A stretch of DNA of 64,000 nt from Hemiscyllium ocellatum (GCF_020745735.1 NC_083435.1:13795201-13859200); one strand, 5' to 3'. Counted from the first letter of the stretch, positions 1 to 64,000 are shown. Notes: generated by a model not told the origin, from the sequence alone. Translations and numbers: made by a program.

Positions 1-628
1 TTAGGCATGAAAAACAGAAAGGAAATGTATTATTTAGGAGTGATTTATTGGTAATTATCAAAGGGGATCTGTATGTCTTTATACACGAGTCAATGAATGC
101 AGACAGATGCAGCAAGTAACTGTGAAGCTGAATGGTATATTGGTATTCATGGCAAGAGGAGAAAGTGAGGTCTGCAGATGCTGGAGATCAGAGCTGAAAA
201 TATGTTGCTGGAAAAGCGCAGCAGGTCAGGCAGCATCCAAGGAACAGGAAATTTGACGTTGGTTTGGTATTCAGAAATAAGGGTATTTTATTGCAGTTAT
301 ACAGAGCTTTGGTCAGATCGCACTTGCAGTATTTCATGCAGTTTTGGTCTCCCCACATCATAGAAGATATACTTGCCAAAGAGGGAATGCAGCATAACTT
401 CACTTGGTTGATAGTGGGGACAGGAGGATTGTCCTGTGAAGAGAGATTGGTTCAATTGGTCCAGTATTCACTCGAATTTGGAAGGATGAGAGAGGATCTT
501 ATTGGATTATGCAAAACTCTAACATGGCTAGACAGATTAGATGCAAGAAGGATTTTTTTTCCTTGGTCGGGGATTTTAGACACGGGTACAGTCTCAAGAT
601 ATGGGGTAGACCATTTAGGATTGTGGTG
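1..628 (+). mobile_element. Degenerate CR1-type LINE fragment (RT C-terminal part), continuing at about 1427-1510 after an LTR insertion
   Basis: ORF 264..647 reads ILLQLYRALVRSHLQYFMQFWSP, the CR1 ORF2 motif (cf. LYRTLVRPLLEYCVQFWSP in other copies here). CR1 sequence resumes at 1427 (gatgagaaaagaaaag...gtgaacctttggaactc). Confidence 0.85.
162..260 (-). mobile_element. Penelope-like terminal fragment (family A), ending close to the hammerhead cleavage motif
   Basis: agaaagtgaggtctgcagatgctggagatcagagctgaaaat...ggaacaggaaatttgacgtt matches the arms of the elements at 4728 and 48356. Confidence 0.85.
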
Positions 629-1426
629 TGTTATGACACAGCAGTGAATCCCTCTGCTAGATAAACCAAACACCTAGAAAAACTCGCCTTGCCTTGTAAT
701 CTGCTAAATTATGAGTAATAGAGAGTTCACAAACTCCACTATTTAAAGAAGATTGCATCAATTTATTTTTAACTCCAAAAGTTAAAGAATATTAAACAAC
801 AACTATTCACAAATCTAAGCCCCTCTTTCTCTTCACTGCTTATTACCCGCTTCTGACTCTATAACAATATGCTGCTCCAATAAGACACTTATTAAAATTA
901 CATCAACTTAATTTCAAAAACCACACTTCAACTGTCATCTTTTGTGACTTTACTCTTCTGGTTTCTAAGTTCTCTGTGTCGATTTCTTTCTTTTGAATGT
1001 GAGCATGTTTCATATAAAAAGATAGCACATATAAAAATGTATCTTTAGTAGAGAGGTTTCTTAATTTTTTTTGGGTCTGTCTCGATGTCAGTTGCTCTCC
1101 CTCTAATTTTCAAACTGCCCGCATTTTTATACCCCCAACATCAGATTGTGTCATTGGTTCAATGTTGGCAAAAGAATAAATTCGAATCCAGTTGTGTTTT
1201 GGTATCCTGGGGCATAATTTAAACTGATTGGTTACATTTGAATTGCAATCAAATCGGCAACTAAAACTCAGGTATCTATTTCACAACCAAATGTTATATA
1301 TTTTCAATTTTCCAGTTCACTCTGCGAATGCCACCTAGTCATAAACACAGGTACGTGTAAGCTCGCAGTTCAGAACAGCATGCACTCTCTCTTGAAGGTA
1401 CAGCATACTCCTTCAACTTCATAACA
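629..1426 (-). mobile_element. Solo LTR inserted in a CR1 fragment
   Basis: Perfect terminal inverted repeats TGTTATGA...TCATAACA, with a 4-bp flank GGTG/GATG (one mismatch). CR1 sequence is contiguous across it. A TATA-like motif (about 1125-1131) and AATAAA (761-766) lie on the minus strand. Confidence 0.8.
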
Positions 1427-1517
1427 GATGAGAAAAGAAAAGTCTTCCCCTGAAAGAGAGTGAACCTTTGGAACTCTCGACCGCGGAAGGCTATGGAGGC
1501 CAAGTCACTGAAAATAC

Positions 1518-2507
1518 TCAGTTATTTTGTCATTTACATAAATGATTTGGATGCGAGCATAAGAGGTACAGTTAGTAAGTTTGCAGATGACACCAAAATT
1601 GGAGGTGTAGTGGACAGGGAAGAGGGTTACCTCAGATTACAACAGGATCTGGAACCAGATGGGCCAATGAGCTGAGAAGTGGCAGGTGGAGTTTAATTCA
1701 GGTAAATGCGAGGTGCTGCATTTTGGGAAAGTAAATCTTAGAAGGACTTATACACTTAATGGTAAGGTCCTAGGGAGTGTTGCTGAACAAAGAGACCTTG
1801 GAGTGCAGGTTCATAGCTCCTTGAAAGTGGAGTTGCAGGTAGATAAGATACTGAAGAAGGCATTTGGTATGCTTTCCTTTATTGGTCAGGGTATTGAGTA
1901 CAGGAGTTGGGAGGTCATGTTGCAGCTATACAGGACATTGGTTAGGCCACTGTTGGAATATTGTGTGCAATTCTGGTCTCCTTCCTATTGGAAAGATGTT
2001 GTGGAACTTGAGAGGGTTCAGAAAAGATTTACAAGGATATTGCCAGGGTTGGAGGATCTGAGTTACAGGGAGGGGCCGAACAAGCTGTGGCTGTTTTCCC
2101 TGGAGCGTCGGAGGCTGAGGGGTGACCTTATAGAAATTTACAAAATTATGAAGGGCATGGATAGGATAAATAGACAAAGTATTTTCCCTGGCGTCAGGGA
2201 GTTCAGAACTGAAGGGCATTGGTTTTGGGTGAGAGGGGAAAGATGTAAAAGAGACCTAAGGGACAACATTTTCACACAGAGGGTGGTACATGTATGGAAT
2301 GAGCTGCCAGAGGATGTGGTGGAGGCTGGTGCAATTGCAACATTTAAGAGCCATCTGGATGGGTATATGAATAGGAAGGGTTTGGAGGGATATGGGCCGG
2401 GTGCTGGCAAGGTGGGACTAGATTGGGTTGGGATATCTGGTCGGCATGGGTGGGTTGGACCGAAGGCTCTGTTTCCATGCTGTACATCTCTATGACTCTA
2501 TGACTCT
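1518..2507 (+). mobile_element. 5'-truncated CR1 LINE (RT C-terminus and 3' tail)
   Basis: ORFs 1460..1675 (YINDLD...SKFADDTKIGG) and 1686..2495 (LYRTLVRPLLEYCVQFWSP; RRRLRGDLIE). Ends in the (CTATGACT)n tail. Confidence 0.95.
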
Positions 2508-3420
2508 AAATACTTAGTTAGATTCTAAAAGCACCAAAGGGTAGCTGGTGAAAGCGAGAAGGGGACATTGAGATAGAAGAGCAGCTCATATCATTTTGAA
2601 AGATAGAGCAGACTCAACGTGTGAATGGCAAATTCCTGCTCCTGATTTCTATATCTGGCTTCTGAAGGCTTTACCTGCCACGATCCTCACAAATGTTTGT
2701 CATCAATGAAAGTGCTTCCATACCCACTTGCAAGAACAATTCAATGACCTGTCACAAAATTCAAGGAGATTAGCTGCTTTCACCAGTTTATTCAAAGTGA
2801 GGGTAAACATTGGGTTGGAGTGGGGGATTGATCTGATCAAATTTATGAGGGATGCATTCAGTGAAAATTACCCTGCGTGTTTCCATCAGCAGTTGTTCAT
2901 GCATTTTATGTCCCCACAAACTGTATCAGTATCAAGGGATGTGGCCAGATACTTTCAGGAACTGGTCCATCCTACAGATTTTATGGCAAATTTCCTTCTG
3001 TACTTGTATCAGCATATGAGCATTCTTCGCTCCACTCGCTAGGTCACTTCCAAGTCCAAAGCAAAGTGAATTTTCCACTTTTTCCTGCAGGTGTGGATCA
3101 ACCACACAGATGACTCTTGCATTTCATAAGAACTAAATCTAATTTGCTCAAGAGGAGCTTCATTCTGTTTGAAGGCAACACACTTTTTCTTATAGAGGTG
3201 ATTGATTAATGCTTGTTTTCATATAAATGCTAAGTCGATTCTAGTCCCATCTCAATTTTCATCTGTTCATTGAAATGATAGATCTAGGACAATTAGAATT
3301 TTATGAATTAAGTATTTCAAGAGATGCCAAAAGGGGGACCAGTTAAGAAACTGAACAGCCCTGATTTGACTGAATGGGTGTAGCAGCATCTTGTCCTTTT
3401 AGATATTTTAAATCACCATC

Positions 3421-3520
3421 TTCAGAGATGTTATGACACACATTTGGAGCAGATAGGACTTGAACACGGACCTTCTAGCGCTGAGGGAGGGACATTACCA
3501 CAGTACTGCAAGAACTCCTA
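3421..3520 (-). mobile_element. tRNA-derived SINE head (non-HE1 family)
   Basis: Reverse complement gives an A-box/B-box-like head (...tgtggtaatgtccc...gttcaagtcctatctgctcca) similar to copies at 22013 and 58180. Confidence 0.55.
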
Positions 3521-3804
3521 GGGGTTTATCCTTTCAGGAGGGAAATCTGCTGTCCTCACCTGATCGGGAGCGCACGTGACACTGGACCCAATGCAACATG
3601 GTTGATTCTTCACTGCTGTCTGAAATACTCATTCGGTTCAAGGGTAATTAGAGACGGGCAACAAGTGTTGTCCTAGTTGGCAATGCCCACATCCAATTAA
3701 ACATTTTTCTTTTCAAAAAGCTCCTGTTCCTGTTTTTCCTTATAGTAGCACTAACAATGGAGCACTTCCACATGCTTTTAGTCGTCATGAATCCCCAGGA
3801 TTTT

Positions 3805-4560
3805 GTAAAGGCAAATCTTAGCAGGATTTATACACTTAATGGAAAGGTCCTGGGAGTGTTCCTGAAAAGTGTGATCTTGGAATGCAGGTTCATAGTCCCT
3901 TGCAAGTAGAATTGCAGTGGATAGGATAGTGAAGAAGGTATTTCCTTTATTGGTCAGAGTATTGAGTAAAGAGCTGGGAGGTCATGTTACGGCTGTACAG
4001 GAAGTTGGTTAGGCTATTTTTTGGAATATTGCATGCAATTCTGGTCTTCTTCCTATCCGAAGGCCGTTATGAAACTTGAAAGGGTTTGGAAAATATTAAC
4101 AAGGATGTTGCCAGGGTTGGAGGATTTGTGCTATAGGGAGAGGCTGAACAAACTGGGGCTGTTTTCACTGGAGCGGCTGAGGGGCGACCTTATACAGGTT
4201 TATAAAATCATAAGGAGCATGGATAGGATAAATAGACAAGGTCTTTGTCCTGGGATGGGAGAGTCCAGAACTAGAGGGTATAGGTTTAGAGTGAGAGATG
4301 AAAGACATAAAAGGGACTGAAGGGGCAAGGTTTTCACACAGAGGGTGATGCGTGCATGAACTGAGCTGCCAGAGGAAGTGGTGGAGGCTAGTTCAATGAC
4401 AGCGTTTAAAGGGCATCTGGGTGGGTAAATGAATAAGAAGGTTTTAAAGGGATATGGGCCAAGTGCTGGCAAATGGGACTAGTTTAGGTTGGAATATCTG
4501 GTCTGCATGGACAAGCTAAACCGAAAGGTCTGTTTCCGTCCTATATATCTCTATGACTCT
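3805..4560 (+). mobile_element. 5'-truncated CR1 LINE
   Basis: ORF 4021..4320 (EYCMQFWS...RLRGDLIQVYK) with frameshifts; ctctatgactct tail at about 4549-4560. Confidence 0.92.
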
Positions 4561-4727
4561 TAATAACTCAGATGTGCGAGAAAACTCCTCAAAGTGTGTT
4601 AGCACCGCCGAGAACTGCGCCCCCTGCTGCATCTGCGTCTCTCTCCCAGCAGGTTTAAGATCGACTCCAAAGTGAGAAATGGAGCTAATGCAGGGTAATT
4701 CTCAGTATGAGGCTCACAGTTTATTTC

Positions 4728-4955
4728 GAGTAAAAAGTGAGGTCTGCAGACGCTGGAGATCAGAGCTGACAATGTGTTGCTGGTTAAAGCGCAGCAGGTC
4801 AGGCAGCATCCAAGGAACAGGAAATTCGACGTTTCGGGCACAAGCCCTTCATCAGGCTTGTCATTCCTGATGAAGGGCTTGTGCCCGAAACGTCGAATTT
4901 CCTGTTCCTTGGATGCTGCCTGACCTGCTGCGCTTTAACCAGCAACACATTTTCA
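4728..4955. mobile_element. Non-autonomous Penelope-derived element with inverted arms (family A) and two hammerhead motifs
   Basis: Arms of about 100 bp are reverse complements around ctt-gtc-att. Flanked by the direct repeat gctcacagtttatttc (4712-4727 and 4956-4971). Confidence 0.88.
4863..4898 (+). ncRNA. Minimal type I hammerhead ribozyme motif (family A)
   Basis: ATTC-CTGATGA-A-GGGC-TTGT-GCCC-GAAA-CGTC-GAAT: core boxes, stem II, stem I (ATTC/GAAT), palindromic ACGT in place of stem III, and a GUC triplet. Confidence 0.8.
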
Positions 4956-4999
4956 GCTCACAGTTTATTTCCCCTTGTATAGGAATGTCCCGTGGATTA

Positions 5000-5550
5000 C
5001 CTGTGCCTAATAATGGCGAATAACGTCTGCACAGAACTGCATGCAATGATCGTCCTGCTTTTCCTGTGATTCCTGCTCGATTCCCCTTGGAGAAATGTTT
5101 AGTACATAAATGGCATTCGATCCAGACCGAGCACTCCCAGGAACCATCCTAGCCCCACATCCTCAACCACCCAACCCCACCCCCAGCCCGGGAACGAGCC
5201 GGAAGTTTCACAACATTGTATAGAGGCTGAGATGAACATAGCGCCTCTGACGGTTCGCCTCTGACCATGCGCCTCGCTAAAGCACTGGACAATAGCAACA
5301 GCCTGTCAGAGTTTCCGTTGATCAGCGCTGGCGTCCGAGCTGTCAAAGATTGTGCAAACACCCGGCGTGGCTGCAACAACAGCGGGAAAGCTCTGCAAAG
5401 AAGCAAACCAGGAGAGCCAGTGCGGAAATTTGAGCGGCGGTCATCCACACCCCCACCCCCGCCAAAACATACACATTCATTTCTCTGCACCCACACACCA
5501 TTCAATACGCGTGAGTTTCCATGCGGGTGACTGTTTCTGCAACTGCTCGG
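5000..5550. promoter_or_regulatory. CpG-rich promoter-like segment
   Basis: High CpG density relative to flanks, CCGGAAGT ETS site at 5199-5206, and a minus-strand donor CACAG|GTAATC at 5001/5000. No gene could be assigned. Confidence 0.4.
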
Positions 5551-6460
5551 CATGATAACAGAGAATTCAGTTAAAAAGTGTGTTTGTGTACTTTACTCAA
5601 TTTGCACTAATTAATCATTGCCGCTAGCAAACGGTTTTGAAACAGTAATCTTGCCGTTTCTTACACCGTCATTTTGCGTTCAGTGCAGATTTCAGCCAAA
5701 TATCCTGGTGATTTTCTAAAAAGCAAGGTAGAGAAGGATATGAAAATAAAATGAACAGAAGCAGGTACAGTATTACCTTGTCAGTGGCCTTGTAAATCAG
5801 ATACCGGTATAATGCTACAAGGGATGAAATCCCATTGTAGTGTCTAGTGCAATTTAAATTCCATTTAAAAATCTGCGATTGACTGCTTAAACTACACAAA
5901 CCCATCCAGTTGCAAGGGAAATATGTCACCCTCATCTGATCCGCCCCAAATGCGAATCTAAAACACACAATTCACTTTCAACTTGTCTCGGGAATAGCCC
6001 CAAAAAAACCAATTCAGTTCAAGCCCAGTGAGGGGCGTCGGTATCTTATTGGAGGTGCTAGGGGCAGAAGCACGTGCGGGACCCCAGCCAAGACCCAATC
6101 CCCTATTTCTGTAGAGGTAATACACGAGGAAGAACTTTGCAGTTTAACATGCACAATATGTTCCTGTGTCTTACATCGCCATGCACTGAAAGACAAGGAC
6201 TGCGTTCAGCAATGCTGGGCTCTGGGAGGCTTAATAAGTTCATCACGAAATGTCAGCTTTCTGCTCTTTAAAGATTGTGTCAATAAATAAGCCAAACATC
6301 TTGATCAGATACCGTGAGACGATTCGCACCAAAGCATAAACTGTTGGGACATAGAAGTGCTAACTGCTTTCGTTTCACACCACAAGGTGTTTTGCTCAAC
6401 TTTGCATTTGTAGGTGCGAAAACAAAAAAACTTCTGCAAAATTCAACAATCAATACATAC

Positions 6461-6466
6461 TTTATT
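6461..6466 (-). terminator. Candidate polyadenylation signal of the Ig-V receptor gene
   Basis: AATAAA on minus, about 840 nt past the stop at 7306, followed by a GU/U-rich stretch (gtatgtattgattgttgaattttgcagaagttttttttg). Confidence 0.5.
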
Positions 6467-7305
6467 ACACAAACTCCCACTCGTTAACTCCCAATTGATT
6501 TGGCAGAACGCCTGAGGTAGTTGGACATGACATGAGGTGAGGTGACCAGGACATTCCCCCCCGCCCAGTCATCCCAGCTGACTCCCGGCCTGACTTATGA
6601 AAGGAGGACTCCAGTTGATACTTGGTCAAGTGATCTCCCACGAGAGTTGAGGGGTGGGGTTGGATCTGTTAGCTGGGAACTCCGGGCTGGCTCAATTTCA
6701 ACTGGCTTAAAAGAGGTCGGATAGGACTGACTCTTACCCCTTGCCTCTCCACCCGCAGTGCAGGAAGCGGGGCGTGGGTGACTCGCTGAAAACAGCAGCG
6801 GACTGAAGGATCAGTGGAGACTCAACCAGCCAAGATCCCAGGTAACTTGACCCGAATACGCCCGTGGATGGAATCGGTTCTGAAGGACTGATTTCCGCTG
6901 AAGGCAATGGGGGGTGATAGTGACTGGAGTGCAGACAAATGTGAACTCGGGGTGATGTGTGGAGGAGGAGGTTAGGGGGCAGGGGAGCAGGGAGTCCGTG
7001 TACCCAGCCAATTATTCATAGTGTCCCAAACGTACTCATTTCCACTTATAACCACTTCACTGTCCAACATCTTCATCCCTCGGTGCAAATCATGAATTCT
7101 AAAATGGCGACTAATAGGGTTTGGAGGGCTGTAATCTTGGCATGATTATCTATTCATTTTTGACGTGACAGGAATCAAGCAAAATATTAAAACAACACAG
7201 AAAAAAGGAAATCGTCTCTAGCCTTCGGGAAAGACTGTGGCGTGGCTGAGGATCCTAAATAATGTATGTTTGAGCAGTAGTTGTACATTTCCTCTGTTGT
7301 TGAGG

Positions 7306-7434
7306 TTAGGTCTGTCTGCCATGGTTTGGCTCAACATGGATGTAGTCCGCATTCTCCATCTTGTAGTGCCCTTTGGGTTTTCTTTTCTTTCTCTTCTCCT
7401 CTTGACCAGAGCTCGAAGTTTTTCCCTCTCGGTG
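7306..7434 (-). CDS. Ig-V receptor, putative terminal coding exon: HREGKTSSSGQEEKRKKRKPKGHYKMENADYIHVEPNHGRQT*
   Basis: Acceptor ccgttgttttcaaag|CAC, phase 0, 42 codons plus TAA in unique sequence. Contains YKME and ADYIHV. Assignment to the receptor rests on phase and position. Confidence 0.55.
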   Translation of the reverse strand, partial: HREGKTSSSGQEEKRKKRKPKGHYKMENADYIHVEPNHGRQT

Positions 7435-7546
7435 CTTTGAAAACAACGGTCACAATGGTGAGATCGGTTTTTCCCAAGCCACCCAGCTGAAGGACAACTA
7501 CAGATGAGCGAGAAAACGCTAGCCATGACAAGTGAACAAAGTTTTT

Positions 7547-7972
7547 TTTAAAATCACACAACACCAGGTTATAGTCCGACACGTTTAATTGGAAGCACAC
7601 TCGCTTTCGGAGCAACGCTCCTTCATCAGGTGATTTTAGATTACATTACAGTGTGGAAACGGGCCCTTCGGCACAGCAAGTCCACACCGACCTGCAACCC
7701 ACCCATACCCCTACACCTACCCCTTACCCAACACTAGGGGCAATTTAGCATGGTCAATTCACCTGACCTGCACATCTTTGTGACTGTGCAGACACGGGAA
7801 GAATGTGCAAACAATCGCCTGAAGTGGGAGTTGTACCCGGGTCTCTGGCGCTGTGAGGCAGCAGTGCTAACCACTGTGCTACCGTGCCGCCCATAAGACT
7901 TTTGGACTATAACCTGGTGTTGTGTGATTTTTAACTTTGTACACCCCAGTCCAACACCGGTATCTCCAAATC
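7547..7972. mobile_element. Penelope-derived inverted-arm element (family B) interrupted by an HE1 SINE
   Basis: aaaatcacacaacaccaggttatagtcc...gctttcggagcaacgctccttcatcaggtg on the left; reverse-complement arm ggactataacctggtgttgtgtgatttt...ctccaaatcat on the right. Confidence 0.8.
7636..7892 (-). mobile_element. HE1-type SINE
   Basis: Minus strand begins gggcggcacggtagcacagtggttagcactgctgcctcacagcgccagagacccggg (tRNA-like head) and ends ...tttccacactgtaatgtaatctaa. Confidence 0.85.
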
Positions 7973-8635
7973 ATGACAGTGAAGCCCACATCCCACGAAT
8001 GAGATTGTGGCTGAATTTTCAAACCACTTTCCTGCCTTTTTCACCATTCTCCCCAATTTATTCGACAAGAGGGAGGAATAGCCAGAAAACCCCACTGTAG
8101 TTTCAACACAACGTTTTTTTTCTCTTAAGATGATATTAAACTTCACAGAGGGGCCGATCTGGAAGGATATGACGTAGAAGGACAGAGACTGCATCTCCAA
8201 TGTCCACCAGACAAAACTATGAATGAATGCCTCAGATCAGATATTTTTAAAATATCAAATGTGTGAAGGTCTAATCGAGACTGGAGGATTCACCCAGCTT
8301 GAGCTGGAGGGAGCATATTGAAAGACAATTCTCGGAATAAATTTTCCAGGAAGGCAATGAAAACGAACATAAACAAATTTTTAGGAGCAAAAAAATGCTG
8401 TTGGACTGATTTCAGAAGTACTGAATGTCTATTTAAGACTCAAGATAATATCTAGCCATTTGTGGGATTTTTGGTTGTATTAAAAAGTAAAGGGGGACAT
8501 TCTGTTCTGTAATTTAAAGGATAAGTTAACTGCAAAAAACGTCAATGTTTCATTTAGCTTGTTGAAATCAAAATTTGAAGACTTGAAATCCTGTGGTTTT
8601 CCTTTAAGTTGCTCACTGGGATGTTGTTTTACTTT

Positions 8636-8945
8636 GCACGGTGGCTCAGTATTTAGCACTGCTGACTCACAGAACTAGGGATTCAGGCTCGATTTTGGCG
8701 TCAGGTGACTGTCTGTGTGGAGATTACACATTCTCCCCATGGGTTTCCTATGCATGGTCCGGTTTCTTCCTACTGTCCAAAGATATGCTCAATTGTCTAG
8801 AGTGTCCAGGGATGCGTAGATTAGGTGCATTAGTCATGGAGAATATAGGGTTATGGGGATTGGATAGGGTGGTAGGTCTGCATGGGATGTTCTTTGGAAG
8901 GCTGGTATTGGCCGAATGGCCTCCTTTTGCACAGTAGGGATTCTA
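8636..8945 (+). mobile_element. Diverged HE1-type SINE
   Basis: gcacggtggctcagtatttagcactgctgactcacag head; ctgtctgtgtggagattacacattctcccc core. Confidence 0.75.
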
Positions 8946-9049
8946 GCTGGAATGAAAGCTATTAAGTTTTTGGAGAGGATATATGAGGAAATGGCATCAG
9001 GATTTCAGATAGATAGGATAGCCATTTTATTTACTTAAAGTAGAACATT

Positions 9050-9887
9050 TGAAGGAACGGGCAGATGGAGTTTAACTCAGATAAATGCGAGCTGTTGTAT
9101 TTTGTGAAAGTAAATCTTAGCAGGACTAATACACTGAATGGTAAGGTCCTAGGGAGTGTTGCTGAACAAAGAAACCTTGGAGTGCAGGTTCATAGCTCCT
9201 TGAAAGTGGAGTTGCAGGTAGATAGGATAGTGAAGAAGGCGTTTGGTATGCTTTCTTGTATTGGTCAGAGTATTGAGTACAGGAGTTGGGAGGTCATGTT
9301 GCGGCTGTACAGGACATTGGTTAGGCCACTGTTGGAATATTGTGTGCAATTCTGGTCTCCTTCCTATCGGAAAGATGTTGTGAAACTTGAAAATGTTCAG
9401 ACAATATTTACAAAGATGTTGCCAGGGTTGGAGGATGTGAGCTATAAGGAGAGGCTGAACAGGCTGAGGCTGTTTTCCCTGGAATGTCGGAGGCTGAGGG
9501 GTGACCTTAGAGAGGTTTACAAAATTATGAGGGGCATGGATATGATAAATAGACAAAGTCTTTTCCCTGGGGCTGGGGAGTCCAGAAGTAGAGGGCATAG
9601 GTTTAGGGTGAGAGGGGAAAGTTGTAAAAGAAACCTAAGGGGCAACCTTTTCACATAGAGGGTGGTACATGTGTGGAATGAGTTGCCAGAGGAAGTGGTG
9701 GAGGCTGGTACAATTGCAACATTTAAGAGGCATTTGGATGGGTATCTGAATAGGAAGGGTTTGGAGGGATATGGGCCGGGTGCTGGCAGGTGGGACTAGA
9801 TTGGGTTGGGATATCTGATCGGCATGAATGGGTTGGACTGAAGGGTCTGTTTCCATGCTGCACATCTCTATGACTCTATGATTCTAT
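9050..9887 (+). mobile_element. 5'-truncated CR1 LINE
   Basis: ORF 9065..9658 is nearly the same as ORF 1686..2495; ctctatgactctatgattct tail. Confidence 0.95.
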
Positions 9888-10164
9888 CATCAAACTATCC
9901 AAAATATTTTGATAAAGTAAATTTAAAGAAATTGTTTCACAAGGCTTGAAAGATGTCAATCAAAGGAAACAGGGTTTTAGATGCTGTGTCATATGATCGA
10001 AAGTGAATAATTAATAATCTTGTCCTAAAAATACTTTAGGGATGAGTGAAGACAATATGGTACCATTTACATGAGATTTGAATGTAAGATATTTCAATAT
10101 AAGACAAGGGTGCTAAATTTGACTAAAGAAAGTTATTAAGGCATGAAGCACAAAATATGTGCAG

Positions 10165-10314
10165 GCCAAGTGAATTGGTCATGCGAAATTGCCCATAGTG
10201 ATAGATGCATTAGTCAGAGGGAAATGGGACTGGGTGGTTACTCTTTGGAGGTCGGTGTGGACTTGTTGAGCCAAAGGGCCTGTTTCCACACTGTAGGGAA
10301 TCTAATCTAATCTT
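10165..10314 (+). mobile_element. HE1 SINE 3' half
   Basis: gtgaattggtcatgcgaaattgccc...gggcctgtttccacactgtagggaatctaatctaatct. Confidence 0.75.
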
Positions 10315-10559
10315 TAAAAAAAGGTGCTGAAGCAAATTGAGTAATTATATGCAAAGGCATAACTGTACATAGCAAAGGATAGTGTTTAAAGAAATTAGCG
10401 CGAGTTACGACAATTATACATTTCTTCAAGATGGAAAAATGCAAAAAGGATCCGTCAAACATGATCAACAAAGGAACTTCTGGATTGTATAAGATTAAAA
10501 ACAAAAGCCTCTTACGTTGTCAGAAATAACAATAAATCTGAGGATTGGAAGCTTTTTTA

Positions 10560-12330
10560 GAGGTCCGAGAAACTGACATGGAAAGGGAAGATAAAATATG
10601 AATGCAATCTAACAACTACAAAAAAAAGTGAAATAGTTTCTATAGATACTGGATCCTTACAGACAGTCAGGAGAAATGACAAAGAAGCTTTGTGATGATT
10701 ACTTTGTGTCTGTTTTCACTGAAGAACATTAAAGAAATCTCCTCGTACTAAAGGTCCAAATGGCTATGGAGAATGAAGGGCTAAAAGAAATTAGCATTAG
10801 TAAGAAGATTGTACTGGAGAAATTAATAGGCCTGGAAGCTGATGAATCTCCAAAACCTACCAGAGTGTCAGTGGTAGTAGTTTTAGAGATGGTGATAATC
10901 AGTGCGTTAATGATTATCTTCCAAAATTATACAGATTTGGCAAAACTTTCTGCAGTTTCGAAGATTCCTGAAGTATCAAGTGTGCCCGCTTTAGAAGGAG
11001 TCAGAGAGAAAGCAAGGAACTAAGGCCTGTTAACCTCATATCAATAGTAGAGAAAGAGCTTGAATCAATTAGAAAGAATGTCATATATAGATACTTGGAT
11101 AATAATGATCTGATCGGGTATAGCATGAAATGCAAGTAAGAAAATCACGTTTAATGAAATTGTTCGAGATGTTTGAAATATTATTTTTAAAAATAATAAA
11201 AAGGAGCCAATGAAGAAGATCTACTTAGATTTTCAGAAGCCTTTTGATAGTCATTTGAATTTCAGAAGATTTTTGATTTGTCCTGCACAGCCTTAATAAT
11301 GTGTTATCAGATAGATATCAGAGATTAGGAATACATAGGTAATTCACACATTGGCAGAAGTGTATCACAACAATTGGGCCCCAGCTGTTCACAATATTTA
11401 TCAATTATATTGAGTTGGGACCAACTGGAATATTTCCAAATTTGCAAATGATACAACACTAAGTGTAACTGTGTGTTGTGAAGTAGATGTAAAGCATTTG
11501 CAGGCTTGGTGAAGAGGCGAGAACATGGCAATTTTAGCACTTTGATAGGAGGAACCAATGTTCTTAAAAGAAGAAGAGCTTAGAAAGTATAAGTGCACAA
11601 AGAGATCATAATATACTTGGGATAAATTACTGAAGGCAAGCACATTAGTGCAGCAATCTATTAAGAAGGTTATTGGAATGTCTCCCTCATGGCAAAAAGG
11701 TTTGAGTACAGGAGTAGTGAAATCTTGCTTCAATTCTATGGGAGCTTGGTTAGACTTCACCTGGAGTATTGTCTGCAGTTTTAGTCTCTTCTTCTCAGAA
11801 AGGTATTATTGCTGTAGAGGGAGTGCAACAAGGATTCACAAGGCTTGTTCCTGGGGTTGTGGGACTGTTATATGAGGACAGATTGAGCAAACTGGCCTGT
11901 ATTCTCTAGTGTTTAAATAATGAGAAGTGATTTCATGAAATCTGGATTGATAGCCAAATCTGATAGATAGACGATACTCAAACAGATAGACAATACAGAT
12001 GCAGGAAAGATATTTCCTATGGTTGTAGAATCTAGAATAAGAGGATATTATGAATAAAGAAGAAGAATGTAAATGAGGTCCAAAATGATGAGATTTGTTT
12101 CTGACTCAGAGAGCTGTCAATCTTTGGGACTCACTATGACAGGGGAGCTATGAAAGCTCGGTCATTGTGGATGTTTATGGTAGAGGTTCATGGGTTTCTC
12201 ATTACCGGTTGTTTTGTAGGGTTAAGGGGGTGGGTGGGTAAAAGGCATTGAAGTTTTTGAATGGCCATGATCATATGGAATGGCAGGGCAGATTCAGGCT
12301 GAATGGCCAACTTCTGTTGTAATGCACCCA
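10560..12330 (+). mobile_element. Old, heavily decayed CR1 LINE ORF2 remnant
   Basis: ORF 10760..11023 (ISKKIVLEKLIGLEADESP) and scattered motifs (tacttagattttcagaagccttttgatag = YLDFQKPFD; ttagacttcacctggagtattgt). Confidence 0.75.
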
Positions 12331-12372
12331 TTACATTTTAAAGATAGAATGTTCCAAAAGGATCCTACTTAC

Positions 12373-12407
12373 AGCGTGCTTCCCTTTCTTATTTGATGGG
12401 GCAGACT
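12373..12407 (-). CDS. Ig-V receptor, candidate cytoplasmic exon B (35 nt): (E)SAPSNKKGKHA
   Basis: Acceptor ttacttctttccaatag|AG and donor GCT|gtaagt; phase 1 to 0 fits between the 19-nt exon and the terminal exon. Confidence 0.5.
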
Positions 12408-12499
12408 CTATTGGAAAGAAGTAACAATGGGTTAGCAAATTTACATATGAAATGCAGAAAGTCACAAATATAACAGCCCATCCATATCTTTACCCAACC

Positions 12500-13194
12500 T
12501 AATCTGGGAACTTGTATGGCTAAATTCTTCAGCCTTCAAATAAAATTCATTAATTACTACATCTTTCATATTTGCAAAGTATGTACTTAGAACAATGTTC
12601 ATTATTGGTCTTTTGAAAGTGTCATGCTATTTACTGTCAAGTAGCACAGTGTAATCATAACCTACTAACTGACATTGTTGCAAACAGAAATAGGAAACAA
12701 AATCTATATCGATTTGTATACATTATCATACATGTGAACTCAAATGTGGGATTGCTTAAAATTGATCCAGAATTTTCTGCAAATTGAAGTTTATTTTGGG
12801 GTGTGGATAACATTAGGACATAGTGTACCTGTAAGGCATCTAATTTTCTCTGCATAGTTTTCGGTTAATGAAATGTAAATTTACAATGACTAAAACTGGG
12901 AAAATGCAAAGATAAGAGTATTTCTCCACTGCAACTAACACAATGATACTTTTTTTCTAGCACAACTCCTCTTTGGCTCCATTTTAAACGAATAATTATT
13001 CTGCCGCTTTCAGATGTTGCTGAGCATTTTCAGCATTGTTAATTTTTTTAGCAATGTGAGAACACAAAATAGTCATACTTCCCCTCAAGTCTTATATGTC
13101 ATGTCATCTGATCCCAAATTCTTTTACCTCCTTGGTTTGGTAGCACTTAACATCCTCCCTACCAAAAGAAAAAAAAAACAGCACCAATCCTTGT
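12500..13194. repeat. Local direct duplication, copy 1 (partner at 16726-17636)
   Basis: Colinear with copy 2 from aatctg..aacttg..ggctaaattcttcagccttcaaataaaattcattaattactacat to catcctccctaccaaaa...ccaatccttgt. Confidence 0.9.
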
Positions 13195-16100
13195 GGTACT
13201 CCACTGGTCACAGCCCTCCAATCTGAAAAACAACCCTCCGCCACCATCCTCTCCTTCTACCTTTGAGTCAGTTCTGTATCCAAATGGCAAGTTCCCCCTG
13301 TATTCCATGAAATCTAACCTTGCTAATCAGTCTCCCATGGGGAACCTTGCCGAACATCTTACTGAAGTCCATATAGATCACATCTACTGCTCTGCCCTCA
13401 TCAACCCTCTTTGTTACTTCTTCAAAAAACTCAATCAAGTTTGTGAGACATGATTCCCCACACACAAGCCATGTTAACTATCCCTATTCAGTCATTGCCT
13501 TTCCAAATACATGTACATCCTGTCCCTCAGGATTCCCTCCAACAACATGCCCCCCCCCCCCCCCCCGCCACTGAGGTCCGGCTCCCAGTCTACATTTCCC
13601 TGGCTTGTCTTTACCTTCTTAAACAGTGGCACCACGTTTGCCAACCTCCAGTCTTCCAGCATCTCACCCGTGACTATTGATGGTACAAATATTTCAGCAA
13701 AAGGCCCAGCAATCACTTCTCTAGCTTCCCACAGAGTTCTCGGGTACACCTGGTCGGGTCCTGGGGATTTACCAGCTTTTAACCATTTCAAGACATCCAG
13801 CACTTCCTCCTCTGTAATCTGGAGATTATGCAAGATGTTACCATCTATTTCCCTATAGCATATATCTTCCATATCCTTTTCCACAGTAAATACTGATGCA
13901 AAATATTCATTTATTATCTCCCCCATTGTTTGCAGCTCCACACAAAGGCCGCCTTGCTGATCTTTGAGGGGCCCTATTCTCTCCCTAGTTACCTTTTTGT
14001 CCTTAATATATTTGTGAAAGCCTTTTGGATTCTCCTTAATTCTATTTGCCAAAGCTATCTCATGTCCCCTTTTTGCCCTCCTGATTTCCCTCTTAAGTAT
14101 ACCCCTACTTCCTTTATAGTCTTCTAAGGATTCACTCGATGTATCCTGTCTATACCTTACATATGCTTGCTTCTTTTTCTTAACCAAACTCTCAATTTCT
14201 TTAGTCATCCAGCATTCACTAAACCTACCAGCCTTCCCTTTCACCCTGACAGGAATATACTTTCTCTGGATTCTTGTTATCTCATTTCTGAAGGCTTCCC
14301 ATTTTCCAGCCATCCCTTTACCTGCGATCATCTGCCTCCAATCAGCTTTCGAAAGTTCTTGCCTAATACCGTCAAAATTGACTTTTCTCCAATATAGAAC
14401 TTCAACTTTTAGATCTGGTCTATCCTTTTCCATCACTATTTTAAAATGAATAGAATTATGATCTCAAAGTGCTCCCCACTGACACCTCAGTCACTTGCTC
14501 TGCCTCATTTCCCAAGAGTAGGTCAAGTTTTGCACTTCTCTGGTAGGTGTATCCACATATTGAATCAGAAAATTGTCTTGTGCAAACTTAAGAAATTCCT
14601 CTCCATCTAAACCTTTAAAACCATGGCAGTCCCAGTCGATGTTTGGAAAGATAAAATCCCCTACTGTAACTACCCTATTATTCTTACCGAGATCTCCTTA
14701 CAAGTTTGTTTCTCAATTTCCCTCTGACTATTATGGGGTCTATAATACAATCCCAATAAGATGATCATCCCTTCCTTATTTCTCAGTTCCACCCAAATAA
14801 CTTCTCTGGATGTATTTCTGGGAATATCCTCCCTCAGCATAGCTGTAATGCTATCCATTTTCAAAATGCCACTCCCCCTCCTCTCTTGCCTCCCTTTCTA
14901 TCCTTTCCGTAGTATTTGTATCCCAGAACATTAAGCTACCAGTCCTCCACATTCCTGAGCCATGTTTCTGTAATTGCTATGATATCCCAGTCCCATGTTC
15001 CTAACCATGCCCTGAGTTCATCTGCCTTCCCTGTCAGGCCCCTTGCATTGAAATAAATGCATTTTAATTTATTAGTCCTACCTTGTCCCTGCCTGCCCTG
15101 ACTGTTTGACTCACTTCTGTTCTCAACTGTACCAGTCTCAGATTTATCTCTTTCCTCACTATCTCCCTGGGTCCCACACTCCCTTCCCCCACCATACTAG
15201 TTTAAATCCTCCTGAGGAACTCTAGCAAATCTCCCAGTCAGTATATTAGTCCCCTTCCAATTTAGGTGCAATCCATCATTCTTGTACAGGTCACTTCTAC
15301 CCCAAAAGAGATTCCAATGATCCAAAAATGTGAATCCTTCTCCTCTACACCAGCTCCTCAGCCATGCATTCATCTGCTCTATCCACCTATTCCTGCCCTC
15401 ACTAGCTCGTAGCACTGGGAGTAATCCAGATAATACTGCCCTTGAGGAACTCCTTTTTAAATTTCTGCATAACTCTCTGTAATCTCCCTTCAGAGTCTCA
15501 ACCTTTTCCCTTCCTATGTCGTTGGTTCCAATATGGACAATGACCTCCTGCTGGTACCTCTCCCCTGTGAGAACATTCTGCACCCTCTCTGAGACATGCT
15601 TGATCCTGGCACCAGGGAAATAACATACCAATCTGCTTTTTCTCTGCTGGCCACAGAATCATCTGTCTCTACCTCGGACTACAGAATCCATAGCACAACT
15701 GATCTCTTGGAAGCTGACATGCCCCTCGATCCATTAGAGCCAGTCTCAATACCAGAAGCTTGGCTGTTCGTGCTACATTCCCCTGAGAATCCATCACCCC
15801 CTACATTTTCCAAAACAGCATACCTGTTTGAAATGGGTTTATCCACAAAAGACTCCTGCCCTAGTTGCCTACCTCTCTTACCCTTCCTGGAGTTAACCGA
15901 TCTATGTGACTGTATCTGAGACTTTCCCCCTTCCTTTAACTGCAATCCATCACATACTGTTGCTGTTGCAAATTCATCATCCCTTCTAACTGTCTCTCCA
16001 ACCGATCCATTCAATCTGATAAGATTTGCTTCCAACAGATATAATCCACAGTAACCCTTAAACTCTCTTCAAACTCCCACATTTGGCAAGAAGATTATAT

Positions 16101-16700
16101 CATTGCCAAGGCCATTTTTGCTCCTTCACAATCTACAGACCCAGAAAATAACACCGTCTTATTCCTCTGCAAAACACTGCACCAGGTTAAATTAATAGTT
16201 ATGCTTATATTTTAAGTTTAGTCAAGAGATTTATCTCCAAATACATATAATCAAGAAAGAACCCACTGTACTCACTACTGCAGCATTTCTATTGGACACA
16301 CTTAAAACAACAATTAACTTATCTGATTCTTTGTTGTGAACTTTGCCCAAACAGTTTTCTCCAAGATTAGTTGTGAAATTCACTGTTTGTTAATTTTCCT
16401 AGATGCACTCCGATGTCCAGCGATACATGAATTCAAAAACAGCAAAGGCAGTAACTGTGCAGGATCTCTCCCTCTCTCCTGCACTATCCTCACCATGTGC
16501 TTCCTTTGTCTGCTCTTCTCTCTTCTAAAACTGCTGTTGTTTTGACTTTTTTGACAAAGTTCCAAAACAATGCAACAGCATATAAAGCAGTAATTGCTGC
16601 TCCTGGAATTCGAAGAAATCACCTCCAGCACCTAAAATACCTCAAAAACGGAGCAGCCAGAAATTTTTCCCGTCCTCCATCTTCAGCAGATTCTGGATAC
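13195..16700 (-). mobile_element. CR1 LINE with ORF1 (SGNH esterase) and the APE/RT N-terminal part of ORF2, 3'-truncated
   Basis: 15197..15631 (VIVHIGTND...FLDHWNLFW...DGLHLN); 14670..14864 (EVIWVELRNK...LGLYYRP); 13492..14436 (K-SPGPDQVYPR, DWRLANVVPLFKK); 13268..13465 (CLTNLIEFFEEVT...VIYMDFSK). Confidence 0.93.
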
Positions 16701-16725
16701 AATTCCTTTGTCAATAATGTGAGTA

Positions 16726-17636
16726 ATCTGATAACTTGCACGGCTAAATTCTTCAGCCTTCAAATAAAATTCATTAATTACTACATATTTCATGTTTGCA
16801 AAGTATGTAGTTAGAACAATGTTCATTACTGGATTAGTGGTGCTGGAAGAGCACAGCAGTTCAGGCAGCATCCATGGGGCAGCAAAATCGATGTTTCGGG
16901 CAAAAGCCCTTCATCAGCCTTTTCCTGATGAAGGGCTTTTGCCCAAAATTTCAATTTCGCTGCACTTTGGATGCTGCCTGAATTGTTGTACTCTTCCAGC
17001 ACCACTAATCCAGAATCTGGTTTCCAGCATCTGCAGTCATTGTTTTTACCAATGTTCATTACTGGTCTTTTGAAAATGTGATGTTATTTACTGTCAAGAA
17101 GCACATTGTAAGGATTATTTTCTTAATCATAACATACTAACTGATGTTGTCGCAAACAGAAATAGCGAACAGAATCTATATCGATATGTACACATTATGT
17201 GGGACTGCTTAAGATTGATCCTGAATGTTCTGCAAATTGACTTCTTTTGGGGGGGGGTGTGGAATTAGGACATAGTGTATCTGTGGGGCATCTAATTTTC
17301 TCTGCATAGACTTTAGTGAATGAAATGTAAATTTACAATGACTAAAAATGGGGAAATGCAAAGATAACAGTATTTCTTCACTGCATCTAACACACCAATA
17401 ATTTGTTTTCGAGTATAACCCCTCGGTGGCTTCATTTTAGAAGAATAATTATTCTGCCACTTTCAGATGCTGCTGTGCATTTTCAATATTACTATTTTTT
17501 TTCTCAATGTGGGAACACAAAATGGCCGTACTGCCCATCACGCCTGACATGTCATATCATCTGTTCCCAAATTCATTTATCTCCTTGATTTGGTAGCACT
17601 TAACATCCTCCCTACCAAAAAAAACCCAATCCTTGT
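16726..17636. repeat. Local direct duplication, copy 2, containing a hammerhead element insertion
   Basis: Aligns to 12500-13194 once 16833-17065 (insert plus one TSD copy) is removed. Confidence 0.9.
16833..17049. mobile_element. Penelope-derived inverted-arm element (family A variant)
   Basis: gggcaaaagcccttcatcag-ccttttc-ctgatgaagggcttttgccc centre; direct repeat caatgttcattactgg at 16817-16832 and 17050-17065. Confidence 0.88.
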
Positions 17637-17884
17637 TTGAGTTTATATATTCAGTCTCTTTCTGAGATATTAAAATTGAGTCTGCTCTGACAGCACTTTT
17701 GTACTGTACATTCCAGGTCATACAATTAGCTACAGTTCAACAAAAATCTCTTCATCGCATCCTCAGTCATTTGTCTGAGATTTGTGTCTTCTAGCTGCCG
17801 GCAGATGTGAGAAGTGTAACATCCTCTTGTTCATACAAGGACTGGAAAGTTTGAGCTAAAGGGAGAGGTTGAATACACTGGGCG

Positions 17885-18275
17885 ATATTTCCCTGGAGTA
17901 TGAAATGCTGAAGGATGGTCTCATAGAGGTTTATAAAGTCATGAGGGGCATGGATATGGTGAGTAGTCAACCTCTTTTTTTTCCCAGTGTAAGGGAGTCC
18001 AAAATTAGAGGGCATAGGTTTAAAGTGAGAGGAGGAAGATTTAAAAGGGCAATGTTTTCACACACAGGATGGTGAGTGTATGGAGTGAGCTGCCAGAGGA
18101 GGTGGTAGAAGCTCATACAATGACAACATTTAAAAGGCATCTGGATGGGCACATGAATAGACAGGGTTTAGAAGGATATGGCCAAATGCTGGCAATGGAA
18201 CTAGATTAATTTAGGATATCTGGTCAGCATGGATGAGTTGGGTTGAAGGGTTTGTTTCTGCCTGTATAACTCAGT
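17885..18275 (+). mobile_element. CR1 3' fragment
   Basis: ORF 17869..18075 (GLIEVYKVMRGMD...GHRFKVRG). Confidence 0.85.
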
Positions 18276-18871
18276 GATTCGATGCCCTTCCTACCGGTGA
18301 GGTCCCTATCCTTTCTTTACTGAATCAGTTGACTGAAATAGTGTATCTGGCCTGAATTTTAAAACATATATCTAGAGAAGATCAGTCAGCATTCAGATTC
18401 TGAATGGAATTCTTTTGTAAACAATGTGAGCAAATATCAAATGTGTATTAGGGTGGATGCAGTGAGGGTGTTGGGAAGAGGGGAAGGAATATAAATATAT
18501 TGATATCAACAGGGTTAAAAGGGAAACTAAGGAGAAACTTGATACATCTCAAGAGGAAGAGTGCAATATTTACAAAAATGACAGAAGTGGATCAATACGA
18601 TTGTTGGTGCCTAACTAAACTTGGAAGTTATTGTAACAGATGTAACAGCTAAACAAAGAAAAATTCCAATCCTGTAATGCTGAGAGCGTGTTCAAGAGAA
18701 AGGTTCATGTCTGAGTGAACTTAGCCTTGACAAAGTCAAGGACAGGTCGCTTACGTATCTAAGAAGGTAAAATGCTCTGAAATAGTGAGCAAGAGTGGGC
18801 CAAAGGGAGGTTTCATTCAAGTCGATTTGTAATCTGACAAGTTTCCCTCCTGCAAGTTAGAAATCAGTTAC

Positions 18872-18906
18872 CTGTTGACTTTTCGGTGATGTATGCAACA
18901 AACTGC
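18872..18906 (-). CDS. Ig-V receptor, candidate alternative cytoplasmic exon C (35 nt): (G)SLLHTSPKSQQ
   Basis: Acceptor gtgttttcatctcccacag|GC and donor CAG|gtaact; same length and phase (1 to 0) as exon B. Confidence 0.35.
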
Positions 18907-18961
18907 CTGTGGGAGATGAAAACACATGATTAACAAAATGTATTTGTCAATGGAATACGTT

Positions 18962-21385
18962 TACAATAGACAATAGACAATAGGTGCAGGAGTAGGCCAT
19001 TCTGCCCTTTGAGCCTGCACCACCATTCAATATGATCATGGCTGATCATCCTTAATCAGTATCCTGTTCCTGCCTTACCTTCATAACCCTTGATTCCACA
19101 ATCCTTGAGAGCTCTATCCAACTCTTTCTTAAATGAATCCAGAGACTGGGGCTCCACTGCCCTCTGGGGCAGAGCATTCCACACAGCCACCACTCTCTGG
19201 GTGAAGAAGTTTCTCCTCATCTCTGTCCTAAAAGGTCTACCCCATATTTTTAAGCTGTGTCCTCTGGTTCGGCACTCACCCATCAGTAGAAACATGCTTC
19301 CTGCCTCCAGTGTGTCCAATCCTTTAATAATCTTATGTCTCAATCAGATCCCCTCTCAGTCTTCTAAACTCAAGGGTATACAAGCCCAGTCACTCCAGTC
19401 TTTCAGTGTAAGGTAATCCCACCATTCCAGGAATTGACTTTGTGAACCTATGCTGCACTCCCTCAATAGCCAGAATGTCTTTCCTCAAATTTGGATACCA
19501 GAACTGCACACAGTACTCCAGGTGTGGTCTCACCGGGGTCCTGTACAGCTGCAGAAGAACCTCTTTGCTTCTATACTCAATCCCTCTTGTTATGAAGGCC
19601 AGCATGCTATTAGCCTTCTTCACTACCTGCTGTACCTGCATGCTTGCCTTCATTGACTGGTGTACAAGAACACCCAGATCTCTGTACTGCCCCTTTACCT
19701 AAATTGATTCCATTTAGGTAGTAATCTGCCTTCCTGTTCTTGCCACCAAAGTGGATAACCATACATTTATCCATATTAAACTGCATCTGCCATGCATCTG
19801 ACCACTCACCTAACCTGTCCAGGTCACCCTGTAATCTCCTAACATCCTCATCACATTTCACCCTGCCACCCAGCTTGGTATCATCAGCAAATTTGCTAAT
19901 GTTACTAATACCATCTTCTATATCATTAACATATATTGTAGAAAGATTCGGTCCCAGTACTGATTCCTGCGGTACCCCACTGGTCACTGCCTGCCATTCC
20001 GAAATGGAGTCATTTATCACTACTCTTTGTTTCCTATCAGCCAACCAACTTTCAATCCAAGTTAATACTTTGCCCCCAATACCATGTGCCCTAATTTTGC
20101 TCACTAACCTCCTATGTGGGACTTTAAAAAAAGCTTTCTGAAAGTCCAGGTACACTTCATCTACTGGATCTCCCTCGTCCATCTTCAGGGTTACATCCTC
20201 AAAACATTCCAGATGATTAGTCAAGCATGATTTCCCCTTCATAAATCCATGCTGACTCTGACCTATCCTGTTACTACTATCCAGATGTGTCGTAATTTCA
20301 TCCTTTATAATAGACTCCAGCATCTTTCCCACCACTGAGGTCAGACTAACTGGTCTATAATTTCCTGCTTTCTCTCTCCAACCTTTCTTAAAAAGTGGTA
20401 CAAAATTAGCCACCCTCCAATCCGCAGGAACTGATCCCAAATCTATCAAACTCTGGAAAATAATCACCAACGCATCCATGATTTCTCGAGCCACTCCTTC
20501 AGTACCCTGGGTTGTAGACCATCAGGTCCCGGGGACTTATCAGCCTTCAGACCTAACAGTCTCTCCAACACCAATTCCTGGCAAATATAAATTCCCTTCA
20601 GTTCAGGTCCTCCAGCCACTGTTATCTTGGAGATTTGCATGTGTCTTCCCCAGTGAACACAGATCTGAAGTACCAATTCAATTCTTCTGCCATTTCTTTG
20701 CTCCCCATAATATATTCCCCTGTTTCTATCTTCAAGGGCCCAATTTTAGTCTTAACCATTTTTTTGCCTTTCACATATCTAAAATAACTTTTACTATCCA
20801 CCTTTATATTATTGGCCAGTTTACCTTCATACCTCACTTTTTTCTCTGCGTATTTCCTTCTTAGTAATCCTCTGTTCTTTAAAAGCTTCCCAGTCCTCCA
20901 TTTTCCCACTTATCTTTGGTATGTCATACTTTTTCTCTCTTAACTTTATATGTTTCTTAACTTCCCTCATCAGCCACGGCCACCCATGCCTCCTCCTAGG
21001 ATCTTTCTTCCTTTTTGGAATGAACTGATCCTGCAACTTCTGCATTATACACCGAAATATCCGCCATTGTTCTTCCACTGTCATCCCTGCTAGGGCATTG
21101 CACCATTGAACTTTGGCCAGCTCCTCCCTCATAGCTCCATAGTTCCCTTTATTCAATAGAAATATTGCCACTTCTGATTGTACCCTCTCGCTCTCAAATT
21201 GCAGATTGAAGCCTACCTACATGTTGAAATCCCCCATAACAACTGTTGTAACATCTTTGGACAGGCCAATTTCAGCTCCTGATTTAACTTACATCCGACA
21301 TCCAGACTACTGTTTGGGGGCCTGTAGATAACTCCCAAGAGGGTCTTTTTACCCTTAGTGTTTCTCAGCTCTATCCACACTGACT
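18962..21385 (-). mobile_element. CR1 LINE ORF2 (APE C-terminal part, RT, 3' tail), frameshifted
   Basis: 19610..20494 (YRPVSLTSVVGKMLE, YLDFQKAF, SGVPQ-SVLGP, SKFADDTKLGG) and 19390..19653; (CTATTGT)n tail at 18962-18982. Confidence 0.95.
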
Positions 21386-21647
21386 CTACACCCACTCAAA
21401 TAACAATCAGTTACCTTCCCGACCGGCTTTGCGCTCTGCCTTCACTTCCGCCCAGCTCCCGCCGCTCTCTGATGCGAAAAGACCTTTGGCGTCGAGGTAA
21501 GTTCTTAAATAACAATCACTTGCCTTCCCGTTGTTACATCTCATTGCAAGTCAGAATCAGGGCCACAGAGACCGAGAGGAATGGTTCACTTACTGATCAG
21601 AGAGAAAACAGAGGACTCGCGCAGACTAAACTAGTATATGAACTCAC

Positions 21648-21666
21648 CTCTGAAGAGCAATGCAAG
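21648..21666 (-). CDS. Ig-V receptor, candidate 19-nt cytoplasmic exon: LALLFR
   Basis: Strong acceptor ctctttttatttctttgcag|CTT and donor AGAG|gtgagt; phase 0 to 1. Confidence 0.5.
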
Positions 21667-22012
21667 CTGCAAAGAAATAAAAAGAGAATCACAACCAGGT
21701 TCAATGTGAATATAGGATGAGTATTTGAATGGCAGTGTCAATGCTCGGCGTGTATACCTATAACTTCCTGTTGGAAATGTAACTCCCAATAGACATGAAC
21801 GCGTGATAGCAGCAAGATTGTTATTGTACTCCTCCTCATACATAGCTCGCTCCAATTCCATGGTTCCTCCCAATTCACAACAATAAGCATTAAACGCCAT
21901 GACAGTGATTCAAATTTATTTCACTTTTGCAGCTACTGCGTAAAATGGTCACTATCAGACCGTATCTCTCACACACGATCGGCGTTGATTGTACTTTATA
22001 CGCTGTACGCAT

Positions 22013-22110
22013 TGGCCTCTGGTGGCACAATGGTAGTATCCCTAATTCTGAGCTAGAAGACAGGCGTTCGAATCCCACTTGCTCCATTCGTGCCTTATAA
22101 CGCGTTTGAG
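22013..22110 (+). mobile_element. tRNA-derived SINE head
   Basis: ggcctctggtggcacaatggtagtatccc (A box) ... gttcgaatcccacttgctcca (B box). The acceptor stem is poor, and related copies occur at 3421 and 58180, so this is not a real tRNA. Confidence 0.6.
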
Positions 22111-22202
22111 TAGCGTGGTATGCTACTCCCACACTGATGGCTAAATATGCTATATGGCCCACTTTTAAGAGTCCTCGTTGCACCGGTGATAATGTCCCTG
22201 TT

Positions 22203-22575
22203 CAAGACCCACCTGCGCTTTTCCAAACTCGCTATACCCGTGCGACCATTTAGTGTTAGAAGATTGCTGTTCATTGTACAATCCGAGGAGCTCAAAGATT
22301 GAGGAAATTGTAGTGAAGGGTCTAAAGGCTGGGGTATATGAACAGCAGAAGAGCAACTTTTGCAACAAGAGAAATTGAATCCACCAGTACATTGATCTTG
22401 GAAATTACGGACTGGATTTCTACGCGGTCATGGGACGGTCTGGTTTCAGCATTACCGATTTCAAAAACAAAAGGTGAAAATGTGGCACGCCGGCTCAAAG
22501 CACAAGATTTCACAGCAATAACCGATTAAATGGTTTCAGCAAAAATATGGTGGCATCTTCCTGTCTGGAAAGTAA
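22203..22575 (+). pseudogene. RPL11: Processed (intronless) ribosomal protein L11/uL5 pseudogene, 5'-truncated
   Basis: Broken frames give FSK..RYT, KIAVHCTIRGA, EEIVVKGLK, YIDLGNYGLDFYAVMGRSGFSITD, KHKIS and KWFQQKYGGIFLSGK*. These are colinear with RPL11 (KIAVHCTVRGA, YGLDFYVVLGRPGFSIAD, RWFQQKYDGIILPGK*), with stops, frameshifts and no introns. Confidence 0.9.
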
Positions 22576-22621
22576 CTTCAAGAGCGCATGAAAAAGCAGT
22601 TAAATCAATTTTTGATTTGCA

Positions 22622-23110
22622 GATGACGGTGCTGGATTGGGGTGAACAACGTTTAAAAATTACACAACGTCAGGTTATAGGATAGCAGGTTTAGATTAGA
22701 TTACTCACAGTGTGGAAACAGGCCCTTCGGCCCAACAAGTCCACACCGACCCGCCGAAGTGCAACCCACTCATACCCCTACATTTACCCCTTACCTAACA
22801 CTACGGGCAATTTAGCTTGGCCAATTCACCTGACCCGCACATCTTTGGACTGTGGGAGGAAACCGGAGCACCCGGAGGAAACCCACGCAGACACGGGGAG
22901 AACGTGCAAACTCCACACAGTCTGACGGGTCTCAGAACCCGGGTCTCAGGCGCTGTGAGGCAGCAGTGCTAACCACTGTGCCACCGTGCCGCCCACGAAA
23001 GCACTAGCTTTCGGACCGCTGCTCCTTCATCAGGTGGTTGTGACCTAGCGAAAGGCAGTGCTTCCAAATAAACCTGTTGGACTATAACCTGGTGTTAGGT
23101 GATTTTAAAC
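22622..23110. mobile_element. Family B inverted-arm element with a nested HE1 SINE (22691-22994, minus)
   Basis: Left arm ...aaaaattacacaacgtcaggttatagg, then a full HE1, then cactagctttcggaccgctgctccttcatcaggtgg (hammerhead on minus, 23002-23036) and the reverse arm. Confidence 0.82.
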
Positions 23111-23322
23111 TTAAATCAATTTGTAGCAGTAAAAATAATGTTCTGAACAGATTGACCAGAAATTATCTATGCTTCTGACGATAAAGATTTTTTTTAAACT
23201 CCCCTCGGCATGTGTGTGTGTGTTACTGGCAAAGCAACGTTTATTGCCCATACCCAGTTGACTTTGGAGACGGGATAACGGTCTATCGACGTGAACCGCT
23301 CCTGTTAGATGTGATCACCTAC

Positions 23323-23360
23323 TTTTGCGGTGGTCTGGGAGGGCGTGCAGAAAGTTTCCT
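23323..23360 (-). CDS. Ig-V receptor, first cytoplasmic exon (38 nt): (E)ETFCTPSQTTAK
   Basis: Acceptor ccttgcactttccag|AG and donor AAA|gtaggt; phase 1 to 0; 102-nt intron from the TM exon. Confidence 0.65.
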
Positions 23361-23462
23361 CTGGAAAGTGCAAGGATATAACAGCAGGCGGGTATTTGAA
23401 GTTTCTGTAGGACCGGGGGTCATGCCTAGTCCAAACAATAGTAAGTGGAGTAAATGAAATAC

Positions 23463-23585
23463 CTTTATTTCGTTGCCTGAGCTTCACAGACACTGCAATG
23501 AGTGCAATGCCAAGCACCGACAGCACTGCTGCGGCCGCCCCGATATGTATGATATTGGGGGAGCATTGTTGTTCTTGTGAAGCAC
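23463..23585 (-). CDS. Ig-V receptor, stalk/transmembrane exon: (R)ASQEQQCSPNIIHIGAAAAVLSVLGIALIAVSVKLRQRNK
   Basis: Acceptor accattgcag|GT and donor AAAG|gtattt; phase 1-1. About 23 hydrophobic residues followed by a basic stop-transfer KLRQRNK. Confidence 0.85.
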
Positions 23586-23842
23586 CTGCAATGGTCATGG
23601 GAACAAAGGTTAGACAAGCGTCCTCAGCAAATGGCTGCCAATTCTTTCCGAGAACTTGCCGTTTCACGTTCAGCAATGGCGATCTCAACATTGGACTTTC
23701 TTAACGCCTTGACGCCGATTTCCTCTAACAGTCGCGGACGCACACTCAACGACAAACGCTCTCACAGCCCCTTTCTCCCAGGCTGCGTGCTCATCATCAC
23801 AAAGTCACATACACGAACTCACAGAGACACACCAGACGCATA

Positions 23843-24058
23843 GTTGAAAATCGCACAACACCGGGTTATAGTCCAACGGGTTTATTTGATAGCACTAGCT
23901 TTTGCATCGATGCTCCTTCATCAGGTAGTTGACAACCTCCTGATGAAGGAGCAGCGCTCCGAAAGCTAACGCTTCCAAATAAACGTGATTGTCTATAACC
24001 TGGTGTTGTGTGATTTTCAACTTTGTCCACCCCAGTCCAACACCATCTCCTCCAAATC
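23843..24058. mobile_element. Family B inverted-arm element in the V-TM intron
   Basis: gctccttcatcagg-tagttgacaacct-cctgatgaaggagcagcgctccgaaagcta centre with reverse-complementary arms. Confidence 0.85.
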
Positions 24059-24303
24059 ACATATACATAGACGTTGACACAGAGACGTACGCTATCATGC
24101 ATACACGCTCAAATACACACGATCCCAGAGTTAGGCAGATTCAGTTCTCCTGAGGACACTGAGGTGTATGTGCGTCTGTTTGGGAACGAATATGTGTGTG
24201 ACACACAGACACACACACACACACACACACACACATCCAGACATAGACGCACACAAATAGACAGTAACACACTCGAGCGCTCAAAGTTGTACAAAATTCT
24301 TAC

Positions 24304-24624
24304 GCCTCACGATAAGACTTGCTCCTGCGCCCTTAAACTGTCTGTTGAGTTGCTCCACGATGCAATAATACGTCCCAGAATCGCATACTGAGAGGTTGCT
24401 GATCCGCACAGAAATAAACAGCTCATTGTTAGAATATTCACTGGTTTCAGTTACTCTCTGGTGGTACTTTGTGATGACTTGGTGTATTTTTAGATCATCT
24501 TTCAACCATTTGTAAGATTTGGCTCCGGGGTGATCAAAGGTACAATTCAGTGTCGCGGTCTGACCTTCCACAAACTCGGCTGAAAGAGGCGACTGCCGTA
24601 CCTCTTCGTTACTTGAGTAAACTG
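24304..24624 (-). CDS. Ig-V receptor, VJ-type V-domain exon (107 codons)
   Basis: Acceptor gttttattcctaatag|CAG (NAGNAG) and donor AGGC|gtaaga; phase 1-1. Translation VYSSNEEVRQSPLSAEFVEGQTATLNC...YKWLK...ISNLSVCDSGTYYC...FKGAGASLIVR shows the B-strand Cys, C-strand Trp, DxGxYYC and a J-like GxG. Confidence 0.93.
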
Positions 24625-24919
24625 CTATTAGGAATAAAACTTTGCTTCAGCCATCGGTCGTTTCGTTTTTGTGCTTGGGTCACCCACTCCTCACCCCTCA
24701 ACCCAACCTCCGCCACCAACCCCCCACCCCCCCCCTCCCCCACCCCCCAACCCATCCCTCATGTATTAGCTAACAGCTGGATTTGGGGTTACTGAACGCG
24801 TCTCTTCCTGTCCTTATCTTCGCCTTAGCTTCGTCCCCCGATTCAAAAGGGCCACCTCCCCTTCTCCCATCCATTTCACCCACCCACATCCACCCACCCC
24901 CGACCCATGCCCACAACCC

Positions 24920-26400
24920 AGCCCTTTGCACAGTGCAGGAACAAAACCAGAAGTTGTTGGATAGAGCAGGGCCGGTCTGGCAGCATCTGTGGAGAGAAAC
25001 CAGAGTTCTCGTTTCGGATCCCTTGACCCTGCCTCAAGAACAGCGCCACAAACCGCATTCAGAAGGTCGTCAGCCGCTCCCTCCAGCGAGGTGTCACCAC
25101 CAGGCACATATTCCCCTCCACTCTTTTTGCCCGCCATCCGCAGGGACACTCAGATCCACTCTTCCATCATTCCCAAGACCTCCTCCACCCACCCCACTGC
25201 AAGTTCCCCTACAACCGCCGAACCTGCCCATTTATAGTACCTCCACCCCCCCCCCCCCTCAGTATCCAAAGGCCCAAACAGACCTTCCAGGTGAAGTAGT
25301 GCTTTACCTGCACTTCACTCAATCTCGTTGACTGCACTCGCTGCTCACAATGTGGTCTCCTCTTCCCTGGGGCAACGAAGCGAAGACTGGGTGACCGCAA
25401 CGCAAAACCTAAGTTCTTCCCACAAAAAAAACAATTCCCTAAACTTCCAGTCGCCTGCTACTTTAACACGTGGCTCTGTTCCCTGGCCAAGGTCTCTGCC
25501 TCAGGCTTCCTGCAGCGCAAGCCGTAAGAACAGCACCTCATTTTCCACTTGGAAATCCTGCAGCCATCCGGACTCAATATCGAGTTCAATAGCTTTTGGA
25601 TCTGAACTCCCCCCATGTCTACCCCACACACCGGGCTTGTGATCACATAGCACCCCTCAAACTTATAAGTGTATGTGTGGAGGGGGGGCAGGGGGTGTTA
25701 TGAGTGTCTGTGAGAGAGTGTGTATATGTGTGTGAGTGTAAACGGGTGTAGCTCTGTGACAGGGCGCGTGTGGGTATGTTAAGTGTGAGCGTATGAGAGA
25801 AGGTCTGCGTGAGTGTGTGTGTGCGTGTGTGTCCGTCTGTGTGTGTGTGTGTCCGTCTGTGTGTGTGTGTCCGTCTGTGTGTGCGTCCGTCTATGTGTGT
25901 CCGTCTGTGTGTGCCCATCTGTGTGTGTCTGTCTGCCTGTGTGTCCGTCTGTGTGTGAGTCCGTCTGTGTGTGTGTGTCCGCCTGTGTGTCCGTCTGTCT
26001 GTGTGTGCATGTTCGACTGTGTGTGCGTCCGTCTGTGTGTGTCCGTCTGTGTGTGCCCATCTGTGAGTGTGTCCGTCTGTGTGTATGTCCATCTGTGTGT
26101 GTGTGTGTGTGTGTGTATGTAGACAGTGCAATGATCTCAACCAGTACCTTGGATTCATTACACACTACGTGAACCCATTGCACTACACACATGCCGTCAG
26201 ACACTACCTAGTGTTGGCCACTAACTGTCTCCAGTAACAGCTATTCACCTTCCTAACCAGATCGTCAGCAACTCCTTTGTCTCTCCAAATGTTCTTCCCT
26301 TTTGAAACATAAGCAGTCCTGAGGAAAAGTCGACTGTGATGTTTCTGCACAGATGCCGCCAGACCTGCTGAGTTGTGTGAGCAACGTTTGTTTTGGTGCC
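24920..26400 (+). mobile_element. Decayed Penelope-like element fragment (GIY-YIG region and 3' end) with an inverted family C terminus
   Basis: ggcccaaacagaccttccaggtgaag...tgctttacctgcac...tgcactcgctgctcacaatgtggtctcctc is homologous to the endonuclease region at 52650-52850. The 3' end cagatgccgccagacctgctgag lies at about 26350. Confidence 0.75.
25660..26120. repeat. Compound (GT)n microsatellite with a recurring CCGTCT interruption
   Basis: Units such as gtgtgtgtccgtct repeated many times; this explains the CV- and HT-rich spurious ORFs. Confidence 0.95.
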
Positions 26401-26589
26401 TTTGGAATCTCGGTTTCAAGAGTTCCCGAGGTGGTTGGAGACCCTGAACACGGATGGGGGTGCGTTTGGAACTCCGTAAATCATCCAACAACACCCCCAT
26501 CCCCGTCATTTCCCACCGACCCCATTCCCCTCCTCCCACTCACTCCCCAATCCTCCTCAGGAATGCACGGGGGGACATTGAAATCTTAC

Positions 26590-26644
26590 CTGTGGTCAAG
26601 AAGAAAGACATAAGGACCAAGGCAGGGACAGATCGCGAATTCAT
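26590..26644 (-). CDS. Ig-V receptor, leader exon: MNSRSVPALVLMSFFLTT(A)
   Basis: gaccATG start (an in-frame ATG also lies at 26648-26650), hydrophobic core, donor ACAG|gtaaga. Phase 1 joins the V exon to give ...LTTAVYS. Confidence 0.85.
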
Positions 26645-26778
26645 GGTCATTTCCCCACAGCGGCGAGCTGCTCTGGTGAGGGTGTAGGCTGATCGCCCGA
26701 CTCAATGTTTGCTTGACCGGCCTGAGCTCGCAACATCACCGTATTAGGCAGCTTGGGCTCGCGCCAAGTTTAGGAGGG

Positions 26779-26798
26779 CCGGAAGTGAGGACGGAAGT
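26779..26798. promoter_or_regulatory. Tandem ETS sites in the putative receptor promoter
   Basis: CCGGAAGT (26779-26786) and ACGGAAGT (26791-26798), about 140 nt upstream of the ATG in CpG-containing sequence. Confidence 0.5.
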
Positions 26799-27714
26799 TA
26801 CCCAGCTCACACAGGGTCATGGGTGCAAGGTTGGAAACGTTATTGCTATCAGGTCTTCTGCATTTTTTTTAATTATTATTTTGCTAACTCGCCTTCTTCC
26901 CAGTTCCCGTGAAGAACCTTTGAGATGGACTAACCATGTCACAGTTGACCAGGGTCACCTTTTGTGCACATGGTGCTCAAAGCGACTGCTTTGTACAATC
27001 TATGTTGCCTTGTATTCTGGTGTTATGCTTCAGCGCACGGGAACGCAAGCCCGAGGAGCAGGTGGAGGCCGTTCGGCCCCTCGAGTCTGCTCCATCATTC
27101 AATCAGATCACGCTTGCTCTTGTTGTGATCTCAATTTGAACTTCCTGCCTCCGCCACCACAACCCTAGACGCCTTACCTGCCCCCCTCCAAAAAAAACTT
27201 GCCTGAGTCAGTTTAGAATGCATTTTGAAGAACCAACCTCCTCTGCCTCCCGCCTAAGAATGTTCAGTCATCACCGCTCCCCTCCCCAGTGAGAGGTAAA
27301 GTGTCTTATCTCTACATCTCCGCCTCTGTTACCTTCTCGTCCACTATATCTGCGTCTCTGTGTGATCATTTGTGTTGACCCAACTCACCTTCCCGCCTCG
27401 CAGCGTATGCCATCACTTAGCACGCTGCATCTCTAATATTGAATGTGGATTGCTGCTATGGGAGCCCTAGTTCCTGGGCTCTCATCGTGATAATTAAAAA
27501 GCACCACATCCCCTGAACCTACTTTATATACCGTGATAGTTACATGGTTAAAAATACGGAATAAATTCGTCAAACGTAATTTCCCTCCCATCAAACCATT
27601 TCCTAAATTGTCAGTTGTCACTTCTTGAATCACGGATTACAGTAGTGCTCCTAATGGCCGGTGCCAGGTTCCGGGTCTGCACTTCCCCCTGTTTTCTGTC
27701 TCGGTCCTATCTTA

Positions 27715-28110
27715 AGGACAAAGTTAAAAATCACACAACACCAAGTTATAGGCCAACAGGTTTATTGAGAATCACTAGCTTTCGGAGCGCTGTCCCTTCA
27801 CCAGGTGGTCGTGGAGCAGAAATATAAGACACAGAATTTATTGCAAAAGATTACATGGTCAAGCAACTGAAATGCTATATTGAACAAGCCGAGATTGTTG
27901 TTAAGTCTTTCATCTTTTAGAATGGGTTTCACGTTTCGGTTCACTTCAATGTTTAATTTCAGTTGCATGACACTGTAATCTTTTGCTATAAGTTCTGTGT
28001 CTTATGGTCCTGTTCCACAACTACCTGATGAAGGAGCAGCGCTCCGAAAGCTAGTGCTTCCAAATAAACCCGTTGGACTATAACCCGGTGTTGTGTGATT
28101 TCTCACTTTG
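27715..28110. mobile_element. Family B inverted-arm element (long arms)
   Basis: Arms of about 150-200 bp are reverse-complementary, with a hammerhead motif in each arm. Confidence 0.85.
28022..28056 (+). ncRNA. Minimal type I hammerhead ribozyme motif (family B)
   Basis: TAC-CTGATGA-A-GGAGC-AGC-GCTCC-GAAA-GCTA-GTG: palindromic AGCT and a CUA triplet. Confidence 0.78.
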
Positions 28111-28129
28111 TCCACCCCAGTCCAGCGCC

Positions 28130-28530
28130 TCATGGCAATCTTGAGGAAGTGGAGGAAGAGGCTTAATAACACGCAGCTCTGGAGTGTGGGAGGCTAAAGG
28201 ATAACCATCGAGAGGTTAATAAAATCTTGAAGGGCATAAGTAGGGTGAATAACTAAGATCTTTTCGCAGGGTAGGGAAAACTTAAGGGCGTGCGATTAAG
28301 ATGAGAGGGGAATGATTTAAAAGGGGCCTAAGGGGCAATTTTTTTCACGCAGTGTACGGAAAATGTTGCCAGCGGAAGTGGTGGATGCTCGTACAGTTGC
28401 AACGTTTAAAATGCTCTGGATGGGTTGAAAGGGATGTGCTGACAAATGGGTTTAGATTAATTTAGGATATCTGTTCGGCATGGTCGAGTTGGACCGAAGA
28501 GTCTGTGCTACTCCATAGATCTATGACTCA
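28130..28530 (+). mobile_element. CR1 3' fragment
   Basis: Decayed RGDLIEVYK region through gttggaccgaagagtctgtgc...ctatgactc tail. Confidence 0.75.
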
Positions 28531-29052
28531 GCGCACCTCAGTTACCATCCAACCACAGTCCTTTGTGTCCCGGATGAGCGATAACTGGAAATGGACACAG
28601 ACTCAGGTCGCGTGATATTTTCGTGGTGTTGCTAACCAGCTTCCCAAGAAAGGTCACGGAGCTGATCAGGTACGCGGCAATTGTTTGCAACAGCAATGTT
28701 TCAAGATGCACACTCGGCTCGCCTCAAGACTAGCCCATTGGTCTGGAGGGTGGCTGTGAGGCCTTACTCATTGTCGCGGGTGAGAGAAATGCAAATTCTT
28801 CCTTCAGCTATTATTAGCGCTGAAAGTACCACCTCGTGTGGTCAGCTGCAGCGCTACAGGCGATGCTAATTAGTTTCTGGGGAAGGGGGGGAGGTAAACA
28901 TCCTGTTTACCAGTTTGACAGTCACCTCATTATAGATAAAAGCGAAGCAAACATTCGGAAAATGTTGGTCAAACCAGCAGACTCTCAAGCTCAACTCCAG
29001 TGTCACTTTAAACGGAACAATTGAAGAATGTTAAGACACTGTCAAGCAATAT

Positions 29053-29367
29053 ATGATTTGGAGACGCCAGTGTTGGACTGGGGTGTACAAAGTTAAAAAT
29101 CACACAACACCAGGTTATAGTCCAACAGGTTTATTCGGAAACACTAGCTTTCGGAGCGCTGCTCCTTCATCAGGTGGTTGTGGAGAATAAGATTGTAAGG
29201 CACAGAATTTATAACAAAAGTTTACAGTGTGATGCAACTGAAATTATACATTGAAAAAGACCTGAACCTTATTCTCCACAATCACCCGATGAAGGAGCAG
29301 CGCTCCGGAAGCTAATGCTTCCAAATAAGCCTGCTGGTTTATAACCTGACGTTGTGTGATTTTCAAG
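29053..29367. mobile_element. Family B inverted-arm element
   Basis: Long arm from atgatttggagacgcc; short reverse arm ending gtgtgattttcaa. Flanks tcaagcaat/tcaagcgat look like a TSD. Confidence 0.85.
29142..29176 (-). ncRNA. Minimal type I hammerhead ribozyme motif (family B)
   Basis: Minus strand CAC-CTGATGA-A-GGAGC-AGC-GCTCC-GAAA-GCTA-GTG, fully paired. Confidence 0.8.
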
Positions 29368-31184
29368 CGATACAGTTGGAGTGGAAAGGAACGATGGGAG
29401 GGAAGGGTGGTGGCGGCAGGTGAAGGGTTCGGGAAGGAGGGGCGAGGCGAAAGGGGCGGGAGAGGAAAGGCGATGATAAGGAGGAAAGAGGGTAAAAGAG
29501 ACAGAGAGAGAGAAAGCAGGCAAGATGCCGTGAAGCGCTTCAGTTAATACACTACCTGCAGCCTAATGTAAGAACTTTTCCGGTATTTTGTGGTTTTTTT
29601 TGTTCATGTGCTCAGGGAAGTTTGAAAACTATTGATTTTACAATGTACCTACTTTCGCTAAAGAAGAAAAGCGGTGCTTCCATGAAAATACATTTTCTTA
29701 AAATGATCCACAGGGTTGTCACCAGGGAAAGGACAGCGGATCAATTTTTCATACTGGAAGCTAACAGTCCCTATAAAACAGACAACGAAATGGCATTAAC
29801 TTGCACCAAATATTTTAATTCAAATAAATATGCAAGGCTACGGAGAAAGAACAGAAGATGGTTGAAAGGGTACAATTGGATTATTCGTAAAGAGGCGGGA
29901 TTATAGCACCGAAAAGGCCCTTCGGCCCATTGAGCCTGTTCTGACCGATGGAAACGAATCCCAATTCCCAGCACGTGGCCCAGGTACCGAATGCTATGAG
30001 GTTTCAAGTATTCATCTAAATATTTTTTTAAAGGTTGTGATTTCTCGCCTAATCTCCCAGGCGATTTATTCCGGATCTCGCCACTCAAAAAAAAAGAATT
30101 CTGTATTGCCCTCTCAACCTCCTGCGCTTTATCTGAAAATTATTCCCGCTTGCTATTGTCCTTTTACCTAATAACTTCGTTTTCGGATACTGAGGCTAAG
30201 CTGCTTCCTGTGTGTCGGATTTCCTTTTAAAACATTATATCGGTCACAACTTCCTGTTGATAACACATTCGCTATTCCTAATTCCGAAATTAGCACTGAG
30301 GCGACACCAACTCAACACAGACCTCTGGATTGCATAGCCTTATTAGAAGTCGGCTCATCGGCCCCTTCAAACCTTGCTCGCCCTTCATTGTTCACTTGGT
30401 TGTAATGTCAACTGTAGTTTCCTTTTGCCTACCACCTTCCCACATCCCCACCAACCCCCCACCCCCCACCCCCACCACCACCCCTTGCCCTCATCCCCAC
30501 TCCATACCCCTGGCTTGCCTTGTGTATCACACACCCATCTAATTTTACCTTGAAAAACTCCTATAACAAACTAAGGTAGGACTGTGCCGGGGGTGGTGAT
30601 GGTGGAGGCAGATACGATGGGGGATTTTAAGGGACTTCTAGATAAACACATGAATATGGAAGGAATGGAGGGGTGTGGACCATGGGATTAGTTTAATTTG
30701 GTGTCATGTTTGGCACAACATCGTGGGCCGAAGAGCCCATTCCTGTGCTGCACAGTTCTATGTGCTAACAAAGTCTGCACTCCCTTCTGAGGAATTCCAC
30801 AGATTAACACCCCCCCCCCCCCCCCCCCGGAAATAAAATTGATTCTCCTCATCTCTAACGAGGGAAATGTCTTGACTTTAAACGGCATCCCTGAGTTCTG
30901 GTCCCCTCCTCCCTCACCAGCTCCCCACCCTTACCAAATCTGCCTCAGGAAGAAACATCCGAGCTCTATCCACCTATCAGGTCCAGTTAGGTTCAAAAGA
31001 GTAATTCTTACCCCCGCTCCCCCACCCACCCCTTCCGAGTCCCCCGCATTCTCAAGGGCGATTTTAATTGGGCAATAAATGACGGTGTGCCAAAAGATAC
31101 TCAAACCTAATGTGGAATATAGGAAATTTATGTTTCTTCTGCAATTCTAAATTCATTATATAAAAAAAACTGAACTCACATCAG

Positions 31185-31794
31185 TGTGTAATTGTTTCAG
31201 CCAGGAGCTGAATCAACAAGAATGTGAACTCTGTGGAGTAAATGCTAATTGGTTTGTTTATATTAGCTAAGAAAGTATGCAAGGGGAATACACAACAATG
31301 GTAACCCCATTTAGAAGGTCTTCGTGATAAGATGCTGTGAAGACAGACAGTTAAACTCAATATGCCGTATAAATAGTAGGTATAAACATCTGTTTCCCAT
31401 TTTTACAGAAACACAGGAACAAACCCCAATTAAAAGGGCTTAGTGATAAGATGCTGTGATAAGGCAAGGATGTGCCCACAGCAGGATGAGGGCAAATGGC
31501 CTTGAGAACAGGAATGAGCATGTTTTTCACAGACAAGACCGGATAAGACACGAGATAAGCAGGAATACCGGTCTTAGGGAAGTAGAGGATGTAAACAGGG
31601 GGGCAAACAATGAAATAAGAAGAAAACATATAGGAACCAAATTATATAAATATCGAGTATTTGTTGAATTCAGTGTGTTTTGTCCCTGCCTTGTGGACAT
31701 CACACCCACTTGCGAGTGTGAAATAAATGGCACTACTGATTCAGATCTTGTCTTGGACTGAAATTATTGCAGTGTGTGAGCTTTGTTTCTCACA
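31185..31794 (+). mobile_element. Putative solo LTR
   Basis: TGTG...CACA ends, internal direct repeat gtgataagatgctgtga, TATATAAA (31643-31650) and AATAAA (31722-31727). No TSD found. Confidence 0.5.
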
Positions 31795-32974
31795 CTACTA
31801 AACAAACAAAATAAAATAAGTATAAGACGCATACTTCAAAGAAAACCAAAGTAAGTGCCAGAATGTTTCCGTTTCCATCCATCTCCGTATCTACAGTATA
31901 GAGGTTAGAGAAACGTTGCTCCTTTCACTGTTAGCTGGCAGGAAAATTGCAATGTTGTCAACCGGCCGGCCCGCTGCTCCCCGAACTCCCTGCGCATAGG
32001 GAAGCACCCAGCCAACTAACTCAGTGGTCTGTGGAACTGTACCAATAAGAGCGGGTATTTACAGTGGGGGGGCATTTTATCAAGGTTTGTCCCGTGTCAG
32101 AACCTGCAAATTAACAGAAAGTGGTGTGGGGAAAGTTTGAACGGGTATATTTTCCCTTCGGAAGTGAAACCTCCAGCTATTTATAAGGATGTGATACCTT
32201 CAACAAAAGGCGATGTTCAGCAGGACTTTTAGCACCAGCTCAGTTCAGCAAAACAAGACCATATCCTGTTGCTGTTATTTTCTATATATGAAACTGACCT
32301 TAGCTTACGGCCACATGGAAAGATTTTCTTTAGGTCTGTGAATTATTTTTGCCTTGATGAAATCTCTTGTCTTGACGGGTTTCATTATGTTCTTTAAAGT
32401 GTTGCAATATTTTGTAACTAATAAATAATCTCGTTCCACTCACAGATGGAGATAGATGATTAATTTCAAAGGTACTTCGAACCACGGAATTTTAAAGATA
32501 ATTGCTACCTTCTTGGTTTTGGCTTGTTGTGATTCGTGGGTTGTTACTGTTGACCTATATTGACATCCGATCTGGTTTAAAATCCTTATCTTTGTTTTCA
32601 AGGTCCACAGACTGACTGCTCGCTACTTTTGCGTTGCCCTTCAGCCCTGCGAGTCAATTGGTAATCTTTGATGCGACGCATTTAACTCCTGACCAATAAT
32701 GCCTTCATCTGCCTCAGCCATAATCTCTCTTGAACTCCCTCCCTCAACCTCTCTCCTCTGAATGGATACTTAACAAATATAGGAAAGAACCTACCAAAGC
32801 TCCTTAGGCGATTCTGGGTTAAATTTCATTTGATAATTTTTCAGATTCATTCTGTTCGTGGTGTTGTGTAAATTTTATGTGAGTGTGCAGGATATATCAA
32901 TGCTGCTGGATATATCAGATCTGACTTGGATTTTAAACACAACTTGGGTCTGGTTTTTGACATGTGGGAGATTA

Positions 32975-33211
32975 ATCTTTATCTTCACGCAGAGGGTGGT
33001 ACGGGTATGGAATGAGCTGCCAGAGGAAGTGGTGGAGGCTGGTGCAATTGCAATATTTAAGAGGCATTTGGATGAGTATATGAATAGGAAGGGTTTGGGG
33101 GGATATGGGCCGGGTATTGGCAGGTGGGACTAGATTGAGTTAGGATATCTGGTCAGCATGGACGGGTTGGACCGAAGGGTTTGTTTCCATGCTGTACATC
33201 TCTATGACTCT
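32975..33211 (+). mobile_element. CR1 3' end
   Basis: FTQRVVRVWNELPEEVVEAG and the ctctatgactct tail. Confidence 0.92.
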
Positions 33212-33825
33212 ACCAGGAGAAATGATTACATCCCTGCAAATCAGACCATACAATAAATGTAAGATTATATGAAAATTGAAATACATGTTTCCTGCTTTGT
33301 TTTTCTTCAGAATAAGGAACTGGGTTCTGTATGTATGTAAATTTCAATTCTTTTTCATAAAATATGTAGATTATGTGTGAGGGGAGTTGATTCTCATTTA
33401 TGAAAAAAGGTTTAACTTTTCTGGCCATAGGATGATTTCACATATATTTTTATCTGTACAGTACTGATGTTTGTATTATTTATATATATATAGAGCGAGA
33501 GAGAGAGCGAGAAATCAAACTAATACAGGTATATACATAGAAAAAATACTCTTTTTGCGTGAGGATATCACTACCAATGCCAACATTTATTATCTGTCTC
33601 AGATTGATCTTCAACTCATGGTAGTGAGCTGCTTTTTCGAATGTCTGCAATCCTGGTGTAAGCACGTCCAGAGTGTTGGCAGGGAGTGAGTTCCACTATG
33701 TTGGCCTAGTGACAATAAAAGAATGGCAATATAGTTTCAAGTTGGGATGGTGTGTGACTCAGAAGGGAAATGTTTGGAAGTGGATTCTCCTCAATTTGCA
33801 TTGCCATTGTCTATCTGGGTGCTAG

Positions 33826-34453
33826 TGCAATGGACCAAACCAGGTCCCCTCAAAATATTTTAAGAAGGTATGCTAGAGCCTAACTGTTTCTTACAATGTG
33901 TTCTGTTGCAGATGTAATTTCACTGGTCAAACTACTCAATATTGAGCACAACCCCATTTGTTCAAGCACAATAGTTAAAATACAACAAAAGAAAGAAGAA
34001 TTTGGAATAATGTACCTCTATTTGGAATAGAATACTAATACTGTAACTGTTACTGGTTAACTGTTCCAAAATAGTGACATCCCATAAACACACTCCTTAG
34101 TGAAAAGGCAAATTCAGAAAATAGATTTGTCTCACATGTATCCCAGCAGCAGATTTTTTAAAAAAACAGCTTCCAGCTGTAATCAAGAGAGGGAAAAGAT
34201 AGTTTCTACTTCTTCAAATCTTCAGCACCTTCTGCCCTGTTGAGACCCCATAAAGCTAAACCTAAAAACGAAATCAAAAAGCCTGGTCTGTGAGAGCTGG
34301 CTACACCCATCCAGGCTGCTTCTATTGTTCCAACTTTTTAAAAAAGTTCTGAGGCCTCTTACTTTACTGGCTGTCCATGTAGGCAGCCTGGTACTTCTGT
34401 TTTTAAATCTCTCTTTAAAGTAAAGGGCAAAATAACTTCTTAAAGCCATAACA
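33826..34453. mobile_element. Solo LTR inserted in an older LINE fragment
   Basis: Starts tgcaatgg (decayed tgttatgg) and ends ccataaca, the same terminal style as 629-1426. LINE-like sequence lies on both sides. Confidence 0.55.
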
Positions 34454-35414
34454 CTGTCACATTAGACAGCATTGCAAATACTGTGGAATTACCTCAGTGC
34501 TGTCTGAAGCAATGGAAGCATGCATTGCTTCCAATGGGAGTTGATGGGGAATGGACTGAATGTTGCAAGTAGTGGATGTGGTGCCAGTTAAGTAGGCTGC
34601 TTTATCCAGGATGGTGTCAAGCTGCTTGGGTGCCATTAGACCTGCACTCAGCCAGGCAATTGAAAAGTATTCCATCAGACTCCTGATTGGTACCATGTAC
34701 ATCATATGTACAAGCCAAACTTTAAATCTCATACAAAAATCTTGATCCAGACGAAAGTGAATTTCACAGCATGAGACAATTAGCTTCTTCTAGTGTAAGT
34801 GGGGATTTATCTGTATGCGTAGGCATTGAAACCTGTTTTTAACAAATGAGTATTTTTGCACGTATTTTATCGAATTCAACTAAATTCAAAAGTAGCAAAA
34901 TTACATACAATGAAGAAAGTCATCCCATAAAGCAGGAAACCAGCCCTAATTCACAGCAATTATCAATGCCTTTTAAAAAAAGAAATTCATGTAATTAATC
35001 TATTACAATGCATAACTAACTGCACTATACAAATATTATAAGAACAAAAAGAACTCTAAAAAAAACTCATTGACACAAAAAATAAAATCAGCTTACAGAT
35101 TACATCGTGCCCTCAATACACACTTTCCCAAAGCCATCACAGACTCTGGTATAATGGAGAAACCCATTCCAGTATAAAGCCATAACCCTCATTCACAAAG
35201 TAAAGTGTGACGCGTAAACAAAGTTAAAAACAAATCCAAACGCAAAACCAATCAAAGTGTGAAAGCAAAATTGTAGTAACGAAATATGTGTACATAAAGT
35301 CTCAAAATTAAATGGAATCAAATAACCCTGCACAAAAGAAATGAATGCAGCTGAAAAGGGAAAAGGTTTGTATTGGATACAAATCTTGAGGTTTTGTGTA
35401 GTTCAGTGATTTGT

Positions 35415-35745
35415 CTATGAATTTCAGTATGGAAGCAGGCCATTCAGCCCATCCACACCAACCTTTCGAAGAACATCCAATCCAGACCCACTCCTCTACC
35501 CCTGCAATTCCCATGGCTCATCCACCTAGCCTGCACAAGTCTGGACACTATGGACAATTTATCATGGTCAATCCACCTAATCTGCACATCTATGGACTGT
35601 GGGAGGAAACCAGAGCACACAGAGGAAACCCACACAGACATAGGAAAAATGTACAAACTCCACACAGACAGTTGCCCAAGAGTGGAACTAAACCCAGGTC
35701 CCAGGTGCTGTGAGGGCGCAGTGCTAACCACTGACCCACTGTGTC
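35415..35745 (-). mobile_element. HE1-type SINE
   Basis: ggactgtgggaggaaaccagagcac...aaactccacacagacag...gcagtgctaaccactg. Confidence 0.85.
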
Positions 35746-37205
35746 ACCTTGTACAGAGGAAGCACAGTGCTGACCCCTATATATCTTGTAAAGGGATTTG
35801 ATGCTCTCTGCATAGTTTTGAATATTTGATTTTGAAGTTTAAACATTACGACTTCTGTGTGTGTACATATATATGGTATAAACTTCAGTGGGGCATGATT
35901 ATTTGTACATGGGGTATGATGTTTTGTACATGGCGTATGATACTGATTTTGCTAATTTGTGTATGTAGTTTGTGTCTTTGTATATGAGTTTTTATGTTCC
36001 AGCAGTGAGGTTTCTGATGTCGTGTTTATCGTTCTGTCAGTTTTAATGATTCTTCTATGGGTTTTGATGATAGCTGTATGGAGTATGATGCTCTGCCTTG
36101 GTTCCAATGCGATCTTAGCCTTGGCATCAGAGGTGAGATTTCATTTTGCACCTGACATGAGGCAAGGCAGCCTTTCACCAAGTGTGGCATGAAAGATCCC
36201 ATTGAAGCATTGAACCATCATGACCTGTGCAATGTGTAAGCTGCAATTGGTATGTGTCAGTAATATTCATGCAACTCATGTGCTGGACAATGATCTTCCC
36301 TTGATAGTTATTGGCTTTACTGTCATTAAATGTCCTGCCATCAGGACATCCTGGGGACCACAATTGAAAAGGCAGGCATAATCAAAACAGATACAGATGC
36401 AAAACACACTTTGCATATAAACTAGGCAATATGCAACCACAAATACAAAATGTAAAGTTGCCAGTTGAAAATGAACTAATCTCCCAAATTTAAAACATTG
36501 AATTCAAATAACAGCACAGCAAATACTTAAACTATTTATTTATAAGATATTAAAAATTGAGAGAGAAAATATCTAAACCTATATGTAATATATGAAATGC
36601 AGATAAAAAGCCTCAACTCCAAAATCAAATACAATGCAGACACTATGCAAAAGACATCAAAACTTAACATGCAACACATCAAAACGTAGCTGAAAAGCAT
36701 TAAATTCCTTTTGCAAATTAACAATCTGCTTACACAGTACATCGAACTCTCATATCCAAAACACCAAATAGCAATAGAAAATCATTAAAACATATATATA
36801 TAAAATATCACACTACATGCACATAACATCAAGCACCCGTAGGCAGAAGTTGAAATGTCTTATGCAAAGCTCAAATTGAAAGCTCAAGGTTGATTTTTTA
36901 AAACAATGTCTCATGTCATGTGAACATCACTTGTTAAGTCAGCATTTGTAACTGAGTCCTAATTGTCTTCAGGAATGGCTGAGTCGTCCTTAAGCAAAAT
37001 CAGAAGCTACAATGACATTGACCTTTGCAAGAGAATAGCTGAAAGAGACTTTGACATTGTTACAGGATCTGCATTCATGAGCAGAGAATGAGGCTGTGTT
37101 ATTTTAAACATAAAATCAGTGCTAATAGTGGTTTTATGTCCAATTAAAATCAATGTAAAAGCGACTGCTGCAGTTCCCTCAGAATTTAGTGCATCAATGC
37201 ATGTT

Positions 37206-37965
37206 TTGATTTGATTTGATTTATTGTTGTTACATGTACCTAAGTACAGTGAAAAAGCTTTATTTTGCATGCAGTACAGGCAGATGATAACATACAAGGA
37301 CATACAGATCATATGGTGATTGAACAAAGCGAGGTAAACAGAGGTGGTTGCTCAGGAGGTGCACAATATCAAGGTGAACATTAGATTTGAAATTTGAGAG
37401 GTCCACTCAGCAGTCTAATAACAGTGGGGAAGAAGTTGTTCTTGAACCTGTTGGTACGTGTTTAAGTTTTTGTACCTTCTGCTTCGTGAAAGAGGTTGGA
37501 AGAGGTTACAACTGGGGTTGGAGGAGTTTCTGCTGATGTTGGCTGCTTTTCCATGACAGAAAGAAGTGTTCATGGAGCCCATGGATGGGAAGTTGGCTTG
37601 CGTGATGGACTGAGCTGTGTTCACAACTTTCTGAGTTTCTCACGGTCCTGGGCAGAACAGTCGCCATACCAAGCTGTGATGCAACCAGTCAGAATGCTTT
37701 CTATGATGCAACCAATTAAAATGCTTTCTATGGTAAAAAGTTGGTGAGGGTCCTTATGGACATGCTGAATTTCCTTTGCGTCCTGAGGAAGGAGAGGCAT
37801 TGTTGTGCCTCCTTGATTGTCGCATCTACCTGAGTTGTCCAGGAGATTGTTGTCTGTTGCATGTAGTCCTAGATCCTGGGAGGTGCCAATTTGCAACACT
37901 TGGTGATGGACAATTGCTTTCACATAGAAGCTAATAAGTTCCAGGAAAACCAAAGAGCATTTTTC
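37206..37965 (-). mobile_element. Rex1/Babar-like LINE 3' fragment
   Basis: IESILTGCITAWYGDCSAQDREKL and SNPSCNLFQPLSRSRRYK resemble the Rex1 RT C-terminus; (AAATC)n tail at about 37206-37222. Confidence 0.65.
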
Positions 37966-37974
37966 ACCGAGCAA

Positions 37975-38810
37975 TATATGGTGTTGATCCCAGTGAGCAT
38001 CACTGGGAATATCATGTCACAGAACTGCTTGGGGTGAATCTCCACAAAAGCCACTGCAATTCTTTTGATAAACCATTGCAAATACACATTCCAGAATTAG
38101 ATGGGCAGTGGTCTTCTCCCCACCATTACCACCTCAAGGGCATGATTTTGGTGGAACGTATGCAAAAAAGGACTTGCGAGGGAAGATCATTCTCACCACC
38201 AGCCGAGTTTCATTTTGGTGTTTGAAAGTTCTGGTGATAAGGCATTCTGCCAAATTATTTTAGAAGTCTTCTCAGTCAACTCATTTGCCAAAGAACTCAC
38301 TCTTGTGTGATATGCTGTCAAAAATAATTTCCTGGTCAAAACTGATGAGGCAAGTATCCACTCATTCTATTCTACACATAGGCAATTGTACCCACAAGAA
38401 ACATAAGGGTTTCAGACATATTTCCACTAGGTATAGTGCAGGTTTGTTCAGGTTGGATTACCAATTTCAGAGTAGACTTTGACAAAATTAGCTTTGTAAA
38501 GAAATTACAAGTCCCTGTTAAGCAGTGGAATGAGTTTCCACCTTCTAATTTCCTCCTTCTGCCCCTTGCAAATAGGGGAGGGATATGAAGCCTTTCCTCA
38601 TGGATTCTGATACGCCACCCTCCAGAAATGTACTCTCACACACCTCCTGCAGCTCTGGGTCAGCCCAGGTCCACCCAACCTCAACCAATAAACCCTGAAG
38701 TCCAGAAGTTCCATTTGCATTGAAGGAGTTGGTGACGTTTGTCAGCTTGCCCAGTTTTAGTGAATTGTCAAGATTCTTGCTGGATATTGGGGTTCCTTAA
38801 AAACTGAAGT
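37975..38810 (-). mobile_element. L1/Tx1-like LINE RT fragment
   Basis: Minus-strand pieces LDNSLKLGKLT...SGLQGL, SESMRKG, ..IPLLN.D, LDQE.FD.ISH are colinear with L1/Tx1 ORF2. Confidence 0.65.
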
Positions 38811-39142
38811 TTTCTGGTATTTACTGTACAGCATGAGATTTCACTTAACATCTACAACAGCAATAATTTCTAGAATTATAGCATATGACAACAAAGGAAA
38901 GAAGTACAAGAGTTACGAGGGTTGTGATGCCCATTGAGCTAGTGTCAACAATTTATCTTGCGCCCAATATGTCCAACTGTATGGTGTTGCTTTCAAAAAT
39001 AAGTAATATTTATCCTTAGAAAGAATGATAAACTAGTCCTCAGTTGGAGGTAGGCAATGGATAATTGCCATTCATGTCATACGTAGCTGATTTTGATGAA
39101 AAGGATTCAGACAACTGATTGACACAGAGAATATGATGAAGG

Positions 39143-39226
39143 GCTTTTGCTTGAAACATCGACTTTCCTGCTCCTCGGGTGCTGCCTGACCTGCTGTGCT
39201 TTTCCAGCACCTCTCTAATCTTGACA
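39143..39226 (+). mobile_element. Family A terminal fragment with decayed hammerhead
   Basis: atgatgaagggcttttgcttgaaacatcgactttcctgctcctcgggtgctgcctgacctgctgtgc. Confidence 0.75.
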
Positions 39227-39944
39227 GGGAACATAAACTGCACTAGATATATGATGTAAGAATAAGTACTCAAGGGCAGAGGATAGTCCTTCCTTGGGGC
39301 CTGAGGACTAGTTTACCATTCTTTTAAAGAACAAATATTCCTTATTTCTGAAAGCAACAGCCTAATAATCAAGCAGACCTGTCAGCAGTGGTTCTCACCA
39401 GATGTTCACCAGAGAGCAGTCCTTATCAGGCAGATGGAAGGCAGATCAGAAGAGGAAGAAGACTTCCCCAACACCTCATGGTGTCCCCACCACTTCAATG
39501 AGAACAAAGCATTCCACACCAATAGCCTATTTGTCCTCTCATATCAGTGAATCATCCCCAATTTTCATGTTTGCATACTTTCTTTATGTAATTAACTAAT
39601 AAATCATATTTAAACTGCCGCTTCTTAAAAACTCAAAAAACTGTCAGAAAATAGCTTCCAAATTGTCAACTGCTTATACTAGGGAACTGATGATCACAAA
39701 ACACCTGAAATCAACACTCATCTAAGACCTTGGTGATAGAGAATGACTTACCATCTATAACATTCACTTCATACAAACTGACATAAAAAGTTTTACTGAT
39801 GCTCAAGATGTCAAACTTCAGTTATCAAGCTATTTTTTTCCTTCATGTTATCAAACATAGAGCTCTGTGCAACTTTTGGATGAAGAACCCCGAATACTCA
39901 AGTCTCATCCTGCCCTACTGAGCAGCTGTTGTTGTGGAAAATGA

Positions 39945-40700
39945 ACCTAGAGGTCCCTGAGGCAAAGAATGAGGCTTGCTGACTCCCCACCTGCTCACGA
40001 TCCTCTTTGACATCAATGCCCAGAGACTACCAGGAATAGGAATAAATTTCGCTCAATCTAGTTTACTGCATTTGCTGCTTACAATGTGGTCTCCTTTACA
40101 TTGGGAATACGAGTGTAGACTGGGTGACCACTTTGCAGGACTATAGTCTGTCTGCAAAAGGAACCCTGAGCTTCCAGTGGCCTGCCACTTCAATACACCA
40201 TCTTGTTCCCTGGCCAACATCTCTGTCTCAGTGTTCTAGCAAAACTCAGTGCAAGCTGAAAGAACAGCACTCCATTTTCCACCTGGGAACTCTACTTCTG
40301 GATTTAATATCAAATTCAAAAATTTTTGGGTTTGAACTCTCCCACACCCTTACCCCAATCCCACATACCAGGACTTGTTATCACATAGTCTGCTATTACA
40401 CACAGCCCATATTTAGCCAGTAACTGCTCCTATAAAAAGCATTTCACCTTCCTAGCCCAATATTTATCCACTCCTTCATCTGTCCAAGTGTTCTTCTCTC
40501 TTTTTTTGGCTCTACATCCACCTGTGTTGTTTACTCATTAACCCCCTCCAGTCACCCTAACTTCCACGTAAAAAAAATTTTCCCAGCTGTCATCAGTTAT
40601 GAAGAAGGGTCACTGGACCTGAAGCATTAACTCTGATTTCTCTCCACAGATTCGGCCAGACCTGTTGAGATTTTCTAGCAATTTCTGTTTTTCTAACAGA
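39945..40700 (+). mobile_element. Penelope-like element 3' fragment with a decayed family C hammerhead (about 40596-40631)
   Basis: GIY-YIG region (tgcatttgctgcttacaatgtggtctcctttacattggg) and the terminus gtt-atgaaga-agggtc-actg-gacct-gaag-catt-aac. Confidence 0.78.
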
Positions 40701-41049
40701 TTTTGCATGCTTTCTGGACTTGGTACATTTCTGACTCTTCCTCGCTCACTTTCAGAATGTCTTTGAGGATGCAAAACCTTTTGATGCTCTTGACTAGTTC
40801 TTATCAGAATGTCAGGGTCACAAAGAGGAATTTCACAACTCTCCCACCTTTGTGTTCCATTTTGGGTTCCTTGATTTTCTTTGGGTTCAAAAATATCATG
40901 TTTAGCTTCAGTATCCACCTGCCAACTTTCTGATCACACAGACTTTACTGTTTTAACCAATAGTTTGGACACGGTGCCCAGTTTCCTGGCAGCCTCGTGG
41001 ATTGTCCAACCACATCTGAAGCAACTAAAAGGATTGCAACAATAACTAC

Positions 41050-41182
41050 AAATTCCTGAAGAAGGGCTCATGCCCGAAACGTCGATTCTCCTGCTCCTTG
41101 GATGCTGCCTGACCTGCTGCGCTTTTCCAGCAACACATTTTCAGCTTTGATCTCCAGCATCTGCAGTCCTCACTTTCTCCAG
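41050..41182 (+). mobile_element. Family A terminal element with hammerhead motif
   Basis: attc-CTGAAGA-a-gggc-tcat-gccc-GAAA-cgtc-gatt, followed by the family A arm to ...cagcatctgcagtcctcactttct. Confidence 0.85.
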
Positions 41183-41949
41183 CTACACTAACCAGTCTGG
41201 ATGTTGCTAGCTGATTTTTCAACATGATTTTGCCATTTGTTTCAGAATCCATACTTGGCCAAGTTGCAGGAGACAATTGATTGTAACCTGAAGTGCTCAT
41301 TAGCCATAAAAGGAAGTGAAGCCACTTTTGATTGATTTTGTGATTAAAATGCTGCGCTTACACTTTCTGCTGGTGAATGGAGCTATTACACCACTAGAGG
41401 GAAAATAACCAGCAAATCATTGAAGTTCATTGGAGAGCAATAGCGCAACCTGAAGGCTAAAGCAAAGAGTACAGGTTTGCAGTGGCTCTAATGAAAAACT
41501 CATTTCAAGCATGAAATATGATACTGGGAAAACAAGGCAAAAGGAAACAGGTTTCAGCTGACATTGCAATGCTTACTTGCATTTTGACCTTAAAAGGAAA
41601 TGAATCAAACCATTAAGTCAGTCACATTACACAATACTAAAACTAATATAAGCTGCTCACTTATGTGCTCTATGGTAGAGAAATGTGCAACTGTGACTAG
41701 CATAGCTTTTGTGCTCACATAGTCAAGTTTAAAATATTAGTTTTAGACCAGTTCCTCTCCTAGTTAAATGAGATGTAAAATTCAGATACATTGTGGGCAC
41801 AACATAGAATTGCCTCTCCTAGGCCATTAATCAATTCTATCTCTTCACCATACCAAGGTTAATATAACATGCTCTCTAATTGGTTCCGGAATGTGCCAAA
41901 CTACCTTGAAAGCACTCAATGAACTCTTCGTCCAGGCTATATTTTCAGT

Positions 41950-43660
41950 TTATATATGATTATTGTCACCACTTTATCATGAGTCCTCAATATTTCTTCT
42001 TGAGAATTTCAACCTACAATATGGTTATTGTTAGGAGACCCTGCCCCTAATAACTTCCTTCCCTGACTATTCCTTATCTTTGTGCAAACTAATTCTACAT
42101 CCAGAAATACTGAACCAAGGTAATCTCTAACTATTGTTACAATTAAATTCTTAAATAACAGTTCCACCTCTATCCACCTTCCAATTCACGCCACTAAATA
42201 TTCAGGACCCAATCCTTGTTAACTTGCAGCATATTTGTTTCAACTTTCCAACAAATTTTCTCTCATATTCTAATTCACCCTTTCTTTTTAGTTGTTTTCT
42301 GTTGTTTTCAGATACCTCTCCAAACCTTTATCCTACTTCTAATCTTCTCAGAACTGGAGATTTTTTTCTTCAATTTTTTAATGTCCTTAGTTAGCCACAG
42401 ATTATGCATTACTCCTCTAACGTCTTTCTTTCTCATGGCAATTTATCTCACTGTGTTATATATTCTTGAGACTTAGTCAGCCAGAGATTGCTTATTACTT
42501 TTTGTGCTGCAGTTCATTTTTTTTCACATTGAACTTGAGGCAGCATTGCTGCAGTTCATCAAGAACTCAGCTAATCAATCTTGACTTGCCTTTTAGAAAT
42601 CCATGCTGGCTGCATTTCATTAACTCAGACCTCAAAGGTCCATATATATTTACAACTCAGACTGAGGCCATTAAGCTCATTATGTTCATGCCAGTCAATA
42701 AAGATCTAGCTATAATAACCCTATTTTCCATTTCTTGGTCCATAGTTCTGGATGCCATGGTAACACAAGTGAGTATCTAAATACTGCTGAAAGATTGAGA
42801 CTTCTGACTCAACAACCCTTCCCGGCAGTGAGTTCTAGACTCCCAACACCCTGGGTGAAAAGACTTCCCCTCAAGATTAGAGTGGTGCTGGAAAAGCACA
42901 GCAGGTCAGACAGCATCCAAAGAGCAGGAAAATCAACGGTTTGGGCAAAAGCCCTTCATCAGATTCTTGACTGTATTCCCCAGCATTTGCAGTATCCACC
43001 TCTGCCTAGATTTCTCCTCAGCCATCCTCTTAGCTTCCTATCTCTTTCTTTCATCTATCTCCTTGGTTATTGGTCCATCTATTCAATGAGCAAGTCCCTT
43101 GTTCTCCACTCTAGGTATGCCTCTCATAAACTCCTCTCAGGCCTCCTCTCAACTTGCAGTGCTCAAAGGAAAATAGCCCCAGTCTTTCCACCTAAATCAG
43201 ACCCTCCAGCTCAGATGGCAACCTGTTCTCTACACCTGCTCTCATGTAATCAGATCCTTCCTGTAATGTGGTGCCCATAAGTGCTGACATACTCCAGTTG
43301 TTATCTAATGGTCATTTTATACATTTCCGGTACAATCTCCCTGCTGTCGTATTTCATGCCTCAGCTAATGCAGGCAAGTATCTCAGATGCTTTCCTAGCC
43401 ATCTAATCTACCTGTCCTGCCTATCCTCAGGGATCTGTAGATATCTGCAATCTGACCTTCTGTACTTTATGGATCTTCCCAAACTCTAACCTCTCCAAAT
43501 GCCTCTTGATCTACTTTCCTAATTATTGTTTCTGAAATCTTGCCCACTGCTGATATTATACTTACTGTCCTGAAGTTGGAAGGCTTCTTCAAACATCCTT
43601 TCCTGAATTGGAGGGTCATATTTGCCACTCTCTGACATGTTTCCAATACGTTATAGAATC
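41950..43660 (-). mobile_element. Old decayed CR1 fragments with a family A terminal piece inserted at about 42875-42965
   Basis: gacttgccttttagaaatccatgctggctgc and related CR1 motifs; gattagagtggtgctggaaaagcacagcagg...gggcaaaagcccttcatcag insert. Confidence 0.65.
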
Positions 43661-44349
43661 CATAGAGTTCCTACAGGTTATGTTACCGTCTCGCTTGTAC
43701 ACTGTGCCATGGTTGGCTGCTGTCCTGCTGTAGACCTGGGATCAAGAGGACATTGCCAACTCCAACTTTGCAACAGTTGTCATTTGAAAAGCTAGTGACC
43801 TGCAAGGTTGTTGGAAGTGTACATCCTCAACCCATTAGGCAACATTTTAATAAAAGACAAGTCATCTGGAGACCAGGCTGGGCCTGAAATGTCCAAGCTC
43901 TTAAACAAACCCTGTACTATCAGAGCTCTCATAGGAGTATGCCACTGAACCCCTCAAGCCTGTTTTGCCATTCTAGATCATGGTTGATCATCTACATCCC
44001 ATATTACTCTCATATCTCTTGATATGATTAATAATTAGAAACCCATTTCTCGGTCTTGAAGCTACTCAATGACTGACCTCAACTTGGGTGGAGATTCATC
44101 AGTAAAGAGGGACCACCCCATCTCATTCCTCGTCTACACCAATACTGTGTCCCCTCAGTTTAGATGACAGGAGAAATAGCTTCTCAGTAGCTATTCTGTC
44201 TATCCCTTTAAGAATCTTACAAATTTCCATCAGGTCGCCTCTCATTCTCCTAAACTCCAGAGAATCTCACACATAAGGCATTTCCCCTGGTCTCAGGAAT
44301 CAATCTGATAAATCTCTGCTTCATTCTCTCCATGGCAAAGACATCCCCC

Positions 44350-44615
44350 CTTTCACCAAAGTGACCAGAACTGTGTGGGTTTCCTCCTGGTGCTCCGGTG
44401 TCCTCCTGCAGTCCAAAGTTGCACAGTTTAGGTGGATTGGCCGTGTTAAATTGCCCATAGTGTCCAAGCATGTGCAGGCTAGGTGAATTAGCCATGGGAA
44501 ATTCAAGTTTCAGGGAATAGGGTAGAGGGATGGATCTGGTTGGGCTGCTCTTCAGAAGATCAGCGTGGACTGGTTGGGCTGAATGACCTGCTTCCACACC
44601 ATAGAGATTCTATTG
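44350..44615 (+). mobile_element. HE1-type SINE, partial
   Basis: tgggtttcctcctggtgctccggtgtcctcctgcagtccaaag...ttaaattgccc. Confidence 0.7.
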
Positions 44616-44744
44616 TATAATTCTATTAACTGCATATAATACTCTTGTTGTGCTTTTACCCATGCTCAATACAACTGAAGCAAGACCTCTTTCTTTCTGT
44701 GCTGTAGTCAGGGCTAGCAGACCATTTGTTGTTTGAACCACATG

Positions 44745-45045
44745 TAGGGTGGCACGGTGGCTCTGTGGTTAGCCCTGCTGCCTCACAGTGCCAGGGACCT
44801 GGGTTTGATTCCAGCATCGAGTGACTGTTTGTGTGGAGTTTGCATGTTTTCCCCATGTCTGTGTGCATTTGCGCTGGTAACCTCCAACAATCCAAAGACA
44901 TGCAGGTCAAGTGAATTGGCCATTGTTTTGGGTGCATTAGTCAGGGGTAAAAGTGGGGAGTGGGACTGGGTGGGTTACTCTTCGGAGGGTCGGTGTGGAC
45001 TTGTTAGGCTGAAAGACCTGTTTCAATACTGTAGGGAGTCTAATG
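44745..45045 (+). mobile_element. HE1-type SINE
   Basis: gggtggcacggtggctctgtggttagccctgctgcctcacagtgccagggacctgggtttgattcc...ggtcggtgtggacttgtt. Confidence 0.85.
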
Positions 45046-45843
45046 TTCAAAACTTTTAAAATGACCCTGCGTCAACAGAGCAGTTCCAGTCTTTCAATGG
45101 GAACCTGGATTATCAGCTTTCTTCCAATAACTTTAGTCCCTTGAGGAGCCAGGGGGAGTTTAAGCAAGGACAGCAACAAAATGAAATGCAAGGCTTCCAA
45201 TTGTCTTTTACTGTGGAAATGCTCATTTTTCCAATAACTGTTATTCATAGATAGAAAATCACTGGAATTTAGAATTCCCCAAGCTTTCGGTGATAATCTG
45301 CCATTCAGAAATCTCTCTCATACAAATATAAACTCTGCTCCCTCGTCGAAAAGGAAGAAAGTGCATTTCTCTGGCACCTGTCACAATCTCAGGATGACCA
45401 TAAGAGGTTCACAGCGATGAAATTCAGCTTGCCAGTGTAGTCATGGTTGTGATGCAGTCAATGCATTCGCAGCAAGCTCTCACAAGCAGCACTGAGTTAA
45501 TGACCAGATCATCTGCTTCTGATGTTGATGGAGGGATAAAGGAAATCAGGACAGACTGTAGAGTGTAGAAGGAAGTCAATTGGCCCACATTGTCCATGCC
45601 ATCTTGTTGAATGAGCCAGATACAGTTACCCTGCACCCTGCTATAAGCAGACCAGGGTTTACAATGTTAGTTTTAAGATTTTGTTGCCTTAATTTGGACA
45701 TTTCAGAGACTTTTTCCAACATGCCATTTCATACTGATACATTTTGATTCTTGGGATCAGAATTTTGGGACACGTACAAATCAAAGTTCCTCATGTTTAA
45801 GATGATTGAGACAACAAGATCCAATCGAATGGATCTTCACCAC

Positions 45844-45849
45844 TTTATT
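45844..45849 (-). terminator. Candidate AIF1 polyadenylation signal
   Basis: First AATAAA I found on minus after the AIF1 stop, about 1.34 kb downstream, followed by a GU-rich ttgttgtct. Confidence 0.45.
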
Positions 45850-47186
45850 CACAAATTCAATTCCTTTCTTGAAGGGAAGTTAATCCTTAAATATGTATAA
45901 AAGGAGGATTCCAAGCACCTTATTTCTGAGCTCTCCGTATAACCTGAGGACAGTTAGATTATTCTTGGCTCGAACTGTGATTTGGATCAACCGAAGTTAG
46001 GGCAGTTTTTGGGAATAGTTAATCAGGAACTTTCTGCCTACTTGAAGACATTTTACCTCAAGGGCAGGAGAGGTTTTCTGTCTGTGAGGTGGGATTTGAG
46101 TCTAGTATTGATCTCCATCTTGCATTTTGATGGATGTAACTTTGTGTCGTTTGCTGATGACCTAAGTATCTTCTGTTGTTATATGATCACATCTTTTACT
46201 CAATTTTACTGAATAAAATTTGATATTTTGCATTAACTCAATATCCTAACCTTTACTGATGGTATATCTCTGTTGAACTTGAGCACTGCAGTTTGAAAAG
46301 ATTAACTCAAGATTTTTAAATTAAGTGAACTCAAGCAAATTGAATTGATCTGAATTATCGAAAGACCCTTTAAAAACTTACACTGTAATTTGCCCATAGT
46401 GCTGCCAATCTTTTCCTTGCCAAGCTATTTACCCAATTTCCTTTATAGAATTACTATCGATTCTGTTTCTACTACACTGTCTGGGAATGTATATCTCACA
46501 TCTGAACACTATGGTGTGAAAACGTTTTCCTTACCTCAGTTCCAACTCCATTGTTAATTATCAGGAAAAGTATCGTGAACACTTTTGTTTCACGGTCATC
46601 ACAATGGCTGATTGCACTCTGATTAGGCTGAGGCTCTAGGGTACACACTGTTACCTGCTTCAGGTGGACAGTTTCCTTTGTACATATACAGCGTAAAGGC
46701 CCTGGCGGCTGAAGACACAGCCACCAATGTTGGGCACAGAAAATTGGGAGTATACAAGAGGTCAGAATTAGCCAGGTGCAGGGCTCAATGGCTGGAACAC
46801 ATGATAGAGATATAGACAGAGGCAAAACCTCAGATGGATTTAAAACAAGAATGAGAAGCTTAAGAATCCAGTCACTACCATGCCAAAAGCTAGTGGGACT
46901 CAGTGAACACAGTATGGTGATGGGTGAACATGACATTGTACAAGATAGGAACAGTACAGCAGAGTTTTAGATGGGTTCGACCTTACAGAGTTTTGACTAT
47001 GGCACGTCAGCCATGGAGTAGTCAACCCTGAAGGTACAGAAAACATGGATGAGGACTTCAGCAGCAGATGAACGGAAGTGGGCACTGGTGGTGCAAAGGT
47101 AGAATGAAACAATCTTGACAATAGAGGGCATATGGGGTGGGAGGTGTCAGATGATCATCGCGCATTAACATTGGCAAAGAAGAGGA

Positions 47187-47271
47187 TTATGGGAGGTCGC
47201 TGAAGGTTTTCTTTGTTGGATGCCCAGTGGGTTTCTCAGGTTCTTTTGCTTTGTCTTCATACAACAAGATT
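47187..47271 (-). CDS. AIF1: AIF1 terminal coding exon: (I)ILLYEDKAKEPEKPTGHPTKKTFSDLP*
   Basis: Acceptor ctctctttgcacag|A; matches human AIF1 [27 protein letters not shown] better than the AIF1L C-terminus. Confidence 0.95.
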
Positions 47272-47325
47272 CTGTGCAAAGAGAGAAGGCATGAGCTAGT
47301 TGTCATTTCAGCTTAGGGCTTAGGT

Positions 47326-47328
<3 letters not shown>

Positions 47329-47361
<33 letters not shown>
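47329..47361. repeat. (AC)n microsatellite in the last AIF1 intron
   Basis: Uninterrupted acacac run. Confidence 0.95.
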
Positions 47362-47364
<3 letters not shown>

Positions 47365-47461
47365 CCAAGCATCCCCATGAGCCATGCTCTGATATAAATA
47401 AAACCCCATCCTTTCCCCCTTCTCCCTCTCTCTCTCTCTTGCTGTCTGAAGGAGGACTTAC

Positions 47462-47624
47462 ATTTTCGCGATGGCTGACCGCTTTCCCAGCATCATCTTC
47501 ACGAAGGCCGAATAAGAGATGGTCTCACCCATGTCTCCCACCACCTCCTTGATCATTTTCTTCAGCTCCAGGTGGGTCTTGGCTGCACCAAGTTTCTCCA
47601 GCATTCTCTTCAGTCCCATGATAT
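47462..47624 (-). CDS. AIF1: AIF1 exon (163 nt): (D)[53 protein letters not shown]
   Basis: Acceptor ccctcttactcag and donor gtaagt; strong match to AIF1 [19 protein letters not shown]...[11 protein letters not shown]. Confidence 0.97.
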
Positions 47625-48355
47625 CTGAGTAAGAGGGTGGGTAGGGGAGAAGAGTGAAGGTTTGACTTGGTGTAGAAACAACACAGTTTATCTCTCATCT
47701 GCCCACAATATCAGCCAACCCTCGGAAGTTCCCTCATCACTGCACGTGGTCACTATTCCCGGTGATGCCTACATGGACCAGACATTGGGATTCTGCTTCA
47801 GCTGCCAGGTTGCCTACAGCCTGTGGCACCTAGACCATCATACCATTGAGGTGTGAAGCATGTAACAAGGCCCTTTGATCCATCAACAACAACCACCTAA
47901 CCATTCTAATCCAAATTTGCAACACTTGGTCTATAGCCTTGAAATCGCAAGTGCATATCTAAATACTTCTTACATGTTATGAAGGTTTCTGCACCTACTA
48001 TCCTTATAGGCAGCGAGTTCCAGATTCCCACCACCCTCTGGGATCCTCACATCCCCTGTAAACTACCTGCCCTTTTCCATCGATCTATGCCCTCTATCAG
48101 GGGGAAAAGTTATCCCCTGTCTTTCGGATCAGCCGTGATCCTATTGAAGGGTGGAGCAGGCTCAGGGGTCAAATGGCTTACTGCCTCACCTGTATCTAAT
48201 GGTTTACCCTATTTATACCCCTAATAATTTTAATACATCTCAACCAGATCCCCCTCAGCCTCCTCTGCACCAAGGAAAACAATGCCAGTCTGTCCAATCA
48301 CCCTTCATTACTAAAGCTCGCCAGCCTCTGCCACATTGTGGCCAAAGCCATGAGG

Positions 48356-48784
48356 AGAAAGTGAGGTCTGCAGATGCTGGAGATCAGAGCTGAAAATGCG
48401 TTGCTGGAAAAGCGCAGCAGGTCAGGCAGCATCCAAGGAACAGGAAATTTGACGTTTCGGGCATAAGCCCTTCATCAGGAATGAGGAAAGTGTGTCCAGC
48501 AGGCTAAGATAAAAGGTAGGGAGGAGGGACTTGGGGGAGGGGCGATGGAGATTGTCCTGACCTCTCCGCCCCCACCCCACTCCGGCCTATCACCCTCACC
48601 TTGACCTCCTTCCACCTATCACATCTCCATCCCCCCTCCCCCAAGTCCCTCTTCCCTACCTTTTATCTTAACCTGCTGGACTCACTTTCCTCATTCCTGA
48701 TGAAGGGCTTATGCCCGAAACGTCGAATTTCCTGTTCCTTGGATGCTGCCTGACCTGCTGCGCTTTTCCAGCAACACATTTTCA
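48356..48784. mobile_element. Family A inverted-arm element with two hammerhead motifs
   Basis: Arms of about 200 bp; 15-bp direct repeat gccaaagccatgagg at 48341-48355 and 48785-48799. Confidence 0.92.
48693..48728 (+). ncRNA. Minimal type I hammerhead ribozyme motif (family A)
   Basis: ATTC-CTGATGA-A-GGGC-TTAT-GCCC-GAAA-CGTC-GAAT. Confidence 0.8.
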
Positions 48785-50128
48785 GCCAAAGCCATGAGGC
48801 CAGACACATGAGACAAAGCTGAAGACTTTGGAATTAGACCAAACTCTGGCCTCGGGGTAACCCATTGGTCATAAAAGCTGCCAGACAGATGGAACCCATC
48901 CCACCACGACCAAAAAAAAACCCAGCTCTCTGTTGGCCTTCAGCAACCGAACCATAACCACCCTTTCCCCATCTGACTTTGCCCTGGCAAAATGTGGCAG
49001 ACTTCCAAATTTACAGGGAAAGATTCGAGAGCTTCGTCAGGAAGCAAAACAGAATCAACCTTGGTGGGGGGGTCAGTTTTGTCCCCGAGGAACCGCTTAA
49101 GATGAGACTGAATCGAGATTCACAAATCATGAAGGGTGTGGACAGAAGCAGCAGGGAGAAAACTAGCTCCCACTAGTGGAGGGATTGAGAACCGAAGGCC
49201 AGAAGTTTAAAATCTTAGGCAACAAAAGCGATGACAAGATGAGGATAAATGTTTTCTTGCTACACGTGTTTAGGTTCTTGGATGCACCGCATGAGAGTGC
49301 GACGGAGCAAGTTTTCATCGAGGCTTTTGAGTCGCAAACAGATTACTATCCCAGAAGGAAGAATGTGCAGGGTTACAGGGAGAAGGGGAAGAAGAGTACC
49401 AAGCAACTTGACCTTTGAGATTGCATGTTCTTGATGGGCCAATTGGTCTCCTTCTGTTTTGGAACTGGAGATGTGACGCATTTTGATCAAGTGAAAAATA
49501 AGAAACCTTCCACTGACAGAACATCAACAGACACAAGATAATTAAACCGTAATTCAGGGTGGGCAACGATGAGAATTTTCCTCTGACATTGTGGGTTGTT
49601 GTAATCTGGAATGCACTGCCTTAATGGGGGGGGATGTGGAAGCAGGTCCAAATGTAACTTTCAAAAGGGAATCAGGTAAATAGTTAAAAAAAGGAATAAT
49701 TGGCAGGATGACAGAGAAAGTGAGGGTCAAGGGATTGGAAATAGATAGTGGCTCTTTCACAATGGTCCTTCCAGATATGAGGGGCTGAATGGCCACCTCG
49801 TGTATTGTCACATTCCAACATTCCCAAAATAGAGGATGAGCTAAATGGAGACTCCAAATTAGAAAGAAAAGGTGCAGATTTGGAATGGGAGATGGCAGTG
49901 GCAACATCCCAATATTTTCCAAGTCAACTTTCAGGCTGGTTGTGAGTGGAGTTGGAGAGATTCAGGGAAAAGCGAGAAGTGAATTTTTTTTTTCTGAAGT
50001 GGAAAGTTCTCTAAGCTTGAGGTTTGTTCTCTGGGAATATGGACGAGTAGCAGAACATCAGCTACAGGCAACTGAGTTCAAAATGCTTTCACTGCGTCCC
50101 AGGGTTAACTGAGAAATGTCGGACTTAC

Positions 50129-50170
50129 CAATGTCTCCCTGGTCATTGAGGTCAAACTCCATGTATTTCT
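50129..50170 (-). CDS. AIF1: AIF1 exon (42 nt): (Q)KYMEFDLNDQGDI
   Basis: Acceptor cattgcttttcag and donor gtaagt; EF-hand loop start matching KYMEFDLNGNGDI. Confidence 0.96.
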
Positions 50171-50989
50171 CTGAAAAGCAATGAAAGACCATTTACTCAG
50201 GATTACTGAAACTGAAATGAAAAATACTGATTTAGCCAGCCCAGACTCAGGTTGGAAGCTTGATTTTCAGTCTGCCTGATTTCACAGCAAATTTAAAACA
50301 TGGAAAAAGGCTATTGGTCTAAGTTGGTGTTTACATCCCATTGTCAATGCACTAGCACACACACATGCATAGGAAACCCACAAAGCTTTTGAACAGGGAA
50401 CTGGCCACTGGATTGTGACCTCCTGAGTGTCCACCACAGGGACATTTACAAATGAGATACAAAGAAGGCAGACATCAGTGTGGACAGCTCAGAGATAATT
50501 GCTGATGTCCATGAATTCTGGGGGCTGACCGTCATAGGGGCAATGGGAAACGAGCATCAACAGAAAGGTCAGCATGGCCAATGACAGGGTCTGGAGGAAA
50601 CAGAGGCCTGGAAAGCCTGCATCTTCTGAGTGCACTGTCTTCCTCTGCAGCAGATGTGGCTGAGACTGCACCAGGCTAGGAGTTGGGCTCCAGAACTGCA
50701 AATGACACAACAGCGGGCAACATGGCGCAAACCAGCATCTCCAACGGCTACTGAACTGAAGCCTTCTCAAACCTGGACTTTTCAATTACCCATTTTTCCC
50801 TCATGCACTAACCACAGTTCCACTTTGCTTTCCACAGACTTCAGCACAAATACAAAGCAGGTGCAAAACAACTGATTGAACCAAACTCTTAAAGCTGGAT
50901 GGAGGTGGAGCCTATTAAAGGAGGACAGACCAACGTGGAGCGGTTTAGATAAAGGAATTCCAGAGCTTGGGACCTGGGCAGGTGCGGGA

Positions 50990-51610
50990 AAGGTATATGG
51001 TGTGATGGTGTTTATTGGTAGGGGGATTGAGTTTCAGAGCTACACTGTCATGCTTCAGCTCTACAAGACACTGGTAAGGCCACACACTGTATTGCATGCA
51101 GTTCTGGTCACCGCATTATACAAAGGATGTGGAAGTCTTGGAAAGGGTTCAGACGGGATTCACTAGGATGTTGCCTGGTCTGGACGGAAGGTCTTACGAG
51201 GAAAGGCTGAGTGAACTGTGGCTGTTTTCATTGGAGAGAAGAAGGTTGAGAGGTGACTTAATCAAGATGTAGAAGGTAATCAGAGGGTTAGATAGGGTGT
51301 TCAGTGAGAGCTTTTTTCCTTGGATGGTGAAGGCTAACACGAAGGGACATAGCTTTAAATTGAGGGGTGATAGATTTAGGACAGATATTTGGGGTAGTTT
51401 CTTCACTCAGAGAGTAGTAGTGGCATGGAACGGCCTGCCTGCAACAGTAGTAGACTTGACGACTTTAAAGGCATTTAAATGGGCATTGGAAATACATACG
51501 GATAATAATGGAGCAGTGTAGGTTAGATGGGCATCAGATTAATTTCACAGGTTTGTGCAACATCGAGGGCCAAAGGGCCTGCACTGTGCCGTAACGTTCT
51601 ATGTTCTATG
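50990..51610 (+). mobile_element. CR1 3' fragment
   Basis: MLQLYKTLVRPH; FFTQRVVVAWNGLP; ttctatgttctatg tail. Confidence 0.9.
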
Positions 51611-51706
51611 AAATAGCTGTCAGTGGTTGAGTGATGAAAGTCAGAGGTAAACACTAGAGGAGTGTACGGGGTTGTGGGATCTCTGAAGGTTACTGAGGTA
51701 GGGAGT
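51593..51706 (+). repeat. 114-bp inverted repeat, left arm (partner at 55014-55127)
   Basis: Reverse complement of the partner with 5 mismatches by manual alignment. Confidence 0.9.
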
Positions 51707-52186
51707 GTGTCAAGCCCAGAGGTTTGAAATCAAGGATGATAACTTTAAATTCAGAGCTGGACCGGGGGCCAGATTCGATCTGAGAGCTTCAGGGTGAGGG
51801 GTGTGGGCAGCTGCAATGTCTGAATGATTATCTCAGGCCTTGTTGCGAACAGGATCCCCGGAACAGGAGCAGGCTTTTCAGCCTGTCAGGCCTGCCCCAC
51901 CTTTCAAAACGATTGTAATTCATCAGACACTTCGATGTCTTTTACTCGCCCCATCCCCATTACCCTGTAGTCCATGGTAACCAGAAATCTGTCAATCCCT
52001 ACCTTCAACACGCTCAAGGATTGGGTTTCCATGGCCCTTTTTTTGGGAGAGAATTCCAAAGATTTCACAACCTCTGAATTAAAAAAATTCTCCATCTCTC
52101 CGATCTAAGTGGCACTCCCCTTTATTTTTTTAATTGTGTTCCCGGTTGTAGGATAATCATCTTACCTATTCTGTGCATCCTTTAAA

Positions 52187-54800
52187 GTTGAGAAATGTGA
52201 TGCTGGAAAAACACAGCAGGCCAGGCAGCATCCGAGGAGCAGGAGAATCGACGCTTCAGGCATCAGCCCTTCTTCAGGAATGAGGCTGGTGTGCCAAGCG
52301 GGCTGAGATAAAAGGTGGGGGGAGGGAATTTGGGAAAGGGCGCTGGGAATACGATAGGTGGAAGGAGGTGAGGGTGATAGGCCGGAGAGGGGTTGGGGGC
52401 GGAGAGGTCAGGAAGAAGATTGCAGGTCAAGAGAGCGGTGCTGAATCCGGGGGTTGGGACTGAGAAAAGGTGGGGGGGAGGGGAAATGAGGAAGCTGGAG
52501 AAATCTACATTCATCCCGTGTGGTTGGAGGGTTCCTAGGCGGAAGATGAGGTGCTCTTCCTCCAGGCGTCGTGTGGTCAGGGTCTGGCGATGGAGGAGGC
52601 CAAGGACCTGCATGTCCTTGGCGGAGTGGGAGGGGGAGTTAAAGTGTTCAGCCACGGGACAGTTGGGTTGGTTGGTGCGGGTGTCCCAGAGGTGTTCCCT
52701 GAAACGTTCCACAAGTAGGCGGCCTATCTCCCCAATGTAGAGGATACCACATCGGGTGAAACGAATACAGTAAATTATATGTGTGGAGGTGCAGGTGAAT
52801 TTGCGATGGATATGGAACGATCCATTGGGGCTTTGGAGGGAGGTGGGGGGAGAGGTGTGGACGCAAGTTTTGTACTTCTTGTGGTTGCAGGGGAAGGTGC
52901 CGGGAGTGAAGGTTGGGTTGGCGGGGGGGTGTGGGCCTGATGAGGGAGTCGCGGAGGGAGTGGTCTCTCTGGAACACTGATAGGGTTGGGGAGGGGAATA
53001 TATCCCTGGTGGTGGGGTCTGTTTGGAGGTGGCGGAAATGATGGAGGCTGATACAATGAATCCGGAGGTTGGTGAGGTGGAAGGTGAGGACCAGTGGGGT
53101 TCTGTCTTGGTGGCGATTGGAAGGGTGGGGTTCAAGGGCGGAGATGCGGGAAGTCGAGGAGATGCGGTGAAGAGCATTGTCAACCACGTCGAAGGGGAAA
53201 TTGCGGTCTGTGAAGAAGGAGGCCATTTGGGTTGTTTGGTATTGGAATTGGTCCTCCTGGGAGCAGATGCGGCAGAGGCGAAGGAATTGGGAATATGGGA
53301 TGGCGTTTTTACAGGGGCCTGGGTGGGAGGAGGTGTAGTCCAGGTAGCTGTGGGAGTCGGTCGATTTGTAGTAAATGTCTGTGTTGAGTCGGTCGCCCGA
53401 GATAGAAATGGAAAGGTCTAGGAAGGGGAGGGAGGAGTCTGAGACAGTCTAGGTAAATTTGAGGTCGGAGTGGAAGGTGTTAGTAAAGTGGATGAACTGT
53501 TCAACCTTCTCGTAGGAGCAGAAGGAAGCGCCGATACAGTCACTGATATAGCAGAGGAAAAGGTGGGGGTGGTGCCAGTGTAGCTGCGGAAGATGGACTG
53601 TTCCATATATCCAACGAAGAGACAGGCATAGCTGGGGCCCATGCGGGTGCCCATGGCTACTCCTTTGGTTTGGAGGAAGTGGGAGGATTGGAAGCAGAAG
53701 TTGTTCAGGGTGAGGACCAGTTCAGTCAGTTGAATAAGGGTGTCAGTGGAAGGGTACTGGTTAGGTTGGCGGGAGAGGAAGAAGTGGAGGGCTTGGAGGC
53801 CTTCGTGATGGGGGATGGAGGTGTACAGGAACTGGATGCCCATCATGAAGATAAGGCATTGGGGACCGTGGAAACGAAAATCATGGAGGAGGTGGAGGGT
53901 GTGGGTGGTATCCCGAACGTAGGTGGGGAGTTCTTGGACTAAGGGGGACAGGATAGTGTGGAGGTATGCAGAGATGAGTTCGGTGGGGCAGGAGCAGGCT
54001 GAGACAATGGGTCGGCCGGGGCAGTCGGGTTTGTGGATTTTGGGCAAGAGGTAGAAATGGGCGTTGGGGGGTTGTGGGACTATGAGATTGGAGGCGGTGG
54101 ATGGGAGATCTCCTGAGGTGACGAGGTTATGGATGGTCTGGGAGATGATGGTTTGGTGGTGGGAGGTAGGGTCACGGTCTAGAGGGCAGTAGGAGGAGGT
54201 GTCCGTGAGTTGGCGTCTTGCTTCAGCAGTGTAAAGATTAGCGCGCTAAGCTACCAATGCGCCTCCCTTGTCTGCCGGTTTGATGGTGAGGTTGGGGTTG
54301 GAGCGGAGGGAGTGGAGGGCGGTGCGTTGTGGTGAGAGGTTGGAATGGGTGAGAGGGGTGGACAGGTTGAGGCGGTTGATGTCGCTGCAGCAGTTGGCTA
54401 TGAAGAGATCAAGGGCAGGTAAGAGACCAGCACGGGGTGTCAAGGTGGATGGGGTGTGTTGGAGGTGGGAGAAGGGGTGGTCGGAGGGGGGGGGGGGGGC
54501 GAGAGTCCTGGTTGAAGAAGTAGGCGCAGAGGCGAAGGTAGCAAAAGTAATGCTCGATGTCTCACCGCGTGTCGAACTCACTGATCTGGGAGCGTAGGGG
54601 GATGAAGGTGAGGCCTCTGCTGAGAACTGAGCATTCATCCTCAGAGAGGGGGAGATCTGGAGGGATGGTGAAATACAGCAGGGCTGGGAGCTGGGATCTA
54701 GGACCTGGTCTGGGGCTAGAGCTGGGAGTGGGGGCAGAGTTAGTCATGGGGGAGGAGTTGGTCGTGGGGGCGGAGTTGAGTCGTGGGGGCAGAGTTGGTC
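52187..54800 (-). mobile_element. Penelope-like element (RT + GIY-YIG endonuclease, probably Neptune-like), 5'-truncated and frameshifted
   Basis: 53418..54047 (PKIHKPDCPGRPIVS, LYTSIP, FLQTKGVAMGTRMGPSYACLF) and 52263..53183 (GTFPC..K.KTC linker; IYCIRFTRCGILYIGEIGR.L.ERFREH). A family A terminus with a decayed hammerhead lies at about 52245-52281. Confidence 0.95.
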
Positions 54801-55013
54801 AGTGAGTTAAGTATCTGGTAATTTTAATGAGATCATCTCTCATTCTTTGAAACTATGGAGAATACATGGCCAGGTTGCTTGGTCACTTTACATACGACAT
54901 GGGATGGGTGAGTCCAAGCTGACATGGAAATGGCCATCAGGCTTCACCTGAACTCTCTGGGCAGAAAACCACTAAACCCCGACCACCACCAACATCCCCC
55001 CCTCCCTGACTGA

Positions 55014-55127
55014 ACTCCCTACCTTAGTAACCTTCAGAGGTCCCACAACCCCGTACACTCCTCTAGTGTTTGCCTCTGACTTTCATCACTCTACCACTGA
55101 CAGCTATTTCTTAGAACATAGAACGTT
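55014..55127 (-). repeat. 114-bp inverted repeat, right arm
   Basis: actccctaccttagtaaccttcagagg...cagctatttcttagaacatagaacgtt. Confidence 0.9.
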
Positions 55128-55206
55128 CTCTGTCTTCCCTGAGTTTAGTACCTCACATCAACAATCCACATGCAGCAAATGCGACAGCAATGAACAGAAA
55201 AATTAC

Positions 55207-55273
55207 GTTTGAAAGCTGTGAGCTTCTCGTCCAGGTCTTTATCAGTGTTGTACTTTGGATTATTCAGGAACTC
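55207..55273 (-). CDS. AIF1: AIF1 exon (67 nt): EFLNNPKYNTDKDLDEKLTAFK
   Basis: Acceptor tctttctctttcgtag and donor gtaatt; matches [22 protein letters not shown]. Confidence 0.95.
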
Positions 55274-56099
55274 CTACGAAAGAGAAAGACCTCAGTCATC
55301 ATTGGAATCAGAGTTCGGAAAGGCCAAGAGAAGATACAATTATTGAACAAGTGTTACTTCTGTTATTACATGACTTTTGTGCCCCGCTCCATCATCTAAT
55401 CTCCTTCATTCTAATTCACAATGTCTTGTGTGATTAGAGGTGGGAGCTGGCATATTGCACTTCAAACACATTGTCTCAATTTGCATTCATGTAGCATCTT
55501 TCATGTAGTGAAATGTTCCAGGGTGCTTTAGTGACGTGATTATCCCATAACATTTGATCAAAGCTGCTGAAATGATAGCAGTTTCTAAGGTTGGTGCGCA
55601 TTATTGACATTATATACCTCTACAGTCATAGGATGCCTGCATGCATACATTTACAGCTTCTGTGGTGTCTCTTTACTTTGCTCCAGCCACACCTAAGCAA
55701 TCAAGCACATTGAACACAGATCAGTTACCAGACTCAGATAGTCAAAAAGGGAACAATTGAAAAAGGACACGCTGCAGTTAACTGATGAAATACAGCTTGT
55801 TTTGTACCACCACCTAGGTCAAATTCATACCCACCTGACTCCTTGCACTGACTCTTTCTTGACCTCATTCTGTACAATCATCTCCAAACTGCGAACCTCG
55901 TCACCACTCTGTCTTGGTTCTTGCCTACAATCCACAAGTTTTTGAAACTGCTGCCTAAATCCATCTCACTGCAAACCTCTTGACCTGTTTTACCTTCACA
56001 GCATTGCACCATTCTCCATCGTCCTGTAACCTCATCCGGCTCCTAAAACCCTGCAGGACGTCCATGTTCCAAGCTTCTGGGCCTCTACCAATTTACATT

Positions 56100-56440
56100 T
56101 GGGGTGGCACAGTGGGTCAGTGGTTAGTACTGCTGCCTCACAGTGAAAGGGACCCAGGTTCAATTCCACCTTCGGGCAACTGTTTGTGTGGAGTTTGCAC
56201 ATTCTCCCCGCGTCTGCGTGTATGCCCTTTGGGTGCTTCAGTTTCCTCCTACAGTCCAAAGATGTTTAGGTTAGGTGAATTAACCATGCTAAGATTGCCC
56301 TGCAGTGTCTGGGGATGTACAGGCTCGGTTAGCCATGGTAAATGCAGGGTTACAGTGATGGGGTAGGTCTGGGTGGGGTTTCTTTGGAAGGTTGGTGTGG
56401 CCTCGATGAGCTGAATGGCCATATGCACCATAGGGATTCT
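56100..56440 (+). mobile_element. HE1-type SINE
   Basis: ggggtggcacagtgggtcagtggttagtactgctgcctcacag...gtttgtgtggagtttgcacattctcccc. Confidence 0.85.
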
Positions 56441-56481
56441 ATGACGAAATGTTGCTCCACTGCCTGTCAGAAGTGTATTAG

Positions 56482-56697
56482 AGTCATAGAGTCATAGAGA
56501 TGTACAGCATGGAAGCAGACCCTTTGGTCCAACCTGTCCATGCCAACCAGATATCCCAACCCAATCTAGTCCCATCTGCCAGTACCCGGCCCATATCCCT
56601 CCAAACCCTTCCTATTCATAAACCCATTCAAATGCCTCTTAAATGTTGCAATTGTACCAACCTCCACCACTTCCTCTGGCAGCTCATTCCAGCATTC
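56482..56697 (-). mobile_element. CR1 3' end
   Basis: WNELPEEVVEVGTIATFKRHL; (CTATGACT)n tail. Confidence 0.9.
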
Positions 56698-57015
56698 ATC
56701 AGTCCTGGGCCCTAAGCTATAGAATTCCCTCAATAAACCTCTCCATCCCTCCATTAAGATGTTCTGTTCATCTTACCTCTTTGATTAAATGTTTGAGTTG
56801 CCTGTCCTAATTTTTTATTGTGTCTCCATATCAACAGTCGCCCATGCGAAGTACTTTGAGATTTTTAATTACAAGGGCATTATATGACTACACATTTTTA
56901 TGGTACTTTGTAGAACCATGTTGATGTTTTGTTTCATAGCCCACTTCAGAGTTTAAAATTTCTCCTGTCTGAAAGGGCTACCATTACCCTCTCTTGTCAT
57001 TAACACAACCATTCA

Positions 57016-57018
<3 letters not shown>

Positions 57019-57048
<30 letters not shown>
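57019..57048. repeat. (CT)n microsatellite
   Basis: ctctctct run. Confidence 0.9.
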
Positions 57049-57052
<4 letters not shown>

Positions 57053-57840
57053 GTACTATAAGCAATTACTTTCTGCTGCGCTTTCAAGTTTCAATTCCCC
57101 TCTCTTTGTTGAGATTGACTGGCCACACACTCCCACATTTAGCAGCACACACAATGGGACAGTTGGATCCACCACATTTACCGCACAGGAAATGTTACTC
57201 ATAGCCCCCTGCTCCACAGCACAGCAGGGAATACGTCTCTTGGCTGGTCTCAGTTAATGTGTAGTGACAACATACCACACAGTGGACCAGATTTAGAACA
57301 TTTCAGTTGCAGGAGCTGCAAACTCTAACTGGCCAATTTTGTCAACCCTTCAGGCCAGCCCTGTCGCAATCCCCTCGACCAAGCAATGCAAAGAGGAAGA
57401 GCTGGGGTTGAATTCGGTCGGCTGGAAATAGCAGATATAGGGAGGCACGTGTGTTACTTCCTCAGATTAAACAAATAACTAGCATTAATTAATCTGGACA
57501 GCAGGAGCAACTCTTTATGCTGGCTATTGGACTCCTCAACTGTGCCAACCAAGCTCAGCTGATGCCTGAAATGTTGCGGAACCTTTCTCACCCTCTGAAC
57601 TTCCAAAGTGCTTCACAACCGATGCTCCATTTTGTAGGCCATGTGACGCAGATGTTTTGTGTGCAGGAAGAGTTCACAAATAGCACTGAGAAGTTAGCGC
57701 AGTTCTATCTGCATTTTCTATCCCTTTAAGTGACGTGGATCAGGGAAACTATATTTCGACCAGATCGCGTAGAAAGACCACCTACCTTGCTCAAATAAGA
57801 GCAGTGTGGCATTTCATCTCACCAGAGAGACCAGACACAG

Positions 57841-59153
57841 TTTGACAGATTAGCTGCATGGCAACACCAAAGCCCTCTTATTGTAAAAAGTAAAAATAAG
57901 GAAGTTATGTTTCTCCTTTAAAGGGCATTGATGAGAGAACATGTTGAACACTATGTGTCAATTTTGGTCTCTTAAATAAGGATGTAAATGCATTTGAGGC
58001 TGTTTGGAAGAGGTTTATTAGATCAATATCTTGAATGAATGAGTTGCCTTCTGAGGATAGGTTGGACAGGTTGGGTTTATTTCCACTGGAGTTTAGGGGA
58101 GTGAGGGGTGACCCGACTGGAGTGTACAAGATTCTGAATGGCCTTGACAAGGTGAACATGGGAGAGTGCAGAACCAGAGGGCACTGTTCCCCAGGTTCAA
58201 GTCCCACCTGCTCTGGAGGTGCGTAATAACATCGCAGAACAGGTTGATCAGGTTAAGAATTTGGGACAAAGAGGAAGAGATTTTTTTTTCTCTCTCAGAG
58301 AATTGTGCGACTTCAAGCCTTCTTCTTCAAGAGGCAGTGTCATTGAATATTTTAAAGGCAAACATCATAACATTCTTGTTAAGAAGGGCCAATCGAAGTT
58401 TATCCTGACGGTGTGGACCAGACAGAAATGTAAAATTTAAACTGCAAACATATCAGCCATGATCTTTTTTTCAGTAGCAGAGCAAGCTCGAGGGGCTGAA
58501 TGGTCTGTATCTGCTCCTAATTTGTATGAAAAGGAGGAGGTGACCTGGGTCATGTGGCAAAGGCTCAGAGGGATTTCACAACCTCTGCCGAGGTCGTATG
58601 GGAGCCTTGCAGGTGGAGAGAGGGGTCTTGAAGGTAGGCTCCTTTCCAGTGACTGTCCACCCACCCTTGCTGCAATTCTACTAAGGACTGGGAAGCCATG
58701 GGTGAGCCCACTCATGCCTGGACCAATTTATCCTGTAAGTTACCTAGAAAAGCTGATACTAAATGGAACCGTATAGAAGCGGCTTGACTCTGTATCTAAA
58801 CTCATGCTTTCCCTGCCCTAGGAGTGTTTGATGGGGACAATATAGAGGAAGCTTTACTCTATATCTTAACCCATGTTTTACCTATATTGGGAGTGTTTGA
58901 TAGGAAAGTGTAAACACAGTATAACTCTGTCTGATCTACGTTTGACAGATTAGCTGCAAGGCAACACCAAATTCCTCTTACTGTAAAAAGTAACATAAGG
59001 AAGTTACATTTCTCCTTTGAAGGATGTTGGTGAGACAATGTCTTGTATTAATTTTGGTTTCTTAAATAAGGATGTAAATGCATCACAGGCTATTTCGAAG
59101 AGGTTTATTACATCAATATCTGGAATGAGTGAGTTGTCTTCTGCGGATAGGTG
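57841..59153 (+). repeat. Local direct duplication of an old CR1 fragment (about 57841-58065 and 58942-59153)
   Basis: Both copies start tttgacagattagctgca.ggcaacaccaaa and remain colinear to ...cttctg.ggatagg. Confidence 0.85.
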
Positions 59154-59317
59154 CTAGAGCTGCTTTGTGCTAATAATTGGTGCCTGGTATGGAAGCGTTT
59201 TCACTAGTCAAGATTAATAACAGTTGCTTCCAGGAATTCAAACGTAGAGAAATCTGTTTTTTCTGATCCTAGCCCTGTCTTTTTATGCATCTTCCCCTTG
59301 CTTGCCTTTTTCAGTAC

Positions 59318-59379
59318 CTTATTGATTGATTCCAGACGGTCATCCTGTTGTGCTTTCAGAATTCCGAAGGCTTTACCAC
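59318..59379 (-). CDS. AIF1: AIF1 exon (62 nt): (G)GKAFGILKAQQDDRLESINK
   Basis: Acceptor tcaatatttcag and donor AAG|gtactg; matches GGKAFGLLKAQQEERLDEINK. Confidence 0.96.
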
Positions 59380-59499
59380 CTGAAATATTGAAAAATGAAA
59401 GCTCTCAGTCAAGTAAGTAGCAGTAGGGAATCGTTGCACGATATCTCAACCTGTGTTGTACCTGCTGTTGGAGCGTTTGATGGGACAACATAAAAACAC

Positions 59500-60700
59500 A
59501 GGAACGTAAGAGCAAGAGTAAGCCATTCAGTCCCTCAAGCCTGTTCCAGTATTCTAGATCATGGCTGTCCCCAAATCCCTTGAATTATTACTAACTAGAA
59601 AATTATTGCTCTCTGCTTTGAAACTACTGAACTATAAAGTTTCCAAAGCCCTCTGGAGTAGAGAATTTCAAAGATTTACCACCCTCTGAGTGGAGAAATC
59701 CGTACTCATCTCAACTCTAAGTGGCCGGTCCTTTACTCTGAGACTGTGTCCCCTGAATTTTATACAGCAAGAGGAAACATTCTTTCAACACCCACTCTGT
59801 CTATCCCTTTAAGAATTATGTTTCTTTGAGATCGTCTCTCATTTTTATTTCCTAAACTGCAGGACTGGTCTCTTCGATCTCTCCTCATAGGACAACCCCA
59901 TTGTTTGCAGAAGCAGTTTGGTGAACCTTTGTTACACTCCCTTGAGTGTTACACAAGTACATCCTTCCTTAGGCAAAGGGACTAGAACAGAATACAGTTT
60001 TCCAGTGTGCTTTAATCAGTGTTCTATATAACTGAGAAGGAACTTCTTTCCCTCTGTACTCAAATCCTCTCGCAAATAATGTTAACATTCCTCTTGCCTT
60101 CCGAATGGCTTGCTGCGCGTACATGCTAGTTTTTCGAAAACAAGGACACCCAAGTCCCCTTCTACATCATCACTGCCCAGTTTCTCAACATTTCAGAAAT
60201 ATTCTGCCCCTCTTTTCCTCCACCCGACTGAATAACCTCACACTTCTTCACATTTTATTCAATCTGCCATGCTCTTGCCCACTTACTTTCTACATCCCCT
60301 TCAAGCCTCATTAAATCCTCCTTACAATTCATATTGTTTTGTACCATCTCCAAACTTAGAAATATGCCAATAGATGCCCACATTCAAATCATTAATATAT
60401 AATTCTGCACAGCTGGACCACAAATACTGATCCTCATTGCAGTACCTCATTGGTTACTGGTCATTTGTATATCATGCCCATTCCTATGCACATTAATTTT
60501 GTTCACTAACCTCCTTTTAGCAACTTCATTGAAAGCCTTCTTAAAATCCAAATGTACCACATACACTTGTGTCCCCAGTATTGACTCTGTAAGTAACATC
60601 CTCAAAAACCTCCAGCAGGTTTGTAAAATATGATTTCACCTTCATAAATCCAATGTTGTCTCTCTCCAATTGGACAATGATTTTTTTTAAGTATCCAGTA
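59500..60700 (-). mobile_element. Old CR1 fragment
   Basis: gagtagagaatttcaaagatttaccaccctctgagtggag...; ttgaaagccttcttaaaatccaaatg (reverse of the DF.KAF motif). Confidence 0.75.
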
Positions 60701-61662
60701 ATCACATCTGTTATATAATAGATTGTACCGTTTTCACTACAATTGGCGTTGGGCTAACAGTTCTGTCATTTCCTGCTTTCTCTTTCCTTCTTTTCCAATA
60801 AAATGGGATCTATATTGGACGTAGGGAATGTTTCAACTTTCAGTTCCATTAGTTGTTCCAATACCACTTTTTAACTGTATCTAATTCCCTGTTGTATATG
60901 CCTTGGGAGTGAGGTCTGTAAGATGTTAAAGGGGTTTGGCAAAGTAGCCGCAGAAAGGATGTTTCCTCTTGTGGAACAATCTAGAATGGAAAGTTATAGT
61001 CTTAGGATAAAGGACAGCAAATTTAAAACAGAGTTGAGGAGAAAATTATTTTCTCAAAGGTCATGAACCTCTAGAATTCACTAACCTAGAGTGTAGTGGA
61101 TATCAGGACATGGAGTGAATTTAAGGAGGAGATGCACAAATGTTTGAGTATTAATGGATTGAAGGATTATGGAGAGCGGACAGCTGAGACCAAGATGGAT
61201 TCAACCATGATCCTACTGAATGACAGAGTAGGCTGAAGGAGCTGAATTGCTTACTCCTGCTCCTAGTTCTTATATTCTTATGCTTCATGGGACAATATAG
61301 AGAGAGCTTTATTCTGTCTCTTACTCTGTGCTGTCCCTGGCCTGGGGTGTTTGATGGTGACAGTGCAGAGGAAGCTTACTCTATATCAAGCCCTGCCCAG
61401 GGAGTGTTTGATGGGGACAATGGGGATGGATTGCCTGATCGATGGGCACCTCCGGAGGAGTAGACCGGTTAGAAGTGCCTTCTCGTGGGTCTGCTTCTGG
61501 TTTTTGCAGCGGGCTGTGGCTATTCCTGATTGTCTGCCCCTCTTTCACGGTTACATCCATGCTCAGGTGTCCCTGGAAAGGGAGCATGTGATCCTCCTCG
61601 GCACAATAAAGGCCTAGTGGGCTGAGGTCTATCATAAGCCTGAACAACATGATTGAAGTTAA

Positions 61663-61832
61663 ATAATGATTTGGAGATGCCGGTGTTGGTCTGGGGTGTA
61701 CAAAGTTAAAAATCACACAACACCAGGTTATAGTCCAACAGGTTTAATTGGAAGCACACTAGCTTTCGGAGTGACCCTTCTTCATCAGGTGGTACCTGTT
61801 GGACTATAACCTGGTGTTGTGTGATTTTTAAC
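61663..61832. mobile_element. Family B element with a short inverted arm and decayed hammerhead
   Basis: atgatttggagatgccgg...gctttcggagtgacccttcttcatcaggtgg-tacctgttggactataacctggtgttgtgtg. Flanks gaagttaaata/gaagtgaaata look like a TSD. Confidence 0.82.
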
Positions 61833-62799
61833 GAAGTGAAATAACTTACTGTTATTTCCAGCAGGGCCTGTTTCATTATTTTGACTTCCTATATTAAAAC
61901 GTGTAGAGGTCTCTAAACCCATGCTGCCCCTTTCCTGGGAGTGTTTGATGTAGACAGAATTTTACTTTGATCTTCTTTTCAGTTTTAAAGAGTAGAAGAA
62001 GCAATTCTCTTTATGTAACCTCGTGCTGTCACTGTCCTGGGTGTGGTTAAAGGAGACACTATAGAATCAAATTTATGCTGTATCTAACTTGCGCTGTACC
62101 TGCCCCTCATCTTGCCTCAATCACATTTGTTGTCATAATTATCTATTATCTTCTCCCTCTAATACCTGCCTAGTTTCCCCTTATTCTACACGAACTTTTG
62201 TATTGATTTCAACCACGTTTTGTGGTAGTGAGTTCCACATTCTCACCACACTTCAGCAAAGGCAGTTCCTCTGAATTTCCTATTGGATTTCTTGGTTATG
62301 GTCTTAGATTGATGAACTCTTAATCCTCACCTCCCCACAAAAAGAAGCACAGGGTCAACGGAAGTCCGAACACTCCAGTGGTTTCACTGAGAGAAAGGGA
62401 AATGGTTGCGGCTAGCAAACCCAAGTCATCATGTCTCCCAGGGTGTCGCAGCAACAGCCCCAGAGGTAAAGTGAACTTCGTGTAGCCACTTTGGCAGTTG
62501 TTTTCAATTACCTTCCCTTAATCCAAAGGCAAATTGTAGGGCTGTTTGACGATGCTTTCAAAGTGCACATCACACTCTTGCAGTATTCATTGGTGATGCA
62601 GAACAGAAGGGCATTCAGCCAATTGTGGTCATAATGGCTGGTTACCCCTATTTCTTCCTTCTAGCCCTCTAAATTCTTTCCTTTCCATTATTTAACATTT
62701 CTTTCTCGACCACTCCTTCGATGAAGTGAAGCAACCCATAGCAGTCGACCCTGGGTCACATTTACGCCAGCAGTAATGACCTGATCTTCAACAGGTTTT

Positions 62800-63082
62800 T
62801 TTTTTAAGATTAGATTACTTACAGTGTGGAAACAAGCCTTTCAGCCCAACAAGTCCACACCGACCCACCGAAGCGCAACCCACCCAGACCCATTCCCCTA
62901 CATTTACCCCTTCACCTAACACTACGGGCAATTTAGCGTGGCCAATTCACCTAACCCGGAGGAAACCCACGCAGACATGGGGAGAATGTGCAAACTCCAC
63001 GCAGAGAGTCGCGTTTGGCTGGAATTGAACCTGGGTGTCTGGCACTGTGAGGCAGCAGTGCTAACCACTGTGTGCCACCCAC
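62800..63082 (-). mobile_element. HE1-type SINE with an internal deletion
   Basis: agattagattacttacagtgtggaaac...gcagcagtgctaaccactgtgtgccaccc. Confidence 0.85.
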
Positions 63083-63439
63083 AAATTACCATTGAGTTTC
63101 CTCCCACTGTGACCTTTTGAGGGTCTCGACAGGCTGAATGACTCCTACTTATTTCTACTACACCACCTCACATATTTTCCTTCAATACACACACCTTGCA
63201 TTCATTGTTCCTTCAGTGATGCTGGGACAGTATTGATGGTGGAATGGACTTTCAACACATGCTGCATAGTTTGCAATAAATCAACAAAACTAAAAATCCT
63301 AAGTTTGGCCTAAGCATTGGACACAAACATGCCCTTGCAAACGTCACCCTCTGCCTCAAATGGAATACATGACAATTCACATTCAATTTGTTAACTTGTT
63401 GTTGCTAATGCTTCATTCTTTCTCTGCTACTGTTTCAAA

Positions 63440-64000
63440 TTCAATTTCCAACAAAACAATGTCTAAACATCCAAACCAAAAACAAAATGCTGCTGCTGCT
63501 GCAAATTTGAAAGACTCAGCAAGTCTGGCAACTTCTGTGGAGAGAGAAACAGAGTTAATGTTTCAGTCCTACGTCCTTTCATCAGAACGGGGAGTGCTGA
63601 GAGATGTAACAGTTTCCAAACAAGGGATGAAAAGGCAGAGGGAATGGAAAAAAACAAGTGAGAACATCACTGATAGTTGGGGTGGGGGGGGTGGGGGGGG
63701 GGGTGGCAGGAGAGATGATGCAAGCAAAAAGGGATGCCAATGGATGAAGTTAAAAAACATAAAATGTGAATCCAGAAAAAAAGGTATAAATGGGCAAAGC
63801 AGAATCGCCAATCAACATGTGCCTTCAGAAACAGGAATCGAGATCAAAATCTGAAATTGCTGAAGTCAGTGTTGGGCCTGTTGGGTGCCTAAGTGGAAGA
63901 TGAGGTACTGTTCCTCTAGGTTTACATTCAGCACTATTGGAAAATTGCAGCAGAGTGAAGATAGAGAGGACAGACTAGGAGCGAGGTGGAGAATTAGAAC
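63440..64000 (-). mobile_element. Penelope-like element 3' fragment with a decayed family C hammerhead (63554-63588)
   Basis: Minus strand gtt-CTGATGA-aaggacgtaggact-GAAA-catt-aac-tctgtttctctctccacag; upstream sequence resembles the endonuclease C-terminus (ctagaggaacagtacctcatcttccac). Confidence 0.72.

Follow-up and report, generated by a model that had tools for sequence, protein, structure and literature searches.

NKp30 (NCR3) is among the few NK-cell receptors that can be traced across jawed vertebrates and, as a non-rearranging VJ gene, has been used in the argument for a proto-MHC origin of antigen receptors. Human NCR3 and AIF1 adjoin in the MHC class III region, and AIF1L sits in the human 9q34 paralogous region. 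In the literature, shark NCR3/NKp30 is regarded as a non-rearranging, MHC-linked VJ gene (PMC12227049; PMC10751288), with eight NCR3-family genes reported in the nurse shark (PMC12227049). The human receptor couples to CD3zeta via a transmembrane (TM) charge interaction, and its tail is varied by alternative splicing, giving isoforms a, b, and c (PMC12272517). Here we analysed a 64-kb stretch of epaulette shark (Hemiscyllium ocellatum) DNA, referred to as the window, with positions counted from its first letter. We consider it probable that a gene on its minus strand, LOC132832667, is the epaulette shark orthologue of NKp30, with an uncharged TM segment and a product that most likely acts via its own cytoplasmic region. 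A preliminary description had offered the receptor as a candidate; the gene is already a RefSeq model, however, and the shark NCR3 family reportedly already has a dedicated paper, that of Kinlein et al. 2021, Immunogenetics 73:333. The locus is thus annotated and its family described, and no new gene or principle is claimed.

Comparison with described receptors

The window protein is 63% identical to GenBank QTT61902.1, [quoted passage not shown] (238 aa), and shares with this nurse shark protein its length class, VJ domain, extra Cys, stalk Cys, uncharged TM segment, and an identical KACIALQRQFVAYITEKS segment. The tail context is also shared (ENADYVH in nurse shark), although the residue at +3 from the Tyr differs, nurse shark having Cys and the window protein Val. 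Human NKp30 resembles the shark protein in having a single V-type Ig domain to which the J-like strand is joined, a short stalk, and one TM segment, and the two match at the level of fold. They differ in that the TM charge of the human receptor pairs with CD3zeta (PMC12272517), whereas the shark protein is without such a residue, and in that the human tail is unrelated in sequence to the shark tail, identity being 17-21%. Members of the CD28/CTLA-4 family and TMIGD2 are likewise type I receptors that combine one V domain and a stalk Cys with tyrosine motifs in the tail; in contrast to CD28/CTLA-4, the FG loop of the shark protein reads EQLNRQ, there is no MYPPPY-type motif and no YxxM, and the stalk Cys is not kept in rays. 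The pairing of a stalk Cys for covalent homodimerization with a proline-rich FG-loop motif is therefore not found here, and no sequence-level relationship of the shark protein to CD28, CTLA-4, or TMIGD2 was detected.

Gene structure and transcript isoforms

The minus strand of the window contains, from 26650 to 7306, seven coding exons with GT-AG borders that join in frame when spliced (Table 1). Counted from the ATG at 26650 (MTM...), the predicted product is a type I membrane protein of 240 aa, all of which match RefSeq XP_060706732.1 ("uncharacterized protein LOC132832667 isoform X1", Hemiscyllium ocellatum), which uses the same exons. This confirms the phase-consistent exon chain of about 239 aa given in the preliminary description (238 aa from the Met chosen there, the MNS start at 26644), including a leader exon with a phase-1 GTAAG donor. 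The gene span of the RefSeq record, 20,108 bp, corresponds to 27413-7306+1, and the coding exons occupy 19.3 kb of DNA rich in repeats. The acceptor of the V exon (aatAG/CA) yields ...TTAVYS/SNEEVRQSPLS..., and all four tail exons (4-7) have AG/GT borders and compatible phases. The 19-nt exon 4 has the borders tttgcAG/CTTGCA...CAGAG/GTGAGT, its peptide ACIALQR was matched at 100% by tblastn, and the assembly through it is in frame. The RefSeq model is itself a prediction, and its database name carries no function.

Table 1. Features of LOC132832667 and its AIF1-family neighbour in the 64-kb window.
Feature	Position	Strand	Description
Alternative first coding exon	27389..27413	-	MAYAARRE, then G completed by exon 3; N-terminus at 27413, GTGAGT donor
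Exon 1	26590..26650	-	Start codon and most of signal peptide (MTMNSRSVPALVLMSFFLTT); phase-1 donor GTAAG after 26590
Exon 2	24304..24624	-	321 nt, phase 1/1; end of signal peptide (AVYS) and whole VJ-type V domain
Exon 3	23463..23585	-	123 nt, phase 1/1; stalk with Cys (ASQEQQCSP), TM, basic stop-transfer KLRQRNK
Exon 4	21648..21666	-	19-nt microexon, ACIALQ(R); start of conserved juxtamembrane inner segment
Exon 5	18872..18906	-	35 nt, (R)QFVAYITEKST
Exon 6	12373..12407	-	35 nt, ESAPSNKKGKHA; frame of last exon shifts if exon 6 is skipped
Exon 7, coding part	7306..7434	-	HREGKTSSSGQEEKRKKRKPKGHYKMENADYIHVEPNHGRQT then stop; polybasic stretch and C-terminal N-x-x-Y-I-H-V
Probable 3' UTR	6445..7305	-	Only AATAAA/ATTAAA hexamer at 6466; putative 3' end; coverage by run X1 to at least 6800
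AIF1-family (Iba1/Iba2) gene	47458..59380	-	Exons GGKAFGILKAQQDDRLESINK ~59380, EKYMEFDLNDQGDI ~50162, EF-hand exon 47622..47458

Alternative forms of the transcript are also represented among the RefSeq models. Isoform X2 skips the V exon, and isoform X3 starts with the alternative first exon and joins it directly to the stalk/TM exon, resulting in a V-less product. We infer that the out-of-frame small exons (19 and 35 nt) allow tail swapping by alternative splicing. A five-exon model of 222 aa, in which the TM exon ran directly into the 35-nt exon at 18906 (...NKGSLLHTSPKSQQ followed by HREG...), was dropped, as two further microexons are shown by RefSeq isoforms of LOC132832667 and by orthologues. 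The same direct splice matches predicted basking-shark isoforms X3/X4, and skipping of exon 4 may occur in nature.

A sequencing run of 150 Mb, probably of RNA (run X1), was compared with the window by word shares. The run contains 0.15 of the words in 23250-26700, a stretch of which exons 1-3 make up about 0.14, and 0.90 of those in 6800-7500, where 0.90 is expected if the last exon begins at 7434. These shares fit the spliced exons of LOC132832667 and lend them indirect support.

Variable domain and family identity

The V domain of exon 2 matches the Pfam V-set family (E 7.9e-11, above the cut-off) and is modelled by AlphaFold with a pLDDT of 85-94. Its landmarks are C48/W60/C108, an extra Cys101 within NLSVCDSGTYYC, the sequons NCT and NLS, and a J-like FKGAGASLIV strand; the germline FKGAG strand, both sequons, and the extra Cys had been described beforehand, and each is present in the sequence. 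In alignments with rearranged TCR alpha VJ, exon 2 is covered over its whole length and the J-like strand falls on FGxGT. V and J-like G strand are encoded together by one germline exon, as is characteristic of NKp30/NCR3. No second V exon was found in a six-frame scan of the window, leaving exon 2 as the sole V-like exon there.

In a tree of 18 elasmobranchs, with one gene per species found, the topology follows the species tree, and the window gene groups with nurse shark NCR3 inside the orectolobiform clade. About 20 kb upstream, the same strand carries an AIF1-family gene, in an arrangement that recalls the human NCR3-AIF1 pair. Sequence identity, species-congruent tree, and AIF1-family neighbour together support the NKp30-family membership put forward in the preliminary description, as well as the reading of the window gene as a predicted 1:1 orthologue of the nurse shark NCR3 entry. 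This assignment draws on the name given to the nurse shark protein and on linkage; similarity of the V domain to that of mammalian NKp30 forms no part of its basis. A PDB search with the 47458-47622 exon of the neighbour returned Iba2 at 4.5e-18 and AIF1 at 5.6e-18, the next family following at 5e-08, and the scores for AIF1 and AIF1L are equal. Neither an MHC gene nor a B7H6-like gene was seen in the 64-kb window, and the long ORFs outside LOC132832667 and the AIF1-family gene are mostly transposon-like, with no other evident gene.

These data also bear on whether the gene is a true NKp30 orthologue at all, as it could instead belong to an elasmobranch-specific VJ-type lineage whose name NCR3 reflects mere resemblance and whose AIF1-family neighbour is there by chance, possibly in a region paralogous to the MHC. 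Profile searches at E <= 0.1 found the family in elasmobranchs only, and PDB sequence searches with the V domain and with the family profile ranked generic VJ-type V domains (TCR alpha, Ig light chain, VNAR, and SIRP) above NKp30, which was absent from the best 60 matches; the equal scores of the neighbour for AIF1 and AIF1L point the same way. Despite this, we regard such a lineage as quite unlikely. Specialists deposited the nurse shark entry as NCR3, the published view is of an MHC-linked VJ NCR3 gene in sharks (PMC12227049; PMC10751288), and the architecture is the same, namely a single VJ exon followed by a short stalk and a TM segment. Moreover, among the top fold matches, identity and hit-normalised TM-score are highest for mammalian NCR3 entries.

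Foldseek searches against PDB and AFDB Swiss-Prot gave no discrimination among single-V receptors. In AFDB Swiss-Prot, NCR3 entries rank 14-28 (E ~3e-9 to 7e-9, 17-21% identity), level with VISTA, CD8 beta, CD7, BTLA, TIGIT, and PD-1, and with TMIGD2 and the CD28 family in the same tier. A representative search was dominated by multi-Ig proteins and provided four useful single-V relatives.

Stalk and transmembrane segment

The preliminary description of a short stalk with Cys (QQCSP) and a TM segment lacking Arg, Lys, and Asp holds for exon 3, and Glu is lacking as well. The TM segment comprises 23-24 residues without K/R/D/E, with a Kyte-Doolittle peak at residues 138-161. Charged residues are absent from the TM segment in 16 of 17 aligned orthologues, the window protein included, the exception being Heptranchias with an Arg at the outer TM edge. 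The basic residue by which mammalian NKp30 pairs with CD3zeta/FcRgamma is accordingly found neither here nor in 15 of the 16 other aligned orthologues. Because the TM segment is without a basic residue, pairing with ITAM adaptors in the manner of the mammalian receptor is probably absent, and the shark receptor would most likely act via its own cytoplasmic region instead.

Outside the membrane core, orectolobiform, Scyliorhinus, and Heterodontus orthologues keep a His at the outer TM boundary; other orthologues have Y, L, or F there, and in Heptranchias the Arg lies one residue earlier. Cys101 does not vary across the family. The stalk Cys occurs in sharks and, among the six ray and skate models, in that of the skate Leucoraja alone; the other five lack it, leaving Cys101 unpaired there. 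An uncharged TM segment does not strictly preclude adaptor pairing, and the window protein is among those with a His at the outer edge.

Signalling through a partner chain could in principle be achieved despite the uncharged TM segment, via the outer-edge His, polar TM contacts, or a disulfide formed by Cys101 or the stalk Cys. The retention of the His in several lineages, the Arg of Heptranchias, and an invariant Cys101 that lacks its potential stalk partner in most rays and skates would all be in keeping with such an arrangement. We nonetheless judge it very unlikely, given that no K or R lies within the membrane core and that the His itself is variable among the remaining orthologues.

Cytoplasmic tail

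The cytoplasmic tail has 79 aa, with ...ENADYIHV... near its end. It runs HYKMENADYIHVEP as previously described, except that it does not terminate at VEP, after which NHGRQT and the stop follow. Mean identity between the window protein and its shark and ray orthologues is 84% in the inner juxtamembrane segment versus 51% in the V domain, and AlphaFold models the TM and inner juxtamembrane segments as one continuous helix (residues 139-185). On the reading that we prefer, in which signalling by the shark receptor's own tail is plausible, this very conserved inner helix, KACIALQRQFVAYITEKST, would carry a Cys that could be palmitoylated, the polybasic stretch KRKKRKPK could lie on the inner leaflet, and the C-terminal Tyr, within the shark-wide N-x-x-Y-[V/I]-H, could be phosphorylated or act as a sorting signal. 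The output, put forward as non-activating in the preliminary description, may be inhibitory, co-stimulatory, or chiefly one of trafficking.

The three tail tyrosines are found in FVAYITE (+3 E), KGHYKME (-2 G, +3 E), and NADYIHV (-2 A). When compared to the canonical ITIM, [S/I/V/L]-x-Y-x-x-[I/V/L], none of the three sites in the window protein is canonical, and the C-terminal site is canonical in no orthologue aligned. The C-terminal Tyr is kept in every full-length shark model, none of the six ray and skate models has it, and the inner juxtamembrane Tyr is Phe in Heptranchias; hence, no single Tyr is kept across all elasmobranchs. N-x-x-Y-[V/I]-H occurs in 10 of 11 full-length shark models, Mustelus having CPDYVHD. 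Nine shark models, the window protein among them, have A at -2, the two Scyliorhinus species have D, and Mustelus has P. At +3, sharks show V, I, F, C, or D: nurse shark carries C, Mustelus carries D, and F occurs in whale shark, zebra shark, and Heptranchias. Since -2 and +3 vary in this way, the conserved core is N-x-x-Y-[V/I]-H and not an ITIM.

This pattern weakens the earlier suggestion that ADYIHV is ITIM-like and, with it, the case for an inhibitory receptor in which the phosphorylated C-terminal site recruits SHP-1/SHP-2. Y-I-H-V does offer a hydrophobic +1 and a Val at +3, the C-terminal Tyr persists throughout the full-length shark models, and an uncharged TM segment is typical of inhibitory members in paired receptor families. 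Selection, however, appears to have acted on a core other than the ITIM, with A/D/P at -2 and C/F/D at +3 in several sharks, and rays and skates do without the Tyr, which together make an inhibitory ITIM unlikely in our view.

Alternatively, the tail Tyr may serve mainly in sorting or docking, either as a Y-x-x-hydrophobic endocytosis motif (cf. YVKM of CTLA-4) or as an N-x-x-Y site for PTB adaptors, implying trafficking control or a CD28-like co-receptor. YIHV, YVHV, YVHI, and YVHF all fit Y-x-x-hydrophobic, Asn at -3 is kept in 10 of the 11 shark models with the C-terminal Tyr, and the fold search places CD28-family and related single-V receptors (TMIGD2, PD-1, BTLA, TIGIT, and VISTA) level with NCR3. 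The hydrophobic +3 is nevertheless broken in nurse shark (YVHC) and Mustelus (YVHD), and N-x-x-Y here is without the Pro, such that a role chiefly in sorting or docking is doubtful as well.

Implications for NKp30 signalling

The tyrosine modules would differ between lineages: that of sharks is the C-terminal N-x-x-Y-[V/I]-H, and that of rays would be an ITSM-like S-T-E-Y-[L/M]-x-[I/V/M]. We tentatively raise the possibility that elasmobranch NKp30 is a self-signalling CD28-like receptor, combining the core helix with lineage-specific tyrosine modules and a tail switched by splicing of the 19/35-nt microexons, and that ITAM coupling through a TM Arg arose later. If this were the case, coupling to ITAM adaptors via the TM Arg would be a derived state of NKp30. 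More generally, by adding a further shark species with a clean gene model, an AIF1-family neighbour, and an uncharged TM segment, the locus provides a data point on ancestral receptor signalling. Part of the self-signalling, CD28-like interpretation may already be contained in Kinlein et al. 2021.

Gene structure, transcript support and isoforms

The receptor gene, LOC132832667, lies on the minus strand of the window and comprises seven coding exons that join into 723 nt, in frame and with AG/GT borders throughout. The 240 residues that it encodes match XP_060706732.1, the RefSeq isoform X1 of this gene, without a difference, which bears out the preliminary description of a receptor of about 239 residues. 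The leader (ATG-ACC-ATG-AAT...) starts at 26650 and is followed by a phase-1 GTAAG donor after 26590. In a six-frame scan, the V-exon frame stays open upstream through ...AVYSSNEEVRQSPLSAEFVEGQ, while the acceptor at 24624 (aatAG/CA) yields exactly the leader end proposed earlier, TTAVYS, together with a normal A strand. Our family search also returned a 121-residue Hemiscyllium ocellatum protein, isoform X3 of the same gene, with an exact match to the transmembrane (TM) and tail exons of the window. This isoform reveals two extra tail pieces, ACIALQ(R) and ESAPSNKKGKHA, and a splice directly from the TM exon to exon 5 was dropped once they were seen. The RefSeq gene span of 20,108 bp (27413-7306+1) is accounted for if the gene begins with the alternative first exon used by isoform X3 and closes with the stop codon.

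Exons and other features of the receptor locus (window positions)
Feature	Position	Strand	Remark
V ORF	24281-24571	-	ORF list
Stalk/TM ORF	inside 23305-23691	-	ORF list
Tail ORF	7306-7446	-	ORF list
Alternative first exon	27389-27413	-	V-less isoform; 760 bp upstream of leader
V exon (exon 2)	24624-24304	-	phase 1/1
Stalk/TM exon (exon 3)	23585-23463	-	phase 1/1
Microexon (exon 4)	21666-21648	-	19 nt; encodes ACIALQ(R); good splice sites
35-nt exon (exon 5)	18906-18872	-	located by tblastn with distant homologues
Microexon (exon 6)	12407-12373	-	35 nt; encodes ESAPSNKKGKHA; good splice sites
AIF1-family (Iba1/Iba2) gene	47458-59380	-	upstream of receptor; three exons: ~59380, ~50162, 47622-47458
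Retroelement-like ORFs	13495-14463, 15200-15658, 19613-20521, 20830-21216, 52266-54245	-	
Retroelement-like ORFs	1671-2492, 9053-9655	+	

ORFs resembling retroelement reverse transcriptases and endonucleases fill the introns and flanks of the gene, which accounts for the spread of so short a coding sequence over 19 kb. Long, imperfect (CA)n-rich simple-repeat tracts are also present just downstream of the V exon (24131-24290) and in intron 1 (25646-26207), and appear as TH/CV repeats in the translations of the ORF list.

Transcript support is indirect and was assessed as the share of sampled words found in a 150-Mb sequencing run of the same organism, which we guess to be RNA. The run contains 0.15 of the words sampled from 23250-26700, where exons 1-3 would give about 0.14, and 0.90 of the words of 6800-7500, where the share of 31-mers lying wholly downstream of the acceptor at 7434 is likewise 0.90 (605/671). 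Both shares are consistent with a spliced transcript whose 3' UTR extends beyond 6800; a multi-gigabase genome would not be covered in this manner by 150 Mb of DNA reads. The only polyadenylation hexamer is located at 6466.

The last exon is apparently read in three different frames among homologue models from different species, and sequence alone could therefore not settle the frame of the tail. Since the 19-nt and 35-nt exons do not preserve the frame, omission of any one alters how the last exon is read, which explains the three frames. In the window, skipping of exon 6 would give a tyrosine-free tail ending ...EKSTAPRGKNFELWSRGEEKEKKTQRALQDGECGLHPC-stop, a form that RefSeq lists for Chiloscyllium plagiosum (P0167). 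Other last-exon frames occur in isoforms predicted for Pristis, Heterodontus, and Cetorhinus (among P0013, P0153, P0015, and P0162). These predicted tail-swapping isoforms recall the a, b, and c tail isoforms of human NKp30. RefSeq also predicts two V-less isoforms (P0164 and P0169): one begins at the alternative first exon, while in the second the leader is joined directly to the stalk/TM exon. Omission of the V exon yields precisely the sequence of isoform X2.

Probable membership in the NKp30 family

As a type I membrane protein, the receptor carries one VJ domain and a TM segment that lacks charged residues. The V exon matched the Pfam V-set family (E 7.9e-11). The strand at its end, FKGAGASLIV, lines up with the FGxGTxLxV of rearranged T-cell receptor (TCR) alpha chains, which marks the domain as a germline-joined VJ domain. 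The features listed in the preliminary description (two sequons, an extra Cys before DSGTYYC, a QQCSP stalk, and the absence of charge from the TM) were all found in the sequence.

When the PDB was searched by sequence, with either the V domain or the family profile as query, the leading matches were TCR alpha, Ig light chains, VNAR, and SIRP, and NKp30 was absent from the top 60 matches with either query. The AlphaFold model is confident for the V domain (pLDDT 85-94), and in a fold search of Swiss-Prot with this model, NCR3 entries from primates and rat took ranks 14-28. The NCR3 entries have the top identities (17-21%) and the top hit-normalised TM-scores in that list, and equal fold-search scores were obtained by VISTA, VSTM4, CD8 beta, CD7, BTLA, TIGIT, TMIGD2, PD-1, and CD79b. 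Because these fold and sequence matches do not discriminate, membership in the NKp30 family rests on a chain of orthology and on linkage.

In the family search, each shark, ray, or skate species yielded a single protein, and at E <= 0.1 no match lay outside elasmobranchs. The window protein is 63% identical to nurse-shark QTT61902.1, whose deposited name is "natural cytotoxicity triggering receptor 3". In a maximum-likelihood tree of 18 proteins, rays split from sharks and an orectolobiform clade was recovered, with the window gene beside two Chiloscyllium genes and next to those of nurse, whale, and zebra shark. Such a topology is expected of 1:1 orthologues.

According to previous studies, shark NCR3/NKp30 is a VJ gene that does not rearrange and is linked to the MHC, and eight NCR3 genes are cited for the nurse shark (PMC12227049; PMC10751288). 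In the 64-kb window we found no MHC gene proper. The upstream neighbour of the receptor belongs to the AIF1 family: in the PDB, its exon at 47622-47458 matched Iba2 and AIF1 (both ~5e-18) better than any other EF-hand protein by ten orders of magnitude, and since AIF1 and AIF1L score equally, the assignment holds at the level of the AIF1 family only. In humans, NCR3 adjoins AIF1 within MHC class III. Together, this linkage and the orthology to nurse-shark NCR3 uphold the earlier assignment to the NKp30 family as far as it could be checked. The original observation is correct and was carefully made; RefSeq already contains a model of the gene, and the orthologue from nurse shark has been named and published. 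Kinlein et al. have reportedly dedicated a paper to shark NCR3.

The extra Cys before DSGTYYC (Cys101) is invariant in all 17 sequences of the family alignment. The stalk Cys (Cys133) is missing in five ray models and kept in the skate Leucoraja, such that Cys101 would be unpaired in those rays. Cys101 may form an interchain bond.

The transmembrane segment and candidate signalling elements of the tail

Of the 16 further orthologues in the alignment, 15 likewise combine one VJ domain with an uncharged TM. In the sevengill shark Heptranchias perlo (P0158), the outer TM boundary (SISIRFIG) carries an Arg at a position occupied in most sharks by His (in many of them), Tyr, Leu, or Phe, and the membrane-proximal tyrosine of the tail is replaced by Phe. 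Conservation across sharks and rays is highest in the cytoplasmic segment next to the membrane, KLRQRNKACIALQRQFVAYITEKST (residues 162-186, exons 3-5), with a mean identity of 84% to the window protein, compared to 51% for the V domain, 63% for the TM, 53% for the mid-tail, and 34% for the final 16 residues. In the AlphaFold model, the TM and the segment that follows form one helix (residues 139-185). This suggests that KLRQRNKACIALQRQFVAYITEKST has either a conserved partner inside the cell or a structural role.

Mammalian NKp30 is described as signalling through an Arg to CD3zeta, a route made unlikely here by a TM that carries no charge. The receptor probably uses its own tail, in which candidate elements include a Cys just inside the membrane (for palmitoylation), a polybasic KRKKRKPK stretch (for binding to the inner leaflet), and the C-terminal tyrosine, one of three tail tyrosines in the epaulette shark. 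On sequence grounds, tyrosine-based signalling is plausible, and its output could be inhibitory, co-stimulatory, or one of sorting via Y-x-x-hydrophobic or N-x-x-Y. The preliminary description had proposed signalling through an ITIM-like tail (ADYIHV), a reading that is reasonable and unproven, with the ITIM as its weak element.

The "ITIM-like" label does not hold up on conservation. Among 11 full-length shark models, the C-terminal site reads NADYIHV, NADYVHV (two species), NADYVHC, NADYVHF, NAGYVHF, NANYVHI, NDDYVHV, NDEYVHV, NAEYVHF, or CPDYVHD, variants that indicate a conserved core of N-x-x-Y-[V/I]-H in which positions -2 and +3 are free to vary. This tyrosine is absent from all six ray and skate models. 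Five of these six, all but Leucoraja, have S-T-E-Y-[L/M]-x-[I/V/M] after EKS (Pristis, two Mobula, Hemitrygon, and Hypanus; P0013, P0160, P0161, P0163, and P0170). The ITSM pattern T-x-Y-x-x-[V/I] is fitted by three of the five (Pristis, Hemitrygon, and Mobula hypostoma), while Mobula birostris and Hypanus have a Met at +3.
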